From Chthonomonadaceae bacterium (lineage in GTDB: Bacteria; Armatimonadota; Chthonomonadetes; Chthonomonadales; Chthonomonadaceae): a DNA stretch of 57,519 nucleotides. The notes beneath the pieces are model-generated. The model worked only from the letters and a program-made list of their open reading frames with translations. It ran no database searches and was not told the DNA's origin. This document shows positions 1 to 57,519 of this stretch, one piece after another. Both the position numbers and the translations under genes were made by a program. The stretch's first letter is position 1, and the number at the start of each line of letters is the position of its first letter. Location of the stretch: NCBI GenBank assembly GCA_035650735.1, contig DASRGZ010000123.1, positions 1 to 57,519 on the forward strand, read 5' to 3'.

Positions 1-302
1 CCGTTCCCCACTGCCAGGGTCGGCGCTACAATGGTTCGGGTCACTGCCAGGGTCGGGCCTGCAATAATTCGGCCCTCCGCCTTGCGACACCTTACGGCCC
101 TACTGCGTTCGCTTCGCTCACAGGGAAGGGGGGGACCCGACCTGAGATGGTTGCGGCCCTCACCTCCTGTCCCCCTCTCCCACGCTGCGGGCGAGGGGGA
201 ACGGAGAAGCCAGGGTTTGCCTCTGCCTGCACAGGCAGAGAGTCTCGCCCACGTAGGTGGGCAGCAGGCCGTAGGCCCCACAGCGGCAGGGTTTAGCCTG
301 CC
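1..302. repeat. Mosaic of REP-like hairpin modules containing two nested 45-bp units (10-97)
   Basis: Modules CCCTCACC..CCCCTCTCCC..GGG(A/C)GAGGGG, CTGCCTGCACAGGCAG, GCCCACGTAGGTGGGC and GGCAGGGTTTAGCCTGCC recur at 27849-28020, 45673-46011 and 53791-54097. Confidence 0.9.
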
Positions 303-346
303 AGGTAAGCAAGCTGTACTTACCTATCCTCTGAGGGGATCAGGTT

Positions 347-1363
347 TTACAGCCCCTTTTGGGCCAGGAAGTGGATCAGGTCGGCGATGCGGCAGGAGTA
401 GCCCCACTCGTTATCGTACCAGGACAGGACCTTGACCATGTTGCCGTCCGTCACCATCGTCTCCTGAGCATCCACGATGGAGGAGCGCGGATCGCCGGCG
501 TAGTCGCTGGAAACCAGTGGCTCATCGCTGACGCCCAGATAGCCCTTCATGCGCCCTTCGGCGGCTCGACGGAAGGCGTCGTTGACGGCCTCCTTTGAGA
601 CCGGCTTCTCGGTTTCCACAACCAGGTCTACCAGGGAGACGGTCGGGGTGGGGACGCGCAGCGCCAGGCCGTTAAGCTTGCCCTTCACCTCCGGGATGAC
701 CACGCCGAGCGCTTTGGCGGCGCCGGTGCTGGTGGGGATGATGTTCTGGCCAGCGGCGCGGGCGCGGCGCGGATCCTTGTGCGCCTGGTCGTTGACCTTC
801 TGGTCGTTGGTGTAGGAGTGCACCGTGGTCATCAGGCCGCTCTTGATGCCGAACTCGTCCTGAAGCACGCGCGTGATTGGCGCCAGGCAGTTCGTGGTGC
901 AGGAGGCGTTGGAGATGATCCGATGCTTGATTGGGTCGTACTTATCCTCATTGACGCCCAGGACGAGGGTGAGGTCCTCGTTCTTGGCGGGCGCGGAGAT
1001 AATGACCTTCTTGACCGTGGGCGCATGGAAGTGGGCCTGCGCCTTTTCCGCATCGGTGAACAGGCCCGTCGACTCTAGAACGATCTCGACGCCCTGCTCG
1101 TCCCAGGGAATCAGGGCTGGGTCTTTCTGGGCGTAGACGTAGATCTTTTTGCCGTTGATGATAAAGTCTTTGTCTTCGGCCTTGACCTCGCCCTCGAACT
1201 TGCCGTAGTTGCTGTCATGCTTGAACAGCAAGGCGTTGGTGGCGGCGTCGGTCAAGTCGTTGATGGCGACGACTTCGATGTCGTTGGGGTAGTACTCCAG
1301 GATGGCGCGCAGGGACAGGCGTCCGATGCGGCCAAACCCGTTAATGCCAACTTTCACAGCCAT
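347..1363 (-). CDS. gap: Type I glyceraldehyde-3-phosphate dehydrogenase
   Basis: [10 protein letters not shown], catalytic [16 protein letters not shown]; start moved to ATG 1363 (MAVKV) downstream of GAGGAGG. Confidence 0.98.
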
Positions 1364-1600
1364 TGTCGGTGGGTAGCCTCCTCGCAAAGCGTTGACAAAA
1401 CGTGCGGGTGTATAGAGAGCGGAGCGGGGCGCGAGCGCGCACTCCGGTACACATTAAAATAAGCAGGGCGCGAGCGGGCGGCGCAGAGTATCGGAAAACG
1501 CGCCCGATACGCGCCGCAAAAGGCCGCGCCTTGCAATCCATGCATACTCTGCATCCAATGCGACAGATTGCCTTTGTTCGCACGCTTGATCTTCCGTTCT

Positions 1601-1630
1601 ATTCTAGCATTTTTCCGGAAGGGGCGTCAA
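1601..1630 (-). promoter_or_regulatory. Putative sigma70 promoter of gap
   Basis: Minus strand TTGACG-18 bp-TAGAAT with extended -10 TG. Confidence 0.55.
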
Positions 1631-1647
1631 CGGCGCGAGGCGTTCCC

Positions 1648-2895
1648 TTATCGGCTCTCTCTAAGGAAGCGTTCGGGGCGGTAGGGGGCTAACAGGGGCG
1701 AGGGGCGTCCGATCACCATCTCCTCGGCCAGCAGGCGTGCCAGCAGCGGGCCGAGCGTAATGCCGCTGTGCGTCACGGCCATATAGACACCCTTCAGGCC
1801 GGGGATCTCGCCGACAATCGGCAGGCCGTCGGCGGGAACCGGGCGCACGCACACCCGCGCCGCCAGGCTTCCCATCAGGGCTTCGACCGGCAGGTTGGGG
1901 AGGGCCTGCGCCGCCCGCCGCAGCAAGGCAGCCGGGACTTCCGGGGGGAAAACGAAATTAGCCTCTCTGGGCGCGCTCTCCCGGAGGGTGCTGGCTGCCG
2001 GGTGCGTGTCGCCCCGCACTTCCCGGCTCTCTGAGATAAGGGCATCGGCGTCGTCGGCGCCAAGCAGCAGGCCGCCGCCGGGCGTGGGGCGCAGATGCAG
2101 GCCGCCGGCATCGGGCGGGTAGAGAACGCGCTGCGCCTGTTCCGGCGCAGATCCCGGCGGCGTCTCGACCAGCAGGCCCGGAACCGGCCGCACGGCAAAG
2201 CGCGCTGCGTCGGTCGGGTTGCCGGTGATCTGGGCCAGGAGTGCAGGCGTCTGTGCGCCGGCAGTCAGGACCAGCCGGCCCGTGGCGATGCGCCCCTCCG
2301 GCGTCTCCACCGTGGAGATAGCCATAATCAGGCCGCGCGTAAATCCGGTGGCCGGGCAGTATTCGCGTATATCGCCGTTGCGTTCGCGCGTCTGCTCCGT
2401 AAAGAACCGGATCAGGCGCGGCGTCTCCAGCCACTTATCCGCCGGCGCAAACAGCCCCTCCGCGCCCTCCCGCTCCGGAGACGCAAAATTGGCCTGCGGC
2501 TCCAAGGTCTGCATCTCCGCCGCATTAAGCAGGGCGACCGGATAGCCCCAGCCCTGAAGGCGGACGGCGCGCTGCCGCAGGCGCTCACGGCCCGCCTCGT
2601 CCGCGCCACCGGCCCAGAACAGCGATCCGCCCCCATGCAGCCCGATCCGTTCGGCGCTCCACTCCGCCGCCAGGTCATCGTAGCAGGCCAGGCCCCGGGC
2701 GTTCAGGCGGTGATAGGTTTCGTCCTCGTGCTTGGCGGTGGCGTTGATCCAGGCGAAGCTGCGCCCGGTCGTGCCGCCTCCCAGCGCATGGGCCTCCAGC
2801 AGCGCCACGCGCACTGTGCGCCGGCTCAACTCCCAGGCCAGCGCCGCGCCTAGAACTCCGCCGCCGATGATAACGACATCCGTCAGATCAGGCAT
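1648..2895 (-). CDS. FAD-dependent oxidoreductase (DAO/glycine oxidase-like)
   Basis: N-terminal VVIIGGGVLG FAD motif; C-terminal RPVPADGLPIVG and HSGITLGP. Confidence 0.85.
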   Translation of the reverse strand: MPDLTDVVIIGGGVLGAALAWELSRRTVRVALLEAHALGGGTTGRSFAWINATAKHEDETYHRLNARGLACYDDLAAEWSAERIGLHGGGSLFWAGGADEAGRERLRQRAVRLQGWGYPVALLNAAEMQTLEPQANFASPEREGAEGLFAPADKWLETPRLIRFFTEQTRERNGDIREYCPATGFTRGLIMAISTVETPEGRIATGRLVLTAGAQTPALLAQITGNPTDAARFAVRPVPGLLVETPPGSAPEQAQRVLYPPDAGGLHLRPTPGGGLLLGADDADALISESREVRGDTHPAASTLRESAPREANFVFPPEVPAALLRRAAQALPNLPVEALMGSLAARVCVRPVPADGLPIVGEIPGLKGVYMAVTHSGITLGPLLARLLAEEMVIGRPSPLLAPYRPERFLRESR

Positions 2896-4090
2896 TCTCG
2901 CTCGGGGATGCCTCTAGATAGCGCAGGGCTATCTGCGTGAACAGCTCCATGCCGTAGGAGAGAGCCGCATCGGCGAAGTTATAGCGGGGCGTGTGCAGGG
3001 GCGGCATCTCCTCGCCGACCCCCAGGCGGAACATCGTCCCCGGCGCATGGCGCAGATAGACCGCAAAATCCTCCGCGCCCATCGAGGGCGCCTCCAGGGT
3101 AACCACATTCCCTTCGCCCAGCACCTCCCGCCCGACCTCGGCGACCAGCGCGGTCATGCCCTCGTCGTTGACCGTGACGGGCGTGCCCTCCTGATACCGG
3201 AAGGCGTATTCGGCCCGCGCCGCTTCGCAGATCCCCCTGGCAATGCGCTCCAGGCGTTCCGGCATGGAGGCGCGCACGGCGTCGGAAAGGCAGCGCACCG
3301 TGCCCTTGATCTCGGCGGCACCGGGAAGGATGTTGTAGGCGGTGCCGGCGTGGAACTGCGTGACCGTGACGACCACCGACTCCACCGGAGAGATCTCGCG
3401 GCTGACGATGGTCTGTAGGGCCAGCACGATCTGCGCGCCGACGACGATGGGGTCTACGCTGATGTGGGGCATGGCGGCATGCGCGCCCCGGCCCTTGACC
3501 GTGATATCAAACGTGTCTGCGGAGGCCATCATCGGGCCGGAGCGCACGCCTATCTGCCCGACGCCCACGCCCGGCCAGCCATGTAGCGCGACGATGGCCT
3601 CCACGCCCTCCATCACGCCTTCCGCGCACATCCGCGCGGCCCCGCCTACCGTCTCCTCCGCCGGCTGGAAGAAGAATTTAACGGTGCCGCGTATCTGGTC
3701 GCGCAGTTGGGCCAGGACCGCCGCCGTGCCGAGCAGGGTCGCCGTGTGGCCGTCGTGCCCGCAGGCGTGCATGACGCCCGGATTGCAGGACTTGTAGGGC
3801 AGGTCGCTCTCTTCTTGGATGGGCAGGGCGTCCATGTCGGCGCGCAGAGCAAAGGTTGGCCCCGTCTCCGCGCCCGCCGCCGTGCCCCGCAGCGTGCCGA
3901 CCACGCCATACCCGCCCACGCCGGCCTGCACGTCATCCAGGCCCAGGGCACGGAGGCGTTCGGCCACGAAAGCCGACGTATTCTGCTCCTGGTGGCTCAG
4001 TTCCGGGTTCTGATGCAGGTAGTGGCGCGTCTCCACAATCTGCGGGGTTAGCGTGGCGATCACGTTTTTGATCAGGTCTGTGTTGGGCAT
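2888..4090 (-). CDS. M20D family amidohydrolase
   Basis: HQNPELS, LRADMDALP, MHACGHDGH, FQPAEE, GAEDF and LHTP motifs. Confidence 0.93.
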   Translation of the reverse strand: MPNTDLIKNVIATLTPQIVETRHYLHQNPELSHQEQNTSAFVAERLRALGLDDVQAGVGGYGVVGTLRGTAAGAETGPTFALRADMDALPIQEESDLPYKSCNPGVMHACGHDGHTATLLGTAAVLAQLRDQIRGTVKFFFQPAEETVGGAARMCAEGVMEGVEAIVALHGWPGVGVGQIGVRSGPMMASADTFDITVKGRGAHAAMPHISVDPIVVGAQIVLALQTIVSREISPVESVVVTVTQFHAGTAYNILPGAAEIKGTVRCLSDAVRASMPERLERIARGICEAARAEYAFRYQEGTPVTVNDEGMTALVAEVGREVLGEGNVVTLEAPSMGAEDFAVYLRHAPGTMFRLGVGEEMPPLHTPRYNFADAALSYGMELFTQIALRYLEASPSENA

Positions 4091-4103
4091 AAAGATAACC
4101 TCT

Positions 4104-4128
4104 TAAGGATGAAGGATGAAGGATGAAG
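4104..4128 (+). repeat. Tandem heptamer array (GGATGAA)x3, left arm of inverted pair
   Basis: TAAGGATGAAGGATGAAGGATGAAG; inverted relative to 4493-4539. Confidence 0.9.
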
Positions 4129-4138
4129 CTATTTTTGG

Positions 4139-4498
4139 CTACGCTCTTTTGATTCTCTTAACCATGGTCACCAAGATAGCGGTCAGTTGCTCCGTTTCAT
4201 TTCGTATGGATACCAGGCGTTCGTATGAGACGATCCCGGCGTCGCTTAATAGTTCCAGCCAATAGCCCGTTTCCTCCAATTCCTGTAAACCTCCCTCTAA
4301 TTTACTGATGAGGTCCGCATCAGATTTTGCACGCTGTGCTTCACGATAATGCGCGCCAACGGATGTTCCCGAACGTAACACCTGTCTCCCAAGCACCTGC
4401 GCTTCGGTGGTTTTCGGTAATGTCACATATAATCGTATGATCTGTAATGCAAACGCCTTGGTTCTCTCGCGTAAACTCCGCTCTGCCCCATCTTTCAT
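4139..4498 (-). CDS. Four-helix-bundle protein (23S rRNA IVP/TIGR02436-like)
   Basis: RTKAFAL..LGRQVLRSGTSVGAHYREAQRAKSDAD..ELEETGYWLELL signature; AT-richer than neighbours. Confidence 0.92.
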   Translation of the reverse strand: MKDGAERSLRERTKAFALQIIRLYVTLPKTTEAQVLGRQVLRSGTSVGAHYREAQRAKSDADLISKLEGGLQELEETGYWLELLSDAGIVSYERLVSIRNETEQLTAILVTMVKRIKRA

Positions 4499-4539
4499 CC
4501 TTCATCCTTCCGCCTTCATCCTTCATTCTTTATCCTTTA
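4493..4539 (-). repeat. Tandem heptamer array (TTCATCC)x6, right arm of inverted pair
   Basis: TTCATCC TTCATCC TTCCGCC TTCATCC TTCATTC TTTATCC; abuts the stop codon of the AKR gene. Confidence 0.9.
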
Positions 4540-5544
4540 GCGTAGCGCAATATTCGGATCGCGGGGGCGCGGGAGCGCGTACCAGGCATCGTCGCAGGCG
4601 GCCAATTCTTCCTCGTTCAGCGTGAGGTTGACGGCAGGCAGGCTGCCGTCCAACTGCTCCGGGCGGCTGGCCCCGACGATGGCCGAGGTGATGCCGGGCT
4701 GCTGCAATACCCAGGCGATGGCGACTTGCGTGAGCGGCTTGCCGCGCGGCGCGAAAAAGGCTTGCAGCGCCTCCACCGCCTGGAACTGCGCGTCCTGCCA
4801 GTAGCGGTCGTGGTAGAGGCGGGTGCGTCCCTGGAAGTAGTCGAAGCGGGTGCCGGACTCGGCCTCTGCGCCCCGGCGATATTTGCCGGTGAGGAAGCCG
4901 CCCGCCAGCGGGTTATAGGCGATGACGCCCAGGCCCTCCGCGCGGCACAGGGGCAGCAGCTCGTCCTCGATCTGGCGGAACAGCAGGTTATAGCGTGGCT
5001 GGACGCAGTCGTAACGGGCCAGGTTGAGCTTATCGCTGGTCCAGAGGGCTTTGGCTAACTGCCACGCCTGGTAGTTAGAGCAGCCGATATAGCGCACCTT
5101 GCCGCTCTTTACCAGGTCGTCCAGGGCGCGCAGCGTCTCATCAATGGGCGTCTCTGTGTCGGGCGAATGCGTCTGGTAGAGGTCTATGTAGTCGGTTTGC
5201 AGGCGGCGCAGGCTGTCCTCAACGGCGCGAAGGATATGCTTGCGGGAAAGCCCTTCCTCCCAGGGGCGCGGCCCCATCTTTCCCCGGCATTTGGTCGCCA
5301 GGATAAAATCCTCGCGCTTGCCCTTGAGCCACTTGCCGATGATCTCCTCCGTGCGCCCGACCGTCTCCGGCGCCACCGGCACCGGGTAGACGTCGGCGGT
5401 ATCAATGAAGTTGACGCCCGCCTCCGCCGCCTTATCCATGATGGCGAAGCTGGCCGCCTCGTCAGCCTGCGCGCCAAAGGTCATGGTTCCCAGACAGATC
5501 TCCGAGACTTTCAGCCCCGTCCGTCCCATGCGTCTGATCTTCAT
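4537..5544 (-). CDS. Aldo/keto reductase
   Basis: GRTGLKVSEICLGTMTFG, IDTADVY, LATK, IDLYQTH, GCSNY; ATG 5544 with GGAGG RBS. Confidence 0.95.
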   Translation of the reverse strand: MKIRRMGRTGLKVSEICLGTMTFGAQADEAASFAIMDKAAEAGVNFIDTADVYPVPVAPETVGRTEEIIGKWLKGKREDFILATKCRGKMGPRPWEEGLSRKHILRAVEDSLRRLQTDYIDLYQTHSPDTETPIDETLRALDDLVKSGKVRYIGCSNYQAWQLAKALWTSDKLNLARYDCVQPRYNLLFRQIEDELLPLCRAEGLGVIAYNPLAGGFLTGKYRRGAEAESGTRFDYFQGRTRLYHDRYWQDAQFQAVEALQAFFAPRGKPLTQVAIAWVLQQPGITSAIVGASRPEQLDGSLPAVNLTLNEEELAACDDAWYALPRPRDPNIALR

Positions 5545-5595
5545 GCTTGCCTCCATAGGTTGATGCCCGGCTGGTAATCCTGAGCGCTGGCTTCC

Positions 5596-5625
5596 ATTAT
5601 AACAGGTTGCGGTCTTCGGGGGCAA
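5596..5625 (-). promoter_or_regulatory. Putative promoter of AKR operon
   Basis: Minus strand TTGCCC-18 bp-TATAAT with extended -10 TG. Confidence 0.5.
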
Positions 5626-5691
5626 GCGCACGCATTGCTTCAGTAAAAACCTGCCTTTGAACTCGTTTTTCCTTCGGTGTGTTTTAAGGTA

Positions 5692-5721
5692 TTGACGGCA
5701 ACAATCCAATTATGTTATAAC
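5692..5721 (+). promoter_or_regulatory. Putative promoter of toxin-antitoxin operon
   Basis: TTGACG-18 bp-TATAAC with extended TG; GTTATAAC palindrome overlaps the -10. Confidence 0.6.
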
Positions 5722-5751
5722 CAAGTTAGCACGATAAAGGAGGCCACGTCT

Positions 5752-5979
5752 ATGACAAGGCTGCTGCAGCGACACGGGAACAGTTACGCGCTTGTCTTCG
5801 ATAAAACCATGCTGGAAGCGCTCAACATGACCCCGGAGACGCCTGTCCAGGTCACGCTTCACGGGAACGCTCTGATTATCACTCCCGTCAACGTGGGCGT
5901 GTCTCAGGAAGAGTTAGACGCCACCATTGCCCGGCTGCGCCCGCGCTACAAAAAGATGCTGGAGAATCTGGCCAAATGA
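5752..5979 (+). CDS. AbrB/MazE-family antitoxin
   Basis: LQRHGNSYALVFDK swapped-hairpin motif; AAGGAGG RBS; ATGA overlap with toxin gene. Confidence 0.9.
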   Translation: MTRLLQRHGNSYALVFDKTMLEALNMTPETPVQVTLHGNALIITPVNVGVSQEELDATIARLRPRYKKMLENLAK

Positions 5980-6386
5980 GCCAGGAGCCGATCCGCTTCT
6001 TGAGCCTGCAAAACGTCCTTCACATACATGAGGACACGCTGGCTCAGGAAGGCGGCACGCCGGGAGTGCGGGACGCGGGACTGCTGGCTTCTGCCGTGGA
6101 GATGCCCCAGGCGAGTTTTGGCGACCAATACCTGCACCGTGACTTAGCGGAGATGGCGGCGGCGTACCTGTTTCATATTTGCCAGAACCATGCCTTCGTG
6201 GACGGCAACAAGCGCACTGCCGCCTTCTCTTCTCTCCTCTTCCTGGCCCTTAACGGCGTTTCGGATGATCTACTGCCAGACGAGGACGAGTGGGAGGACG
6301 TAACGCTCAAGGTGGCAACCGGCGCCATGAAGAAACCGGAGATCGCCCAGTTTCTGCGCGAAAGAGGCATCGCTGAAAGACCCTAG
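5976..6386 (+). CDS. doc: Doc (Fic-family) death-on-curing toxin
   Basis: HAFVDGNKRTA Doc-type Fic motif; GVRDAGLLASA. Confidence 0.92.
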   Translation: MSQEPIRFLSLQNVLHIHEDTLAQEGGTPGVRDAGLLASAVEMPQASFGDQYLHRDLAEMAAAYLFHICQNHAFVDGNKRTAAFSSLLFLALNGVSDDLLPDEDEWEDVTLKVATGAMKKPEIAQFLRERGIAERP

Positions 6387-6404
6387 CGTAATCCTATGCA
6401 AAGA

Positions 6405-8114
6405 TTAAGGGCCGGACGGGGAGGCTGCCGCGGGCGGAGTGGGCAGCGGGGTGGGGGGAACTGTGACGGAGGGCGCGTTGAAGGTCTGGTGAGAGATGGA
6501 GTACTCACGCAGGTTGCCGTCGAGCTTGATGAGGTCAATGGCGCGAAGCTGGGGGCGTTTCGCGGAGACTGTCTGTTCGCTGTCGGCGCTCGGAGAAGCG
6601 GTATCCGTCGGCGCATTGGCGTCGGGAACGGTCGCCCGGTCGAAGGTGAGGACGGCGCAGGAGAAGGGCACGCCGGCCTCTTTCTCGAAGTAGCGCAGGC
6701 CCGCCGCCCCAGTCGTGCCCGCATTGCAGAGGATGGTGGTGTAAGCGGAGGTCATTCCGGGCGGCGCGGAGGCATCGGCGGCGCGGACAGCCGCGCCTGG
6801 CGGGGCGGTAGGCATCTCACCGGAAACGGGACCGGTATGGTACTCCAGGTAGAGGCGGTGCTCGTGGCCGCAGAGAATGAGCGGCACGCGGCCCCAGAGC
6901 GGACGCGACTCCTCCGGGTCGTGGATGGCGACGATATCGGGCGGCTGCGGCAAATTGACCACTGTGCGCAGCAGCGCCTCGCCGCCCGCCTGAAGCTCGG
7001 CGGGCGTGGTATCTACGCTGCCCGGCCCGGCGCGGTCGGAGGCCGGATTGGGCAATCCGAGCAGCCGGATGCCTTTGACGGTAACGACCTGGCCGTTGAG
7101 GAGCGTCACATTGGGAAGTTTTGCCAGGGCGGCGGCGACGGTGCGCGAGTCGTGGTTGCCGAGCACGAAGACGTAAGGGTAGGGCAGCTTCGCTATACCG
7201 CGTACCATCAGCGTTTCCGGTGGGCTGCCGAAATCGGTCAGGTCGCCGGTGTCCACGATCATATCTATATGAAATTGATTGGCGACTTCGTGGATGAAAT
7301 CCAGCGCCGCCAGATTGTTGTGCAGGTCGGAGACGTGCAGGATGCGGAAGGCGTGGGCGTTATCCTCCGGGGCCAGGCGGTCGGGGAGGGCAGCGATGCG
7401 CCCGTAGAGGACGTTGAGGTTGTTGGCGACGGTGACCAGCTTCTGCGAGAGCGCCTCGATCTTGGTGAAGGCGTCTTTGCCGAACTGGATGACCCAGGGA
7501 GCCTCTTTGAGCGTGCCGCTATAGGTAGGCGACTCGAAGGCTTTGCCGTTGAAGGTCGTGAGCGCGCTGCCCAGCGTTCCGCCGACAAGCAGCATGCCCA
7601 GCAGGCCGCTCAGGGCGTAGGCCCAGAGATGGCGGCTGCGGAGAAGAACGGGGGCCAGAAGCCCGCCCAGGCCCGCCATTAGAAGCTGGTGCGTGATGAA
7701 GTCGTTCAGATCCCGGCGGGCCACCCGCTCCAAATCGTGGGCCAGCATTTCTCGGGTGGGCGTGGATCGGATAAGTTTCTGGATCTCTTCGATGTTGAGG
7801 GCTTCGAGGCTGGCCACCAGGGTAATGGGCGCGGCGTGCGTGTGCGCCCGAACCTCCCCGAGCGGCGTCAGCACCAGGCGGGTCTGGCCTACGCTATCGG
7901 GCAGGAGGCGGACCTCCACCTCGAAGCCGTGCCAGGCGTAGCGGCTGCGGCCTAACACCGAAACCGCCATCACCGCCCCGGAGAGCGTCAGCATCACAAA
8001 CAGGAGGACAAACGCGATCCGCGCCGCCGGCCTGCGATACGCCGCCGGCCGCGCCCGCGCTCCTGCGGTTGTCTTGCCGCCTAACTTGGAGGACGCTACC
8101 GCCTCGTCTGCCAC
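6405..8114 (-). CDS. Membrane-anchored metallophosphoesterase
   Basis: HVSDLHN, DTGDLTD, LGNHD and GHEH calcineurin-like motifs; N-terminal hydrophobic segments; GTG 8114 with AGGGAG RBS. Confidence 0.88.
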   Translation of the reverse strand: MADEAVASSKLGGKTTAGARARPAAYRRPAARIAFVLLFVMLTLSGAVMAVSVLGRSRYAWHGFEVEVRLLPDSVGQTRLVLTPLGEVRAHTHAAPITLVASLEALNIEEIQKLIRSTPTREMLAHDLERVARRDLNDFITHQLLMAGLGGLLAPVLLRSRHLWAYALSGLLGMLLVGGTLGSALTTFNGKAFESPTYSGTLKEAPWVIQFGKDAFTKIEALSQKLVTVANNLNVLYGRIAALPDRLAPEDNAHAFRILHVSDLHNNLAALDFIHEVANQFHIDMIVDTGDLTDFGSPPETLMVRGIAKLPYPYVFVLGNHDSRTVAAALAKLPNVTLLNGQVVTVKGIRLLGLPNPASDRAGPGSVDTTPAELQAGGEALLRTVVNLPQPPDIVAIHDPEESRPLWGRVPLILCGHEHRLYLEYHTGPVSGEMPTAPPGAAVRAADASAPPGMTSAYTTILCNAGTTGAAGLRYFEKEAGVPFSCAVLTFDRATVPDANAPTDTASPSADSEQTVSAKRPQLRAIDLIKLDGNLREYSISHQTFNAPSVTVPPTPLPTPPAAASPSGP

Positions 8115-8153
8115 ACCCGACTCCCTATTTAACCACCCGCTGGAAAAGCATTG

Positions 8154-8275
8154 CAACAGGATTAACAGGATGGTTCAGGATTTACAGGATTAAGGCAAGA
8201 GACAGAGACACAAGCAGGGCTGGTCTGGTCTTTAGAAACCCTGTTGAATCCTGCAAAATCCTGTTAATCCTGTTG
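8154..8275. repeat. Inverted pair of tandem 9-10-bp (ACAGGATT-like) arrays with short loop
   Basis: CAACAGGATTAACAGGATGGTTCAGGATTTACAGGATT (8154-8191) inverted with 8237-8275. Confidence 0.9.
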
Positions 8276-8731
8276 GAGGTTTTTGGCTTCGGCCCGCTGC
8301 TTGATGGCGTTCAGCGTCGCCTGGAGATTTTCGGTCATCTTCTTCTTGATCAAGCTTTTGACCATCGGTCCGATGAGCGGCACATTGTACTCGTAATCCA
8401 CTACCGAGTCGAAGCGGGTCCGGTTGTCGCCCTCCGCCGTGAACTGCCAGTAGCCTTCCATGAGATCCATGTCGCCCTGAAGCATCCTGAACTCGTCCCG
8501 GTGGGCCGCGTCGTCCCAGAGGTCTTCCTGTGTCCACTTGACCATCATCTTGAACTCACGGATCAGCCCGACCCACGCGGTCACGGTGCGCGCGCCATCC
8601 GGGCTGCGCTCCAGCACGCTCAGCGATTGCAGGTCGGCCATGAACTCCGGGAACGCCTCCACGTTTTTGGCGATCCGATAGACCCGCTCAATCGGAGCCT
8701 CGATCAGCACGCTCTGTTCGATTCGCGGCAT
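8264..8731 (-). CDS. SRPBCC (Coq10/RatA-like, polyketide cyclase) family protein
   Basis: IEAPIERVY..NVEAFPEFM..GDMDLMEGYWQF START-like pattern. Confidence 0.88.
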   Translation of the reverse strand: MPRIEQSVLIEAPIERVYRIAKNVEAFPEFMADLQSLSVLERSPDGARTVTAWVGLIREFKMMVKWTQEDLWDDAAHRDEFRMLQGDMDLMEGYWQFTAEGDNRTRFDSVVDYEYNVPLIGPMVKSLIKKKMTENLQATLNAIKQRAEAKNLQQD

Positions 8732-9760
8732 TTAACGGTTCACCTCGCGCCAGGCCAGTTCCGCCGCGCCCATGATGCCCGCGTCGTCGCCAAGTTCGGC
8801 GCGGACGATTTTGGCCGAGGCGAAAATGGAGCCGATGGCGCTGGCCCGCGCCGTGCGTATCGCGTTCTGGAAGAGCGTTCTCGACTGCGAGATTTTACCG
8901 CCGAGCACGACGACCTCCGGGTTAAAGACGTTGACCATCGTGGCGATGCCCAGGCCGACGTAGTGGCCCGTCTCCTCCAGGACCTCAATGGCGAGCGCGT
9001 CGCCCGCCTCCGCCGCCTCATCCACCCGCTGCGGCGTCAAATATTGTTGCAGGGCATCCGGGCCGGTGACATACCTCCACATCAGCGAGTCGCGGCCCGA
9101 CTCTAGCTTCAACGCGGCCCGCTCGCTGATAGCATCCCGCGCCGCCAGCGTCTCCAGGCGGCCATGCGGCCCGTTGAGGCTGCCGCCGGTGCGGTCGGCG
9201 ATGATGATGTGGCCGACTTCGGCCGCGCCGCCGGTTGCCCCGCGCAGCACCTGCCCCTCGACGATGATGCCGCCGCCGATGCCCGTGCCCAGCGTGAACA
9301 TGACCAGATGGCGCGTACCCCGTCCGGCCCCGTAGCGGAACTCGCCCAGCGCCGCGACGTTGGCATCGTTGTCCATGATCACCGCCAGACCCAACTCCTG
9401 CTCCAGCAGGTCGCGCAGCGGCACGTTCTTATAGGGCACGTACTGCCCCTCCTCGTAGTCGCCGAAGTTGGGCGCCCAGCGCACCATGCCGTTAGGCACG
9501 TCAATATGGCCCGGCACGGCGATGCCGACGGCCCCGACATCCTCCAAGCGGACGTTAGCGTTGGCAGCGGCGCTGCGCACGGCCTCGGCGATTCGGGCGA
9601 CGGTGCGCGCCGCACCCGACTTGGCGTCCGAGGGATTTTCGGCGCGGCCCAGGGACTTTTCGTTTGTATCGAGCACGGCGGCGCGCACGTTGGTGCCGCC
9701 CAGGTCAACGCCCACGACATAGGGCGCGTTTGCTTTCGGTTGCACGTGGGAATTGCTCAC
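8732..9760 (-). CDS. ROK-family sugar kinase (glucokinase-like)
   Basis: GVDLGGTN, DNDANVAALGE, TLGTGIGGG, AAEVGH; GTG 9760 with GGAGG RBS. Confidence 0.92.
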   Translation of the reverse strand: MSNSHVQPKANAPYVVGVDLGGTNVRAAVLDTNEKSLGRAENPSDAKSGAARTVARIAEAVRSAAANANVRLEDVGAVGIAVPGHIDVPNGMVRWAPNFGDYEEGQYVPYKNVPLRDLLEQELGLAVIMDNDANVAALGEFRYGAGRGTRHLVMFTLGTGIGGGIIVEGQVLRGATGGAAEVGHIIIADRTGGSLNGPHGRLETLAARDAISERAALKLESGRDSLMWRYVTGPDALQQYLTPQRVDEAAEAGDALAIEVLEETGHYVGLGIATMVNVFNPEVVVLGGKISQSRTLFQNAIRTARASAIGSIFASAKIVRAELGDDAGIMGAAELAWREVNR

Positions 9761-9834
9761 GCAGGTTCCTCCAGAGGTCAATGAGTTAATGGCACGGAGA
9801 AAAGGGGAGCGACGCGGGAATCGCTGCCTGCGAA

Positions 9835-9863
9835 AGTATAGCCGAGGGGTGGAGGTTTGTCAA
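9835..9863 (-). promoter_or_regulatory. Putative sigma70 promoter of ROK kinase operon
   Basis: Minus strand TTGACA-17 bp-TATACT. Confidence 0.7.
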
Positions 9864-9897
9864 TACTGTGCGTTGTCTCCTCAAACAGTATATCGCT

Positions 9898-11055
9898 TCA
9901 AGCCGGCTCTGATTTCCTGTTGCTGGCCTGGATTGCGTAGGCGTGTTGGGCGGCGGCGTAGACGACTTTGACGGGGACGCTGTGGGCGAGCGCGGTGGCT
10001 TTGACGTCCTCGTATTCCGGGGAGGTGGTGGTCTCCGTGCCCTGCCAACTGCCGATCTTGATGCGGATAGGGCCGTAAGGGGTTTGTACCGTCTCCCAGC
10101 GGCGGTCGAGAGTGAGGCGCTGCATGGTGGTATGGCGGATTCCGAGCGTGGTCGTCTCGGTGAAGAGCACCTGCGCGACCGCTTCCATCTGCTCCGGCGG
10201 CGCAAGAACAGTCAGAAGGGTAGCAGGGCGGCTCTTCTTCATCTGGATAGGCGCGAGGAACACATCCACCGCGCCCGTCGCCAGCAGCCGCTCCATCAGC
10301 ACCTCATAAAACTCCGGCGAGAAGTCATCCAGGTTCGTCTCAATCACCGCTACCGTTGCAGGCGGGCTATCTGGCGGAGGTGAGGGCGGCGTTGCGGCCT
10401 GCGCCTCTTCTTTTCTCTGGTGTAAGGTGTCGGGACTTTGCCCTTTTCCCTCGGATGACGGCGTATGGTCTACCGGCTCGTCCCGCAGGAGGGCGATAGC
10501 ATGCGGTAAGAGGGGCAGCAGGACGTCCAGGCCGTCGCGCACGCCGCCGGGACTGCCGGGCAGGTTGACGATGAGCGTGCGCCCGTGAATGCCCGCCACA
10601 CCCCGCGAGAGTACGGCTCGCGGGAACTTCTGATAGCCCGTCCAGCGCAGCAGTTCCGCCAGGCCGGGTGCATCTCGTTCGATGACGCGGCGCGTCGCCT
10701 CCGGCGTGACATCACGGGGCGCAAAGCCCGTGCCGCCCGTCGTCAGGATGACATCGCAGCGCCCGCCGCACCAGCGGAACAGCATCTCCACAATGGCCTC
10801 TGTCTCATCTGGCACGATGGCCCGCTCTGTAATCTGGTAGCCGTTGGCTTCCAGCGTCTCCGCCAGGATGCGTCCGGAAGTATCTTCCCGCTCGCCCCGC
10901 GCGCACCCATCGCTGACCGTCAGCACGCCGGCCCGTAAAACCGGTTGGACGCGGGAAGCGGCGTCTCTATTGCCCCCTTCTGAGGGAACCGTACTTGCCT
11001 CTTGCGGCGTGGGCGGCTCCTGCGGGTTCACATGCTCAGGCTTCTTCTTGTTCAT
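9898..11055 (-). CDS. Fusion of MoaB/MogA molybdopterin adenylyltransferase and LarC C-terminal (nickel insertase) domain
   Basis: N-half LTVSD..GEREDTSG..TTGGTGFAPRDVTPEA..NLPGSP; C-half ETNLDD..PIQMKKSRP..ETTTLGIR..PEYED; Pro-rich linker. Confidence 0.88.
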   Translation of the reverse strand: MNKKKPEHVNPQEPPTPQEASTVPSEGGNRDAASRVQPVLRAGVLTVSDGCARGEREDTSGRILAETLEANGYQITERAIVPDETEAIVEMLFRWCGGRCDVILTTGGTGFAPRDVTPEATRRVIERDAPGLAELLRWTGYQKFPRAVLSRGVAGIHGRTLIVNLPGSPGGVRDGLDVLLPLLPHAIALLRDEPVDHTPSSEGKGQSPDTLHQRKEEAQAATPPSPPPDSPPATVAVIETNLDDFSPEFYEVLMERLLATGAVDVFLAPIQMKKSRPATLLTVLAPPEQMEAVAQVLFTETTTLGIRHTTMQRLTLDRRWETVQTPYGPIRIKIGSWQGTETTTSPEYEDVKATALAHSVPVKVVYAAAQHAYAIQASNRKSEPA

Positions 11056-11355
11056 CTGTTCTTATTTTTCTCCTATAGTACCCTTTGTGGTCCAATCGGG
11101 AGAATTGGAGAAATAGATACCTTGGGATTTTACTCCATCCCTATATTTCTCCTCTCGCGTGGCGCGGAATTTGCCTAGATAGCTCTTTGCTGATCCCTTT
11201 TCAGCCCAAAATCACAGAAATGGGGAACTTCTCCGCGCGCCTCCTCGTCTGCTTCGAGTGCGTCTCCCGGTTAACCTATCGGAAGCCAACCGTAGACAGG
11301 AAGCATCCTGGCTAACTCCGCGCGCGGAGTGTATCCCAACACGAGGAGGCAACCA

Positions 11356-12570
11356 ATGACCCTGCCGCTCCTTCCGAGCTTTATCATCGCCGGGTTCGAG
11401 TGCTCCACTCCGATCAACCGTGACTATCGCCGTATTGATGAATTAGCTCTGACACAGCACGACCGTTACGTGCATGAGGACTATCGCCGCCTGAGCGAGC
11501 TTGGAATTTGCGCCGCGCGCGATGGGGTCCGTTGGAACCTGGTTGACCAGCGCGGCCATCTCGATTTCTCCTCCGTCCTTCCCTTTCTGGAAGCGGCCAG
11601 AGCGGAAGGCATCACCGTAGTCTGGGATCTATTCCACTACGGCTATCCTGACGATCTGGATCCCTTTGAGGACGACTTCATCGTTCGCTTTGCTGACTAC
11701 TGTTATGCCTTCGCCCGCCTGGCAGCCCGGCATAGCGACGCCATTCCCTTCTATACGCCGGTCAACGAGATCAGCTATTTTGCCTGGGCGGGCGGCGATC
11801 AGGGGCTGTTCGCACCCCACGCGCGAGGACGCGGCCCGGAACTGAAGCGCCAGTTGACGCGCGCCTCCATTGCCGGCATGGACGCTATTCTCGCCGTGGA
11901 CCCGCGCGCCCGGTTCGTCCATTGCGACCCGCTCGTCCACGTGGTGGCCCCCGCCGACGCGCCGCATCTGGCAGGCGAGGCGGAGTACTTCAATTACCAT
12001 TTCGTCCACGAAGCCTGGGATATGCTTGCCGGCATTAAGGCGCCCGAACTCGGCGGCAACCCGCGCTACCTGGATATCATCGGCGCCAACTACTACGGCA
12101 TTAATCAGTGGGAGCATCAGCGCCCGAACAGTGTGCTGGCCCCGGACGATCCCCGTCGCGTGCCGTTTGCCGAGTTGCTGAAACGCCTCTACGCGCGCTA
12201 CCGCAGGCCCATTATCGTTTCCGAGACCTCCAGCCAGGGAGAGCTGCGCGCCGGCTGGCTGCGGGAGATAGGCGAAGAGTGCCTGCACGCGCTGGATAGC
12301 GGCGTGGACCTGCACGGCCTGTGCATCTATCCTGTGATGGATATGTTTGAGTGGCATGAGCACGCCGGGGAGCCGCTGCGCATGGGCCTCTGGGAGCTCT
12401 GCCGCGCCGATCACGATCATGCGTGCCTGGAGCGTATCGCCCACGAGCCTGCCGTCTGTGAGATACGTCGGCTGCAAGCGCGCGCGCAAAGGCGCCTGGC
12501 CTACCATCACGGCCATTCCTCGACGCTGCGCCGACAGGAGGCGAAACCGCATACCCTTCGGAGAAACTAG
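11356..12570 (+). CDS. GH1-like beta-glycosidase
   Basis: AGFECST, WDLFHYGYP, TPVNEIS (acid/base), VSETS (nucleophile); ATG 11356 after GAGGAGG. Confidence 0.82.
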   Translation: MTLPLLPSFIIAGFECSTPINRDYRRIDELALTQHDRYVHEDYRRLSELGICAARDGVRWNLVDQRGHLDFSSVLPFLEAARAEGITVVWDLFHYGYPDDLDPFEDDFIVRFADYCYAFARLAARHSDAIPFYTPVNEISYFAWAGGDQGLFAPHARGRGPELKRQLTRASIAGMDAILAVDPRARFVHCDPLVHVVAPADAPHLAGEAEYFNYHFVHEAWDMLAGIKAPELGGNPRYLDIIGANYYGINQWEHQRPNSVLAPDDPRRVPFAELLKRLYARYRRPIIVSETSSQGELRAGWLREIGEECLHALDSGVDLHGLCIYPVMDMFEWHEHAGEPLRMGLWELCRADHDHACLERIAHEPAVCEIRRLQARAQRRLAYHHGHSSTLRRQEAKPHTLRRN

Positions 12571-12576
12571 CGCCCC

Positions 12577-13869
12577 ATGAACCGCCAGCGTCCCGTCCTG
12601 CCCCGCCCCTCGGCGTCGCCGGGTTCCACCGATTTTGTGTGGGCCACCGGCATTGAGGACACCTTCATCAGCCAGCCTAATCCCCGTACCGGGCGTATCA
12701 TGGACGAATACGCGCTCACGCAGCACTATGACCACTGGCAGGAAGACCTGAGTTTGATCGCCGCGTTAGGCGTCCCCGCCGCCCGGTACGGCATTCCCTG
12801 GTATCGCGTGGAGCCGCAGCCCGGCACGTTCGACTGGAGCTGGACGGATCAGGTGCTGCCCGCGCTGGTCAATCAATACGGCGTCGAACCGATTGTGGAC
12901 CTGATGCATTACGGCACGCCCGCCTGGCTGGAAGGCTCTTTCCTCTCCTCCGAATATCCCGACCGCGTTGCCGAATATGCGCGGGCCTTTGCCGCCCACT
13001 ACAAGGGCCTCTGCTACTGGTATACCCCGCTCAACGAGCCGCGAGTCAATGCCTGGTACGCGGCGCGGCTGGGCTGGTGGCCGCCCTATCGGCGGACGTG
13101 GAGCGACTTCGCTGCCGTCCTGGTCGCCCTCTCACGCGGCATCGTGGAAACCCAGCGCGCCGTTGCCGAGATCGAGCCGCAGGCCGTGTTCGTGCATGTA
13201 GACGCCACAGACCTCTACAAAACCGCTGACGCCTCGCTGGTCGAAGAGCAGACGCTGCGGCAGGAACTGGTCTTCTGCGCGCTCGATCTGGTGCAGGGCC
13301 GCGTGGATGAGACGCATCCGCTCTCTGGCTGGCTGCGCAAGCACAGCATCTCGGTCGAGTCGCTGGAATGGTTCCGGCGGCATCCGGTGCAGCCGGACAT
13401 CATCGGATACAATATGTATCCGATGTTCAGCGAAAAGCACGTCCTGCGTGCGGCCAATGGGGGCGTGGAGGTCAAGATCAAGCCCTGCTGGGTAGAAACC
13501 TTTACCGAGCTGACCCGGATGTACGCCCGGCGCTATGGCCTGCCGGTGATGTGTACGGAGACGGCCAGCACCGGCCTGCCCAGCAAGCGCATCCGCTGGA
13601 TTGAGGATTCGGTGGAGAGCGTCTATCGTCTGCGCGCCGAAGGGGTTCCCGTCGTCGGCTACACCTACTGGCCGCTGTTCTCGCTGGTCGCCTGGCCCTA
13701 TCAGCGCGGCAAGCTGCCCTTTGAGGAGTACCTCATCCATATGGGCCTCTGGGATCTGCGGGAAGACCCGGAGCATCCCGGCAACCTGCGCCGCGTCCGC
13801 ACCAAGACCGTGGATGCCTACAAGCAGGTCGTCGCTTCGCCCGTCCCTCCGCTTGCCAGCAGCGCATAG
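12577..13869 (+). CDS. GH1-family glycoside hydrolase
   Basis: WATGIE, HYDHWQEDL, RYGIPWYRVEP, TPLNEP, CTETA, VVGYTYW. Confidence 0.87.
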   Translation: MNRQRPVLPRPSASPGSTDFVWATGIEDTFISQPNPRTGRIMDEYALTQHYDHWQEDLSLIAALGVPAARYGIPWYRVEPQPGTFDWSWTDQVLPALVNQYGVEPIVDLMHYGTPAWLEGSFLSSEYPDRVAEYARAFAAHYKGLCYWYTPLNEPRVNAWYAARLGWWPPYRRTWSDFAAVLVALSRGIVETQRAVAEIEPQAVFVHVDATDLYKTADASLVEEQTLRQELVFCALDLVQGRVDETHPLSGWLRKHSISVESLEWFRRHPVQPDIIGYNMYPMFSEKHVLRAANGGVEVKIKPCWVETFTELTRMYARRYGLPVMCTETASTGLPSKRIRWIEDSVESVYRLRAEGVPVVGYTYWPLFSLVAWPYQRGKLPFEEYLIHMGLWDLREDPEHPGNLRRVRTKTVDAYKQVVASPVPPLASSA

Positions 13870-13902
13870 TCAATAAACTAAGCTTTTCCCACAGCCTCCA
13901 GT

Positions 13903-14212
13903 GCCGGGCGCTGAAAGTGCCCGTCTGTAGGGCGGCTATGCCGCCAACCGTCCTGCGGACGGGAAAACGGGCCTATCGGCAAGTGGCTGCCTTCGTAGAG
14001 AGGGAAGACCCTTCCGCAACGGGGCGTCCGCCAGTCGCAAGGCAGAACCGTGCCGCCAGGCGGCGGGGTGTGGCAAGGTGTCGCAAGGCGGAGGCAGGGG
14101 CCGTACCCTTGCCGACCCTGGCAGTCCGTTGAGGCCCGACCCTGGCAGTGGTAGCGCCGTCCCTTGCAGTCGCTTGGCCGCAGGCCCTAGAGACGGGTAA
14201 TTTATTGCCCGG
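13903..14212. repeat. REPIN-like palindromic element interrupted by a 136-bp cluster of 45-bp units (14035-14170)
   Basis: Arms match the uninterrupted copy at 32057-32191. Confidence 0.88.
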
Positions 14213-14358
14213 TTGGATGTGGGCCAGACGGGTCATTCATGGCCCGGCGTCGAGTGCGGGAAACGGAATGCCCCTGCCGTATTGGCCTGGGCGCAGGAAC
14301 CTGTCCTCCGCCGATGGAATAGATACCGGCACCCGATTGGGAGCGCAATCGAGAAAGG

Positions 14359-17300
14359 ATGGACCGAAGTTTGATGCAATGGCGAAGCGCACGCGCGCTG
14401 TGGGTGGTCCTGGCGCTTTTGCTGGGCGCAGGCGCGTCGGCAGCCGCCCGCCAGCCGCAGCCGAGGCAGCCGGGAAAATCGGCGGCGCCTGCGGCAGCGT
14501 TGCGTTCCTTGCTCTACGGCGTCAACGTCGTCTGGGGCGACAACGGCGGCAATGCGGGCTGGGATCGGAACGGGGAGGCCAGAGCCAGGCGGCTGATGGC
14601 CTTGATGAAGGCGGCGGGAGTCACCAACACGCGAATCGGCATCGGGTGGGCGGACGTCGAGCGCGTGCGCGGTAAATACGATTGGCGCGGCACCGATAAG
14701 CTCCTGCATTTCCTGAAGGGACAGGGTTTCGTGCTTACCTGCGTCGTGGACGTGATCCCGGACTGGGCCAACGATCCCGATCCGGCGGTGCGCAAGCTGT
14801 TTGCCGACCGGGGCGTTGCTAATCTGATGGGGGTGATGGCCCCCGCGCCGCCGTTCTACGCAGATTTCGGACGGTTTGCCTACCAGTTGGGCAGACGCTA
14901 CAAGGACATTGTCCACCGTTGGGAGCTCTGGAACGAGCCGGACGGCATGGGGATGCCCTGGGTGGTTCGGGACGCCAGTGGGAAGCCGGTAGACATCCGC
15001 TATGGCGGCGATCCCGCCGTCTATGCAAGGCTGCTCCGGATCTTTGCCGCCAACATCAAGCGCGCCGACCCGACGTGCCTGGTGGCTGTGGGCGGGCTGG
15101 CGACCGCGCGCACCGACTTCCTGCAAGCCCTCTATGCCAACGGCGGGCGCGGCGCCTTCGACGCCGTCTGTCTCCATCCCTACAACGGCCCGCGCCCCAT
15201 CGCCTTCGATTGGATAGACGCCTGCCGTCAGGTGCTGCTGGCGCATGGCGACGGGCGCAAGAAGTTCTGGCTGACCGAATGGGGTTGGAGCACCTATCCG
15301 GGCGAGCCGGGCGGCATCGTCGAGGGGCAGCAGGCCAGGCTGCTCCGCGCCTCCTTTGCGGGGATGCGCGAGCGGCCTTTCATCGAGCAGGCCAGCTACC
15401 ATACGCTCAACGACTGGCGCACGCAGGAGTCCGATCCGCTCAGCCTGGTCAGCATGGGGCTGTGCACGCGCGACCTGACGCCCAAGCCCTCCTACGCCGC
15501 GTTCCAGGCCGAAGCGCGCGGGCTGCCTCTAGCGCAGGGCAAGTCCTCCCGGATCGCGCTGGTGGCGGGCTGGCCGGAGGAGGCAAATGCCGCCGTCCAT
15601 CTGGATATCTATTCGGGCGGCGTCACCGGCGCGCTGCCCCGGATCGGGCGCGGCCTGGCGCCGGAAACGAGCTCCAAAAGCCATCTGTCCGCGCAGGAGG
15701 ATCTGGCGCTGCGCCTGAAGTCCTCCGGGGCGGCGCTGGTGCGCGTGGCGCCCTTCCGCGCGCCCGACACGCTCACGGCGGCTCCGGACGGCACGCCGGT
15801 GGTGCGCTGGGCGGCGGCGGACGCCGCGCTGCTGGCGGTGGCGCAGGCGGGCGGCGAGTCCATCCTGGAGCTGACGCCGCCGCGCTCTCTGTCGCCGTCC
15901 GCCTGGAGCGCGTTTGTAACGCAGGCCGTGCGCCGCTACGGGACGGAGGCGAAATACCGCGTGGCGCGGTGGGAGTTTGGCGGGGCGGCGGCGGACGCCC
16001 GGCGCTGGTACGGGTCTTTCGCGCAGGCGGTGCGCGCCGCCCTGCCAACCACGCCCGTCGGCTTCTGTCTCATGGAGGGCGATCCCGTTGTCGGCGCGCG
16101 CGCCCTGGCGGAACTCTGCGCGGGCGGCACCACGCCCTGCGATTCGTTTGCCTGGCGCACGACGGGCGGCGCAACGCAGGAGGCGCAGACGCTGCGCCGC
16201 ATTCGGGCTATCCTGGCCGGCTATCCGGCGCTCAAATCGGTCACCCTCTGGCCGACTCTGGACATCGGCGCGGGAGGCGCCCTGGATTTCGCCGCGACGG
16301 CGCAGTTTGTGGCCCTGGCGGCGCGCATGGCCGATTTCGCGCCCGCCAACCAGCCCAACGCGCTGGGCGGAGTGCTGGCGGCTTCCGAGGCGGCGCCTCT
16401 CTGGAACGCGCTCACGCTCACGAATCGGGTTGCGGGCGCGCGGCTGCGTGCGGAGAGCGATGAGGGCGGCGTGCGCTGCCTGGCGTCGCGCGCCACCGAC
16501 GGAACGATCACGGCGCTGGTCTGGCGGGAGGACGGCGCAGAGGCTGGAGAACTGCGAACGGCGCTGCGCCTGCACGGCTTGCCGCGCCGCGCGCCGGGTG
16601 GCTGGCGGATGGAGCAGTTCCTGGTGGATGCCACGCACAGCAGCGGCACGACGGCTGTAGGCTCCGAACAGAGCGCCGGGGCCGACGAAGGCGCTCTAGA
16701 GCGCGTGGCGCTGGCCGATTTGCCGGGCGCAGCCGCACAGGGCGATATTGAATTGCCGCTGGTTCTGATGCCGGATGCCGTGACCCTGATCACGCTCAAG
16801 CCGCGCCGCCCGACGCCCGTGCAGGTCTCGCTCTCCGTGCTGTCGGGCGTTCACCTGAGCGGCGACTCACTAGAACTGCTCGTTACCCTGCGCAATACGA
16901 CCCATGCCGTGCAGCGCGCCGACGTGCAGCTGGTCGGCTCCCTGCCTGGGCTGGTGCCTCCGAGGCTGTTCAAGACCTCGGTGGCGCCGCTGGCTCCTGG
17001 AGTCATCAAGGCCGTGCGCTATCGCCTGCGCGTTCCCGCCGTGTGGCAGGATACCTATGCCTTCCTGAACGCGCTGGTGGGAGGAGAGAGCCGGGGCGCG
17101 CTGGCCGTGAAGCTGGAGACGCCGCTGGCGGCGACACTGGAGACGTCCCGTGTGGATCTGAACGGGCCGGGCGGGAAGGCGACCGTCCGCGTGCGCCTCG
17201 TCAATCGCGCCCCAGGATGGATGCCGTTGACGCTGCGCACGTCCGGCAGCCGCACGGCAGATCGCTTTGAGGCGCCGGGCGGCGGCAAGCCGGTGGTACG

Positions 17301-18039
17301 GGATGTGGAGGTCTCCGCGCCCGCGTCCGATCCCGGCAACTATCCGGTGACGATTGGCATCGAGGGCCGGGAGGGGCTATTGGCGCGGCTGCGCGTGACG
17401 GTGGGCGTTCCGGTTCTGTGCCGCTATGCCGCGCTCTCGCCCAGGATTGACGGCGACCTGCGCGAGTGGGCCGATGCCGACCCAATAGGCATGGGACGTC
17501 CGGATCAGGCGCATGGGAAAGAGTGGCGCGGGCCCGCCGACGTATCCGCCTACGCCTACGCCAAGTGGGATGAAAAGTACTTCTACCTCGCCTGCGCGGT
17601 CACCGACGACGTGCCGTTCCAGCCCTATCCGGCGGCAGAGCTGTGGCGCGGCGATTCGGTGCAGTTCGCCCTCTCTGCCGACCGCAGCGCTCCGTCGGAC
17701 CGCGTGGGCTACGGCCCCGGCGACCATGAGTTCGGTCTGGCCCTGCTCAACGGCACGCAGCCGATTCTCTACCGTTTCGCCGGTCCTCCCCGCACCGCGC
17801 CTGGCCCCGTTGCGCGCGGCGTCGTGGTCGCCCGCCGTCTCGGCACGCGCACCTATTACGAGGCGGCGATCCCCTGGTCGGAGTTGGCGCCGGCGACCCC
17901 ACAGCCTGGGACGGTGCTGGGCTTTTCAATCGTGGTCAACGATAACGATGGCCAGGAACGCGGGTACATGGAGTGGGGTGGGGGCATCGCCGGGGCCAAG
18001 CGTCCCGGCCTGTTTCCGCCGCTGCGCCTGGTGCGCTGA
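14359..18039 (+). CDS. Secreted multidomain glycoside hydrolase (clan GH-A, GH39/GH5-like) with C-terminal CBM9-like domain
   Basis: Signal peptide; WELWNEPD and WLTEWGW; C-terminal PRIDGDLREW..KWDEKYFYLA..VTDD..YEAAIPW..VNDNDG. Confidence 0.82.
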   Translation: MDRSLMQWRSARALWVVLALLLGAGASAAARQPQPRQPGKSAAPAAALRSLLYGVNVVWGDNGGNAGWDRNGEARARRLMALMKAAGVTNTRIGIGWADVERVRGKYDWRGTDKLLHFLKGQGFVLTCVVDVIPDWANDPDPAVRKLFADRGVANLMGVMAPAPPFYADFGRFAYQLGRRYKDIVHRWELWNEPDGMGMPWVVRDASGKPVDIRYGGDPAVYARLLRIFAANIKRADPTCLVAVGGLATARTDFLQALYANGGRGAFDAVCLHPYNGPRPIAFDWIDACRQVLLAHGDGRKKFWLTEWGWSTYPGEPGGIVEGQQARLLRASFAGMRERPFIEQASYHTLNDWRTQESDPLSLVSMGLCTRDLTPKPSYAAFQAEARGLPLAQGKSSRIALVAGWPEEANAAVHLDIYSGGVTGALPRIGRGLAPETSSKSHLSAQEDLALRLKSSGAALVRVAPFRAPDTLTAAPDGTPVVRWAAADAALLAVAQAGGESILELTPPRSLSPSAWSAFVTQAVRRYGTEAKYRVARWEFGGAAADARRWYGSFAQAVRAALPTTPVGFCLMEGDPVVGARALAELCAGGTTPCDSFAWRTTGGATQEAQTLRRIRAILAGYPALKSVTLWPTLDIGAGGALDFAATAQFVALAARMADFAPANQPNALGGVLAASEAAPLWNALTLTNRVAGARLRAESDEGGVRCLASRATDGTITALVWREDGAEAGELRTALRLHGLPRRAPGGWRMEQFLVDATHSSGTTAVGSEQSAGADEGALERVALADLPGAAAQGDIELPLVLMPDAVTLITLKPRRPTPVQVSLSVLSGVHLSGDSLELLVTLRNTTHAVQRADVQLVGSLPGLVPPRLFKTSVAPLAPGVIKAVRYRLRVPAVWQDTYAFLNALVGGESRGALAVKLETPLAATLETSRVDLNGPGGKATVRVRLVNRAPGWMPLTLRTSGSRTADRFEAPGGGKPVVRDVEVSAPASDPGNYPVTIGIEGREGLLARLRVTVGVPVLCRYAALSPRIDGDLREWADADPIGMGRPDQAHGKEWRGPADVSAYAYAKWDEKYFYLACAVTDDVPFQPYPAAELWRGDSVQFALSADRSAPSDRVGYGPGDHEFGLALLNGTQPILYRFAGPPRTAPGPVARGVVVARRLGTRTYYEAAIPWSELAPATPQPGTVLGFSIVVNDNDGQERGYMEWGGGIAGAKRPGLFPPLRLVR

Positions 18040-18763
18040 GGGAGGCTATGGGCAGAGGAACCTCTCATATTCTGCCGGGCGTTGATGGGCCCGACTCAAC
18101 AAGCGGTTTCTGGGGGCAATAGGGGTGGGTAGGCGGGCGCGAGGGCTGACGCTGTCGTAACGCGCGGGGAGTCGGGACAGCGGAGACGGGCAATGAAGAG
18201 AAAACATCTCCGTATGCTCCTCTTCATCGCAGATAGGCCACCGCCTCGTGAGCGCTCCAGCCTAGTCTCCTTACCGCCCGACTTTCGGGCGGCGTCCCGA
18301 TCCGCGCAGTCCGCAGCGTCAGCTGGGTCCTCGCGCCAGGCATACCCTGGTGGTCGGCGCTATCGGAGAAACCGATCCACCCTCGCGTTCCTATTACCGC
18401 GCGCTGGCGAAGCCATCACCTCATGATGCGTGCCGGCGCTGCGTCCGAGTAGTCCGCGTGCTTCGTCGCTTCCATCCCATCCGTGGGTCTGTCGGCGAAC
18501 CCGCTACTGATTATCGGCGGTATTCTCGCATTTCTTCTATACTGGAAGCGAAAAAATTACCGGTTCTCGCTGGAAGATGGGCAACTATGGGGCTGGCAGG
18601 GCAGTTCCGTTTTGGCAGGGATTTCGTGGTACTATAAAGAAATAGCGGCGAGGCGAATCCGCCCGGAACCAGATTCGTGGCAGCGCTCCATCTCAGCGCC
18701 CTGGGACGCAGCCAGGGCCGATCTTTCGCGCCGTCGCAAAACGGCTACAGGAGGGCAGACGCA

Positions 18764-19489
18764 ATGCAGTATTCGGTGATTGGTGATGTGATGCAGTGCG
18801 TGATGGTCCAGATGACGGTGGGCGAGGAGGTCAAGGCCGAGGCGGGCGCCATGATCCTGATGACCGACGGCATCAACATGAACACGCAGATGACCGGCGG
18901 CTTCATGCAGAGCCTGGGACGGATGTTTGCCGGCTCAACGCTATTCTTTACCCACTTCAAGTGCCTGGCGCCCAGTGGCTCGGTGGCCTTCGCGGCCCAC
19001 TATCCCGGCCATGTGCGCCAACTGCCGTTGAACGGCGACAACTGGGTTTGCGCCAAGGAATCGTTCCTGTTCTGTACCCAGAACGTAGAGGTGCAGGTCG
19101 CGCTCACCAAGAAGGTTGGATTCGGCTTCTTCGGCGGCACGGGGTTCATCTTGCAGCGGCTCGTCGGCGTCGGCGACGCCTTTATTCACGGCGGCGGCAA
19201 CTTCCTGGAGTACGACCTGGCGCCCGGCCAGCGACTCAAGGTGGAAGCGGGCTGTTTCGTGGCCTGCCAGGATTCGGTACACTATGATGTCGAGTTCATC
19301 GGCGGCATCAAAAACGCGCTCTTCGGTGGGGAAGGGCTGTTCCTGGTGACGCTGACCGGGCCGGGACATATCATCCTTTCGACCATGCCGTTCTCGCGCA
19401 TGGCCGGGGCGATCCTGGCGCACGGCGGCGGACACAACGGCGGCAGCACCCTGGGCGATACGCTGGGCGAGGTCTTCAAGCGGATGTGA
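18764..19489 (+). CDS. AIM24 family protein
   Basis: GEEVKAEAGAM, FFGGTGFILQ, LFGGEGLFLVTLTGPG; ATG 18764 after AGGAGG. Confidence 0.92.
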   Translation: MQYSVIGDVMQCVMVQMTVGEEVKAEAGAMILMTDGINMNTQMTGGFMQSLGRMFAGSTLFFTHFKCLAPSGSVAFAAHYPGHVRQLPLNGDNWVCAKESFLFCTQNVEVQVALTKKVGFGFFGGTGFILQRLVGVGDAFIHGGGNFLEYDLAPGQRLKVEAGCFVACQDSVHYDVEFIGGIKNALFGGEGLFLVTLTGPGHIILSTMPFSRMAGAILAHGGGHNGGSTLGDTLGEVFKRM

Positions 19490-19614
19490 CCGCCCATGCA
19501 CCGCAGCGCGAGGTGTTCCTCCTGAGTTCGGTGTGGGGCGAGGTCTTCAGGCGAATCTGACCTCCTGCCCACAAGCAAGTTATTAAGCAATCTAGGATGT
19601 AAGGAGAAAGAGGA

Positions 19615-20688
19615 TTGGCACATAACGTAACGTTGATACGCGGAGATGGCACGGGGCCGGAACTGGTCGCCGCCGCCAAGCGAGTGCTGGAAGCGACCGG
19701 CGTAGAGTTCAACTGGGACATCCAGGACGCGGGCGTGGACATCATGGACAAGGCGGGAACGCCGCTGCCACCCGCCGTCATTGAGAGCATCCGTCGGAAT
19801 AAGGTCGCCCTCAAAGGCCCCATCACCACGCCCATCGGCACGGGCTTCCGCTCGGTCAACGTCGCCTTGCGCAAAGAGCTAGACCTGTATGCCTGCCTGC
19901 GGCCCTGCAAGTACTATCCGGGCATCCGCTCCAAATACCAGGATGTAGACCTGGTCGTGGTGCGCGAGAACACGGAAGACCTGTATGCGGGCGTGGAGTA
20001 CGAGGCGGGAACGCCGGAAGCGAAACAGATCATCCAGATGGCCGGCGGCAAGATCCGTCCCGATGCGGCGATCTCCATCAAGCCCATCTCTCCGACCGGC
20101 ACGCGCCGTATCGTCAAGTTTGCCTTTGACTACGCGCGCCAGAACAACCGCAAAAAGGTCAGCGCCGTGGCGAAGGCCAACATCATGAAGTACACGGACG
20201 GCTTGTTCTTCCGCGTGGCCTCGGAGGTCGCCAAAGACTACCCGGACATCGAGTACCAGGAAGTCCTGGTGGACAATATGTGCATGCAGCTTGTCCAGAA
20301 GCCGGAACTGTACGATGTGCTGGTGCTGCCCAATCTCTACGGCGACATCCTTTCCGACCTGTGCGCCGGGCTGGTCGGCGGGCTGGGCGTAGCGCCGGGC
20401 GCCAACATCGGCGAGAGCGCGGCCCTGTTCGAGCCGACGCACGGCTCCGCGCCCAAGTACAAGGGGCAGAACAAGGTCAACCCGACTGCGCTCATTCTCT
20501 CCGGTATGTTGATGCTGCGCCACCTCAAGGAGAACGAGGCCGCCGACCGGCTGGAGAAGGCAGTCGCCGCCGTCATCGCTGAGGGCAAGGATGTCACTTA
20601 CGACATGAAACCAGACCGCAACGACCCGACCGCCGTAGGCACTTCGGAGATGGCCGACGCCATCATCTGCAAGATGCAGGGGCGGTGA
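19615..20688 (+). CDS. icd: Isocitrate dehydrogenase (isocitrate/isopropylmalate DH family)
   Basis: [39 protein letters not shown]; adjacent to mdh. Confidence 0.88.
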
Positions 20689-20698
20689 GGTGCCTGCC

Positions 20699-21655
20699 AT
20701 GCGAAAGAAGATCACCATCGCCGGAGCCGGGCAGACCGGGGCGACGCTGGCCCACTGGCTGGCGCAGCGCGGCGACGTAGATATCGTGCTCTATGACATT
20801 GTCGAGGGAATGCCGCAGGGCAAGGCGCTCGACTTGCAGGAAGCGATGCCGATCATCGGCTCGGATGCGCGCATCGTCGGCACCAACGGTTGGGACGAGA
20901 CCGTCAACAGCGATATTGTCGTCATTACCAGCGGCCTGCCCCGCAAGCCGGGCATGAGCCGCGACGATCTGCTCAAGGTCAATGCCGGCATCGTCAAAGA
21001 GGTGACCCGCAACGTCGTAGAGAGGTCGCCCAACGCGATCCTGATGCTGCTCACCAATCCGCTCGACGCCATGTGCCACATCGCCCTGCACGAGAGCGGC
21101 CTGCCGCCGGAGCGCGTCTTCGGGCAGGCGGGCATCCTGGATACGGCGCGCTTCCGTACCTTCCTGGCCCTGGAGCTCAACGTCAGCGTGGCTGAAGTCA
21201 ACGCCTATGTCCTCGGCGGGCACGGCGACGACATGGTGCCGCTCATCGGCAGCACCAACGTCGGCGGCATCCCCATCAGCAAGCTGATCCCTGCCGACCG
21301 CCTGGCCGCCATCGTGGAGCGCACCCGCAAAGGCGGCGGCGAGATCGTCTCCCTCCTGAAGACCGGCAGCGCCTTTTACGCGCCCTCCGCCGCACTCGCC
21401 CAGATGATCGATGCCGTCCTCAACGACCGCAAGCGCATCCTGCCCTGCGCCGTCTATACCGGCAGCAACGCGGGCGGCTACGGCGTCCGCGACCTCTATC
21501 TGGGCCTGCCCGCCAAGCTCGGCGCCAGGGGCGTGGAGGAAATCGTCTCCATTGACCTGACCCAGGACGAGCAGGCCGCGCTCCAGAAGTCGGCCAACTC
21601 CGTGCGCGAGCTTGTCCAGGCTCTCAGGAGCTTCGAGCCGCCCATGCTGCCGTAA
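20699..21655 (+). CDS. mdh: Malate dehydrogenase (LDH-like)
   Basis: [47 protein letters not shown]. Confidence 0.95.
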
Positions 21656-21789
21656 GCGGCGCGGATAGGCGACGCTTCAAACAGAAAAAGCGTGCGGCTT
21701 GCGCCGTTGGAGGCAAACAGCGTTAGCCGCACGTGCTTTGTTTTGATGTGAGGGAAATCAGAAGGAAGAGAGACGGGTACAGATTCGGA

Positions 21790-24477
21790 ATGGTCAGGAG
21801 TATTCGGCAAATAACTCTCTTATTGCCTGTGGTGGTCGCGGCGTCAGGGCTTCTGCCGCCGCCGGCACGGGCACAGAGCGAAAAGCCACTGCCGCATCGC
21901 GTGTTTGCCGGCAGCCGCTTTCGTATAGATAAAATCCTGGCGCGGCCTTACGACAGCGATGTGCCGTTTGGCGCAACGGGCGATAGGGTATGGGCGACCA
22001 GCCCGCAAGGATGGGCCTTTCGCGACGGCGTCCACCTGATCTACATCACCAACCTGGATGCCTTCGATCTCGTCGTTCAGGGCGGCGGGGTCAACTACGT
22101 TGTGGATAAGGCGGAGTACTACCCCAGCCACGTTCACATGGTCGGCGCTCCCGGCACGGCCATGACCGCCTCTGCCTCCTTCACCTTCACCATTGATAAG
22201 GTAGACAATCCCCTCAGTAAGCCCTTCAAGCCGGAAAAGCGCTGGACTTGCTGGAGCAGCGGCCACCGCGAGGATTGGTACGCCGTGGACCTCGGCAGGC
22301 CGCACCGCCTGACCGGCCTGGATGTCTACTTCTACGACGACCAGCCCAACGGCGGCTGCGCGCCCCCGGAGCGCGTCACGGTGGAACTATTCCGGGATGG
22401 CGGCTGGCATGAGACGGCCATCAGGCCCTTCACGCCCAGGCCGGGCAAGAACACACTTGTTTTCGCCGGCTTTCTGCCGGAACGCGCGGAACGAGTGCGG
22501 CTGACCTTTCGCAATCGGGGCGAAAACCTCTATACCGGCCTCTACGGCTTTGCGCCCTACTACGCCCCCGAGGCGCCGGCAGGGAGAGCCTCCCGCCCGG
22601 CACCTGCCTCGCCGCTGAAGGTGACGGGCGATAAGTGGATCACCGCCGACGATGTGCTGGTCTCGCGCCTGACGGTGACCAACCCCGGCAAGAGCGCGCA
22701 GCCGTTTTTTGTCCGCATGGATTCCGAGCTGAGCGGCGCGCTGCACGGTTACGCCGACCAGAGGCAGGTCGCCGGCTTCCCGCTCTACCTCGCCGCCACC
22801 GGTTTCGACGGGAAGGCGCGCGATACGGCCTTTCTTGCCGACCTGAAGCCAGGCGAGACGCGATCTTTTCTCTTTGCCTGCGCCGTCGCCAAGTCCCGCC
22901 AGGAGGCGGAAGCCCATCTGGCCGGGGCGCTGACCACTCCCGACCCGCTGCAAACCCAGATCGCGGCTTACCAGGGCTGGTACGACAGCAATATCGGCTA
23001 CTTTACGTGCAGCGATCCGCTCGTCGCCAAGATGTACTACCACCGCTGGTACAACCTCAAGAAGAACAGCATGAACCCGCAGTTAGGAAAGCTGGAGCAT
23101 CGCACGTTCTCCGAGGGGCGCTGGACGGCGGATTGGTACGCCAACGTCATCTCCTACGGCGCGGGGCACCAGATACGCGAGGCGCGCTGGCTGCGCGATC
23201 CCTCCTATGCCTGGGGCCACCTCCAGACCTGGACGGACAACCCGCGCCCAGATGGCATCTATCCCAGCCACGTCACACCGCAGGGCCAGCAAGGCGGGCA
23301 GTACACCGACTGGATCACCTCGCAAGCCTGGGAGACCTATCTCGTCCATCCCGATAAAACCCTGCTGGCCCGCATAGCTGATACACTGGCCCGCAACGCG
23401 GAGGGCTGGCGCAGGGTCTACGGCTGGGGGGATAGTCCCTTGCTGGTCGTGGATAGCCACTGGTGGACGGGCATGGAGTGGCAGCCCTCCTTCTTCTCCT
23501 TCGCGGGCTACCAGACGGGCGGCGGAGCCGGCACGGACAAAAGCAAGATGACCCCGCTGCGGCGCGTGGATCTGACCGCCTACAACTTCGGCAACGCCCA
23601 GGCGGTCGCCAACATCTATCGGGAATTGGGACGGAGAGAAGAGGCGGCCCGCCTGCAAAATCTGGCCGACGAGACGCGCGCCGCCGTCCTGGCGCAGATG
23701 TGGGACTCGCACACCCATTGGTTCCACTCCCTGCGCGCCTCCGATAACGCCCTCTCGCCCACGAAGGAGATCATCGGGCTCTATCCGTTCTACTTCGAAT
23801 TGCCGCCGCCCCGTCAGGGCTATGAGGCGGCGTGGAGCGTGGCGCTCGATCCGGCGCAGTTCTGGACGGCCTGGCCGCTGGCCTCCGTCTCCAGGGAGTG
23901 CCCGGCCTACTCGCAGACCGGCTGGCCCGTCGGCCCCGGCGGGAGCGGCTGCATGTGGAACGGCCCGACCTGGCCCCACGCCAATAGCCTCGTGCTGACG
24001 GCGATGGCGAACACCCTCCGCCACTACGCCCCCTGCGCGCTGACCCGGCAGAAATTGCTGGATCTCTTTACCTCCTTCACGCGCGCGCAGTATATGCACC
24101 AGAACCCGCTCTATCCCTGGACGGGCGAGTACTACAACGGCGACACGGGCGAGTGGAAGACGACGCAGCGCGACTACAACCACTCCACCTGGATAGACCC
24201 GCTCATTCGCGACTTGATCGGCCTTGTTCCGCGCCCGGACGACACGCTGGAGATAGACCCCCTGCTGCCGGAGGGCGCGTGGAGCTACTTCGTTCTCGAC
24301 GGCCAGGCCTACAAGGGCCACGATGTTACTATTGCCTATGACGCTCAGGGCGGGCATGTCGCCCCCGGTTTCCAGGGCTTCGCGGTCTACCTCGACGGCA
24401 AAAAAATCTATCACGCCGCCCGTCCCGCGCACGTACTCTATGATATGGTCGGGCATAAGCTGCTGGCACGCAAATAG
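21790..24477 (+). CDS. Secreted (alpha/alpha)6 glycoside hydrolase (GH63/MGH1-like) with discoidin/F5-8 domain
   Basis: Signal peptide; EDWYAVDLG discoidin motif; WNGPTWP, GEYYN and DYNHS motifs. Confidence 0.75.
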   Translation: MVRSIRQITLLLPVVVAASGLLPPPARAQSEKPLPHRVFAGSRFRIDKILARPYDSDVPFGATGDRVWATSPQGWAFRDGVHLIYITNLDAFDLVVQGGGVNYVVDKAEYYPSHVHMVGAPGTAMTASASFTFTIDKVDNPLSKPFKPEKRWTCWSSGHREDWYAVDLGRPHRLTGLDVYFYDDQPNGGCAPPERVTVELFRDGGWHETAIRPFTPRPGKNTLVFAGFLPERAERVRLTFRNRGENLYTGLYGFAPYYAPEAPAGRASRPAPASPLKVTGDKWITADDVLVSRLTVTNPGKSAQPFFVRMDSELSGALHGYADQRQVAGFPLYLAATGFDGKARDTAFLADLKPGETRSFLFACAVAKSRQEAEAHLAGALTTPDPLQTQIAAYQGWYDSNIGYFTCSDPLVAKMYYHRWYNLKKNSMNPQLGKLEHRTFSEGRWTADWYANVISYGAGHQIREARWLRDPSYAWGHLQTWTDNPRPDGIYPSHVTPQGQQGGQYTDWITSQAWETYLVHPDKTLLARIADTLARNAEGWRRVYGWGDSPLLVVDSHWWTGMEWQPSFFSFAGYQTGGGAGTDKSKMTPLRRVDLTAYNFGNAQAVANIYRELGRREEAARLQNLADETRAAVLAQMWDSHTHWFHSLRASDNALSPTKEIIGLYPFYFELPPPRQGYEAAWSVALDPAQFWTAWPLASVSRECPAYSQTGWPVGPGGSGCMWNGPTWPHANSLVLTAMANTLRHYAPCALTRQKLLDLFTSFTRAQYMHQNPLYPWTGEYYNGDTGEWKTTQRDYNHSTWIDPLIRDLIGLVPRPDDTLEIDPLLPEGAWSYFVLDGQAYKGHDVTIAYDAQGGHVAPGFQGFAVYLDGKKIYHAARPAHVLYDMVGHKLLARK

Positions 24478-24501
24478 ACGGGAAAGGAACAGGCTAAAGC
24501 G

Positions 24502-25416
24502 ATGAAGTCTCGACGCACGCTGATCGGCGCGGCGCTGGCCCTTGCGGCCTCCGCGCTCGCCCTCACGCTCTACGCCGCCCATGCCGCGCACGCGGCGCGC
24601 AGCGCAACCAAGCATATCCTTGTGGTCACGGTGACCAAAGGTTTCCGGCACGATAGCATCCCGGTTGCCGAACAGACCATCCAGATGCTCGGCAACAACA
24701 CCGGGGCCTGGCAGACCGATTTCGTCCGCAACGACGACGAGATGCGCGAGAAGATGACCCCAGACGCGCTTAAGAAGTACGATGCCGTCGTCTTCGCCAA
24801 CACCACCGGCGAGCTGCCGCTGCCGGATTATCAGGGCTTCCTGGACTATATCCAGGCCGGGCATGGGTTCGTCGCCATGCATTCGGGCAGCGACACGTTC
24901 CATAAGTGGCCGCCGACGCCCGATGCGCCCGTCTCGGCCTATGTCCAGATGCTCGGCGCTGAGTTCGAGACGCACCACCACCAGACCGCCGTGGATGCCC
25001 ACATTCTCGATCCCAACCATCCGAGCACAAAGCCGCTGGTGGCGGCAGGCAAGCGGGCGAATGGCGCAAGCCCTGGCGACCTTCAGCAGCATACCTTCGC
25101 CACAGGCAAGACCTGGCAGGTTTACGACGAGATCTATCTGTTCAAGAACGTGGATCGGCCTCACCTCCATGTTCTGCTGGCCCTGGATCGGCATCCCAAC
25201 GACGGCAGCCCGGAGGCAGGCCAGCCCGGCGAGTATCTTGTCTCCTGGTGCAAGTCCTACGGCAACGGGCGGGTCTTCTATACCTCCCTGGGGCATCGGC
25301 AGGAGATGTGGCGCGATCCGCTATATCAGCAGCATATCCTGGGGGGCATCAAGTTCGCGCTGGGCCTGGCCAAAGGCTCTACCGCGCCCAACCCGCCCTT
25401 GCACGCTGCTCGTTAG
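24502..25416 (+). CDS. ThuA-like domain secreted protein
   Basis: Signal peptide; KGFRHDSI, YDAVVFANTTG, GFVAMH, DEIY, GRVFYTSLGH. Confidence 0.88.
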   Translation: MKSRRTLIGAALALAASALALTLYAAHAAHAARSATKHILVVTVTKGFRHDSIPVAEQTIQMLGNNTGAWQTDFVRNDDEMREKMTPDALKKYDAVVFANTTGELPLPDYQGFLDYIQAGHGFVAMHSGSDTFHKWPPTPDAPVSAYVQMLGAEFETHHHQTAVDAHILDPNHPSTKPLVAAGKRANGASPGDLQQHTFATGKTWQVYDEIYLFKNVDRPHLHVLLALDRHPNDGSPEAGQPGEYLVSWCKSYGNGRVFYTSLGHRQEMWRDPLYQQHILGGIKFALGLAKGSTAPNPPLHAAR

Positions 25417-25577
25417 AGTGTTACGCTAACTTCTGGCAGCCACCCCGGAAGGGGCGGACCGCGGACGGCAAGCCCCCTGAAGGGGGCTAACCCACCCCTG
25501 GCAGCCCGCTTGAGCGGGCTTGCCGTCCACAGCCCGGTCCTTTAGGGCCGGGCACAGCCGGGGTTGCGTAGGCACTC
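25416..25577. mobile_element. MITE with GAG.. termini and TTA target duplication, carrying a REP-like palindrome
   Basis: TTA|GAGTGTTACGCTAAC ... GGTTGCGTAGGCACTC|TTA; imperfect TIRs. Confidence 0.7.
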
Positions 25578-25618
25578 TTAGTAATGAGAGGAACAGGCGA
25601 TTGCCCTGAGAAACCGTC

Positions 25619-25648
25619 TTGCCGGTGTTTAGCCGGAGGGGATATAAT
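25619..25648 (+). promoter_or_regulatory. Putative promoter
   Basis: TTGCCG-18 bp-TATAAT upstream of AGGAGG and ATG 25670. Confidence 0.55.
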
Positions 25649-25669
25649 AGAGGCAGGAGGGTAGGGGCG

Positions 25670-26380
25670 ATGATACCGCGACATTCCAGGCAAGGCCATC
25701 CGGGCGACGCGCGCATCTCCTGCCCACGCTGCCGCGCCAACAACTTTCCCGGGCAGCCGCAGTGCTGGCAGTGCCGTGCGCCCCTGCCGCCACCGGAGAC
25801 GCTGGCTGCTTCGGCGGCTTATTCTCCACAGGGAAACGTTCGCGGGGAAGTTCGCGGAGACGTTCGCGCTGCTGGCGTGCCGCACCCGATGCCTGTCCAA
25901 CCGCCGATGGCCGTCTCTCCCCATCCTTCCGCTTCCGTGCCCATCCCGCAGCGCCAACCGAACTACTGGCTGCTGATGCCCCTCATCGCCTTGATCACCT
26001 TTGCCATCGTGTGGTTTGTAGCCGGCAGGTCCTACCAAACGCGGATAGAGATTCCTCCGGCGAATGGCCGCGCTCCAGGATTCGATACCAATCCTGCCGG
26101 GCGCGTGCCGGAAGCTGTGACGTCCGAACCGCCCGCGACGCCGGGCGCTTCAACTGGCACGGCCCCGACGGAGGCCGATCCGCTGACAGCCCAGGCGCAG
26201 CGCGAGATCGAGCGGGCGAAACGAGGACTGAACCTGCCGCCCCCGAATGCGGTCGGCCCGGATGGGCGCGTGCGGCTGCGCGGTGGCGGCTCGATCTCGG
26301 TGGAGGAGTGGGAGGCGGCGCGGCGCAAGCTTCAGGATAGCCCGCTGACCAGGGAACCGCCCCCGCCTCCACCCTTCTGA
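25670..26380 (+). CDS. Zinc-ribbon, single-TM, Pro-rich hypothetical protein
   Basis: CPRC..CWQC; TM YWLLMPLIALITFAIVWFVAG; Pro-rich C-terminus. Confidence 0.75.
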   Translation: MIPRHSRQGHPGDARISCPRCRANNFPGQPQCWQCRAPLPPPETLAASAAYSPQGNVRGEVRGDVRAAGVPHPMPVQPPMAVSPHPSASVPIPQRQPNYWLLMPLIALITFAIVWFVAGRSYQTRIEIPPANGRAPGFDTNPAGRVPEAVTSEPPATPGASTGTAPTEADPLTAQAQREIERAKRGLNLPPPNAVGPDGRVRLRGGGSISVEEWEAARRKLQDSPLTREPPPPPPF

Positions 26381-26389
26381 TCGGCCCCG

Positions 26390-27193
26390 TCATGGCAGGC
26401 CGGTTTTGTGCCGAACCGGCGTGTAGTAGCGCTTAAGCCAGCGACTCAGACCGTCCAGACCCGGAAACAGCACCCGCTCCGTGATGTTGGCCTGGTCGAG
26501 CTTATCGCGCACCTCCCACTTTAACCAGGCGGGAATGATCACGCGGCGGTAGAGGCCCGGGCGCTTCTCCAGCCACCGGTCGAAGCGCGCGGTCGCGCTC
26601 GACATCAGGGAGAACAGTGCGAATTGGTTGACGATCCGCTCATCCAGTGAGGGCGGCTCCAGAAAGACCACGAATTCGCTCTTCGCCAGGTTATCGAACT
26701 CGGCCAGGGTGGGAGCGACCCTATCCAGCATTTCGGTGGTAAAGACGTACGAGCCTTCCTCCTCCAGAATCGCCTTAAGCGTCTCCGGCAGGGACTCGTC
26801 GGTGCTCACGTAGTTCACGCACCAGACGGCCCCATCCATATCATATTGCTCCAGATCCTCGGTGGCGAAGTGGAGGGCGACATAAGGCGAGTAGGTCCAG
26901 TCCAGCAGCCGCGTCGGCAGGCCGTGATGCTGCGCCACCGCCAGCCAGTTCCAGACCGAGTCTCCGGGCACCGCGTCCTTGCTGGCGTACTTGCGGAAGT
27001 TGCGCAGCAGATGCCCCTCCTCCTTTTCGTAGGCCAGGCCCAACTGCTGCAAACTGGTTTTCAAGTCGTAGGCGCTGCTGGCCATGCCGCGAAAGGCAAA
27101 GTGGGACCGGAAGCGCCCCAGCGATTCCTGCCAGGAGCCTTCATAGAGGCGTTCGTTGAGCTCGTTCCAGCTTGCTACCCGAATATCGTCCAT
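26390..27193 (-). CDS. FRG domain protein
   Basis: FAFRG..AQHHGLPTRLLDWTYSPYVALHFA..ERIVNQ..LFPGLDG. Confidence 0.92.
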   Translation of the reverse strand: MDDIRVASWNELNERLYEGSWQESLGRFRSHFAFRGMASSAYDLKTSLQQLGLAYEKEEGHLLRNFRKYASKDAVPGDSVWNWLAVAQHHGLPTRLLDWTYSPYVALHFATEDLEQYDMDGAVWCVNYVSTDESLPETLKAILEEEGSYVFTTEMLDRVAPTLAEFDNLAKSEFVVFLEPPSLDERIVNQFALFSLMSSATARFDRWLEKRPGLYRRVIIPAWLKWEVRDKLDQANITERVLFPGLDGLSRWLKRYYTPVRHKTGLP

Positions 27194-27422
27194 CGTCCGC
27201 AGAGTCCACCCGTGAGATTCCTTGCTGCCGATAGACTCCTTCTGCGGCGATAGCGTTCCCTTCGCATGGCTGTCAAGGCAAAAAAAGAACGAGGCGTCTG
27301 TTCCGAATAGGGTCGGAAAGACGCCTCGTCTATGGATGCGATAGATAGAGCCAGATTGCCCACATACAGGGCGGCTCATTGGTCACGATACCGTTTAGGG
27401 ATAGTTCAAGGCTTGATTTAAG

Positions 27423-27686
27423 TTAAGCCTCGTTCATATGCGCGTCAAACGGGATCAAGCCCAGGCGCGCGGCGCGGCGAAACGCCTGCACGCGGTTGGT
27501 CACCTGGAGCTTGTCGTAGATGTTCGCGAGATGGAAGTCCACTGTCCGCTTGCTGACATAGAGCATGTCAGCGACTTCCTTGCTGGATTTGCCTTCGATC
27601 ACGAGGGTCAGCACCTCGATTTCGCGCTTGGTAAGTTTAATCGGCTCCTCGTTGGGCCGCGGATCCTGCATGGTTATGTTGCTCAC
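27423..27686 (-). CDS. Stand-alone LuxR/GerE-type HTH regulator
   Basis: LTKREIEVL..GKSSKEVA..SKRTVDFHLANIYDKL; GTG 27686 7 nt after GGAGGAG. Confidence 0.92.
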   Translation of the reverse strand: MSNITMQDPRPNEEPIKLTKREIEVLTLVIEGKSSKEVADMLYVSKRTVDFHLANIYDKLQVTNRVQAFRRAARLGLIPFDAHMNEA

Positions 27687-27848
27687 TCTCTTGCTCCTCC
27701 ACACTCGGTCGCTGGCGAATGCCTGCGCCGTTGGCAATAAAGTCCTTCCACACAACCCGGCAATATTCTCAAAATATCGGGCCGCGACCCTAAAGATCAG
27801 GCAAAAACCCGAATCACTACCAGGAAATGGAGCAAGACGAATGCTCGC

Positions 27849-28020
27849 GGCAGGCTAAACCCTGCCGCTGTGGGGCCTACGGCCCGCTGCCTGCCTGCGC
27901 AGGCAGAGAGTCTCGCCTACCTGCGTGGGCGGAACGTTCTGCCTACGCAGGCAGAGGCAAACCCTGGCTTCTGCTCTCCCCTCTCCCGCAGCGTCGGGAG
28001 AGGGGTTAGGGGGTGAGGGC
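27849..28020. repeat. REP-like mosaic without 45-bp unit
   Basis: Same modules as 156-302 in opposite orientation. Confidence 0.88.
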
Positions 28021-28096
28021 CATTGGGGATGAAGGTAGATTAAGGAAAAACACAAGGGCCCTGTGAAGGAAGAATGTGAAGGAAGAAGGAGGAATC

Positions 28097-29212
28097 TCAG
28101 CCGAGGAAGTACTCAAAGAAGCCGCAGATCTGCGCATTGGCCTCTGGGGTTATGGGGTGTTCGGGGCGATGGGCCATTCCGACCCGGTGATCCGCACCCA
28201 GCAGCTTGTGGACACCGACCGTATGGTTGAGCGCTTGCCAGCGTGAGGGCGGATCTTCCGAGCCTGCGGCGACAAAGAACGGTCGTGGAGCCAGGAGGGC
28301 GTGCAGCTCATGGAGATCCTGCCCGGCTTCGATAAGCTGCTTGTAGGCGCCGGTGCGCGGGTTCTCATCCGTGGGAATCCCGGCCTTCCGGGGCGGTTTG
28401 CCCGGCTCATAGCCGAGGTACCAGGGCTCCCAATAGTTGACGTTAGGCCGGCTCTCATCAAAGACGATGCCCGGATCGGATACCGCCACGCACGCGAACG
28501 GCTCGTAGAGGCAGGCGGCAAACAGGGCCCACTTCCCCCCATAAGAGTGGCCGACCACGCCCACGCGCTCCGGGTCCACGTCGGGGAGGCTGGCAAGCAG
28601 ATTGTAGCAGTTAGCGGCCACATAGGCCAGGTAGGAAAGCGGCTGAAGCTGCGCCCGTTCCCAATTTGGGTAATAGATCGGGGAACCCTCTAACCCGGGC
28701 TGCTGGCCGATGCAGAGCGCCACAAACCCGCGACGCGCCATCTGGTAGCCGAAGTCATGCTGTAGCCTCTTCTCGGGGGTGAGGCCCGCGCCATCCTCGG
28801 GATAGTAAAAGACATCCAGCACCGCAGGAAAAGGGCCGTTCCCCTCCGGGAGGAGCAGATATCCGGTCGTGCTGCGCCCCGGCGCGACCTCGATCTCTAC
28901 CTTGTGGCGCGTAAAATTCTCTGTGCGCTCCTTTTCCAGAAAGCGGAGGCCGGGTTTCGCGATTAGAGGAGGCCAGGGTCTCAGGACTTCATGCCAGCCG
29001 GTGAGGATTTCCCTCCGACGCTCTTGCCAGTCGGCGGCGGTTCTCACCAGGCGGCCATCTTGAAATTGCATCACCGAGCGATAGGTTCCCAGGTCGCCCC
29101 GGAACGTCTCCGGCGTCTCGAAAAAAGGCCCGATCTGGCTCCAGAGCAAGTCGGATTTCTCTAACGTCGGTTCTGTGCGTCGTTGCCTCTGTGTTGGGCG
29201 ATCTGCTGCCAT
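28097..29212 (-). CDS. Alpha/beta hydrolase (dienelactone hydrolase/carbohydrate esterase-like)
   Basis: GPFPAVL, DVDPERVGVVGHSYGGK nucleophile elbow, ALLAPRPF, GSED, EH. Confidence 0.85.
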   Translation of the reverse strand: MAADRPTQRQRRTEPTLEKSDLLWSQIGPFFETPETFRGDLGTYRSVMQFQDGRLVRTAADWQERRREILTGWHEVLRPWPPLIAKPGLRFLEKERTENFTRHKVEIEVAPGRSTTGYLLLPEGNGPFPAVLDVFYYPEDGAGLTPEKRLQHDFGYQMARRGFVALCIGQQPGLEGSPIYYPNWERAQLQPLSYLAYVAANCYNLLASLPDVDPERVGVVGHSYGGKWALFAACLYEPFACVAVSDPGIVFDESRPNVNYWEPWYLGYEPGKPPRKAGIPTDENPRTGAYKQLIEAGQDLHELHALLAPRPFFVAAGSEDPPSRWQALNHTVGVHKLLGADHRVGMAHRPEHPITPEANAQICGFFEYFLG

Positions 29213-29271
29213 AGTATCACACCTCATCCCTGGGAGTTAGCTTGTATGCCTCGCCGCTAAAGGAGCAAGCG

Positions 29272-30258
29272 ATGAAGACACGGACTTTAGGCAAAACCGG
29301 GCTGCAAGTCAGCGAGCTGGCGCTGGGCGGCCTGTTTGTCTCCAGCTATGGCGGCGCGTTTGAGCAGAGCCGAGAGGCCGTCCTGCGCGCGCTAGAGCTT
29401 GGGGTCAACTATATTGATACCGCGCCCGGCTATGCCAACAGCGAGGAGACGCTAGGGCGGATACTGGAGGAGGTCTCCACGCCGGTCATCCTTTCCACCA
29501 AGCTTGGCGGGCGGCCCCAGCCTTTCCTGCCGCAGGATAAGTCCTGCCTGCGCCAGTCTGTGGAGGAGAGCCTGCGGCTGCTGAAGCGCGACTATATAGA
29601 TATTCTTTTCATCCATGAGCCCGACCGTCCGGGGCAATACGATTGGTGGATCGACCCGGAGCGGTTTTATGGCCCCGTCTGTGAGCTGCTCGACGATTGG
29701 AAGCGCGAGGGCATGATCGGCTTTACCGGCCTGGGAGGCACGACCGCCTACAATCTGGCGCGCATTATCCGTACCGGGCAGTTCGACGTGGTACTGACCG
29801 CGTTCAATTATAGCCTGCTCTGGCGCGAGGCCGAGCACGAGGTGCTTCCGGCAGCCAGGGAGCAGAAGATGGGCATCGTCATCGGCTCGCCTTTACAGCA
29901 GGGCGCGCTGGCCCGCCGTTATGATGCCGAGGTGCAGAGCGGCGCTCCCTGGCTGAGCGCGCCCCGACGCGCCCAATTCCGGGCGCTCTATGCGCTGCTG
30001 GATGAAGCCTCCATGTCCCTGCCGGAGATGGCGCTGCGTTTCGTCCTTTCCCATCCCGACATCTCCTGCGTGCTGATGGGCGCGCGCTCTCGCGCCGAGG
30101 TCGAGGAGAATGTCGCCGCCGCGGAGAAGGGTCCCTTGCCGCCGAAACTTCTTGCGCGCCTGGACGAGATTGCGGCTCTTGTGCCCTTCCGTCCCTTTGA
30201 CGAGCCTGCGGGGCTGCCGTTTGGGCGGGACTATCGCGGGCCGGGGCCGATGCGGTGA
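29272..30258 (+). CDS. Aldo/keto reductase
   Basis: LGKTGLQVSELALG, IDTAPGY, STK, IDILFIH; ATG 29272 after AAGGAG. Confidence 0.93.
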   Translation: MKTRTLGKTGLQVSELALGGLFVSSYGGAFEQSREAVLRALELGVNYIDTAPGYANSEETLGRILEEVSTPVILSTKLGGRPQPFLPQDKSCLRQSVEESLRLLKRDYIDILFIHEPDRPGQYDWWIDPERFYGPVCELLDDWKREGMIGFTGLGGTTAYNLARIIRTGQFDVVLTAFNYSLLWREAEHEVLPAAREQKMGIVIGSPLQQGALARRYDAEVQSGAPWLSAPRRAQFRALYALLDEASMSLPEMALRFVLSHPDISCVLMGARSRAEVEENVAAAEKGPLPPKLLARLDEIAALVPFRPFDEPAGLPFGRDYRGPGPMR

Positions 30259-30265
30259 TCGGCGG

Positions 30266-31376
30266 CTAGGCCAGCATCTTGTGGATGACCTGGCCGGAGA
30301 CGTCGGTCAGGCGGAACTGGCGGCCCTGGTATTTGTAGGTCAGGCGGGTGTGGTCCAGGCCCATCAGGTAGAGCAAAGTGGCGTGCAGGTCATGGACATG
30401 CACCGGGTCTTCGGCTACGTTGTAGCCCAGTTCGTCCGTGCTGCCGACGACCGTGCCGCCCTTGATGCCGCCCCCGGCCTGCCACACGCTGAACGCATGG
30501 GGATGATGGTCGCGTCCCAGGAACTTCGAGCCGTCCCGCTCCTCGTTCATGGGCGTGCGGCCAAACTCGCCGCCCCAGATGACCCAATCCCGGTAGAGCC
30601 AGATGGAGCGGCGGGCGTCCTTCTCGTAGCCGTGCGTATCGGCATAGCGGGCCAGATCCAGCCAGACGCGCGCCCAGCGTTCGCCAAAATGCGGCGAGGC
30701 CAGCAGCCGATCCACGACCTTCTCGTAGGCGTTGGGGCTCCTGTCGGTCAGGAAGGAATCGATCTCTTGGGGCGTCGGCGGCAGGCGGGTCAGGTCCAGG
30801 GAGACGCGACGGAGAAGCGCCTCCTTCGGTGCCTCCGGGGAGGGGCGCAGCCGCTCCTTTTCCAGCCGGGCGAGAACAAAGTTGTCAATAGGGTTACGCA
30901 CCCACGCCTTGAGCTTGACTTTTGGCGGCGTGCGACGAATGGGCTTGAGGTAAGCCCAGTGCCTTGCGCCCGCTCCCGGCTTCTCCGGCCAGACCGCGCC
31001 CTGATCGATCCAGGCGCTTATCTGAGCGATCTGTTCCTGGCTTATGGGCGCAAAGCCGAGGGGCATGCGCGCCTTGCCGCCCAAACCGCGCAGGCGCTGC
31101 ACCAGCCGGCTCTGCTGGCTCTTGCCCGGTATCACCGCCGGCCCGCTGATGCCGCCCTTCAGGAGCGCGGCGCGCGTATCCAGCCGCAGCCCGGCCTCCT
31201 GACGCGCTGGCCCGTGACACTGAAAGCAGGAGGCTTTGAGCAGAGGCAGGATGTTCCGGTTGAAGTCCACCCTGGGGGCGGGGGCCGGGTTTGCGGCCTG
31301 GGGTGAACCCGGCAGCAGCGTGCCCGCCAGCAGGCAGGAACTGATAAGGAGTAGCAGAGAGAGCTCGCGTTGGCAT
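30266..31376 (-). pseudogene. Chimeric pseudogene: planctomycete cytochrome c + partial DUF1549 fused to DUF1501 C-terminus
   Basis: [46 protein letters not shown] joined to [21 protein letters not shown]; signal peptide out of frame with ATG 31376. Confidence 0.85.
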
Positions 31377-31700
31377 TCCCAATTTCCTCATGAGCATGGC
31401 ATCGCTGGATTGCGGGCGGGAACTTTTACGGAGGGCCCATCATTATAATAGAGGTGTGACGCCGCAGGCGGCGCCGAATGCTTCATTACCCGGACGCGGC
31501 ATTCTTGTCTTAATAGTATACCCTTTGCATCTAGTAAGGAGGGAGGCAGGCTTGCAGATTTGGCGGGGCGCTTTGCGGCGTCTGCGGGAACATTATGGTG
31601 GCTGCGGTTGTCTTTTACTTGATTTTGGAGGTCTGATGCGGGATAATATAGTACCGGATAGTTCTAATGCATGAGCGTTCCCGGTTTAAGGAGAAGCCTA

Positions 31701-31967
31701 ATGAGACCGGATATTCCTATATTGATGATCGCTCTGCAAATTCCTGTGCTCGACGACACCACGACCGAGCAGATTCTGGAGGTCATTGCAGAGCAAGTGC
31801 ACCAGGCTTTGTTGGCGATCCGGCAGGAGCAAGCCGCCAGCGGTGAACCAGAGTCGATTCCGCAGGCCGAATTTAATGAGTGGGTGATCAAGGAGCGGCT
31901 GGAGCCTTATAGCGATAAGACCCGCAAGGATCTGCTGGCTGCGCTTGGCTATAAGTCCGACGTCTAA
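31701..31967 (+). CDS. Small hypothetical protein (88 aa)
   Basis: AAGGAG RBS before ATG 31701; downstream terminator; no recognised motif. Confidence 0.65.
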   Translation: MRPDIPILMIALQIPVLDDTTTEQILEVIAEQVHQALLAIRQEQAASGEPESIPQAEFNEWVIKERLEPYSDKTRKDLLAALGYKSDV

Positions 31968-32003
31968 TGCGCGATCTGCGAGCGCAGGAAGCGCCTATCC
32001 CTA

Positions 32004-32038
32004 CCCCTGCTTTCCCTGAGGGCGAGCAGGGGATTTTT
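32004..32038 (+). terminator. Rho-independent terminator
   Basis: CCCCTGCT..AGCAGGGG stem followed by ATTTTT. Confidence 0.65.
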
Positions 32039-32056
32039 GTGTCCGGAGCCCTTCCA

Positions 32057-32191
32057 GCCGGGCATTGAAAATACCCGGCTAGAGGGCGGCTGCGCCGCCA
32101 ACCGTCCTTCGGACGGAACACCTGGCTTGGCTGGGCGTCCGCCAGGACGCTTGGCCGTTAGGCCCTAGAGCCGGGTACTTTCAGTGCCCGG
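32057..32191. repeat. REPIN-like palindromic element (intact copy)
   Basis: 30-bp inverted arms (26/30) CCGGGCATTGAAAATACCCGGCT../..AGCCGGGTACTTTCAGTGCCCGG. Confidence 0.88.
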
Positions 32192-32210
32192 TCCCTTGGC
32201 AGAGCGCGAT

Positions 32211-33959
32211 CTAACAGGGATAGCCCTCACGCTCCACGACCGCCGCGCCGATCTGCTGCTGTAGGGCGAGAGTATCCAGTAGCGGCGGGTTCAGCAGGCG
32301 GTCCAGGGAGTGGAGACGCGCCTCCAGCGCCTTTCCCGTGCCGAGGGTGGCGAGGAGGGCGCGTGCCCGTTCCTTTGTCTGCGCGCAGGCGCTGCTGCCA
32401 TAGACCTGAACGGAGGCCAGGGCGATGGAAAGGGAGGGGCTGTGCAGCCGTCGGCAGCGCAGCCAGGCGCTCTCCAGAGCAAGCAGGGCGGCCATCATGT
32501 CAGCGAGGGCGGCGGCGATCTCCTGCCGCTCGGCCAGGCGCTCGCCTAGAGTTTCCCAGGCCGCTCCCAGTACATAGAGAATCGCCGCGCGCATCTGCCG
32601 AACCCACGCGCCCATCGTTTCCTGCGGATCATCGGATGCCTCTACGGACGCGGAAGGCATGGTTTCCTGTGCCTGCGCTGCTGCCGGGAGGAGCGCAAGA
32701 CGACCCTGCCGCGCCCGCCGCAGCAGTTGATCCACAACGGTCAGGCGGTTGATCTCGTTGGTGCCCTCAAAGATGCGAAAGACGCGGGCATCCCGGTAGA
32801 GTGGCGCTATCGGGAACTCCTCGCTATAGCCGAATCCGCCGTGTATCTGGAGGGCCTCATCCACCACGTAATCGAGAACTTCCGTGCCGAAAAACTTGAC
32901 CAGGGCGCACTCGATAGCGTACTCCTCAGACGCGGCGCGCAGCCTCTCCGCTTCCTCGCTCCGCCCCACCATCGCATCCCAGTAACCGGCGATGCGGTAG
33001 ATCATGCTTTCCAGCAGGAAGATGCGCAGGGCCATCTCCGCCAGCTTCTGCCGGATCAGGCCAAAATGGGAGATCGGCTGACCGAACTGCACGCGCTGTT
33101 TGGCGTACTGCGCCGCCAGGCGCAGGCTCTCTTTGGCGGCGCCGAGCGCGGTCGCGCCGATGTTGAACCGTCCGGCGTTGAGCGCGTAGAGCGCAGGACG
33201 GTGCCCCTTGCCCACCTCGCCGAGGACATTTTCCATCGGCACGGGCGCATCCTGAAGGAGAACGCGGCAGGTAGAGGAGCCGTGCAGGCCCATCTTGTGC
33301 TCCTCACCCGCTACAGAGAGGCCCGGCGTGTCGCGCGCCACTAAAAACGCGGTAAACTGCTCGCCGTTGACTTTGACAAAGACCGTGAAGAGATCGGCGA
33401 AACCGCCGTTGGTCGTCCACATCTTCGCACCGTTGAGCCGGTAGGTCTTGCCGTCCGGCGTCAAGGCGGCTCTGGTTTGCGCGCCGAGGGCGTCGGAGCC
33501 GCTATTGGCCTCGCTCAAGGCGAAGGCAGCGATGTGCTCCCCACTGGCCAGCCGAGGAAGATACTTCTCCTTCTGCTCCGGCGTGCCGAAGTAGAGCAAT
33601 GGGAGCAAGGCTACCCCGGAGTGGACGCCGATGGAGATGGCAAAGGAGAGGTCGAGCGCGGCTTTTTCGGCCAGCAGCGCGAGGGCCGTTTTGGGCAGGG
33701 CCAGACCGCCGTAGCGTTCCGGGACGCCGCCCGCGAGCAGGCCCAGGTCGCCGGCCTTGCGCATTAGGGCCGGCATCAAGCCCGGCTCTTTGGACTCCAG
33801 GAGGTTATGCGCTGGCAGCACCTCCTTGCGCAGAAACTCCTCCATGGTTTTGGCCATCAGCCGCGCTTCCGCCGGGAGCGCTTCCGGGATAAAGACCTGC
33901 TCAGGAGCGGCCTCTTCAATCAGGAATGCACCGCCGATGGGCGCAGGAAGGTCCTCCAT
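32211..33959 (-). CDS. Acyl-CoA dehydrogenase (long, FadE-like)
   Basis: FALSEANSGSD, KMWTTNG, KMGLHGSST, QIHGGFG, RIFEGTNEI. Confidence 0.95.
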   Translation of the reverse strand: MEDLPAPIGGAFLIEEAAPEQVFIPEALPAEARLMAKTMEEFLRKEVLPAHNLLESKEPGLMPALMRKAGDLGLLAGGVPERYGGLALPKTALALLAEKAALDLSFAISIGVHSGVALLPLLYFGTPEQKEKYLPRLASGEHIAAFALSEANSGSDALGAQTRAALTPDGKTYRLNGAKMWTTNGGFADLFTVFVKVNGEQFTAFLVARDTPGLSVAGEEHKMGLHGSSTCRVLLQDAPVPMENVLGEVGKGHRPALYALNAGRFNIGATALGAAKESLRLAAQYAKQRVQFGQPISHFGLIRQKLAEMALRIFLLESMIYRIAGYWDAMVGRSEEAERLRAASEEYAIECALVKFFGTEVLDYVVDEALQIHGGFGYSEEFPIAPLYRDARVFRIFEGTNEINRLTVVDQLLRRARQGRLALLPAAAQAQETMPSASVEASDDPQETMGAWVRQMRAAILYVLGAAWETLGERLAERQEIAAALADMMAALLALESAWLRCRRLHSPSLSIALASVQVYGSSACAQTKERARALLATLGTGKALEARLHSLDRLLNPPLLDTLALQQQIGAAVVEREGYPC

Positions 33960-33982
33960 GTTACTTAACCTCCGGCCCTTTT

Positions 33983-34097
33983 TGACCTAACCCCCCGGCC
34001 CCCTTCCCTAATACGTCGCTTCGCGACAGGGAAGGGGGCCGGGGGGTTAGGTCATCCCCTCTCCTGTTCTTGGGAGAGGGAACTAGAGGGTGAGGGC
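33983..34097. repeat. Two REP-like hairpins; the first is a perfect 27-bp inverted repeat
   Basis: TGACCTAACCCCCCGGCCCCCTTCCCT (33983-34009) with 34028-34054; then CCCCTCTCC..GGAGAGGGG..GGTGAGGG. Confidence 0.9.
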
Positions 34098-36163
34098 TGC
34101 AAGCGTGCGGCAGCCTCCGGCAGAGCCGCCGTTTGCGGCCCAGGCTCCGCCATGGCGGCCAGCAGGACTTCCGCCACATCCAGCACCGGCAGGGCCGTCT
34201 CTCCGGCAGCCTGCGCGATGCTGTCGCCGACCATCACCTTGCAGAACGGGCAGCCGACCGCGACGGCCTGCGCGCCGGTGGCGAGAAGCTCCTTAGCACG
34301 GTTGACGCCGGGGCGTTGGTTGGGCGGCTCCTCCATCCACATGCGCCCGCCGCCCGCGCCGCAGCAGAAGGTGCGGCTCTCGCGCCGCTCCACCTCCTTG
34401 AGCGGGATGGTCAGCGCGCCGTTGAGCAGTTGGCGGGGCGCCTGCGTCTCCCCGTTGACGCGGGCCAGGAAGCAGGGGTCGTGATAGGTGAGCGTTTCGG
34501 CAAATCCTGGCGGCAGATTGAGACGGCCCTCGGCGACCAGCCGCGCGAGGTACTGCGTGTGGTGCAGCACTTCATATTGCCCGCCAAACTGCGGATACTC
34601 GTTCTTTATCGTATGGAAGCAGTGCGGGCAGGAGGCGACGATGGTTTTGGCGTGGACGCTATTGAGGGTGGCGATGTTGGCCTCGGCCAACTGCTGAAAT
34701 AGGAACTCGTCGCCGGTGCGGCGGGCCGGGTCGCCGGTGCAGCGCTCCTTCGGGCCGAGCACGGCGAAGCGCACGCCCGCCCGTTGCAGCAGTTGGGCCA
34801 AGGCGCGCACGGTCTTCTGAGCGCGCGGCTCGAAGGCGCTGGCGCATCCCACCCACAGCAGCACCTCCCGATTATCCTCCGGCGCAGCCTGCGGAATATC
34901 CAATCCCTGCGCCCAGTCCAGGCGCTGCGCATTGGACAGGCCCCAGGGATTTTCGCGGGTTCCCAACTGCCGCAGCATGGTGGCCGCCGTGCCACCCAGG
35001 CGTCCCTCGGCAACGCGGTAACGGCGGATGCCGTCCAGAATATCCACGTGCCGGATGAAGACGGGGCACTCGCGCACGCAGGCATGGCAGTTGGTGCAGG
35101 CCCACAGGGACTCGTCGGAGATGACATCGGTGGAGGTGACCGGCCTCTCCTCCGCCTTACCGTCCGCTCCCTCGGAGCCGGGCACGCCGGAGAGAGAAGC
35201 CGCCTGCGTCATCACGCGCCGCAGATCGAGCACGACCTGCTTGGGGTTAAGTTCCTTGCCGACCGCGTGCGCCGGGCAGGCATCGGTACAACGCCCGCAC
35301 TCCATACAGGCATCCAGGCTGAGAAGCTGCCAGCGGTTCAGGTCGGCGGTCTCGCCCAGGCCGATCCGTCCCGTCTTTTCCACCTCTTCCATCGGCACCG
35401 GCTCCAGCGCGCCCATCGGGCGCTTCGGCTGTAGGGCGATGCTGAGCGGCGCGACGAACAGATGCAGCCACCGTCCATAGGGCAGGGCGGCGATCACGCC
35501 GAGAACGAGCGGAGCATGAATCCACCAGATCAGGGCATACCCTGCCGGCGTGATGCCGCGCAGGGCCAGGGCGAACCACATGCCGATGGGAGAAAAGGCG
35601 GCGTAAGGCGCGCGGCGCGGATCGGCGGCGATGCCGGCCCCTTCCAGCAGGAAGCCGGTCAACGTGGCGGCAAGCAGCAGCGACAGGAAGGCGATGTCTT
35701 TCGGCTCATTGCCCAGGCTGGGCGTGTGCGGCCCCAACCGCCGCGCCAGCGCCATCACGGTGCCGATAACCAGGCCGAGTCCGAACAGGTCCAGCGTGAC
35801 CTTGCACGCCAGGTAGAACCAGCCGCGATAGAGCCAGTGGTCGCCGAGGACAAACGCGCCGTAGTGCTCGACGGCGACGATGTTGGTGCCGATAAACAGC
35901 GCCAGCATGCCGAAGAAGAGGAGCATATGCATCCTCCCGGCATAAGGGCGGCGGCGCGTGCGGCGGTGCGCGAACATCTGGGCGAACAGGGTCTTCCAGC
36001 GCGACGGCCAGTCCGAGCGCGGCGCAACAGGGCGGCCCTGCCGCCAGAGCCGGACACGCCGGAAGAAGCCGTAACCGCAGACGAGCACGGCGGCCAGCGC
36101 CAGCAGGTAAAAGATTCCCTGCTCCAGCGCCGAGATATGAAAGAAGATGGTTCGTGTTGGCAT
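34052..36163 (-). CDS. Membrane Fe-S oxidoreductase (FadF/heterodisulfide reductase-like)
   Basis: N-terminal TM domain; CMECGRCTDACP and CTNCHACVRECP; CCG domains (CPHC, HDPC, CCGAGG, CPFC). Confidence 0.92.
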   Translation of the reverse strand: MPTRTIFFHISALEQGIFYLLALAAVLVCGYGFFRRVRLWRQGRPVAPRSDWPSRWKTLFAQMFAHRRTRRRPYAGRMHMLLFFGMLALFIGTNIVAVEHYGAFVLGDHWLYRGWFYLACKVTLDLFGLGLVIGTVMALARRLGPHTPSLGNEPKDIAFLSLLLAATLTGFLLEGAGIAADPRRAPYAAFSPIGMWFALALRGITPAGYALIWWIHAPLVLGVIAALPYGRWLHLFVAPLSIALQPKRPMGALEPVPMEEVEKTGRIGLGETADLNRWQLLSLDACMECGRCTDACPAHAVGKELNPKQVVLDLRRVMTQAASLSGVPGSEGADGKAEERPVTSTDVISDESLWACTNCHACVRECPVFIRHVDILDGIRRYRVAEGRLGGTAATMLRQLGTRENPWGLSNAQRLDWAQGLDIPQAAPEDNREVLLWVGCASAFEPRAQKTVRALAQLLQRAGVRFAVLGPKERCTGDPARRTGDEFLFQQLAEANIATLNSVHAKTIVASCPHCFHTIKNEYPQFGGQYEVLHHTQYLARLVAEGRLNLPPGFAETLTYHDPCFLARVNGETQAPRQLLNGALTIPLKEVERRESRTFCCGAGGGRMWMEEPPNQRPGVNRAKELLATGAQAVAVGCPFCKVMVGDSIAQAAGETALPVLDVAEVLLAAMAEPGPQTAALPEAAARLQPSPSSSLSQEQERG

Positions 36164-36204
36164 GGAGCACGAAGCCTCCGCTCCAAGAGGGAGCTAGGGG
36201 CGGC

Positions 36205-37173
36205 TTAAAGTTTGTCCAGCATTTCCGGGATAGCCTGGTGAAGATCGGCAACGAGGCCGTAGTCTGCCACCTCAAAGATGGGCGCGTCCGGGTCGGTGTT
36301 GATCGCCACGATGACCTTCGAGTCCTTCATGCCGGCAAGATGCTGGATGCTGCCGGAGATGCCCGCCGCAATATAAAGCTCCGGCGCGACGACCTTGCCG
36401 GTCTGACCGACCTGCAATTCGTTGGGCGCGATGCCGCTATCCACCGCCGCGCGGGTCGCGCCCACCGCGCCGCCCAGCTTATCGGCCAGCCCCCCGATCA
36501 GCCGCTCGAAGGTCTCCGCATCGCGCAGGGGCCGACCGCCGGAGACGACCACGCGCGCCGTCGTCAGCTCTGGCCGCTTCTGTTCTCCGGTTTCCAGGCC
36601 GATCCAGGTCGTGCCCTGCGGCAGCGAGGCCGCATCCACGCTTAACTTCTCTACGGCGCTTTCGCTCTCCGCCGTTTCTGGCTTGCCGAAGGCCGTGCCG
36701 CGCACGCTAAAGACGCCCTGATCGTCCTCTATCTCAACGGTGGCGATAATGTTGCCCGCATACATCGGGCGGCGGAAAGCCAGGCGGTCGCCGCTCTTCT
36801 CCACATGGAGCACGTCGGAGAGCATCGGCAGATCGAGCAATCCGGCAACACGCGGCAGAACGTCCCTCCCGAACGAGGAGGCGGGACCGGCCAGCGAGTC
36901 CGCGCCGCTCTGGCGCATCACCTGCGCGCAGACGGCGGCAATACGGTCGGCGGTAGGGTGCGCCAGCTCCGGCGCGGCGACCACCAGCAGGCGCTCGGCG
37001 CCGTAGCCGCGCCACGCCTCCGTAGCGTCGGTTATCTCCGGCCCGCCGGCAAGCAGGATATCAAAACGCCCCCCCGTCTCCCGGAGGAGCGCCTGCGCGA
37101 ACGTGATTGTCGGCAGCGTGCCGGGGAGCACCTGCGCCCCATCGGTTTCTGCCAGTACCAGCAATCTGCTCAT
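36205..37173 (-). CDS. etfA: Electron transfer flavoprotein alpha subunit
   Basis: [36 protein letters not shown] 37173. Confidence 0.95.
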
Positions 37174-37190
37174 TCCCTCTATCCTTCCCG

Positions 37191-37361
37191 ATCCACCGAT
37201 GACACCGATTAGCACAGATTAAAACCCAAGAAGAACACGGGTTAGACGGATGCCATGGATGCAACGGATAAGGGCCTGGAATCCGTGGTATCCGTCCGAT
37301 CCGTCCTATCCGTGTCTAGGTTTTTTTACTTAATCTGTGTCAATCTGTGTAATCTGTGGAT
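37191..37361. repeat. Two nested inverted tandem-repeat pairs (CACAGATT-type outer, ACGGAT-type inner)
   Basis: Outer arms 37191-37222/37330-37361 (27/32); inner arms 37235-37269/37281-37315 with a GGAT core about every 9 nt. Confidence 0.9.
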
Positions 37362-38113
37362 TAGATGACCCTGGCTTCGTCGCGGAGAGCAGCGATCAGC
37401 TCGTCTACGCTGTGGACTTTGCGGCCCGGCTTGCGCGGCGGCGGCGTCTCCAGCTTCAGGACGTGGACGCGGGCGGGCGGGCAAGGGCCTAGCTCGGACG
37501 CGGGAAGGCGCTCCAGCGGCTTGGCGCGGGCCTTAATGATGGCCGGCAGGGCGACGTAGCGGGGCTGATTCAGGCGCAGGTCGGCGGTGATCACGGCGGG
37601 AAGCGCCACCTCCAGCGTCTCACGCCCGGCATCCACCTCACGGGTCACGCGGGCGTGGGCTCCATCGGCGGAAATCTCGACGGCGGAGGCAAAGGTCGCC
37701 TGGGGCCATCCCAGCAGCGCGGCGAGCCGCTGGCCGACCTGATTGCAGTCGTCGTCAATGGCCTGCTTGCCCATCAGCACCAGGTCCGGGCTTTCGCGGC
37801 GGCAGACGGCGGCCAGAAGGTGACTGATGACGCCCGGATCGGCAGGCGCTTCATACAGGACGAGAAGGGCGCGGTCGGCGCCCATGGCCAGCGCGGCGCG
37901 CAGTTGCTCTTCCCAGGCCGCACTGCCGATGCCGACCGCCACGATCTGCGCCTCGATGCCCCGCTCCCGCAGGCGCACCGCCTCTTCCAGCGCGATCTCA
38001 TCAAACGGGTTGATGACCCAGGTTATATCGCTGGTATCTACCTGACCATCCGGGGTCAGACGCACGCGCCCGTAAGGGTCGGGAACGCGCTTGATGGGAA
38101 CCAGAATCCGCAT
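37361..38113 (-). CDS. etfB: Electron transfer flavoprotein beta subunit
   Basis: KRVPD, INPFDEIALEEA, ALAMGAD, GKQAIDDD, LNQPRY. Confidence 0.95.
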   Translation of the reverse strand: MRILVPIKRVPDPYGRVRLTPDGQVDTSDITWVINPFDEIALEEAVRLRERGIEAQIVAVGIGSAAWEEQLRAALAMGADRALLVLYEAPADPGVISHLLAAVCRRESPDLVLMGKQAIDDDCNQVGQRLAALLGWPQATFASAVEISADGAHARVTREVDAGRETLEVALPAVITADLRLNQPRYVALPAIIKARAKPLERLPASELGPCPPARVHVLKLETPPPRKPGRKVHSVDELIAALRDEARVI

Positions 38114-38353
38114 GGCTCTCTCCTGAAAGGCGGGAGTGCTTCATCGCCCTATTCGCGCCGCAGCGCGAGATTTCCTTGTCCGGGAAGCGGCCTGTGCCCC
38201 GCTTGACTGCTGCGACTGCACAATTGTTCCCCTGATAGGGTGACTATCGGGCCGTTTCGGCGTAGAAGTAAACAAGGAAATGCGCGCAACGCCGCCTAAC
38301 ATAGCCCCAAGAGAGGGTACGAAACCTCCCCGAATCACACCGGAGTGAGCACA

Positions 38354-39523
38354 ATGGCAATTGTGGATATTCCTATACCGCAGATGGGCGAGGGGTTGCA
38401 GGAGGTCATCCTGCTCGGATTCCATAAGAAGCCGGGCGATCATGTTAAGCGCGATGAGCCGCTCTATAGCATGGAGACCGACAAGGCCGTGATGGAGGTG
38501 GAGTCGCCGTATGAGGGAGTACTCAAGGAGTGGCTGGCCGAGGAGGGCGCAGTGCTGGCTATCGGCGCGCCGGTAGCGCGCATGGAGACCGAAGATGTCG
38601 AAGCCCTCGCCACGTCGGCCCCCTCGGCGACGGCGGCGGTAACGGCGGAGACGCTGCCGGAGGAGCCGGCGGCGCGCAGCGAGACGGTTATCCCGCCGCG
38701 CACGCGGGCCTACTGCCGCGAGAAGGGCCTCTCCGAAGAGGAGATGCGCCGTATCCCTGCTCCGACCGGCAAGCTGCTGCCTGCGGATGTGGATGCCTAC
38801 CTGAAAGCAAAAGGTGAAGCGGAAGCGCGCGCCCGGGCCGAGGGCGCCGAGGCAGAAGCCAAGCCCTACGTCGAGCACGCGCTATCCCAGCACCACCGCA
38901 CCTTCATCTATCGGTTGCGGCGCAGTATGCAGATCGTGGTGCCAGCCACAGCCAGGCGCTCGGTGGAGTGGGGACGCATCCGCCGCTTTGCCGAGGGCAT
39001 CCGCGCGCAGGGCGGGCCGTTGCAGCCTTCCTCCTTCCAGTGCTTCGCCTACTGTGTGGTTCAGGCGGTCAAAGAGCATCCCAAGTTCCGCTCCGCGCTG
39101 ATCGGGGATACCACAATTCGGGAGTACCGCCACGTCAACATCGGTATTGCCGTGGCCGTGCCGGAGGGCGAGCTTAACACCGCCGTCGTCCAGGAGGCGG
39201 ACACGCTCGATTTCCCGGCCTTTATCCAGGCTGCGCAGGCCAACATCCAGCGGGCGCGGGAGGGGGAGGACCAGGCCCGCCAGAACACGCAGCTCCTGCT
39301 GACCTACATGGGGCCGTATGAGATCGTGGATGCCGTTCCGGTGCTGGTAGCTCCGGCGGCGGCGGTGCTCTTCATCGGCTCGCCCTATGAGCAGAACGGC
39401 GAATTGATAACCAACCTTGCCCTTACCTTTGATCATCGGCTCATCCAGGGGATCGAGGCGGCAGAGTTCCTGCGCGCTATCGCCGAAAAGACGCGCCAGA
39501 TCGAGCAGATCGCGAGTACCTAA
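38354..39523 (+). CDS. 2-oxoacid dehydrogenase E2-like acyltransferase (divergent, orphan)
   Basis: Lipoyl domain METDKA; divergent subunit-binding domain; TFDHRLIQG. Confidence 0.85.
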   Translation: MAIVDIPIPQMGEGLQEVILLGFHKKPGDHVKRDEPLYSMETDKAVMEVESPYEGVLKEWLAEEGAVLAIGAPVARMETEDVEALATSAPSATAAVTAETLPEEPAARSETVIPPRTRAYCREKGLSEEEMRRIPAPTGKLLPADVDAYLKAKGEAEARARAEGAEAEAKPYVEHALSQHHRTFIYRLRRSMQIVVPATARRSVEWGRIRRFAEGIRAQGGPLQPSSFQCFAYCVVQAVKEHPKFRSALIGDTTIREYRHVNIGIAVAVPEGELNTAVVQEADTLDFPAFIQAAQANIQRAREGEDQARQNTQLLLTYMGPYEIVDAVPVLVAPAAAVLFIGSPYEQNGELITNLALTFDHRLIQGIEAAEFLRAIAEKTRQIEQIAST

Positions 39524-39727
39524 TCCCCCGTCCATGCACCACAGACGCTCGGTTGGTCTGCTTGTGCTCCTGCTGGTTGGGGCTTATTGGTAGGTCCTGC
39601 CTGGCTGACCTATGGGGATGGCAGGAGGCACGCCTGAAACCATCCGCTCCAGAGACAAGTCAACCAAAGGGAAGGCACAACGCCAGGCCGGTCGGATGAG
39701 AGCGGACACAGCCGAGAGAGGCAGGTG

Positions 39728-40169
39728 ATGGATGGCATGTTCTCCTTATTCTGGATTTTCTTCGCGATCGTTTTCCTGCTTATCATCGGGACTTTCCTTA
39801 CCGTGCTCGTCAAGGGGTAGTGTCCCTCTACAGAGTTGATAAGGTCATCGGCGACGAAGTATCAACTCTCTATGGGTACACTACCCGTCAAGGGGATTGG
39901 GGAATGGGCCTCCAATAACCAGAAGCCTGTGGAAACCGTCCAGGCGCGTGTGGTTGCCAAGCGCACCAACGTCAGTGGCTATTGCCGGAATAAATCAGAC
40001 CGGCAGCAGCACTTCGACTTCGTATTATGTCACCTTCGAGTTTAACGGTGGACCGCGACAAGAGTTTAGGGTTGCCGGGCAGGAGTATGGCCTCCTGGCG
40101 GAAGGGGATGCCGGAGAGCTTACCCATCAAGGCACGCGCTACAAGGGATTTGAGCGGCGTATATCCTGA
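39728..40169 (+). pseudogene. DUF2500-family gene disrupted by a MITE and a frameshift
   Basis: N-terminal TM..LVKG|GIGEWASNNQKP..ARVVAKRT; then in another frame YYVTFE..EYGLLAEGD..QGTRYKGF. Confidence 0.85.
39816..39885. mobile_element. 70-bp MITE, IS1-like GGTAGTG ends, 8-bp TSD
   Basis: 26-bp TIRs (22/26); TSD CGTCAAGG at 39808-39815 and 39886-39893. Confidence 0.92.
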
Positions 40170-40234
40170 GGCCGGCAACACGGGCAGTATAACCGTAGAG
40201 TAGAAGCAGCCTGCGGGTTAGGGCGGAGGAGTAC

Positions 40235-41602
40235 ATGGCGAGCGGGAGTCTGGCGGAGCGTTTGAGCGCGTATGCGGCGGGATTGCAATTTGAGGACCTG
40301 CCGCCGGAAGCCGTGCATGAGGCCAAGCGGCGCCTGCTGGATACGCTGGGGTGCGCAATGGGGGCCTATACTAGCGAGCCGGCGGCCATCGCGCGCAAGC
40401 TGGCGGCGACCGTCTCCAGCACGTTTCCGGCGACGGTGATCGGCACGGAGCAGCAGACTTCCCCGGAGATGGCGGCGTTTGCCAACGGCGTGCTATTCCG
40501 CTATCTGGATTATAACGATACCTACCTCTCGAAAGAGCCAGCGCATCCCAGCGATAATCTTGCCGCCGTGCTGGCGGTCGCCGAGCCACAGCGGGCCTGC
40601 GGCAAAGAGATCGTCACCGCGACCGTCCTCGCCTATGAGATTCAGTGCCGCCTCTGCGACGCCGCCAGCCTGCGCGCCCGCGGCTGGGATCACGTCACCT
40701 ACGGCTCCTTCTCCACGGCGCTGGCGGCGGGCAAGCTGCTGGGGCTGACGGAAGAGCAGCTAACACACGCGCAGGGATTGGCTGGCGTTCCCAACAACGC
40801 CATGCGGCAGACGCGCGTGGGGATGCTCTCGCACTGGAAGGGCTGCGCGTTCGCCAATGCCAGCCGCAACGGCGTGTTCGCCGCGCTGCTGGCAAAATAC
40901 GGCCTGACCGGTCCCTCGGAGGTGTTTGAGGGCGAAATGGGGTTCTGGAAGCAGGTCTCCGGGCCGTTCACGCTGGAGACGCTGGGCGGCCAGGATACGC
41001 CCTTCATGATCAACCAGACCTACATCAAGTTCTATCCCGCCGAGTACCATTCGCAGAGCGCCATTGACGCGGCGCTGGCGCTGCGCCCGCAGCTTGGCAG
41101 CGTGGATGAGATCGAGCGGATTACAGTCGAAACCTTCAACGCAGCCGTCGAGATCATCGGCAGCGAGCCGGAGAAGTGGCATCCGACCACGCGCGAAACT
41201 GCCGATCATAGCCTGCCCTACTGCGTGGCCGTGGCGCTGATGGATGGCCGCGTGACGCTCAACTCCTTTGATGAGGCGCACCTGCGCGACGCGCGGCTGC
41301 TCTCCCTGATCCAGAAGATCGAGGTTCGGGCGGATGAGGAGTTGAACCGCCGGTATCCTGAGGGCATTCCCAACCGGGTGCGCATTCACACCCGAAGCGG
41401 CGAGACGCTGGAGCAGGAGGTTACGTTTCCACGCGGTCACGCCCGCAACCCGATGACCGATCAGGAGGTCGAGCTTAAGTTCAAAACGCTGGCCGAGCCG
41501 CTGCTGCCCGAGGCGAAGATCGGCGAGATCCTGGACCGCTGTTGGAATCTGGAGCAGCAGGCCGACATTAGGGCGCTGCTCCAGCTTTTGGCCGTACCGT
41601 AA
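40235..41602 (+). CDS. prpD: 2-methylcitrate dehydratase (MmgE/PrpD)
   Basis: RYLDYNDTY..AHPSDN, GWDHV, SHWKG, YPAEYHSQ, RETADHSLPY. Confidence 0.93.
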   Translation: MASGSLAERLSAYAAGLQFEDLPPEAVHEAKRRLLDTLGCAMGAYTSEPAAIARKLAATVSSTFPATVIGTEQQTSPEMAAFANGVLFRYLDYNDTYLSKEPAHPSDNLAAVLAVAEPQRACGKEIVTATVLAYEIQCRLCDAASLRARGWDHVTYGSFSTALAAGKLLGLTEEQLTHAQGLAGVPNNAMRQTRVGMLSHWKGCAFANASRNGVFAALLAKYGLTGPSEVFEGEMGFWKQVSGPFTLETLGGQDTPFMINQTYIKFYPAEYHSQSAIDAALALRPQLGSVDEIERITVETFNAAVEIIGSEPEKWHPTTRETADHSLPYCVAVALMDGRVTLNSFDEAHLRDARLLSLIQKIEVRADEELNRRYPEGIPNRVRIHTRSGETLEQEVTFPRGHARNPMTDQEVELKFKTLAEPLLPEAKIGEILDRCWNLEQQADIRALLQLLAVP

Positions 41603-41704
41603 TACCATGGGGGCCATTCGGATAGAGTGTGAGAGGCCAGGAGCAATGCGCTTGGATTTTGAACAAGTCCTAGCAATGAGATCGGCGGCTCGAAGGGAAA
41701 GGAC

Positions 41705-42436
41705 ATGATGCTAAACCTTGCGTTCGATGCTCCTCTCGCGACCGCGGTCATCGCGGCCATCCATCACGGTGATGTCGAAGGGCTGAAGCGTCTGCTCGTT
41801 GAAAATCCCGGCCTGGCGACGGCGAGAATCGTTGCCGCCAACGGAGGCGAGCGCTCTCTTCTTCACATCGCGACCGACTGGCCGGGACACTTTCCCAACG
41901 TTGCTGCGACTATCGCCGCGCTGATCGAGGCTGGAGCGGAGGTCAATCCGCCCATGAGCGATCCGCCCAGCGAAACGCCCCTCCATTGGGCGGCAAGCAG
42001 CAATGACGTGGAGGCGATTGATGCCCTGCTCGACGCTGGGGCGGACATCGAGGCGCCGGGCGCGGTTTTCACCAATGGTACTCCGATGTCGGATGCCGTG
42101 GTGTTCGCCCAATGGAAAGCCGCACGGCGGTTGCTTGAGCGCGGCGCGCGGACGACGCTGTGGCAGGCGGCGGCATTGGGCCTCTTAGACCGTGTCGAGG
42201 CGGAGTGCGCGGCTCACCCTGCGCCCTCGGTGGACGAGATTACCAACGCCTTTTGGCACGCTTGTCGGGGTGGGCAACAGGAGACGGCGCGGTATCTTCT
42301 TGAGCAGGGCGCGGACCTGAACCGCATCGTGCATGGAGGCCAAACGGCGCTACAGGCGGCCCAGGAGAGCGGCAACGAGGCATTGGTGACTTGGTTACGC
42401 AGCCTCGGGGCGAAGGAGGCCGCCGAGTTGCAGTGA
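41705..42436 (+). CDS. Ankyrin-repeat protein
   Basis: RSLLHIA, ETPLHWAAS..LLDAGADI, YLLEQGADLN, QTALQAA. Confidence 0.9.
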   Translation: MMLNLAFDAPLATAVIAAIHHGDVEGLKRLLVENPGLATARIVAANGGERSLLHIATDWPGHFPNVAATIAALIEAGAEVNPPMSDPPSETPLHWAASSNDVEAIDALLDAGADIEAPGAVFTNGTPMSDAVVFAQWKAARRLLERGARTTLWQAAALGLLDRVEAECAAHPAPSVDEITNAFWHACRGGQQETARYLLEQGADLNRIVHGGQTALQAAQESGNEALVTWLRSLGAKEAAELQ

Positions 42437-42530
42437 TTTGGCGTGACGGAGGCACGCCCTTATCCGTTCGATGGATTGACATCCGCCCTCCGCGCCGAGA
42501 GTGTATCAGGTCTGTTTTTGAGGTGAGTGC

Positions 42531-43412
42531 ATGGCAATGCGATCGACGGGCGCCGCGCTGCGGGAGCGTTTGAAACAGGGGACGCTCGTGCTGCCCGGCG
42601 TCTTCAACGCGATCACGGCGCAGTTGGCGCAGCAGGCCGGCTTCGAGGCGCTCTATCTGAGCGGGGCCGGCGTGACCAACAGCCTGACCGGGTATCCCGA
42701 CATCGCCCTGCTGACCCTGACCGAGATGGCCCAGCAGGCCCGCTACGTCGCCCGCGCCGTCTCTCTGCCCGTGATCGCCGACGCCGATACCGGCTATGGC
42801 GAAATTCTCAACGTGGCGCGCACGGTCGAAGAGCTTGAGCACGCCGGACTGGCTGGCCTGCACCTGGAAGATCAGGTCGCGCCCAAGCGCTGCGGCCATC
42901 TGGAGGGCAAGCAGGTCATCCCGCCCGGCGAGATGGCTAGAAAGATCCGCGCCGCCGTGCGCGCCCGCTCCGACCCCGATTTCTTCCTCATCGCCCGCAC
43001 CGACGCCCGCAGCGTTCACGGCCTACAGGACGCCATTGACCGCGCCAAGCGCTACCTCGACGCGGGCGCGGACGCCATTTTCCCCGAGTCGCTGCAAAGC
43101 GCCGACGAGTTTGCCGCGTTTGCCGCCCAAGTCCGCGCGCTGCTGCTTGCCAACATGACCGAATTCGGCAAGACGCCCTATCTGGGCGTGGAGGAGTTTG
43201 CCCGGCTCGGCTACGCGATGGTGATTTTTCCCATGACGGCGTTTCGCGTGATGATGAAGGCGGCGCGCGAGGCGTATGAGGAATTAAGGCGGACGGGGAC
43301 GCAGGTCGGATTTCTGGAGAAGATGCAGACGCGGCAGGAGCTCTATGAGCTGATCCGCTACGCAGATTACGAACGGTTCGATAGGGAGATCGCGGAGGAG
43401 GATGCTCCGTGA
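42531..43412 (+). CDS. prpB: 2-methylisocitrate lyase
   Basis: YLSGA, DADTGYG, EDQVAPKRCGH, IARTDA, LANMTEFGKTP. Confidence 0.95.
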   Translation: MAMRSTGAALRERLKQGTLVLPGVFNAITAQLAQQAGFEALYLSGAGVTNSLTGYPDIALLTLTEMAQQARYVARAVSLPVIADADTGYGEILNVARTVEELEHAGLAGLHLEDQVAPKRCGHLEGKQVIPPGEMARKIRAAVRARSDPDFFLIARTDARSVHGLQDAIDRAKRYLDAGADAIFPESLQSADEFAAFAAQVRALLLANMTEFGKTPYLGVEEFARLGYAMVIFPMTAFRVMMKAAREAYEELRRTGTQVGFLEKMQTRQELYELIRYADYERFDREIAEEDAP

Positions 43413-43439
43413 GAGCGTCCTCCCCGTGCGGAGAAGACG

Positions 43440-44570
43440 ATGATGACTACTACCTACAGTCCGGGGCTGGAAGGCGTGACCGCCGGGATTTCGGCCATCT
43501 CGGAGGTCAACGCCGAGCGCAACATGCTGATCTATCGCGGCTACGACATCCACGACCTTGTGGAGCACTGCACCTTTGAGGAGGTTGCCTACCTGCTGCT
43601 GTTCGGCAAACTGCCCAACCGGCAGGAGTACGATGCCTTCCGGCAGCGTCTGGCCACCGAGCGCGCCGTGCCGGAGGGCATCTACGATCTCTATCGGCGC
43701 CTGCCCTCCGACGCGCACCCGATGGATACCCTCAAGGCGGCGGTGGCCGTCCTTTCGATGTTCGACCCGGACTACACGCAAAACACGCATGAGGCCAACC
43801 AGAACAAGGCGATGCGCCTCCTGGCCCGCATCCCAACGCTGGTGGTTAATGGCTATCGGATCACCCAGGGCCTGCCGCCCATCGCGCCCGATCCCTCGCT
43901 GTGTCACAACGCCAACTTCTTCTACATGCTGACGGGCAAGCCGCCCAACGATCTATTCGGCCACGTCTTCAACGTTACCCAGATCCTCTACGCCGAGCAC
44001 GGCTTCAACGCCTCCACCTTCGCTGCACGCGTCACCGTCTCCACGCTCTCCGACCTCTACTCCGGCGTCGTTTCCGCCATTGGAACGCTGAAGGGGCCGT
44101 TGCACGGCGGGGCCAACGAGGCGGCGATGGAGATGCTCCTGGAAATCGGCGAGCCGTCGAAAGCCGCCGAGTGGGTGCGGAACGCCCTGGCGCAGAAGCA
44201 GAAGATCATGGGCTTCGGGCATCGGGAGTATAAGAAGGGCGACGAGCGGGCCAAGATCGTCAAGCAGTACGTCATGGAGCTTGGAAAATACGTGGGCAAC
44301 ACGCGCTGGCAGGAGATGTCCCAGATTATCGAGGACGAGATGCTCCACGCCAAAGGACTCTATCCCAACGTGGATTTCCCGGTCGCCAGCGCCTACTATC
44401 TGATGGATATTCCCATCCCGCTCTACACGCCCATCTTCGTGATGAGCCGGATCACCGGCTGGTGCGCCCACATCATCGAGCAGTTGGACAACAACCGCAT
44501 CATCCGGCCGCACAGCGAGTACAACGGGCCGCGCGGCCTCCAGGTGGTGCCGATGGAGGCGCGCGACTGA
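43440..44570 (+). CDS. prpC: 2-methylcitrate synthase / citrate synthase
   Basis: YAEHGFNASTF, GPLHGGANE, MGFGHREY, PNVDF; follows prpD and prpB. Confidence 0.88.
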   Translation: MMTTTYSPGLEGVTAGISAISEVNAERNMLIYRGYDIHDLVEHCTFEEVAYLLLFGKLPNRQEYDAFRQRLATERAVPEGIYDLYRRLPSDAHPMDTLKAAVAVLSMFDPDYTQNTHEANQNKAMRLLARIPTLVVNGYRITQGLPPIAPDPSLCHNANFFYMLTGKPPNDLFGHVFNVTQILYAEHGFNASTFAARVTVSTLSDLYSGVVSAIGTLKGPLHGGANEAAMEMLLEIGEPSKAAEWVRNALAQKQKIMGFGHREYKKGDERAKIVKQYVMELGKYVGNTRWQEMSQIIEDEMLHAKGLYPNVDFPVASAYYLMDIPIPLYTPIFVMSRITGWCAHIIEQLDNNRIIRPHSEYNGPRGLQVVPMEARD

Positions 44571-44577
44571 GGGCTTA

Positions 44578-44668
44578 GAGCGTCTAACAAACCCGTTCTC
44601 CTTCTCCCTAGCAGGGAGAGGGCCGGGGTGAGGGTAGAAGCCCTACAGCCAAGTTTCGTTAGGAACTC
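44578..44668. mobile_element. 91-bp MITE, IS5/IS1031-like ends, TTA TSD, REP hairpin cargo
   Basis: TTA|GAGCGTCTAACAAACC ... GTTTCGTTAGGAACTC|TTA; homologous to outer element at 52593-52788. Confidence 0.88.
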
Positions 44669-44673
44669 TTAAT

Positions 44674-45672
44674 ATGGCTAGCGACGTCTTCAGGGCTATC
44701 GTCGTGGATAAGGCGGACGGCCAGACGCAGGCATCTCTGCAGGAGATGCCGCTGGCCGCGCTGCCGGAGGGCGACGTGCTGGTTTCCGTGGCCTACTCCA
44801 GCCTCAACTACAAGGATGGGCTTGCCGTTACGGGGCAGGGCAAGGTGATCCGCCGCTATCCGATGGTGCCGGGAATCGATCTGGCCGGGACGGTGGAGCG
44901 GTCGGACTCGCCGCGCTTTCAGCCGGGCGATCAAGTTATTCTCACTGGCTGGGGCCTTGGCGAGCAGCACTGGGGCGGCTATGCGCAGAAGGCGCGCGTC
45001 CAGGCCGACTGGCTGCTGCCGCTGCCGGAAGGGCTGAGCCTGAAGCACGCGATGGCGCTGGGCACGGCGGGGCTGACGGCGATGCTGTGCATCATGGCAC
45101 TGGAAGCGCACGGCGTCCGGCCAGAGGGCGGCGAGGTCGTGGTGACGGGCGCGGCGGGAGGCGTGGGCAGCGTGGCCGTAGCGCTGCTGGCGCGCTATGG
45201 CTACCGTGTGGTCGCCTCGACGGGGCGGCAGGCCGCGCATGCGTACCTGCGATCCCTGGGCGCTCAGGATATTCTGGATCGCAGCGTGCTCTCCGCGCCC
45301 TCGGAGAAGCCGCTGGAGTCGGCGCGCTGGGGAGGCGCGGTGGATACGGTCGGCGGCGACACGCTGGCGGGGCTGCTGCGAACGATGGGCTACGGCGGCT
45401 GCGTGGCGGCGTGCGGGGTGGCTGGAGGCAGCGCCCTGCACACCACCGTCTTTCCCTTCATCCTGCGTGGGGTGAGCCTCATCGGGATCGAGTCGGGGCA
45501 GTGCCCGCAGGAACGGCGGCGGGAAGCCTGGGAGCGGCTGGCGCGCGCCCTTCCGGCAGAGACCTTAGAGCGCATGATGCAGGTTGTGCCGCTCGATGCC
45601 GTTTTCGATCTCAGCCAGGAGATTTTGCAGGGGCGCATCCGGGGCCGCGTCGTCGTGGATGTGAATGCGTGA
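44674..45672 (+). CDS. acuI: Acryloyl-CoA reductase AcuI/YhdH (MDR family)
   Basis: YSSLNYKD, PGIDLAG, GTAGLTAML, TGAAGGVGS, PFILRGV. Confidence 0.88.
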   Translation: MASDVFRAIVVDKADGQTQASLQEMPLAALPEGDVLVSVAYSSLNYKDGLAVTGQGKVIRRYPMVPGIDLAGTVERSDSPRFQPGDQVILTGWGLGEQHWGGYAQKARVQADWLLPLPEGLSLKHAMALGTAGLTAMLCIMALEAHGVRPEGGEVVVTGAAGGVGSVAVALLARYGYRVVASTGRQAAHAYLRSLGAQDILDRSVLSAPSEKPLESARWGGAVDTVGGDTLAGLLRTMGYGGCVAACGVAGGSALHTTVFPFILRGVSLIGIESGQCPQERRREAWERLARALPAETLERMMQVVPLDAVFDLSQEILQGRIRGRVVVDVNA

Positions 45673-46011
45673 CCTAACCCCCCCGTTCCGGCAGGCTAAA
45701 CCCTGCCGCTGTGGGGCGCAGAGCGCCCGCCGACTGCCAGGGTCGGCGCTGCAACGGTTCGCGCCACTGCGAGGGTCGCAACTGCGCTCGCTCGCTCCTC
45801 CGCCTAGCGACACCTGGCGACACCCTTGTGGGCTAGACTCTCTGCCTGCGCAGGCAGAGGCAAGCCCTGGCTTCTGTTCTCCCCTCCCCTAGAATTGGGG
45901 GAGGGGATGAACGGGTGGAGGCCGCTCCCCTCTCCCGCAGCGTGGATCGCAAGGCGGAGGGGCGAACCATTGTAGCCCCGACCCTGGCAGTAGGGGGCAG
46001 GGGGTGAGGGC
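45673..46011. repeat. REP-like mosaic with three 45-bp units (45733-45820 nested pair; 45947-45991 single, minus strand)
   Basis: Alignment by eye to uninterrupted modules at 170-302 and 27849-28020. Confidence 0.9.
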
Positions 46012-46054
46012 TTTAGCCGCTCCTAAGCTCGCAGGATGGGTGAGAGCAAGAGAC

Positions 46055-48355
46055 ATGTTAAACGAGAAGAGCGTGACTGGAAAAGCGGTCGTGATCGGGG
46101 CGGGGACGATGGGCGGCGGGATCGCGGCCCAACTGGCCAACGCGGGCTGGCAGGTGCGCCTGCTCGATGTGCCCGGCCCGGACCCGAGCGATAAGAAGAC
46201 GCGCAATCAGATCGCGGCGGCGGGGCTGGATCGCGTACTCAAGAGCCGCCCGCCGCTGCTCTACCTGCCAGAGTTTGCCGAGCGTATCCGCGTTGGGAAC
46301 ATAGCCGACGATCTGGAGAGCCTGCGCGACGCCGATTGGGTGGTAGAAGCGGTGGTGGAGAAGATGGAGGTCAAGCAGGCGGTCATGGCCCAGATCGCCG
46401 CGCACGCCGGCCCGGAGACCATCCTCAGCAGCAACACGAGCGGCCTGAGCCTCCGCGAGATGACCGCCGCGCAGAGCCAGGAGTTTCGGTCGCGCTTTCT
46501 CGGCACGCACTTCCTCAACCCGCCGCGATATCTGAAGCTTCTGGAGGTCATTCCGCTGGCCGAAACCCGCCCGGAGGTAACAGAGGGCTTTCGGCGCTTC
46601 GCCGAGCGCGTGCTGGGGCATCGCGTCGTGTTTGCCCGGGACACGCCCGGCTTTATCTCCACGCGCCTCTGGATCACGCACCTGCTGGATACCATTCACA
46701 CGGCCCTGGAACAAGGGCTGAGCGTGGAGGAGGTGGACTATCTCACCGGCCCGCTGATCGGACGCCCGCGCAGCGCCACCTTCCGCATGGCCGATCTGGT
46801 CGGGCTTGACATCATCGCCGACGTGGCCCGCAACCAGTACGAGCGGCTGCCGCAGGACCCCTATCGCGACCGCCTGCGCCTGCCCGACATCCTCGACTAC
46901 CTATTGCAGGAAGGCAAGACGGGCGAGAAGAGCGGCGCGGGCTTTTATTGGCGCCAGGGCAGTACCCTGATGGCACTCGATCCACAAACGCGCCAGTATC
47001 GTCCCCGTCAGGAGTTCCGGCTAGAGGCGGTCGAAGCGCTGTCTCGGCTGCCGCTCTCGCAGCGTTTTGCGGCCCTGCGCCAGCATAACCAGGAGCGGTG
47101 GGGGCAGTTCTTAAACGCCGTGCTGGACTCTTTAAGCGCCTATGTGGAGCAGGTCGCCCCGGAGATAGCCGCCGACGTGCTCTCCGTGGATCGGGTGATG
47201 CGCTGGGGCTTTGGCTGGGAGATGGGGCCGTTCGAGATCATCGCGTGCCGACGCGAGGCCGCCGACGCCGCCCCGCGCTACTACAGCGGCGCCGGCCGGG
47301 AGCGCATGTACCGCGTCTTTGGGCAGGGCGCGCTCCAGCCGATGCCCTCGGAGCCAGAATACATCTGCCTGGCCGACCTGAAGGCGGCAGGCAAAACGAT
47401 CCTGGATTCGGAGGTCGCCTCCCTGATCGACCTGGGCGAGGACGTGGCCTGCCTGGAATACCATACCAAGATGAACACGTTCAACCCGGCGCTGGTCGCC
47501 TTCGTCCATCAGGCGCGCGAACGGGCGGAACGGGACTTCGCCGCGCTGGTCATCGGCAACCAGGGGCCGCACTTTTCGGCAGGGTACGACCTGAACCTGT
47601 TTCTGGAGACGATGGCGGCGGAGGATTGGGGCCGGCTGGATGCGCTGCTCCATGACGTGCAGTACGCCTTCCTGGGCTTGAAGTATGCGAAGATGCCGGT
47701 CGTGGCGGCGGTGCATGGCTACACGCTGGGCGCGGGCTGCGAGGGCGCGCTGCACTGCGCGGCCCTGCAAGCGGCCCCGGAACTCTACATGGGACTGCCG
47801 GAACTCAATGTGGGCGTGATTCCGGGGGGCGGCGGAACGAAGGAGATGCTGGCGCGCGCCATGGCCGATTGGGACGGCAGCGGCGACCCGTTTCCGCGCG
47901 TGGAGCAAGCGTTTGACCTCATCGCGTTTCCGAAAAATTCCAGCAGTGCCGAGGAGGCGCGCAAGAGGGGCTTGCTGCGGCCCACGGACGGCATTTCCCG
48001 CAACCCCGACCGCCTGCTGTTTGAGGCTAGAGCAAGAGCGCTCGGGTTGGCGAACGCGGGCTATGCGCCGCCCGTAAAGGAAACTATCTGGGTAGGAGGC
48101 GAGGAGACCCTGGCGCGGCTGCGGCTGAAAATCCACTGGCAGTTTCGGGCTGGCGCCATCAGCGCGCACGACCGCTTGATTATGGACAAGTTGGCGTTTG
48201 TGCTGAGCGGGGGCAATCTGCCCTACGCGCAGGAGGTAAGCGAGGACTATCTGCTGCAACTGGAGCGCGAGGTCTTTGTGGCGCTGGCCCACGAGCCGAA
48301 AACCGCCGAGCGGATGCGCCACGTACTCGCCACCGGCAAACCGTTGAAGAATTAG
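46055..48355 (+). CDS. 3-hydroxyacyl-CoA dehydrogenase / enoyl-CoA hydratase (FadN-like)
   Basis: GAGTMGGGIA, EAVVE, SNTSG, THFLNPPRY; C-terminal crotonase FSAGYDL, GAGCE, PELNVG. Confidence 0.93.
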   Translation: MLNEKSVTGKAVVIGAGTMGGGIAAQLANAGWQVRLLDVPGPDPSDKKTRNQIAAAGLDRVLKSRPPLLYLPEFAERIRVGNIADDLESLRDADWVVEAVVEKMEVKQAVMAQIAAHAGPETILSSNTSGLSLREMTAAQSQEFRSRFLGTHFLNPPRYLKLLEVIPLAETRPEVTEGFRRFAERVLGHRVVFARDTPGFISTRLWITHLLDTIHTALEQGLSVEEVDYLTGPLIGRPRSATFRMADLVGLDIIADVARNQYERLPQDPYRDRLRLPDILDYLLQEGKTGEKSGAGFYWRQGSTLMALDPQTRQYRPRQEFRLEAVEALSRLPLSQRFAALRQHNQERWGQFLNAVLDSLSAYVEQVAPEIAADVLSVDRVMRWGFGWEMGPFEIIACRREAADAAPRYYSGAGRERMYRVFGQGALQPMPSEPEYICLADLKAAGKTILDSEVASLIDLGEDVACLEYHTKMNTFNPALVAFVHQARERAERDFAALVIGNQGPHFSAGYDLNLFLETMAAEDWGRLDALLHDVQYAFLGLKYAKMPVVAAVHGYTLGAGCEGALHCAALQAAPELYMGLPELNVGVIPGGGGTKEMLARAMADWDGSGDPFPRVEQAFDLIAFPKNSSSAEEARKRGLLRPTDGISRNPDRLLFEARARALGLANAGYAPPVKETIWVGGEETLARLRLKIHWQFRAGAISAHDRLIMDKLAFVLSGGNLPYAQEVSEDYLLQLEREVFVALAHEPKTAERMRHVLATGKPLKN

Positions 48356-48373
48356 GCCCTCGTCCCGAACAGA

Positions 48374-48410
48374 CCTCACCCCCAGTCCCTCTCCTTGAGA
48401 AGGAGAGGGG
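48374..48410 (+). repeat. REP-like hairpin
   Basis: CCTCACCCCCAGTCCCTCTCCTTGAGAAGGAGAGGGGG. Confidence 0.8.
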
Positions 48411-48432
48411 AGATTCGAACCAATTCTACATT

Positions 48433-49935
48433 ATGTCTTCTCAAGATGTATTGGTGGCGAGGATGCGCGAGACGGTAGGACGGTACGGCCTGTTTGCGCC
48501 GGGTCAGACGGTGGTGGTCGGCGTGTCGGGCGGACCGGACTCGACGGCCCTGCTGCACGCCCTGGCCGGGCTGCGCCAGGAATGGAAGCTTACGCTGGTC
48601 GCCGCCCACTTCAATCACGGCTTTCGCGGCGTCGAGTCGGAGGCCGATGCTGAATATGTCGCAGCGTTGTGCGCCCGACTGGAGGTGCCCTGCCGTATTG
48701 AGCGCGCCGATGTGCCCGCCGCGCGCCGCCGCCTGCATCTTTCCGCTCAGGAGGCCGCCCGCAGCCTCCGCCACGCCTTCCTGCGCCGCGTCGCCGGAGA
48801 GGAGGGCGCGGAGCGCATTGCCCTGGCCCACACCCGCGATGACCGCATCGAGACGGTTCTGCTCAACCTCCTGCGCGGCACGGGCCTGGAGGGGCTGAGC
48901 GGCTTCCCGCCCGTCCATTTTCCTCTTGTGCGCCCGCTCTATGATGTAAGCCGCGCGCAGGTGGAAGCCTACTGCGCCGCCCATGTCCTCCACCCGCGCC
49001 GGGACTCTTCCAACGTCAACCTCGATTATCGCCGTAACCGTATTCGGACGGAACTGCTTCCCTATCTGGCTGCGTACTACAATGAGAAAGTTGACCACGC
49101 GATTTTACGAATGGCCGACCTCGCCGCCGCCGATAATGAAGTACTGGAAGGGCTGGCGGCGGAGGCGTTTGCGCGTGTAGCGTGTGCGCAGACGGAAACG
49201 CAGGTAACGCTGGATGCCGCTCTCTTGCGCGCGCAGCCCATCGCGTTGCAGCGGCGCGTGCTGCGGCAGGCGATAGCGCGCGTGCGCGGCCATTTGCAGC
49301 ATATCGGTCTGGAGACGCTGGATCGCGCTCTGGAAGCGGTCGCGCAGGGGCGAAAATGGCAGGTCACGCTGCCGGCTGCGGAGGTCGGCGCCGTGCGCCT
49401 GTGCTGCGACGAGGCGGCGGTGCAGGTTGTGCGCGCAGCCGCTCCCGCCATTCCGTTGCCCTGGCGGTGCGATCTGGCCGTTCCCGGCCGCACGGAACTG
49501 CCGCAGGCCGGAATGGCGGTGGAGGCGTGGCTCTGTCGGACGGGCGCGGAGGCCGCGTCCCTGGCGGCGCAGACGGGCGCGCTCGTTGGCGCGGGCAGGG
49601 GGCCGCTCCTGGCGCTCTTCTATCGGAGCGACGTGGCCCTGCCGCTGGTTGCGCGCTCCTGGCAGCCGGGCGACCGCATGCGTCCGCGCGGGCTGGGCGG
49701 TAGCAAAAAGCTGCAAGACCTGTTCACCGACCGCAAGATTCCCGCCGCGCAGCGCGCACAGATGCCGGTGATTGTGGACGCAGAAGGGCGCATCCTGACC
49801 GTCCTCGGCCTGGCGCTCGACGAGCAAACTCTGCACCCCGCCGATGCCGCCCTGAAGGAGAACGACCCACGCCCGCCCGGCGAGGAGATTTTACTGTTGC
49901 GCGCGGTGCCGCTGGACCCACAGGCCGGCTGTTAG
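48433..49935 (+). CDS. tilS: tRNA(Ile)-lysidine synthetase
   Basis: SGGPDS PP-loop, AHFNHG, AHTRDD..ET, RNRIR, C-terminal KKLQDLF. Confidence 0.95.
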   Translation: MSSQDVLVARMRETVGRYGLFAPGQTVVVGVSGGPDSTALLHALAGLRQEWKLTLVAAHFNHGFRGVESEADAEYVAALCARLEVPCRIERADVPAARRRLHLSAQEAARSLRHAFLRRVAGEEGAERIALAHTRDDRIETVLLNLLRGTGLEGLSGFPPVHFPLVRPLYDVSRAQVEAYCAAHVLHPRRDSSNVNLDYRRNRIRTELLPYLAAYYNEKVDHAILRMADLAAADNEVLEGLAAEAFARVACAQTETQVTLDAALLRAQPIALQRRVLRQAIARVRGHLQHIGLETLDRALEAVAQGRKWQVTLPAAEVGAVRLCCDEAAVQVVRAAAPAIPLPWRCDLAVPGRTELPQAGMAVEAWLCRTGAEAASLAAQTGALVGAGRGPLLALFYRSDVALPLVARSWQPGDRMRPRGLGGSKKLQDLFTDRKIPAAQRAQMPVIVDAEGRILTVLGLALDEQTLHPADAALKENDPRPPGEEILLLRAVPLDPQAGC

Positions 49936-50017
49936 GCCGTCGGCAAACAGAGCGGACGCGATAGCGTAACATCTCTTGCTACGCGCACCATAGCATACCG
50001 GTTGGGTGAATTTTGGT

Positions 50018-50046
50018 TTGCCGTCCGTAAATCGGTATGCTATAAT
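50018..50046 (+). promoter_or_regulatory. Putative promoter of ftsH
   Basis: TTGCCG-17 bp-TATAAT with extended -10 TG. Confidence 0.65.
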
Positions 50047-50112
50047 AGGGTACCGACGCTAGACTTACCGGAACGACCGAGGCTGCCGCTGGCCGGACCG
50101 GAGGAGGTTGCT

Positions 50113-52077
50113 TTGAAAAGTGGAAACAACGGATCACGCATCCTGATCCTCATAGCCATCATCGCCCTGATCCTGGTGGCGCTGAACTCGAACTTTCTCA
50201 AGGGCTTTGCTGCCTCCAGCGAGACGCTCCCCTACAGCGCTCTGCTGACCAAAATTGACCAGAACCCGAGCAGCCTGACCGGACTGGCCTTTGAGAAAGA
50301 TGTCCTGACCGGGCGTTACACCAATGTGGAGAAGGGCGCGATGCCCGGCAAAGAGGGGCAGCAGTTTAACTCCGTGCTGCCGGATTCCGGCGAGGCGCGC
50401 AGCAAGCTGATTGATAAGCTTCACGAGAAGGGCATCCCCTTTGAGTTCCGAAAGCCGTTCCTGAGCGATTGGATGCAGACCGTGCTCTCCATGGTCCTGC
50501 TGCCGGTGATGTTCATCGCCATCTTCTGGATCTTCTTCATCCGGCAGGCGCAGTCCGGCGGCAACCAGGCGCTCAACTTTGGGCGCAGCCGTGCCAAGCG
50601 CATGACCGACTCGGTGCCCAAAGTCACCTTTGACGAGGTCGCCGGCGTGGAGGAGGCCAAGCAGGAGCTCCAGGAGATCGTTGAGTTCCTCAAGAACGCC
50701 AAGAAGTTTCAGGCGCTCGGAGCCAAGATCCCCAAGGGCGTGCTGCTGCTGGGACCTCCCGGCTGCGGCAAGACGATGCTGGCGCGGGCCGTCGCGGGCG
50801 AAGCGGGCGTTCCCTTCTTCCATATCTCCGGCTCGGACTTCGTGGAGATGTTCGTCGGCGTGGGCGCCAGCCGCGTGCGCGACCTGTTCGACACGGCCAA
50901 GGCCAACCGACCCTCGCTCATCTTCATTGACGAAATTGATGCGGTGGGCCGCCAGCGCGGCGCGGGCCTGGGCGGCGGCCATGACGAGCGCGAGCAGACC
51001 CTCAACCAGTTGCTCGTCGAGATGGACGGCTTCGACCCGAACGCAGGCGTCATTATGATCGCGGCGACCAATCGTCCCGACGTTCTGGACCCAGCGCTGC
51101 TGCGTCCGGGCCGCTTCGACCGGCGCGTGGTGGTAGATGCGCCCGACATCGTGGGCCGCAAGGCCATCTTCCAGGTGCACCTGCGCGGCAAGCCGCTGGA
51201 GGACGACGTCAACGTTGAGACGCTGGCCAAGCTTACTCCCGGCTTTACCGGCGCCGACATCATGAACGTCGTCAACGAGGCGGCGATCCTGGCGGCGCGG
51301 CGCGATAAGAGCAAGATCGCTATGAACGAGTTCGACGAGGCCCGCGACCGCGTGCTGATGGGCCCTGAGCGCAAGACGCGCATGAACTCGGAGCGCAAGC
51401 TGCGCGTGGTGGCCTACCACGAGTTGGGACACGCCATCGTCGCGGCCAAGATACCCAACGCCGATCCGGTCTACAAGATCACGGTCATTCCGCGCGGCAT
51501 GAGCGGAGGCGCGACCTGGTATCTGCCCAAAGAGGAGAGTCTGCGCACCAAGCAGGATATGCTCGACGACATCACGGCCTCGCTCGGCGGGCGCGTCGCG
51601 GAGGAGCTGGTCTTCAGCGATGTGACCACCGGCGCGGTGAGCGACCTCGACCACGCGACCGACCTGGCGCGGGCGATGGTCTGCGAATACGGCATGAGCG
51701 ACCGGCTTGGCCCGCTGCGCCTGGGCCGGCGACACGGCAATCCGTTCCTGGGCCGCGACCTGATGGAGGACCGGGACTACAGCGAGGATATTGCCAAGGC
51801 GATTGACGAGGAGGTCCGCGCGTTCATTGACCAGGGTTACGCCCGAGCGCGTGAGATCCTGATGGAAAACCGCGCCAAGATGGACGAGATCGCCGAGATC
51901 CTGTTGGAGAAGGAGACGCTGACGCGCGAGGAGTTCCTGGCGCTCCTGAACGGCGAGGCGACGGCGGATGACATTCGCCGGGGCCAGTTGACCCCGCCGC
52001 CGACCACGGGCCTGACCACTCCGGTGGAGACGGAGCCGCCGCGTATCCAGACGCGCCTGCGCCCCGAACCGGCGTAA
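50113..52077 (+). CDS. ftsH: ATP-dependent zinc metalloprotease FtsH
   Basis: Two TMs; [44 protein letters not shown] 50113 after GGAGGAGG. Confidence 0.97.
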
Positions 52078-52102
52078 CGATCCTTCAACCTGACGCTAAA
52101 CT

Positions 52103-52141
52103 CAGCCCGCCAACATTATGTTGGCGGGCTGTCTTATTTTC
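52103..52141 (+). terminator. Rho-independent terminator of ftsH
   Basis: CAGCCCGCCAACAT-T-ATGTTGGCGGGCTG followed by TCTTATTTT. Confidence 0.8.
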
Positions 52142-52157
52142 GAAGCAAAATGCTCGC

Positions 52158-52187
52158 TTGACAGTTAATTGTCCGGTATGTTATTCT
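52158..52187 (+). promoter_or_regulatory. Putative promoter of protease islet
   Basis: TTGACA-18 bp-TATTCT with extended -10 TG. Confidence 0.6.
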
Positions 52188-52592
52188 CGTTCGCACTGTT
52201 GCCAAGTAAGTTCCATTCAAATTGCAGAGAAGGAAACGAAAGGCCGTGCCAACCTACAGCCGAGCGAATACCGACCTGCTCCAGGCTGCCACGCAGAACA
52301 AAACCGAATTCCTCAACAGGCTGTTTGGGGGCTGCGCCCCTGCGGCGTCCGGTGCGGCAGGGACAGACCTCAGTGTCGTACCGGAAGGCAGCAACATTGT
52401 CGGCGTAGGGTATGAAGCGAAAAGCACCGAAGGCGCTATGGTGGAGGGCGAGATCGCAGTACGTATCTACGTCCGATCCAAGCTGTCCCTGACAGAGGCG
52501 CCTGTGGATGAACGGGTTCCAGCCGACATCAACGGCACTCCCACGGACGTCATTGCGGGCGGAGATGTGACGGCTCTCGTGCGTCCGACTAA

Positions 52593-52788
52593 GAGCGTCT
52601 AACAAAACCGTGCTCTTTCCCTGCAAGGCAGAGGGTTGGGGTGAGGATAGAGCCTTACACCACGTTTTGTTAGGTAACCCAAGTTGCTACCTAGGAACAC
52701 GTTTGAGAGAGAATCGCTCTGGAAACCGGCTTTTGCATCACCGTTTGCCTTCTCGAAGAGGCAAGGTAGCAACTTGAGTTAGGTACTC
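52593..52788. mobile_element. IS5/IS1031-like MITE (87 bp without the nested element), TAA TSD
   Basis: TAA|GAGCGTCTAACAAAAC ... GTTTTGTTAGGTACTC|TAA after removing inner element. Confidence 0.88.
52677..52779. mobile_element. 103-bp IS982-like MITE nested in the right TIR of the outer MITE
   Basis: TIRs ACCCAAGTTGCTACCT / AGGTAGCAACTTGAGT (15/16); TSD TAGGTA at 52671-52676 and 52780-52785. Confidence 0.9.
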
Positions 52789-53508
52789 TAAATAGGGCGT
52801 GTCTGTAGGACATTTCAACATCACTGCCGGGACTTTAGACTGCCGCATCCAAATTGCAAGCGATCCTGGCGGCGAGTATATTCTCTCGAACAATCATGTT
52901 CTGGCTGACACCAATGCGGGCCTCAAAGGCGACGACATTATGGAACCAGGGCCCTATGATGGTGGAACAGCGCCCATCGCCCGGTTGGAAGATTTCGAGC
53001 CTATTCAATTTCTGGCTCCAGGCGTCATTCCTCCACCTATTAATCAGATGGATGCGGCTATTGCGAAAGTCATCAAGGCGGGCGATGTACTGCCAGATAT
53101 TTGGAAAAATCGGGCGTATCGTCAATCCGCCCGTACCCGCCGCTCTTTATCGGTCTGTCCGTAAACATGGACGCACGACACGGCATACAGTAGGCGTCGT
53201 CACAGATATCAGCGCCAGCATTCGCGTTCGATACGGCAAGCAAGTTGCCCCGTTCGATAACCAGATCGCGATTATTGGGGCAGGCGGTGCTTTTAGCTCA
53301 GGCGGCGACTCCGGCTCATTAATTGTGGATGCCGTGAACCTTAATCCTGTTGCCTTGCTCTTCGCGGGCGGCAGCACAACCTTCGCTAACCCAATTGGCA
53401 TTGTTCTCGCCCGCTTTAGCGCCACTATTCTCTAGCGAGCGCCGTTTCCAAGTCTTGGATTTTAACTAAAGCTGTGGTAAGATAGGGGTACAAGAGGAGA
53501 AAAAGGCC

Positions 53509-53730
53509 ATGACGCAGCTAAAGCCAGATTTACGAGCGGTTAAAGCAGCGGCGCAAAGCCAGTTCGGCCAGATTCCGGGCATAGAAGGTTTTGGAATCGG
53601 GGATGGCACGCTTGGCATCTATGTGCGCAATGCTGAAGTTCGCAACCAGCTTCCTCACGAATATCAGGGCGTGCCCGTAGAATTTGTCATCACCGGAGAT
53701 ATTGAGGCATACGCAACGGCTGCTTTTTAA
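53509..53730 (+). CDS. Small protein resembling the pro-domain of the upstream protease
   Basis: GAGGAG RBS; GIEGFGIG..LGIYVR..LPHEYQGVPVEFVITGDIEA aligns with NIVGVGY..VRIYVR..VPADINGTPTDVIAGGDVTA. Confidence 0.8.
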   Translation: MTQLKPDLRAVKAAAQSQFGQIPGIEGFGIGDGTLGIYVRNAEVRNQLPHEYQGVPVEFVITGDIEAYATAAF

Positions 53731-53751
53731 CGTTATCGGTGATACACCACG

Positions 53752-53787
53752 CCGCCTGCTAACCCCATGTTGGCAGGCGGTTTTGTT
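53752..53787 (+). terminator. Rho-independent terminator
   Basis: CCGCCTGCTAAC-CCCAT-GTTGGCAGGCGG followed by TTTTGTT. Confidence 0.75.
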
Positions 53788-53790
53788 GCA

Positions 53791-54097
53791 CCTGACCCCG
53801 GCAGGCTAAACCCTGCCGCTGTGGGGCCTAACGGCCCGCTGACTGCCAGGGTCGGGCCTACAACGGACTGCCAGGGGCGGCAGGGTTACGGCCCCTGCCC
53901 CCGCCTGGCCACAGCCCTCCGCCTTGCGACACCTACGCGGGCAGAATACCTGTTGACAACGCCAGGGGCATTACCATTACGTTCTATGGGCACTGCCTAC
54001 GCAGGCAGAGAGTCTCGCCCACGTAGGTGGGCGACGGGCGCTTTGCGCCCCACAGCGGCAGGCTAAACCCTGCCGCAAGAGAGGGCGGGGGGTTAGG
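53791..54097. repeat. REP-like mosaic (inverted doublet) with nested pair of 45-bp units (53842-53929)
   Basis: CCTGCCGCTGTGGGG ... CCCCACAGCGGCAGG inverted arms; shared modules. Confidence 0.9.
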
Positions 54098-54117
54098 TCA
54101 GGCGGGCCGGATTTCGC

Positions 54118-54147
54118 TTGACTTTCCGGCCCCAATCACGGTATGAT
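54118..54147 (+). promoter_or_regulatory. Putative promoter of sucAB
   Basis: TTGACT-18 bp-TATGAT. Confidence 0.6.
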
Positions 54148-54239
54148 AACCAGGGCGGCGCGCCCTTTGCCGCTCGCTTGTCTAGCCTGTAACAAGGGCG
54201 TTCTACAGGCCAAAACTCGCGAAAGTCAGACACAATCAC

Positions 54240-57086
54240 ATGAACGATCTCAGCCTTTTTCACGGGCCGAACGCGGGCTATATCCTGGAACTCTACGAGC
54301 GTTACCAGCAGGACCCGGAGTCGGTAGACGCGGCGACGCGCGCCTTCTTTGAGCACTGGACTCCGGAGAGGCCCGCCCCCGGTCCGGCAGCGCAGGCAGG
54401 CGCGTCCACGACGACAGCGCCCTATGGGCCGGAGGAGATCACGCGCGCCGTCGCCGCCGCCCGTCTCTCCCGGTATGTCCGCGAGCTCGGTCATCTGGCC
54501 GCCCATGTGGACCCGCTCGGCAGTGAGCCGCCCGGCGATCCCGGCCTGGAGCTGGCCGCGCATGGCCTGGAAACGCAAGATCTGCTCCGGCTGCCCGCCA
54601 GCGTCGTCGGCGGGCCGTTCGCAGAGAACGCAAAGAACGCGCTGGAAGCCCTGGAAAAGCTGCGTCGAGTCTATTCAGGCACCATCGGCTACGAAACCGA
54701 CCACATCCAGAACTACGAGGAGCGGTGGTGGATTCGCGAGGCCATTGAGACCGGGCGCTTCTTCCAGGGCATTACGCCAGAGGATAAAAAGGAGTTGCTG
54801 GAGCGGCTTACCCAGGTAGACACGTTTGAGCAGTATCTGCACAAAACCTTCCAGGGCGAGAAGCGCTTTTCGATAGAAGGCACGGATACGCTCGTGCCGA
54901 TGCTCGACGAGATCATCCACCTGGCGGCGCTCCAGGGAACTCGCGAGGTCGTCATGGGCATGGCGCACCGGGGACGGCTCAATGTGTTGGCCCACATCCT
55001 CGGCAAGCCCTACGACGCTATTCTCTCGGAGTTTGAGAAGGGCCAGCCTGGCGAGAGCGCCTCGGTTGCCGGGCGCAGCGCCGATGGCTGGACGGGTGAT
55101 GTCAAATACCACCTGGGCGCGCGGCGCGGCTATAAGGAGACCGGCAGTGAAGAAGTGCGCCTGACCCTCGTGCCCAACCCCAGCCACCTCGAATACGTCA
55201 ATCCCGTCGTGGAAGGGCACGCGCGCGCGGCCCAGGAGCGGCGCACCATACGCGGCGAGCCCGTGCGCGATGAGGAAGCCTCGCTGCCCATTCTGATCCA
55301 CGGCGACGCGGCCTTCCCCGGTCAGGGCATCGTGGCGGAGACGCTCAACCTGTCGAGCCTTCCCGGATATCGCACTGGCGGCACCATCCATATCATCGTC
55401 AACAACCAGATCGGCTTTACCACGCTGCCCAGCGATGCGCGCTCTACCCTCTACGCCGGCGACCTGGCCAAAGGCTTCGAGATCCCCATCGTCCACGTCA
55501 ACGCCGACGATCCGATCGCCTGCATTGCCGTGGCGCGCATGGCTCATGCCTACCGGGAGCGGTTCTGCAAGGATTTCCTGATCGACCTGGTCGGCTACCG
55601 GCGCTGGGGCCACAATGAGGGCGATGAACCCTCCTTCACGCAGCCGCGCATGTATGAGATCATCGCCAATCATCCGCGCGTGCGCGAGCTCTGGGCGCAA
55701 GAGCTGGAGCGCGAGGGAATCGTGACGCGGGACGAGGCGGAGGCGATGGTGCGGGCGGCCTACGAATACTTGCAGCAGGCGCGCGCGCAGGCGACCGCTA
55801 CCGGCAAAGCTCTGGAGAGCGATCTGTTCGCGCATCCCGGACAAAGCGGCTTGGTCGAGACGGCGGTGCCTGCCGAGCGGCTGATCGCCTTCAACGAAGC
55901 CCTGCTGGCGCGTCCCCCAGGCTTTACCGTGGATGCTAAGCTGGAAAGGACCGTGTTTAAGCGTCGCCGTGAAGCCCTTCAGGAGGGCGGTGGCATTGAT
56001 TGGGGCCATGCGGAGACGCTGGCATTTGCTTCCATCCTGGCCGACGGCACGCCCATTCGCCTGACGGGTCAGGACACCGAGCGCGGCACGTTCTCCCACC
56101 GGCACGCGGTGCTCCACGATGTGACGACCGGCGAGCGTTATATCCCTTTGCAGGGGCTGCCGCAGGCGCGTGCCGCGTTCGCCATCTACAACAGCCCGCT
56201 CTCCGAAAGCGCTCCGGTCGGCTTCGAGTATGGCTACAGCATGCACGCTCCCGGCGTCCTGGTGCTCTGGGAGGCCCAGTTCGGCGACTTCGCCAACTCG
56301 GCCCAGGTCATGATTGACCAGTTCCTCGTCTCCGGCAACGCCAAATGGCGGCAGACGCCTTCGCTGGTGATGTTGCTGCCTCACGGCTACGAGGGCCAGG
56401 GGCCGGAGCACTCCAGCGCGCGCCTGGAGCGGTTCCTGCAACTGGCGGCCAGCGACAACGTGCGCATCGTCAACTGCACGACCTCCGCCCAGTACTTCCA
56501 CCTGCTGCGCCGGCAGGCGGCGCTGCTGAAGACCGATCCCCGCCCGCTGATCGTAATGTCGCCCAAGTCCCTGCTGCGCCACCGCCTCGCGGCCTCGCCC
56601 CTGGAGGACTTCACGCACGGCACGTTCCAGCCCGTGCTGGAGGACGAGGAGGCCAACCGCCACGCCGACCTGGTGACGCGCCTGATTCTTTGCAGCGGCA
56701 AAATCTACGTGAACCTGGTGGATAGCAAGACCTATCAGGCGGCGGAGAATCGGCAGAACCTGGCGGTCGTGCGCGTCGAGGAGCTCTATCCCTTCCCGGA
56801 GAGGGAGCTTCAGAGGGTGTTCGACCGGTATCCCAACCTGCAGGAAGTGGTCTGGCTGCAGGAGGAGCCGTGCAACATGGGCGCATGGTTCTACATGGCG
56901 CCCCGCCTGCGCGAGCTGGTCGGCTGGAAGGGCGAGCTGATCTATGTGGGCCGTCCCGAAGCGGCCAGCCCCGCCGAGGGCTCCAGCTTCCTCCATGCCG
57001 TCGAGCAGGAGCGCCTCATCACGACGGCGCTGCGGGAGATTCCGAGCCTGTCCTTGAAACGGAGTAAAGTCAGCTATGCCCGTTGA
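54240..57086 (+). CDS. sucA: 2-oxoglutarate dehydrogenase E1
   Basis: KRFSIEG, GMAHRGRLN, NPSHLE, HGDAAF..NNQ, WEAQFGDF, PHGYEGQGPEHSS. Confidence 0.97.
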   Translation: MNDLSLFHGPNAGYILELYERYQQDPESVDAATRAFFEHWTPERPAPGPAAQAGASTTTAPYGPEEITRAVAAARLSRYVRELGHLAAHVDPLGSEPPGDPGLELAAHGLETQDLLRLPASVVGGPFAENAKNALEALEKLRRVYSGTIGYETDHIQNYEERWWIREAIETGRFFQGITPEDKKELLERLTQVDTFEQYLHKTFQGEKRFSIEGTDTLVPMLDEIIHLAALQGTREVVMGMAHRGRLNVLAHILGKPYDAILSEFEKGQPGESASVAGRSADGWTGDVKYHLGARRGYKETGSEEVRLTLVPNPSHLEYVNPVVEGHARAAQERRTIRGEPVRDEEASLPILIHGDAAFPGQGIVAETLNLSSLPGYRTGGTIHIIVNNQIGFTTLPSDARSTLYAGDLAKGFEIPIVHVNADDPIACIAVARMAHAYRERFCKDFLIDLVGYRRWGHNEGDEPSFTQPRMYEIIANHPRVRELWAQELEREGIVTRDEAEAMVRAAYEYLQQARAQATATGKALESDLFAHPGQSGLVETAVPAERLIAFNEALLARPPGFTVDAKLERTVFKRRREALQEGGGIDWGHAETLAFASILADGTPIRLTGQDTERGTFSHRHAVLHDVTTGERYIPLQGLPQARAAFAIYNSPLSESAPVGFEYGYSMHAPGVLVLWEAQFGDFANSAQVMIDQFLVSGNAKWRQTPSLVMLLPHGYEGQGPEHSSARLERFLQLAASDNVRIVNCTTSAQYFHLLRRQAALLKTDPRPLIVMSPKSLLRHRLAASPLEDFTHGTFQPVLEDEEANRHADLVTRLILCSGKIYVNLVDSKTYQAAENRQNLAVVRVEELYPFPERELQRVFDRYPNLQEVVWLQEEPCNMGAWFYMAPRLRELVGWKGELIYVGRPEAASPAEGSSFLHAVEQERLITTALREIPSLSLKRSKVSYAR

Positions 57087-57519
57087 GATACGCGTCCCCC
57101 CGCTGGGCGAGTCGGTCGTCGAGGCGACCGTCGGGCGGTGGCTCAAGCACGAGGGCGATGCCATCGCCCCCGGGGAGGCCCTGGTCGAGCTAGAAACCGA
57201 TAAGGTTAACATGGAGGTGAACGCCGACGCCCCCGGCGTGCTGCAGCGCATCCTACATCCGGAGGGCGATACGGTCGGGGTGAATGAGGTGCTGGCCGTG
57301 CTGGCCGAGGCCGGGGCTGTCCCGCAGCCGGAGCGACCAGCCGCCCCGGTAGCCGCCGCCGCACCCGCAGCGCCAGTGGAGCAGGGCAACGGGCGTCCGG
57401 CCCCCGCCGCCTCGCCGGTGGCGCGTCAGATGGCCGCCGATAAAGGCATTGACCTGGCGGAGGTATCGGGCAGTGGCGTGGGCGGCAAGATCACCAAGGA
57501 AGATGTCGAAAGCTATCTC
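57076..57519 (+). CDS. sucB: Dihydrolipoyl succinyltransferase E2 (5' part, truncated by window end)
   Basis: MPVEIRVPPLGESVVEAT, lipoyl ETDKV, ASPVARQMA..GSGVGGKITKEDV; overlaps sucA stop. Confidence 0.92.
   Translation, partial: MPVEIRVPPLGESVVEATVGRWLKHEGDAIAPGEALVELETDKVNMEVNADAPGVLQRILHPEGDTVGVNEVLAVLAEAGAVPQPERPAAPVAAAAPAAPVEQGNGRPAPAASPVARQMAADKGIDLAEVSGSGVGGKITKEDVESYL

Follow-up and report, generated by a model that had tools for sequence, protein, structure and literature searches.

The insertion of very small bacterial repeats, such as REPs and their kin, is largely unknown because clean comparisons of filled and empty sites are rare. Elements of the IS200/IS605 family lose no target base when they insert, which they do on the 3' side of a fixed tetra- or pentanucleotide; they carry a subterminal hairpin near each end, and guide bases pair with the cleavage sites. 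In elements of the IS608 type, the hairpin lies at a set distance from an exact cleavage, and movement is strand-specific, free of duplication, and effectively replicative. MITEs are 70-300 bp long, have terminal repeats of 15-30 bp, and duplicate their target. IS110 elements, guided by a bridge RNA, use a DEDD transposase and keep the core dinucleotide on both sides of the insert. Elhai and colleagues are said to have proposed in 2008 that very small hairpin-forming dispersed repeats of Nostoc are mobile. In REPs, one end of the palindrome carries a conserved tetranucleotide, GTAG or CGTC (PMC3733652), and the replicative unit of a REPIN is an inverted doublet (PMC3116915); the relevant sections of these two sources describe no target duplication for REPs. 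Bacterial MITEs include Correia/NEMIS, ERIC, and Nezha (PMC3733652). R2Bm of the silk moth makes a 2-bp staggered cleavage that leads to a 2-bp target-site deletion (PMC6895275).

Here we describe a 45-nt unit found in a 57,519-nt stretch of DNA (the window) from a Chthonomonadaceae MAG, the genome of a soil bacterium. The element is genuine and mobile but non-autonomous, is specific to its lineage, and inserts with an unusual signature. Its first base is A1 of ACTGCNAGGGTC and its last A45 of TCCGCCTNGCGA, with a 21-nt hairpin between the two ends. Exactly 21 nt separate the two ends in 332 units genome-wide, across which conservation is abrupt from position 1 and falls off past positions 45-49. 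Among 371 adjacent left-right pairs, 265 measure 45 nt and 31 measure 44 nt, the latter being a frequent length variant. A 6-bp subterminal inverted repeat (GCNAGG at positions 4-9, CCTNGC at 38-43) lies 3 nt in from the tip at one end and 2 nt in at the other. Each unit has a single, central hairpin with a 5-bp stem (13-17 with 29-33), in which compensatory changes preserve pairing. The pairs 15-31, 16-30, and 17-29 are formed in 91-96% of 212 distinct units, as opposed to about 50% after column shuffling, and three Watson-Crick types occur at each.

Table 1. Units, composites, and empty host sites in the window. Slashes set off the two target bases.
Feature	Position	Strand	Remarks
Left 33 nt of an older unit (left end and hairpin)	10..42	+	Interrupted at position 33 by a later insertion
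Intact 45-nt unit	43..87	+	15 identical copies exist in the genome, counting this one
10-nt right-end remnant of the split unit (CACCTTACGG)	88..97	+	Starts CA; the intact end is TCCG
Multiply nested cluster	14035..14170	-	Three left ends plus several remnants of right ends; lies in a host repeat at GCCAAGCG/TC/CTGGCGGA
Intact inner unit of this cluster	14081-14125	-	
Nested composite	45733..45820	+	Left 33 nt 45733-45765, unit 45766-45810, 10-nt remnant 45811-45820; host site ..GCCG/../CACC
Single intact unit	45947..45991	-	Lies within a host hairpin, in its C-rich arm; minus-strand CCCCT/CT/CCCACG
Nested composite	53842..53929	+	Left 25 nt 53842-53866, unit 53867-53911, 18-nt remnant 53912-53929 (CAGCCC plus right end); host site GCTG/CC/CACC
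Empty host palindrome, 27-nt arms	33983..34054	.	Target CCCCC/TT/CCCT at about 33999-34009
Empty host site	32140..32150	-	GCG/TC/CTGG
Empty host site	256..266	-	GCTG/CC/CACC
Empty host site	172..183	+	CCCCT/CT/CCCAC

All five loci in the window are intergenic, lying between long ORFs (Table 1). An earlier note on this DNA had named five intact 45-bp units, about ten units at five loci, and four empty sites. The intact units were confirmed by direct reading, the empty sites are as described, and ten left ends were found (seven exact, two with one mismatch, and one real with two). The left 12-mer matches the window 15 times at up to two mismatches against 5.97 expected, a count reached in 1 of 100 shuffles; the right 12-mer alone is not enriched there (9 matches at two mismatches, 11.2 expected).

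The unit resembles the REP/REPIN-RAYT system in being a short, GC-rich, imperfect palindrome, non-coding, present in hundreds of intergenic copies, and presumably moved in trans. It differs in lacking a GTAG or CGTC tag beside the stem; both are absent from the unit consensus, and GGTC and TCCG flank the stem instead. It also occurs as singlets or direct-orientation nests rather than inverted doublets, and no Y1 gene is flanked by units. Exact self-nesting and a fixed 2-nt loss go unmentioned for REPs in the relevant sections of PMC3116915 and PMC3733652. With IS200/IS605 elements (IS608) and their palindrome-associated miniature derivatives, the unit shares strand- and orientation-specific insertion without duplication, a hairpin set at a constant distance from exact ends, and effectively replicative spread, but it has no fixed 4-mer target, loses two bases, and carries one central hairpin without guide-like covariation. 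Like DDE-derived MITEs, it is miniature, non-coding, multicopy, trans-mobilized, and bears inverted repeats near its ends; unlike them, it is 45 nt long, with a subterminal repeat of 6 bp, and it deletes 2 nt of its target. In contrast to IS110 insertions, the target dinucleotide is lost, and the IS110 transposase domain PF01548 has no matches in the window's genome. The Nostoc repeats are likewise tiny hairpins, but they come from a different phylum and are unrelated in sequence.

The family is strongly restricted in its distribution. The window's genome has about 340 copies (343 by genome comparison), and a genome of the same genus has none. Seven copies in total, confined to 2 of 67, were found in the other genomes of the order, and the remaining genomes of the phylum sample gave only single matches at three mismatches, which is the level of the reversed-pattern control. 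The combined 45-nt pattern matches the genome 298 times, compared with none for its reversed control. Host repeats are common to the window's genome and the element-free relative of the same genus. The data already contradict a reading of the unit as immobile, whether a product of misassembly or a repeat with a fixed structural or regulatory role, which we regard as scarcely credible. Numerous contigs do break within unit clusters, and the single-sequence folding energies of units are unremarkable (z from -2.1 to +1.6). Against this, hundreds of copies lie in unique contexts across the genome, and the close relative has the host repeats with no units. Independent contigs from three other sequencing runs (at least 90% likeness) show 0-1 differences beside the clusters, but end there; a separate metagenome contig matches the window without a difference over both clusters at 45733-45991. 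Among these contigs, all from one and the same strain, no single locus was polymorphic for filled and empty states.

Insertion of the unit removes two target bases. Filled and empty sites were compared between paralogs throughout, with the element-free relative as an outgroup. A paralogous empty site was available for 164 of the 332 units, and in 129 of these testable units the modal result was an empty site exactly two bases longer. An overlap-type offset, as expected of target duplication, was modal in only 3 of the 164. The 129 units comprise 66 hosted by the unit itself and 63 in other repeats; they span 44 classes of flank (73 when class is combined with hairpin variant), and the two-base loss is seen in at least 15 unrelated target-site classes. 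In the element-free relative, one host family has TT in 46 of its 47 copies; in another, of which 111 copies were found, CCCCTCTCCCACG is missing from only about four of the 100 listed. As its host repeats retain the two bases, the loss is real, and the original claim of a 2-bp loss without duplication is borne out. The lost pair is TT in 55 cases, TC in 38, CT in 15, CC in 9, GC in 8, AC in 3, and CG in 1, with a pyrimidine as second base in 128 of 129. The loss had been described as that of a pyrimidine dinucleotide, which is correct for the four dominant pairs and not for GC, AC, and CG. We know of no described bacterial transposition mechanism that readily accounts for an insertion removing two target bases without duplication.

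The target is a C-rich motif on one strand, roughly CC(S)/NY/C(N)CC. Across 122 distinct sites, C occupies position -3 in 97, -2 in 92, +3 in 98, and +4 in 80, with a single A at each of positions -1 and +1; no tetranucleotide is constant on either side of the unit. Orientation is fixed, with the C-rich target strand always continuous with the unit's top strand. The unit itself contains the motif twice: once in the loop, following position 25, and once at the hairpin's 3' foot, following position 33. The earlier note suggested that REP hairpins are targeted, and most targets do lie within other REP-like hairpin repeats or within the unit itself; the determinant, however, looks like a one-strand C-rich sequence motif and not the hairpin as such. 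No covariation between element and flank was found (mutual information of at most 0.17 bit at variable positions). Unit orientation is not linked to local GC skew, which is itself weak. In addition, the base immediately 3' of the insertion is often, and systematically, altered, from CG to CA or from CC to TC. For example, CA is the start of 145 of the 149 remnants of 10 nt and of 193 of the 201 remnants of 18 nt.

Nesting records successive insertions. In 232 of 267 cases, an inner left end begins 24, 25, 29, 32, or 33 nt past the outer one. Left (L) and right (R) pieces, named here by length in nt, are mirrored: the order L25,L33 is paired with R10,R18 five times and L33,L25 with R18,R10 four times. 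The 45 commonest arrangements listed include no crossed order; nesting is strictly hierarchical. Unbalanced left-to-right segments occupy standard targets with standard junctions: those 55 and 70 nt long have 14 copies each, those of 63 nt have 10, and those of 78 nt have 4. The same holds for a 161-nt composite with 12 copies. Any stretch between a left end and a right end moves. The unit itself is non-autonomous and trans-mobilized, being too small for coding capacity, so it must be moved in trans; the proposal of a non-autonomous element is thus supported by the many unrelated sites, the hierarchical nesting, and the alternative-end segments. Scarred empty sites were not encountered: among 504 left-right pairs there are no units of 43 nt and no direct joints of L33 to R10, and the two target bases are almost never missing from host families. 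The absence of such scars argues that spread is effectively copy-and-paste.

Some filled sites clearly represent a single event amplified along with the host repeat. Essentially one variant is present in 9 of 9 copies at GCCAAGCG and in 6 of 6 at TTGCT. It could be supposed from this that there was little or no transposition, and that a few founder insertions with 2-nt deletions spread by gene conversion and host-repeat amplification, in which case copies would simply inherit the host-specific base (CA, TC, CC) that follows the element. We consider this very unlikely. The same loss of two bases recurs in the unrelated site classes noted above, alternative-end segments occupy standard targets, and the flanks shared at target sites are similar over just 2-4 nt. 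Furthermore, the same site in one host family is filled by several different element variants, these therefore being independent events, and an identical variant recurs at unrelated sites.

The explanation that we favor, with a probability of about 0.6 as a whole, is a young, lineage-restricted, end-defined family of non-autonomous units mobilized by a trans-acting enzyme that works on one strand and discards a dinucleotide. Such an enzyme would read one strand, recognize the folded element, and cut exactly at both of its tips. The target would be opened at two points 2 nt apart and the dinucleotide discarded; each insertion does gain the segment and lose exactly the bases NY, without duplication. 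The neighboring base change is not accounted for by this model. The most likely type of enzyme, proposed tentatively, is HUH/Y1 or another that attaches to single-stranded DNA by a 5'-phosphotyrosyl link.

Searches of the assembly, which is 97.6% complete, tied no transposase to the unit. The genome has three Y1_Tnp matches, none with a unit within 3 kb; in translation, one reads H-V-P instead of the HUH motif, and another is frameshifted. The element-free relative has six Y1 matches, more than the window's genome, and the RAYT/HUH-like enzyme first suggested stays a guess. No long element bounded by the unit's ends was found either. Given the completeness of the assembly, a cognate Y1 gene may simply be missing from it. 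The IS91-type domain PF04986 has no matches here; control genomes likewise have none, so this search is weak.

Two further mechanisms were weighed against the one-strand model. A double-strand cut-and-paste or copy-and-paste enzyme could act on the GCNAGG repeats with a 2-nt stagger, its overhangs being trimmed and not filled; this would suit the 6-bp inverted repeat at each end and a deletion constant at 2 nt in every site class, and the 2-bp stagger and deletion of R2Bm are a precedent (PMC6895275). It is an unlikely reading, as fixed orientation to an asymmetric C-rich target is unexpected for a symmetric end-binding enzyme, the inverted repeats are unequally spaced from the tips, scarred donor sites are absent, and no candidate gene was found. 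Target-primed reverse transcription resembling that of R2 would also fit the missing donor scars, as a form of copy-and-paste, and R2Bm shares both site-selective insertion and the 2-nt target deletion (PMC6895275). However, R2Bm is a eukaryotic non-LTR retrotransposon of several kilobases with its own reverse transcriptase and endonuclease, whereas both junctions of the unit are exact, without the typical 5' truncations, and the RVT_1 reverse transcriptase domain has no matches in the 97.6%-complete assembly. We therefore regard this route as highly improbable.

This family supplies more than 100 exact junctions and a nesting record of successive insertions; its end rules are simple, and a sister genome free of the element is available. 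It should be feasible to build a synthetic mini-element and to test candidate enzymes on it. To our knowledge, the signature of a fixed two-base replacement, no duplication, and a changed neighboring base is not made by known bacterial transposases, and thus points either to an enzyme that is new or to a known one acting in a new way. It is possible, if doubtful, that this represents a new bacterial chemistry: a strand-specific, end-defined, replicative reaction with an obligatory two-base swap and an adjacent C-to-T change, carried out by an unrecognized enzyme family or by a repurposed Y1/HUH enzyme that makes two target cuts 2 nt apart. For genome engineering, an enzyme able to insert short segments defined by their ends into a short motif, without duplication, would be of interest.

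The 45-nt unit is, with a probability of about 0.85, a non-autonomous, end-defined mobile element whose insertion, in one orientation at a C-rich motif, takes the place of two target bases. Direct reading of the window bore out the sequence described in the earlier note, and the unit recurs across the genome of which the window is contig C123 (G000; 6.52 Mb in 224 contigs, 63% G+C, 97.6% complete). This is a fragmented metagenome-assembled genome (MAG) in which contig breaks are frequent within unit clusters; the nearest protein relatives of the window are Chthonomonadaceae MAGs of the phylum Armatimonadota. In the window, the left 12-mer ACTGCCAGGGTC occurs seven times exactly and 15 times with up to two mismatches (5.97 expected), and the right 12-mer by itself showed no enrichment at two mismatches. 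The combined 45-nt pattern gave 298 matches in G000 and none for its reversed control. An artefact is a very improbable explanation of the unit. A genome-wide collection comprised 332 units with exactly 21 nt separating the ends. Among 371 adjacent left-right pairs, the spacing was 45 nt in 265 and 44 nt in 31.

Conservation of the unit begins abruptly at its first position, stays high to position 14, is high again from 32 to 45 and fades over 46-49. Positions 6 and 41 are freely variable and are surrounded by a 6-bp inverted repeat, GCNAGG (4-9) and CCTNGC (38-43). Among 212 distinct units, 91-96% show pairing between hairpin positions 15-31, 16-30 and 17-29, compared with about 50% after column shuffling, and C-G, G-C and A-T forms are each present at these pairs. 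Single-copy folding energies were unremarkable and not significant, so it is covariation that argues for the stem. No Rfam family matched in the window, and the 88-nt composite had no match in plasmid and phage collections.

The junctions were defined by comparing filled sites with paralogous empty copies and an outgroup consensus. Empty sites were sought in G000 with the left 12 nt exact and the right 14 nt at up to two mismatches, at offsets from -8 to +15. An empty-like site was found for 164 of the 332 units. For 129 of these 164 the modal offset was +2, meaning that the empty site carries two bases absent from the filled one, with zero duplication; the 2-bp loss without target-site duplication that had been claimed from the window is thus the modal result. 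A DDE-type MITE is excluded by this absence of duplication. The further claim that the lost pair is a pyrimidine dinucleotide was only mostly right, because GC (8), AC (3) and CG (1) are found among the 129 lost pairs beside TT (55), TC (38), CT (15) and CC (9). The other 35 units had modal offsets of 12 (12 units), 10 (6), 4 (6) and 3 (4), and more rarely 0 (2), 6 (1), 14 (1) and -5 or -6 (3). Offsets 10 and 12 come from comparing segments with different ends, and offsets 3 and 4 from C runs, or from one amplified composite differing in its first two bases.

The 129 units lie within another unit (66) or in other repeats (63), and their flanks fall into 44 classes, or 73 combinations once the hairpin variant is also considered. 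The two-base loss recurs at 15 or more kinds of site; examples are included in the table, with the lost bases between slashes. Essentially one unit variant occupies all nine filled GCCAAGCG sites and all six TTGCT sites, and some sites are single events copied together with the host repeat. Founder events combined with gene conversion are nevertheless an improbable account of the whole: at least six variants are present at CCCCC/TT/CCCT and several at both CT sites, and unrelated sites share one variant. Even at one event per site class, the two-base loss holds at no fewer than 15 independent places.

The element-free genome of the same genus (G001) provides the outgroup. It is only about 77-78% identical to G000 in genes, and orthologous intergenic alignment is therefore impossible. 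In its copies of the palindrome host family, TT is kept in 46 of 47; in a second host family, only about four of the 100 copies listed (111 found) depart from CCCCTCTCCCACG. Since the host repeats of this genome keep both bases, the two-base empty state is the older, and filled sites have lost the pair.

Features of the window and related loci, with examples of two-base-loss sites (positions are those of the window unless a contig is named)
Feature	Position	Observation
Two-base-loss site		CCCCC/TT/CCCT
Two-base-loss site		GCTG/CC/CACC
Two-base-loss site		GCCAAGCG/TC/CTGG
Two-base-loss site		TTGCT/GC/GGCT
Two-base-loss site		GGCCT/AC/GGCC
Two-base-loss site inside unit	after unit position 25	..ATGG/TT/CGG..
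Two-base-loss site inside unit	after unit position 33	..stem-CC/TC/CGCC
REP-like mosaics	160-305; 27848-27990; 33983-34054; 45689-45720; 45821-45906; 53799-53830; 53993-54087	intergenic, other REP-like families
T at unit position 6 (CTAGG)	14159-14170	also in outer units of nested clusters
161-nt composite	G000 contigs C62, C63, C126, C147, C171 (outside window)	last bases of 30-nt spacer resemble right end, then degenerate left end; 4 of 5 contigs examined end inside composite
Y1 (IS200-like) transposase gene L001	G000 C166:80092-80433	intact, 166 aa, H-V-P in HUH place (translation read by eye)
Y1 (IS200-like) transposase gene L002	G000 C166:12640-12873	proper H-I-H, frameshift-split
Lone G019 copy L004	G019 C128:8017-8086	nested composite within same host palindrome as in G000, then same 30-nt spacer family; near end of 8-kb contig of a 75%-complete MAG; may be binning error or recent transfer
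High-depth bin	50512-51095	contig depth 100-400x neighbouring bins (four metagenome runs); inside long ORF 50002-52077; probably gathers conserved-gene contigs of other organisms
High-depth bin	53432-54015	contig depth 100-400x neighbouring bins (four metagenome runs); repeat cluster
A+T-richer inverted-repeat pair	4091-4128/4500-4537	short tandem motifs (GGATGAA, CAGGATT types); intergenic gap; unrelated to 45-nt unit
A+T-richer inverted-repeat pair	8154-8182/8247-8275	short tandem motifs (GGATGAA, CAGGATT types); intergenic gap; unrelated to 45-nt unit

Metagenome data were also searched. A unique 20-mer beside the insertion at 45947 recovered one identical contig and one chance match. Contigs from metagenome runs over window 40000-57519 end at repeat clusters. 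Joints between contigs there (e.g. 45945 to 45992, with an intervening GAG) are covered to a depth of 39-110, compared with about 13 for the organism; they were rejected as empty alleles, this depth being that of other host-repeat copies.

The base pair immediately 3' of the insertion is often changed. Targets of the form NY/CG read CA when filled in 145 of 149 10-nt remnants (none CG) and in 193 of 201 18-nt remnants (three CG). The same change is seen at a non-self site, where GCTTGCCG/TC/CGCAGCCC becomes CACAGCCC. Of 317 intact units, 302 carry TCCG at 34-37, and TTCA is never present at 26-29. Likewise, CT/CC targets mostly read TC when filled (37 in one family, 33 vs about five in another); at TT/CCCT targets the CC is usually unchanged. 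The base after the unit tracks the host site and not the unit variant, so transfer of bases from the donor flank was ruled out. The changes from CG to CA and from CC to TC are both C-to-T changes on one or other strand.

At 122 distinct non-self sites, the continuation of the element top strand is C-rich, with C at -3 in 97, at -2 in 92, at +3 in 98 and at +4 in 80; A was found at -1 once and at +1 once only. As this motif is asymmetric, the orientation of insertion is fixed; hosts are mostly palindromes whose 5' arm is C-rich, so either strand is open to insertion. Orientation was not associated with GC skew, which is itself weak. Covariation of the variable unit positions with the flanks was absent (mutual information at most 0.17 bit), and there is thus nothing akin to IS608-type guide pairing. 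The main landing sites of the unit are other REP-like families, which form intergenic mosaics and include a 27-nt-arm palindrome, a CCCTCACC..CCCCTCTCCCACGCTGCGGGAGAGGGG hairpin and a GGCAGGCTAAACCCTGCC hairpin block. G001, which lacks the unit, shares at least two of these families, with copy numbers ranging from dozens to roughly a hundred.

Units are frequently nested, with the inner left end 24, 25, 29, 32 or 33 nt past the outer left end in 232 of 267 cases. The left parts of the split outer unit (L25, L29, L33) and its right remnants (R10, R14, R18) flank the inner unit, or core, in mirrored order: L29-core-R14 occurs 40 times, L25-core-R18 24 times and L33-core-R10 16 times. Double nesting is also mirrored (L25,L33 with R10,R18 five times; L33,L25 with R18,R10 four times), and crossed order was not found among the 45 commonest arrangements listed. 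The split host stems remain complementary (GGGCC with (A)GCCC, GCCGC with (A)CGGC, GGGGC with (A)CCCC), which indicates that several different hosts were hit. Other segments have one outer end missing, namely core+R10 (55 nt, 14 copies), core+R18 (63 nt, 10), L25+core (70 nt, 14) and L33+core (78 nt, four). These unbalanced segments have ordinary targets and ordinary junctions, and the same is true of the 12 copies of a 161-nt composite that includes a foreign spacer of 30 nt. The simplest reading is that the machinery takes any left and any right end and moves the intervening DNA.

Excision followed by rejoining of the flanks would be expected to leave scars, either 43-nt host units or host repeats without the two bases. 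There were no 43-nt units among 504 left-right pairs and no direct L33+R10 joints. Shortened host copies numbered one of 61 in the palindrome family, none of 47 for GCTG/CC/CACC and none of 31 for GCCAAGCG, of which one copy has a single base. Given this near-absence of scars, the spread of the unit is effectively copy-and-paste. A separate difference concerns variable position 6, where T (CTAGG) is found in 32 of 134 outer, older units vs 8 of 134 inner ones. CTAGG would be the product of deamination of a Dcm-type methylated cytosine in CCAGG; in G000, CCAGG outnumbers CTAGG about 13-fold.

We tentatively propose that the mover is a single-stranded-DNA enzyme of HUH/Y1 type or similar. Such an enzyme fits best with the single orientation of insertion at asymmetric targets, the scarless replicative spread and the spacing of the hairpin, which lies 12 nt from each exact tip. 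It would act on the folded element, cutting it at both tips, and would break the target twice with a spacing of 2 nt. A double-strand enzyme that makes a 2-nt stagger and has its overhangs trimmed is less probable; the same geometry is documented for R2Bm, in which a 2-bp staggered cut leads to a 2-bp target deletion (PMC6895275). Conservative site-specific recombination with a crossover of at least 2 nt was rejected, as the unit ends (AC.., ..GA) are not repeats of one core.

The distributions of candidate enzyme genes were compared across G000, G001 and two other genomes (G010, G019, in that order), and none follows the unit. Resolvase matches numbered 4, 1, 2 and 1, and Y1_Tnp matches 3, 6, 8 and 5; the Y2_Tnp (IS91-type) search gave no match in any of the four, but control genomes were equally silent, so this negative carries little weight. 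IS110-type genes numbered 0, 0, 1 and 1. An IS110 mini-element was rejected, the core dinucleotide not being retained and no such gene being present in G000. Matched stretches of RVT_1 numbered 0, 0, 2 and 0, with both in one open frame of G010, and reverse transcription is a very improbable route. The earlier note had looked to an ORF flanked by or co-distributed with the ends; the three Y1_Tnp matches in G000 did not bear this out, none having a unit within 3 kb. A resolvase on contig C68 is not linked, being 18 kb from a truncated unit. The search of G000 for an autonomous copy found no recurring spacing among unpaired left and right ends separated by 0.4-8 kb and no long copy bounded by both ends; most solo ends are either truncated units or fortuitous matches within genes. 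The gene for the mover may be in the 2-3% of the genome missing from the assembly.

In their working, REP/REPIN sequences and IS200/IS605-type miniature elements are closest to the unit, but it differs from them in their defining features. It is without the GTAG/CGTC tag of REPs and the inverted doublet of REPINs, as these are described in PMC3733652 and PMC3116915, respectively. In contrast to REP/RAYT systems, no RAYT gene is flanked by units in G000; unlike IS200/IS605 elements, the unit has no fixed target tetranucleotide and target bases are lost. Literature searches returned no bacterial element described as replacing a fixed 2 nt of its target, and a similar junction rule in cyanobacterial small repeats is possible. 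In spirit, the closest precedent may be the small dispersed repeats of Nostoc, reportedly treated by Elhai et al. in 2008.

The unit is concentrated in a single genome. Among 68 genomes of the order, G000 holds 343 copies, one other genus six and another one; no copy is present in G001, the genome of the same genus, which is 89% complete. In a phylum sample of 401 genomes, 14 other genomes had single 3-mismatch matches only, compared with 13 genomes for the reversed control. Within the family, the largest set of copies identical over the full 45 nt numbers 16. On the basis of the copy distribution across order and phylum, the unit family is a recent expansion within the G000 lineage.

Follow-up and report, generated by a model that had tools for sequence, protein, structure and literature searches.

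How does a gene-less sequence of only 45 nt come to lie inside another copy of itself? More broadly, the way in which REP-sized repeats spread to new sites is still unsettled, since insertion seldom leaves a footprint that can be read. The locus considered here lies at positions 45733-45820 of a 57,519-nt window (the whole stretch of DNA that was analyzed). Read directly on the plus strand, it comprises the left piece of one unit (45733-45765, unit positions 1-33), an intact 45-nt unit (45766-45810), and the right piece of the interrupted unit (45811-45820, unit positions 36-45, plus strand), which is a 33+45+10 partition in which unit positions 34-35 are missing. The inner unit was also called in a genome-wide parse. 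A first-pass annotation had described two further nests of this kind, one of 33+45+10 at 10-97 (plus strand; 10-42, 43-87, and 88-97), which occupies a C-rich host hairpin downstream of a GAPDH gene, and one of 25+45+18 at 53842-53929 (plus strand; 53842-53866, 53867-53911, and 53912-53929), whose inner unit belongs to a long-stem subfamily. All three partitions are present in the sequence exactly as written.

The same annotation held that the outer units become colinear with a single intact copy at 45947-45991 (minus strand) once two bases are re-added, and that the nests are not tandem duplications. Both statements agree with the sequence. When two bases are restored from the single copy, the outer units of the nests at 45733-45820, 10-97, and 53842-53929 agree with it at 39, 38, and 41 of the 45 positions, respectively. 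Because inner and outer units are identical at only 33, 35, and 29 of 45 positions in the same order, tandem duplication is excluded for these three nests. The right pieces of all three begin with CA, at a place where intact units mostly carry CG and the single copy at 45947-45991 has CG. The 10-nt right piece at 88-97 is degenerate, differing at 3 of 10 positions, and the genome-wide parser did not call it.

The nest at 45733-45820 interrupts a REP-like host repeat of family D2, whose left part spans 45689-45732 and whose right part spans 45821-45906, both on the plus strand. In an empty twin of this host site at 54030-54031 (minus strand), a retained CC joins the two parts. The single reference unit lies inside a C-rich REP-like hairpin, and the empty twin of its host retains CT at 177-178 (plus strand), while that of the 10-97 host retains TT at 34004-34005 (plus strand). 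A fourth nest, at 14035-14170 on the minus strand, is deeper and unbalanced: two left pieces (21 and 24 nt) and three right pieces (10, 18, and 18 nt) surround an intact unit at 14081-14125 (minus strand). Its host belongs to the repeat family that also flanks a Y1 gene (L001), and the empty twin of this host retains TC at 32146-32147 (minus strand). An empty host repeat at 27879-27891 (plus strand) carries two unused sites, AC at 27879-27880 and CC at 27890-27891. All four nests are intergenic, and no promoter or terminator patterns were found at 45600-46100. A search with the GAPDH gene near 10-97 gave matches at 54-67%, spread over many phyla. The intergenic stretches at 155-305, 27848-28021, 45679-46011, and 53780-54100 are mosaics of several REP-like hairpin families that were apparently inserted into one another. 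Elsewhere in the window, inverted arms of 7-nt tandem repeats at 4091-4128 and 4500-4537 flank a small ORF at 4139-4498.

The unit is a gene-less hairpin of 44 or 45 nt. From the ends inward, its outer stem (4-9:38-43) is followed by an internal loop, then by an inner stem (13-17:29-33, extending to 19:27 in one subfamily), and finally by a loop that measures 10-11 nt. CT at positions 2-3 is invariant, the 6-bp inverted repeat is subterminal, and conservation of the outer stem and the ends extends over three genera. No Rfam family matched the unit at its gathering score. Because the minimum free energy of single units is no better than that of shuffled sequences (z -0.37 to 0.41), the proposed fold rests on covariation. 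Inner pairs are Watson-Crick in 89-98% of 232 distinct 45-mers, and the most variable of them (15:31, 16:30, and 17:29) remain so in 89-93%, compared with 34-51% after shuffling. In a set of 33 distinct rows from six sources, which includes copies from the related genomes G001, G010, and G019 and from two metagenome stretches (L035 and L075), 94% of cells are paired and two-sided changes number 52 versus 15 in shuffled sets, although shuffles overstate this signal because the copies are related by descent. The four or five pair types seen at one position would be hard to get without either selection or correction of the palindrome. With G-U pairs in only 2 of 363 stem cells, the fold does not distinguish which strand is active.

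The genome of the window (G000; 6.52 Mb, 224 contigs, 63% GC) contains 967 left ends of the unit grouped in 539 clusters, compared with 41 left ends in a reversed-genome control. Intact units number 508, including 373 of 45 nt and 118 of 44 nt, against a single one in the reversed control. For the parse, 502 units of 44-46 nt were kept, 475 of which lie away from contig ends. The first-pass annotation had proposed from three nests that insertion occurs at fixed internal positions, and this holds throughout the genome: of 363 left pieces, 357 have a length of 20, 21, 24, 25, 29, 32, or 33 nt, and of 424 right pieces, 409 have one of 10, 14, 18, or 22 nt, so that the split pieces of outer units map to five positions. 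Left pieces of 24 and 32 nt derive mostly from the 44-nt subfamily. Likewise, the rule that outer fragments sum to 43 nt was confirmed in large part, because first-layer pieces total 42 or 43 in 180 of 218 cases, compared with a mean of 34.8% and a maximum of 45% in 2000 shuffles. Second-layer pieces give the same totals in 55 of 63 cases (44% when shuffled). Among the 475 non-edge units, 179 are solitary, 114 lie in balanced nests of up to four layers, and 182 lie in unbalanced nests.

The proposed single orientation of inner units was also upheld, in that no reversed ends occur among them. An opposite-strand left end lies near only 1 of the 502 units, and it belongs to a copy that faces this unit from the opposite arm of a host repeat. 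At least one inner unit (contig C42 of G000) is inverted between its own outer stem arms while its left end is normal, which looks like the result of a later template switch. Near-perfect palindromic or head-to-head fused units, as might arise from hairpin template switching, are present on contigs C115 (3821-3870 and 7386-7415), C139, and C223 (6398-6458).

What an insertion does to its target can be read by comparing filled sites with empty ones. For 149 of 397 distinct flank pairs an empty twin exists in the genome, and the commonest gap between the flanks is 2 nt (95 of 149); the other 54 twins, with other gap lengths, reflect C-runs, one derived junction, and mismatched halves. Flanks recur as repeats in 372 of 424 composites, compared with 23% of 2000 random places, and nearly all of the remaining 52 composites are in recognizably diverged host copies. 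The target dinucleotide is absent from both junctions after insertion, and the net gain per insertion is 43 nt (42 for a 44-mer). A replacement of three bases by 46 nt would give the same gain, but at GG-flanked sites the base that follows position 45 is the G of the host, and this favors a replacement of two bases by 45 nt. No filled and empty pair at one orthologous locus was found; the empty twins are paralogues.

Eighteen target sites were listed by hand, four within the unit itself and 14 in other hairpin repeats. At the latter, which are REP-like, two nucleotides are missing as well. Thus, the earlier proposal that the element carries its own target sites stands insofar as self-insertion is real, but the unit supplies just four of the 18 sites (plus a minor one near 20|22) and the rest belong to other hairpin repeats. 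A restriction to YY sites, which the same annotation had put forward for testing, did not survive. The consensus of the 18 sites is C (15 sites), then G, C, or T, then the lost pair (YY in 15; AC, GC, and TA once each), followed by C (16), G (9), and C (13), which can be written loosely as C-S|YY|C-S and includes no conserved 4-mer. With 104,462 occurrences of so loose a motif across the genome, targeting must be narrowed by hairpin context or by selection. The 4-nt spacing of the self sites (21, 25, 29, and 33) is tentatively read here as a product of the loose motif and a loop of 4-nt repeats. Target choice by pairing with the unit's own strands gained no support: with one reference unit and 17 hand-picked sites, the best of 3272 guide and register choices reached a z of 1.56 (7-mers), which at least 4 of 60 shuffled units equaled.

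Insertion also appears to alter the bases that follow the lost pair. Right pieces of 10 nt begin with CA in 146 of 153 cases and those of 18 nt in 206 of 214 (352 of 367 combined), whereas the 491 intact units have CA at the corresponding positions in 9 cases and in none, respectively, and mostly carry CG. Right pieces of 14 nt begin with TC in 42 of 43 cases, at a place where intact units mostly have CC. The CG-to-CA difference is seen as well at site 21|24, at one other host in G000, and at one host each in G001 and G010, the last two judged against empty alleles from G000; one G001 host retains CG after the unit. The recurrence of this change at unrelated sites points to the insertion process, perhaps through carry-over of donor flank, more than to chance. 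This rewriting of junctions, the tested nesting rule, and the evidence of nest shuffling presented below are new here.

A covariance-model search that scored 92 candidates per genome detected it in 4 of 68 genomes of the order, namely G000, G001 (nine copies), G010 (seven), and G019 (one), and among the matches listed the copies in G001 and G010 are single and lie inside hairpin repeats. In a sample of 400 other genomes of the phylum no copy was found with a pattern that cannot match 44-mers, the sample being one without G001, G010, and G019, and none was found in viral contigs. Among the data sets listed as containing the unit, none was of RNA. The unit is present in at least 129 metagenome stretches, and among those listed 119 of 129 are identical to G000 over their full length, which may mean that they share source material with it. 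Of the others listed, six match G000 piecewise, two have flanks outside the assembly, and two (L035 and L075) come from other organisms. Nested left junctions occur in other organisms too, both in L035, where a 21-nt left piece is followed by an intact unit, and in a locus from G019 (L014). Together with the identical metagenome stretches, these junctions make an assembly artifact unlikely. Contigs of four sequencing runs that cover one 20-kb stretch with eight clusters (L164) represent a near-identical strain, break at repeats, and skip no unit among the joints listed.

The only unit found in G019 (L014, on contig C128 upstream of rpoB) is a tagged nest that is also known from G000, and it lies at a contig end with unique flanks unlike those in G000. 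It represents either horizontal transfer or an assembly chimera. A search of mainly open-access literature found no description of this 45-nt element.

If each layer were a fresh insertion, inner units might be expected to lie closer to consensus than outer ones, a point that the first-pass annotation had put forward for testing. They do not. Mismatches per invariant site are 0.0127 for inner units and 0.0095 for the first outer layer (n=197, p=0.17), and the first outer layer is further from consensus in 16 cases, nearer in 27, and tied in 154, which amounts to no age gradient. Moreover, among 64 distinct outer units interrupted at 25|28, the two halves pair in 42%, compared with 81% for intact units and 32% for shuffled halves. 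This low figure and the 182 units (of 475) in unbalanced nests mean that a count of nests exaggerates how many insertions took place. The 213 right pieces of 18 nt have four main heads, and the commonest intact type (84 of 491) yields no such piece, though its left pieces exist. At site 29|32, all 39 cases have the same inner loop type. Units of the long-stem subfamily (150 of 491) lack the GG|TT|CG site (25|28), and none was observed with a split at 25 or 33; they are also the most frequent innermost units (the main loop of the subfamily accounts for 70 of 197).

One nest can be followed because it is tagged by a 35-nt foreign insert. This tag gives 14 hits at no fewer than nine loci in three host types of G000, with a fourth host in G019, and among the matches listed the right piece is identical in 10 of 10, while at contig C147 the host-specific first base is kept. 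Under a rough classification by motif, the two host flanks correspond in 271 of 424 composites. We infer that interiors pass from copy to copy and that the hosts remain in place. Combined with the unbalanced nests and the lack of a consensus gradient, the recurrent tagged nest suggests that recombination between copies probably multiplied a small number of founders. The hundreds of nests may go back to perhaps eight or more such insertions into the unit. The apparent use of site 25|28 in at least four subfamilies speaks against a purely one-off origin, and the balance of most second layers indicates that shuffling is incomplete.

As a separate observation, units often carry foreign pieces of 33-38 nt between direct duplications of about 29-38 nt, which is the shape of off-target CRISPR spacer integration. 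Examples on the plus strand of G000 are found on contigs C28 (about 62640-62740) and C9 (about 13160-13240), and also on C59, C27, C38, C107, C120, C144, and others. A cas1 gene is located on contig C93, and one foreign piece was later copied with its nest to at least nine loci.

We hold, with somewhat more belief than doubt, that the 45-nt unit is a hairpin placed as a single strand by an enzyme supplied in trans, and that recombination between copies multiplied and deepened a few founder nests. In a rare first step, strand-specific insertion would exchange two target bases for the first two of the element, and the two target bases that follow would be overwritten in part, probably by the flank of the donor. 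In a frequent second step, homology would drive swaps of interiors between copies, with the conserved ends serving as arms. Such swapping would yield nested dolls of up to four layers, would produce unbalanced nests, and would erase any age gradient.

Several other explanations bear on how the nests accumulated. That each layer of each nest records a separate insertion, by an active element into a target site that it carries, is unlikely. Layers do balance far above chance in both the first and second rank, at least four heads of 18-nt right pieces match four intact subfamilies and halves pair slightly more often than when shuffled, which indicates repeated use of 25|28, and the long-stem subfamily without this site is never split at 25 or 33. 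However, the missing age gradient, the large share of units in unbalanced nests, the lone inner loop type at 29|32, and the invariant right piece of the tagged nest are all at odds with independent events. A further proposal, which we judge rather unlikely, is a mode of movement not described before, in which a 43-nt core enters between bases 2 and 3 of a four-base site while two donor bases on each side overwrite the target, in one orientation and in hairpins only, through an enzyme of its own. The unit would then be one of a widespread class of 20-45-nt hyperparasites of REPs, and the subfamily without the site would be immune to nesting and hence the commonest innermost unit.

The enzyme-free alternative, in which hairpin-rich single strands at replication forks exchange sequence by template switching or by gene conversion guided by microhomology and a little donor flank is copied each time, seems decidedly improbable. 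The palindrome-type rearrangements of units on C42, C115, and C139 fit it, no intact linked enzyme was found, and flank rewriting resembles the co-conversion tracts that PMC4478555 describes in part for yeast GC42. Set against this, microhomology alone should give variable registers, yet ends are precise and 2 nt are lost across unlike flanks, and the outer stem and ends are conserved over three genera. Very unlikely, too, is that the unit is a non-autonomous partner of an RNA-guided IS110/IS1111 recombinase. This idea would explain REP targeting, orientation, the subterminal inverted repeat, and the lack of target duplication, and the IS110-family element ISPpu9 enters REPs and has transposase-free modules according to the relevant sections of PMC12288879. 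A search of assemblies fragmented into 140-860 pieces, in which repeated elements can be missing, found no IS110 gene in G000 or G001 and one each in G010 and G019, with no unit ends at either locus. The target is also too loose for one guide, and ISPpu9 keeps its core dinucleotide on both sides in the same sections of PMC12288879, whereas two target bases are lost here. The most improbable of these routes would be reverse transcription of an RNA copy into a hairpin that has been nicked, in which the junctions lose bases and acquire non-templated changes.

Target-primed copying in general is compatible with one orientation and altered junction bases, and this counts toward reverse transcription. 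Retro-mobility has also been suggested for GC42 in the portions of PMC4478555 that treat its spread. But no RVT_1 match was found in G000, G-U pairs are nearly absent from the stems, and the unit corresponds to no Rfam family at gathering score.

If an enzyme supplied in trans places the unit, as we favor, what might it be? Our tentative choice, which we would sooner doubt than assert, is a Y1 HUH nuclease (TnpA/RAYT-like) already working on the host repeats. TnpA-REP enzymes act on one strand and cut at C|T or CA (as outlined in PMC8266576), and their integration is thought to need a REP-bearing target (as discussed in PMC3333891). The single orientation, REP-like hosts, CT at positions 2-3, and CA at the right junction fit these traits. 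Against it, plain cutting and joining at C|T or C|A would add 44 nt and keep target bases at the left junction, neither of which agrees with the observed junctions and their gain of 43 nt.

Three Y1 matches were found in G000. Two are IS200-like (NCBIfam), have motifs like those given for subclass 1.2 in parts of PMC6006769, and are flanked by empty host repeats of the REP-like kind (L001, 1435-1935; L002, 1379-1812). Although subclass 1.2 is listed as lacking REPs in the classification given by PMC6006769, these two loci differ in having REP-like repeats on their flanks. As assembled, both genes look broken, one reading HVP for HVH and the other being split over two frames. The third match belongs to an IS200/IS605-type element (L003, contig C52, 6087-9212 of G000) that consists of a broken tnpA and, by eye, an adjacent tnpB-like frame. 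Y1 proteins with an intact HUH motif are present in G001 and G010 (L166, L167, and L191). Y1 relatives occur in 25 of 41 genomes, with up to eight matches per genome, and the unit was found in 4 of 68; the presence of one therefore does not track that of the other. No unit ends were found in 38 Y1 loci of G000 and its relatives, and in G000 the 16 matches to recombinases, Y1, or Cas1 have none within 2.9 kb. The 49 frames neighboring units in relatives gave no transposase or recombinase Pfam match, and among the lone ends listed there was no autonomous parent with a gene between unit ends.

Classical MITEs have terminal inverted repeats and target-site duplications; the unit has a 6-bp inverted repeat that is subterminal, and it loses bases at the target rather than duplicating them. 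Derivatives of IS200/IS605 elements insert 3' of a conserved tetra- or pentanucleotide, and target bases are neither gained nor lost. In contrast, two bases are lost at most sites of the unit, and only the T|AC|GG loop sites can be read as loss-free. The passages of PMC3333891 on IS200/IS605 describe no target repeats. ISPpu9 and its ssr9 module, as portrayed in sections of PMC12288879, resemble the unit in entering REP/BIME sequences at a fixed dinucleotide and in having small transposase-free modules, but their core dinucleotide is found at both ends, compared with neither junction here, and their modules are gene-sized.

The unit has much in common with REPs and REPINs, which the relevant parts of PMC3116915, PMC3333891, PMC8266576, and PMC6006769 depict as high-copy intergenic hairpins with bulged stems. 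The 508 intact units, which lie within the 20-50 nt range of such hairpins, agree with this picture, as do the covarying stems, the repeat flanks, and the intergenic nests of the window. By analogy, the strand-specific processing of single strands with cuts at C|T or CA that these sources ascribe in part to REP/REPIN sequences with RAYT may extend to the unit. Unlike REPs, the unit has no GT[AG]G at its 5' foot, and GTAG or GCAG appears only on the bottom strand at 17-20, on the edge of the loop, in some subfamilies. No unit is located beside a Y1 gene, and those of G000 are flanked by host repeats instead. Unlike the inverted doublets of REPINs, units on both strands occur in just 11 of 539 clusters, mostly as one unit per arm of a host repeat. 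Finally, the unit invades REP-like repeats and loses two target bases.

Every nest interrupts a sequence that is already known, which makes the footprint legible at single-base resolution: two nucleotides are lost, the next two are rewritten, and one orientation is used, over 18 sites. This footprint matches none of the transposase types compared, and it defines precisely which substrates a bench assay could use and which product to expect. The tagged nest, in which interiors move between copies, also cautions against equating nested repeats with insertion events.

SDRs (small dispersed repeats) of Nostocaceae are reportedly 21-27 nt long with a common conserved fold. Like the unit, these repeats, which are credited to Elhai and colleagues (2008, Genome Res 18:1484), are tiny, carry no gene, and enter a short target with precision; SDR5 inserts between bases 3 and 4 of HIP1 in the accounts excerpted from PMC4390886 and PMC5861425. 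Those accounts report SDRs from Nostocaceae alone, and base loss and flank rewriting go without mention in their passages on SDRs. GC42, one of the GC clusters of yeast mitochondrial DNA, as characterized in portions of PMC4478555, is about 42 nt long and palindromic, with constrained stems, variable loops, merged or shuffled units, and putative co-conversion of flanks. It differs in its putative AG target duplication, where the unit shows a 2-nt loss, and the unit has a bacterial host and nests at fixed internal sites. The unit acts like a non-autonomous, REP-targeting mini-element, and by analogy its closest counterparts in kind are the SDRs of Nostoc and GC42 of yeast.
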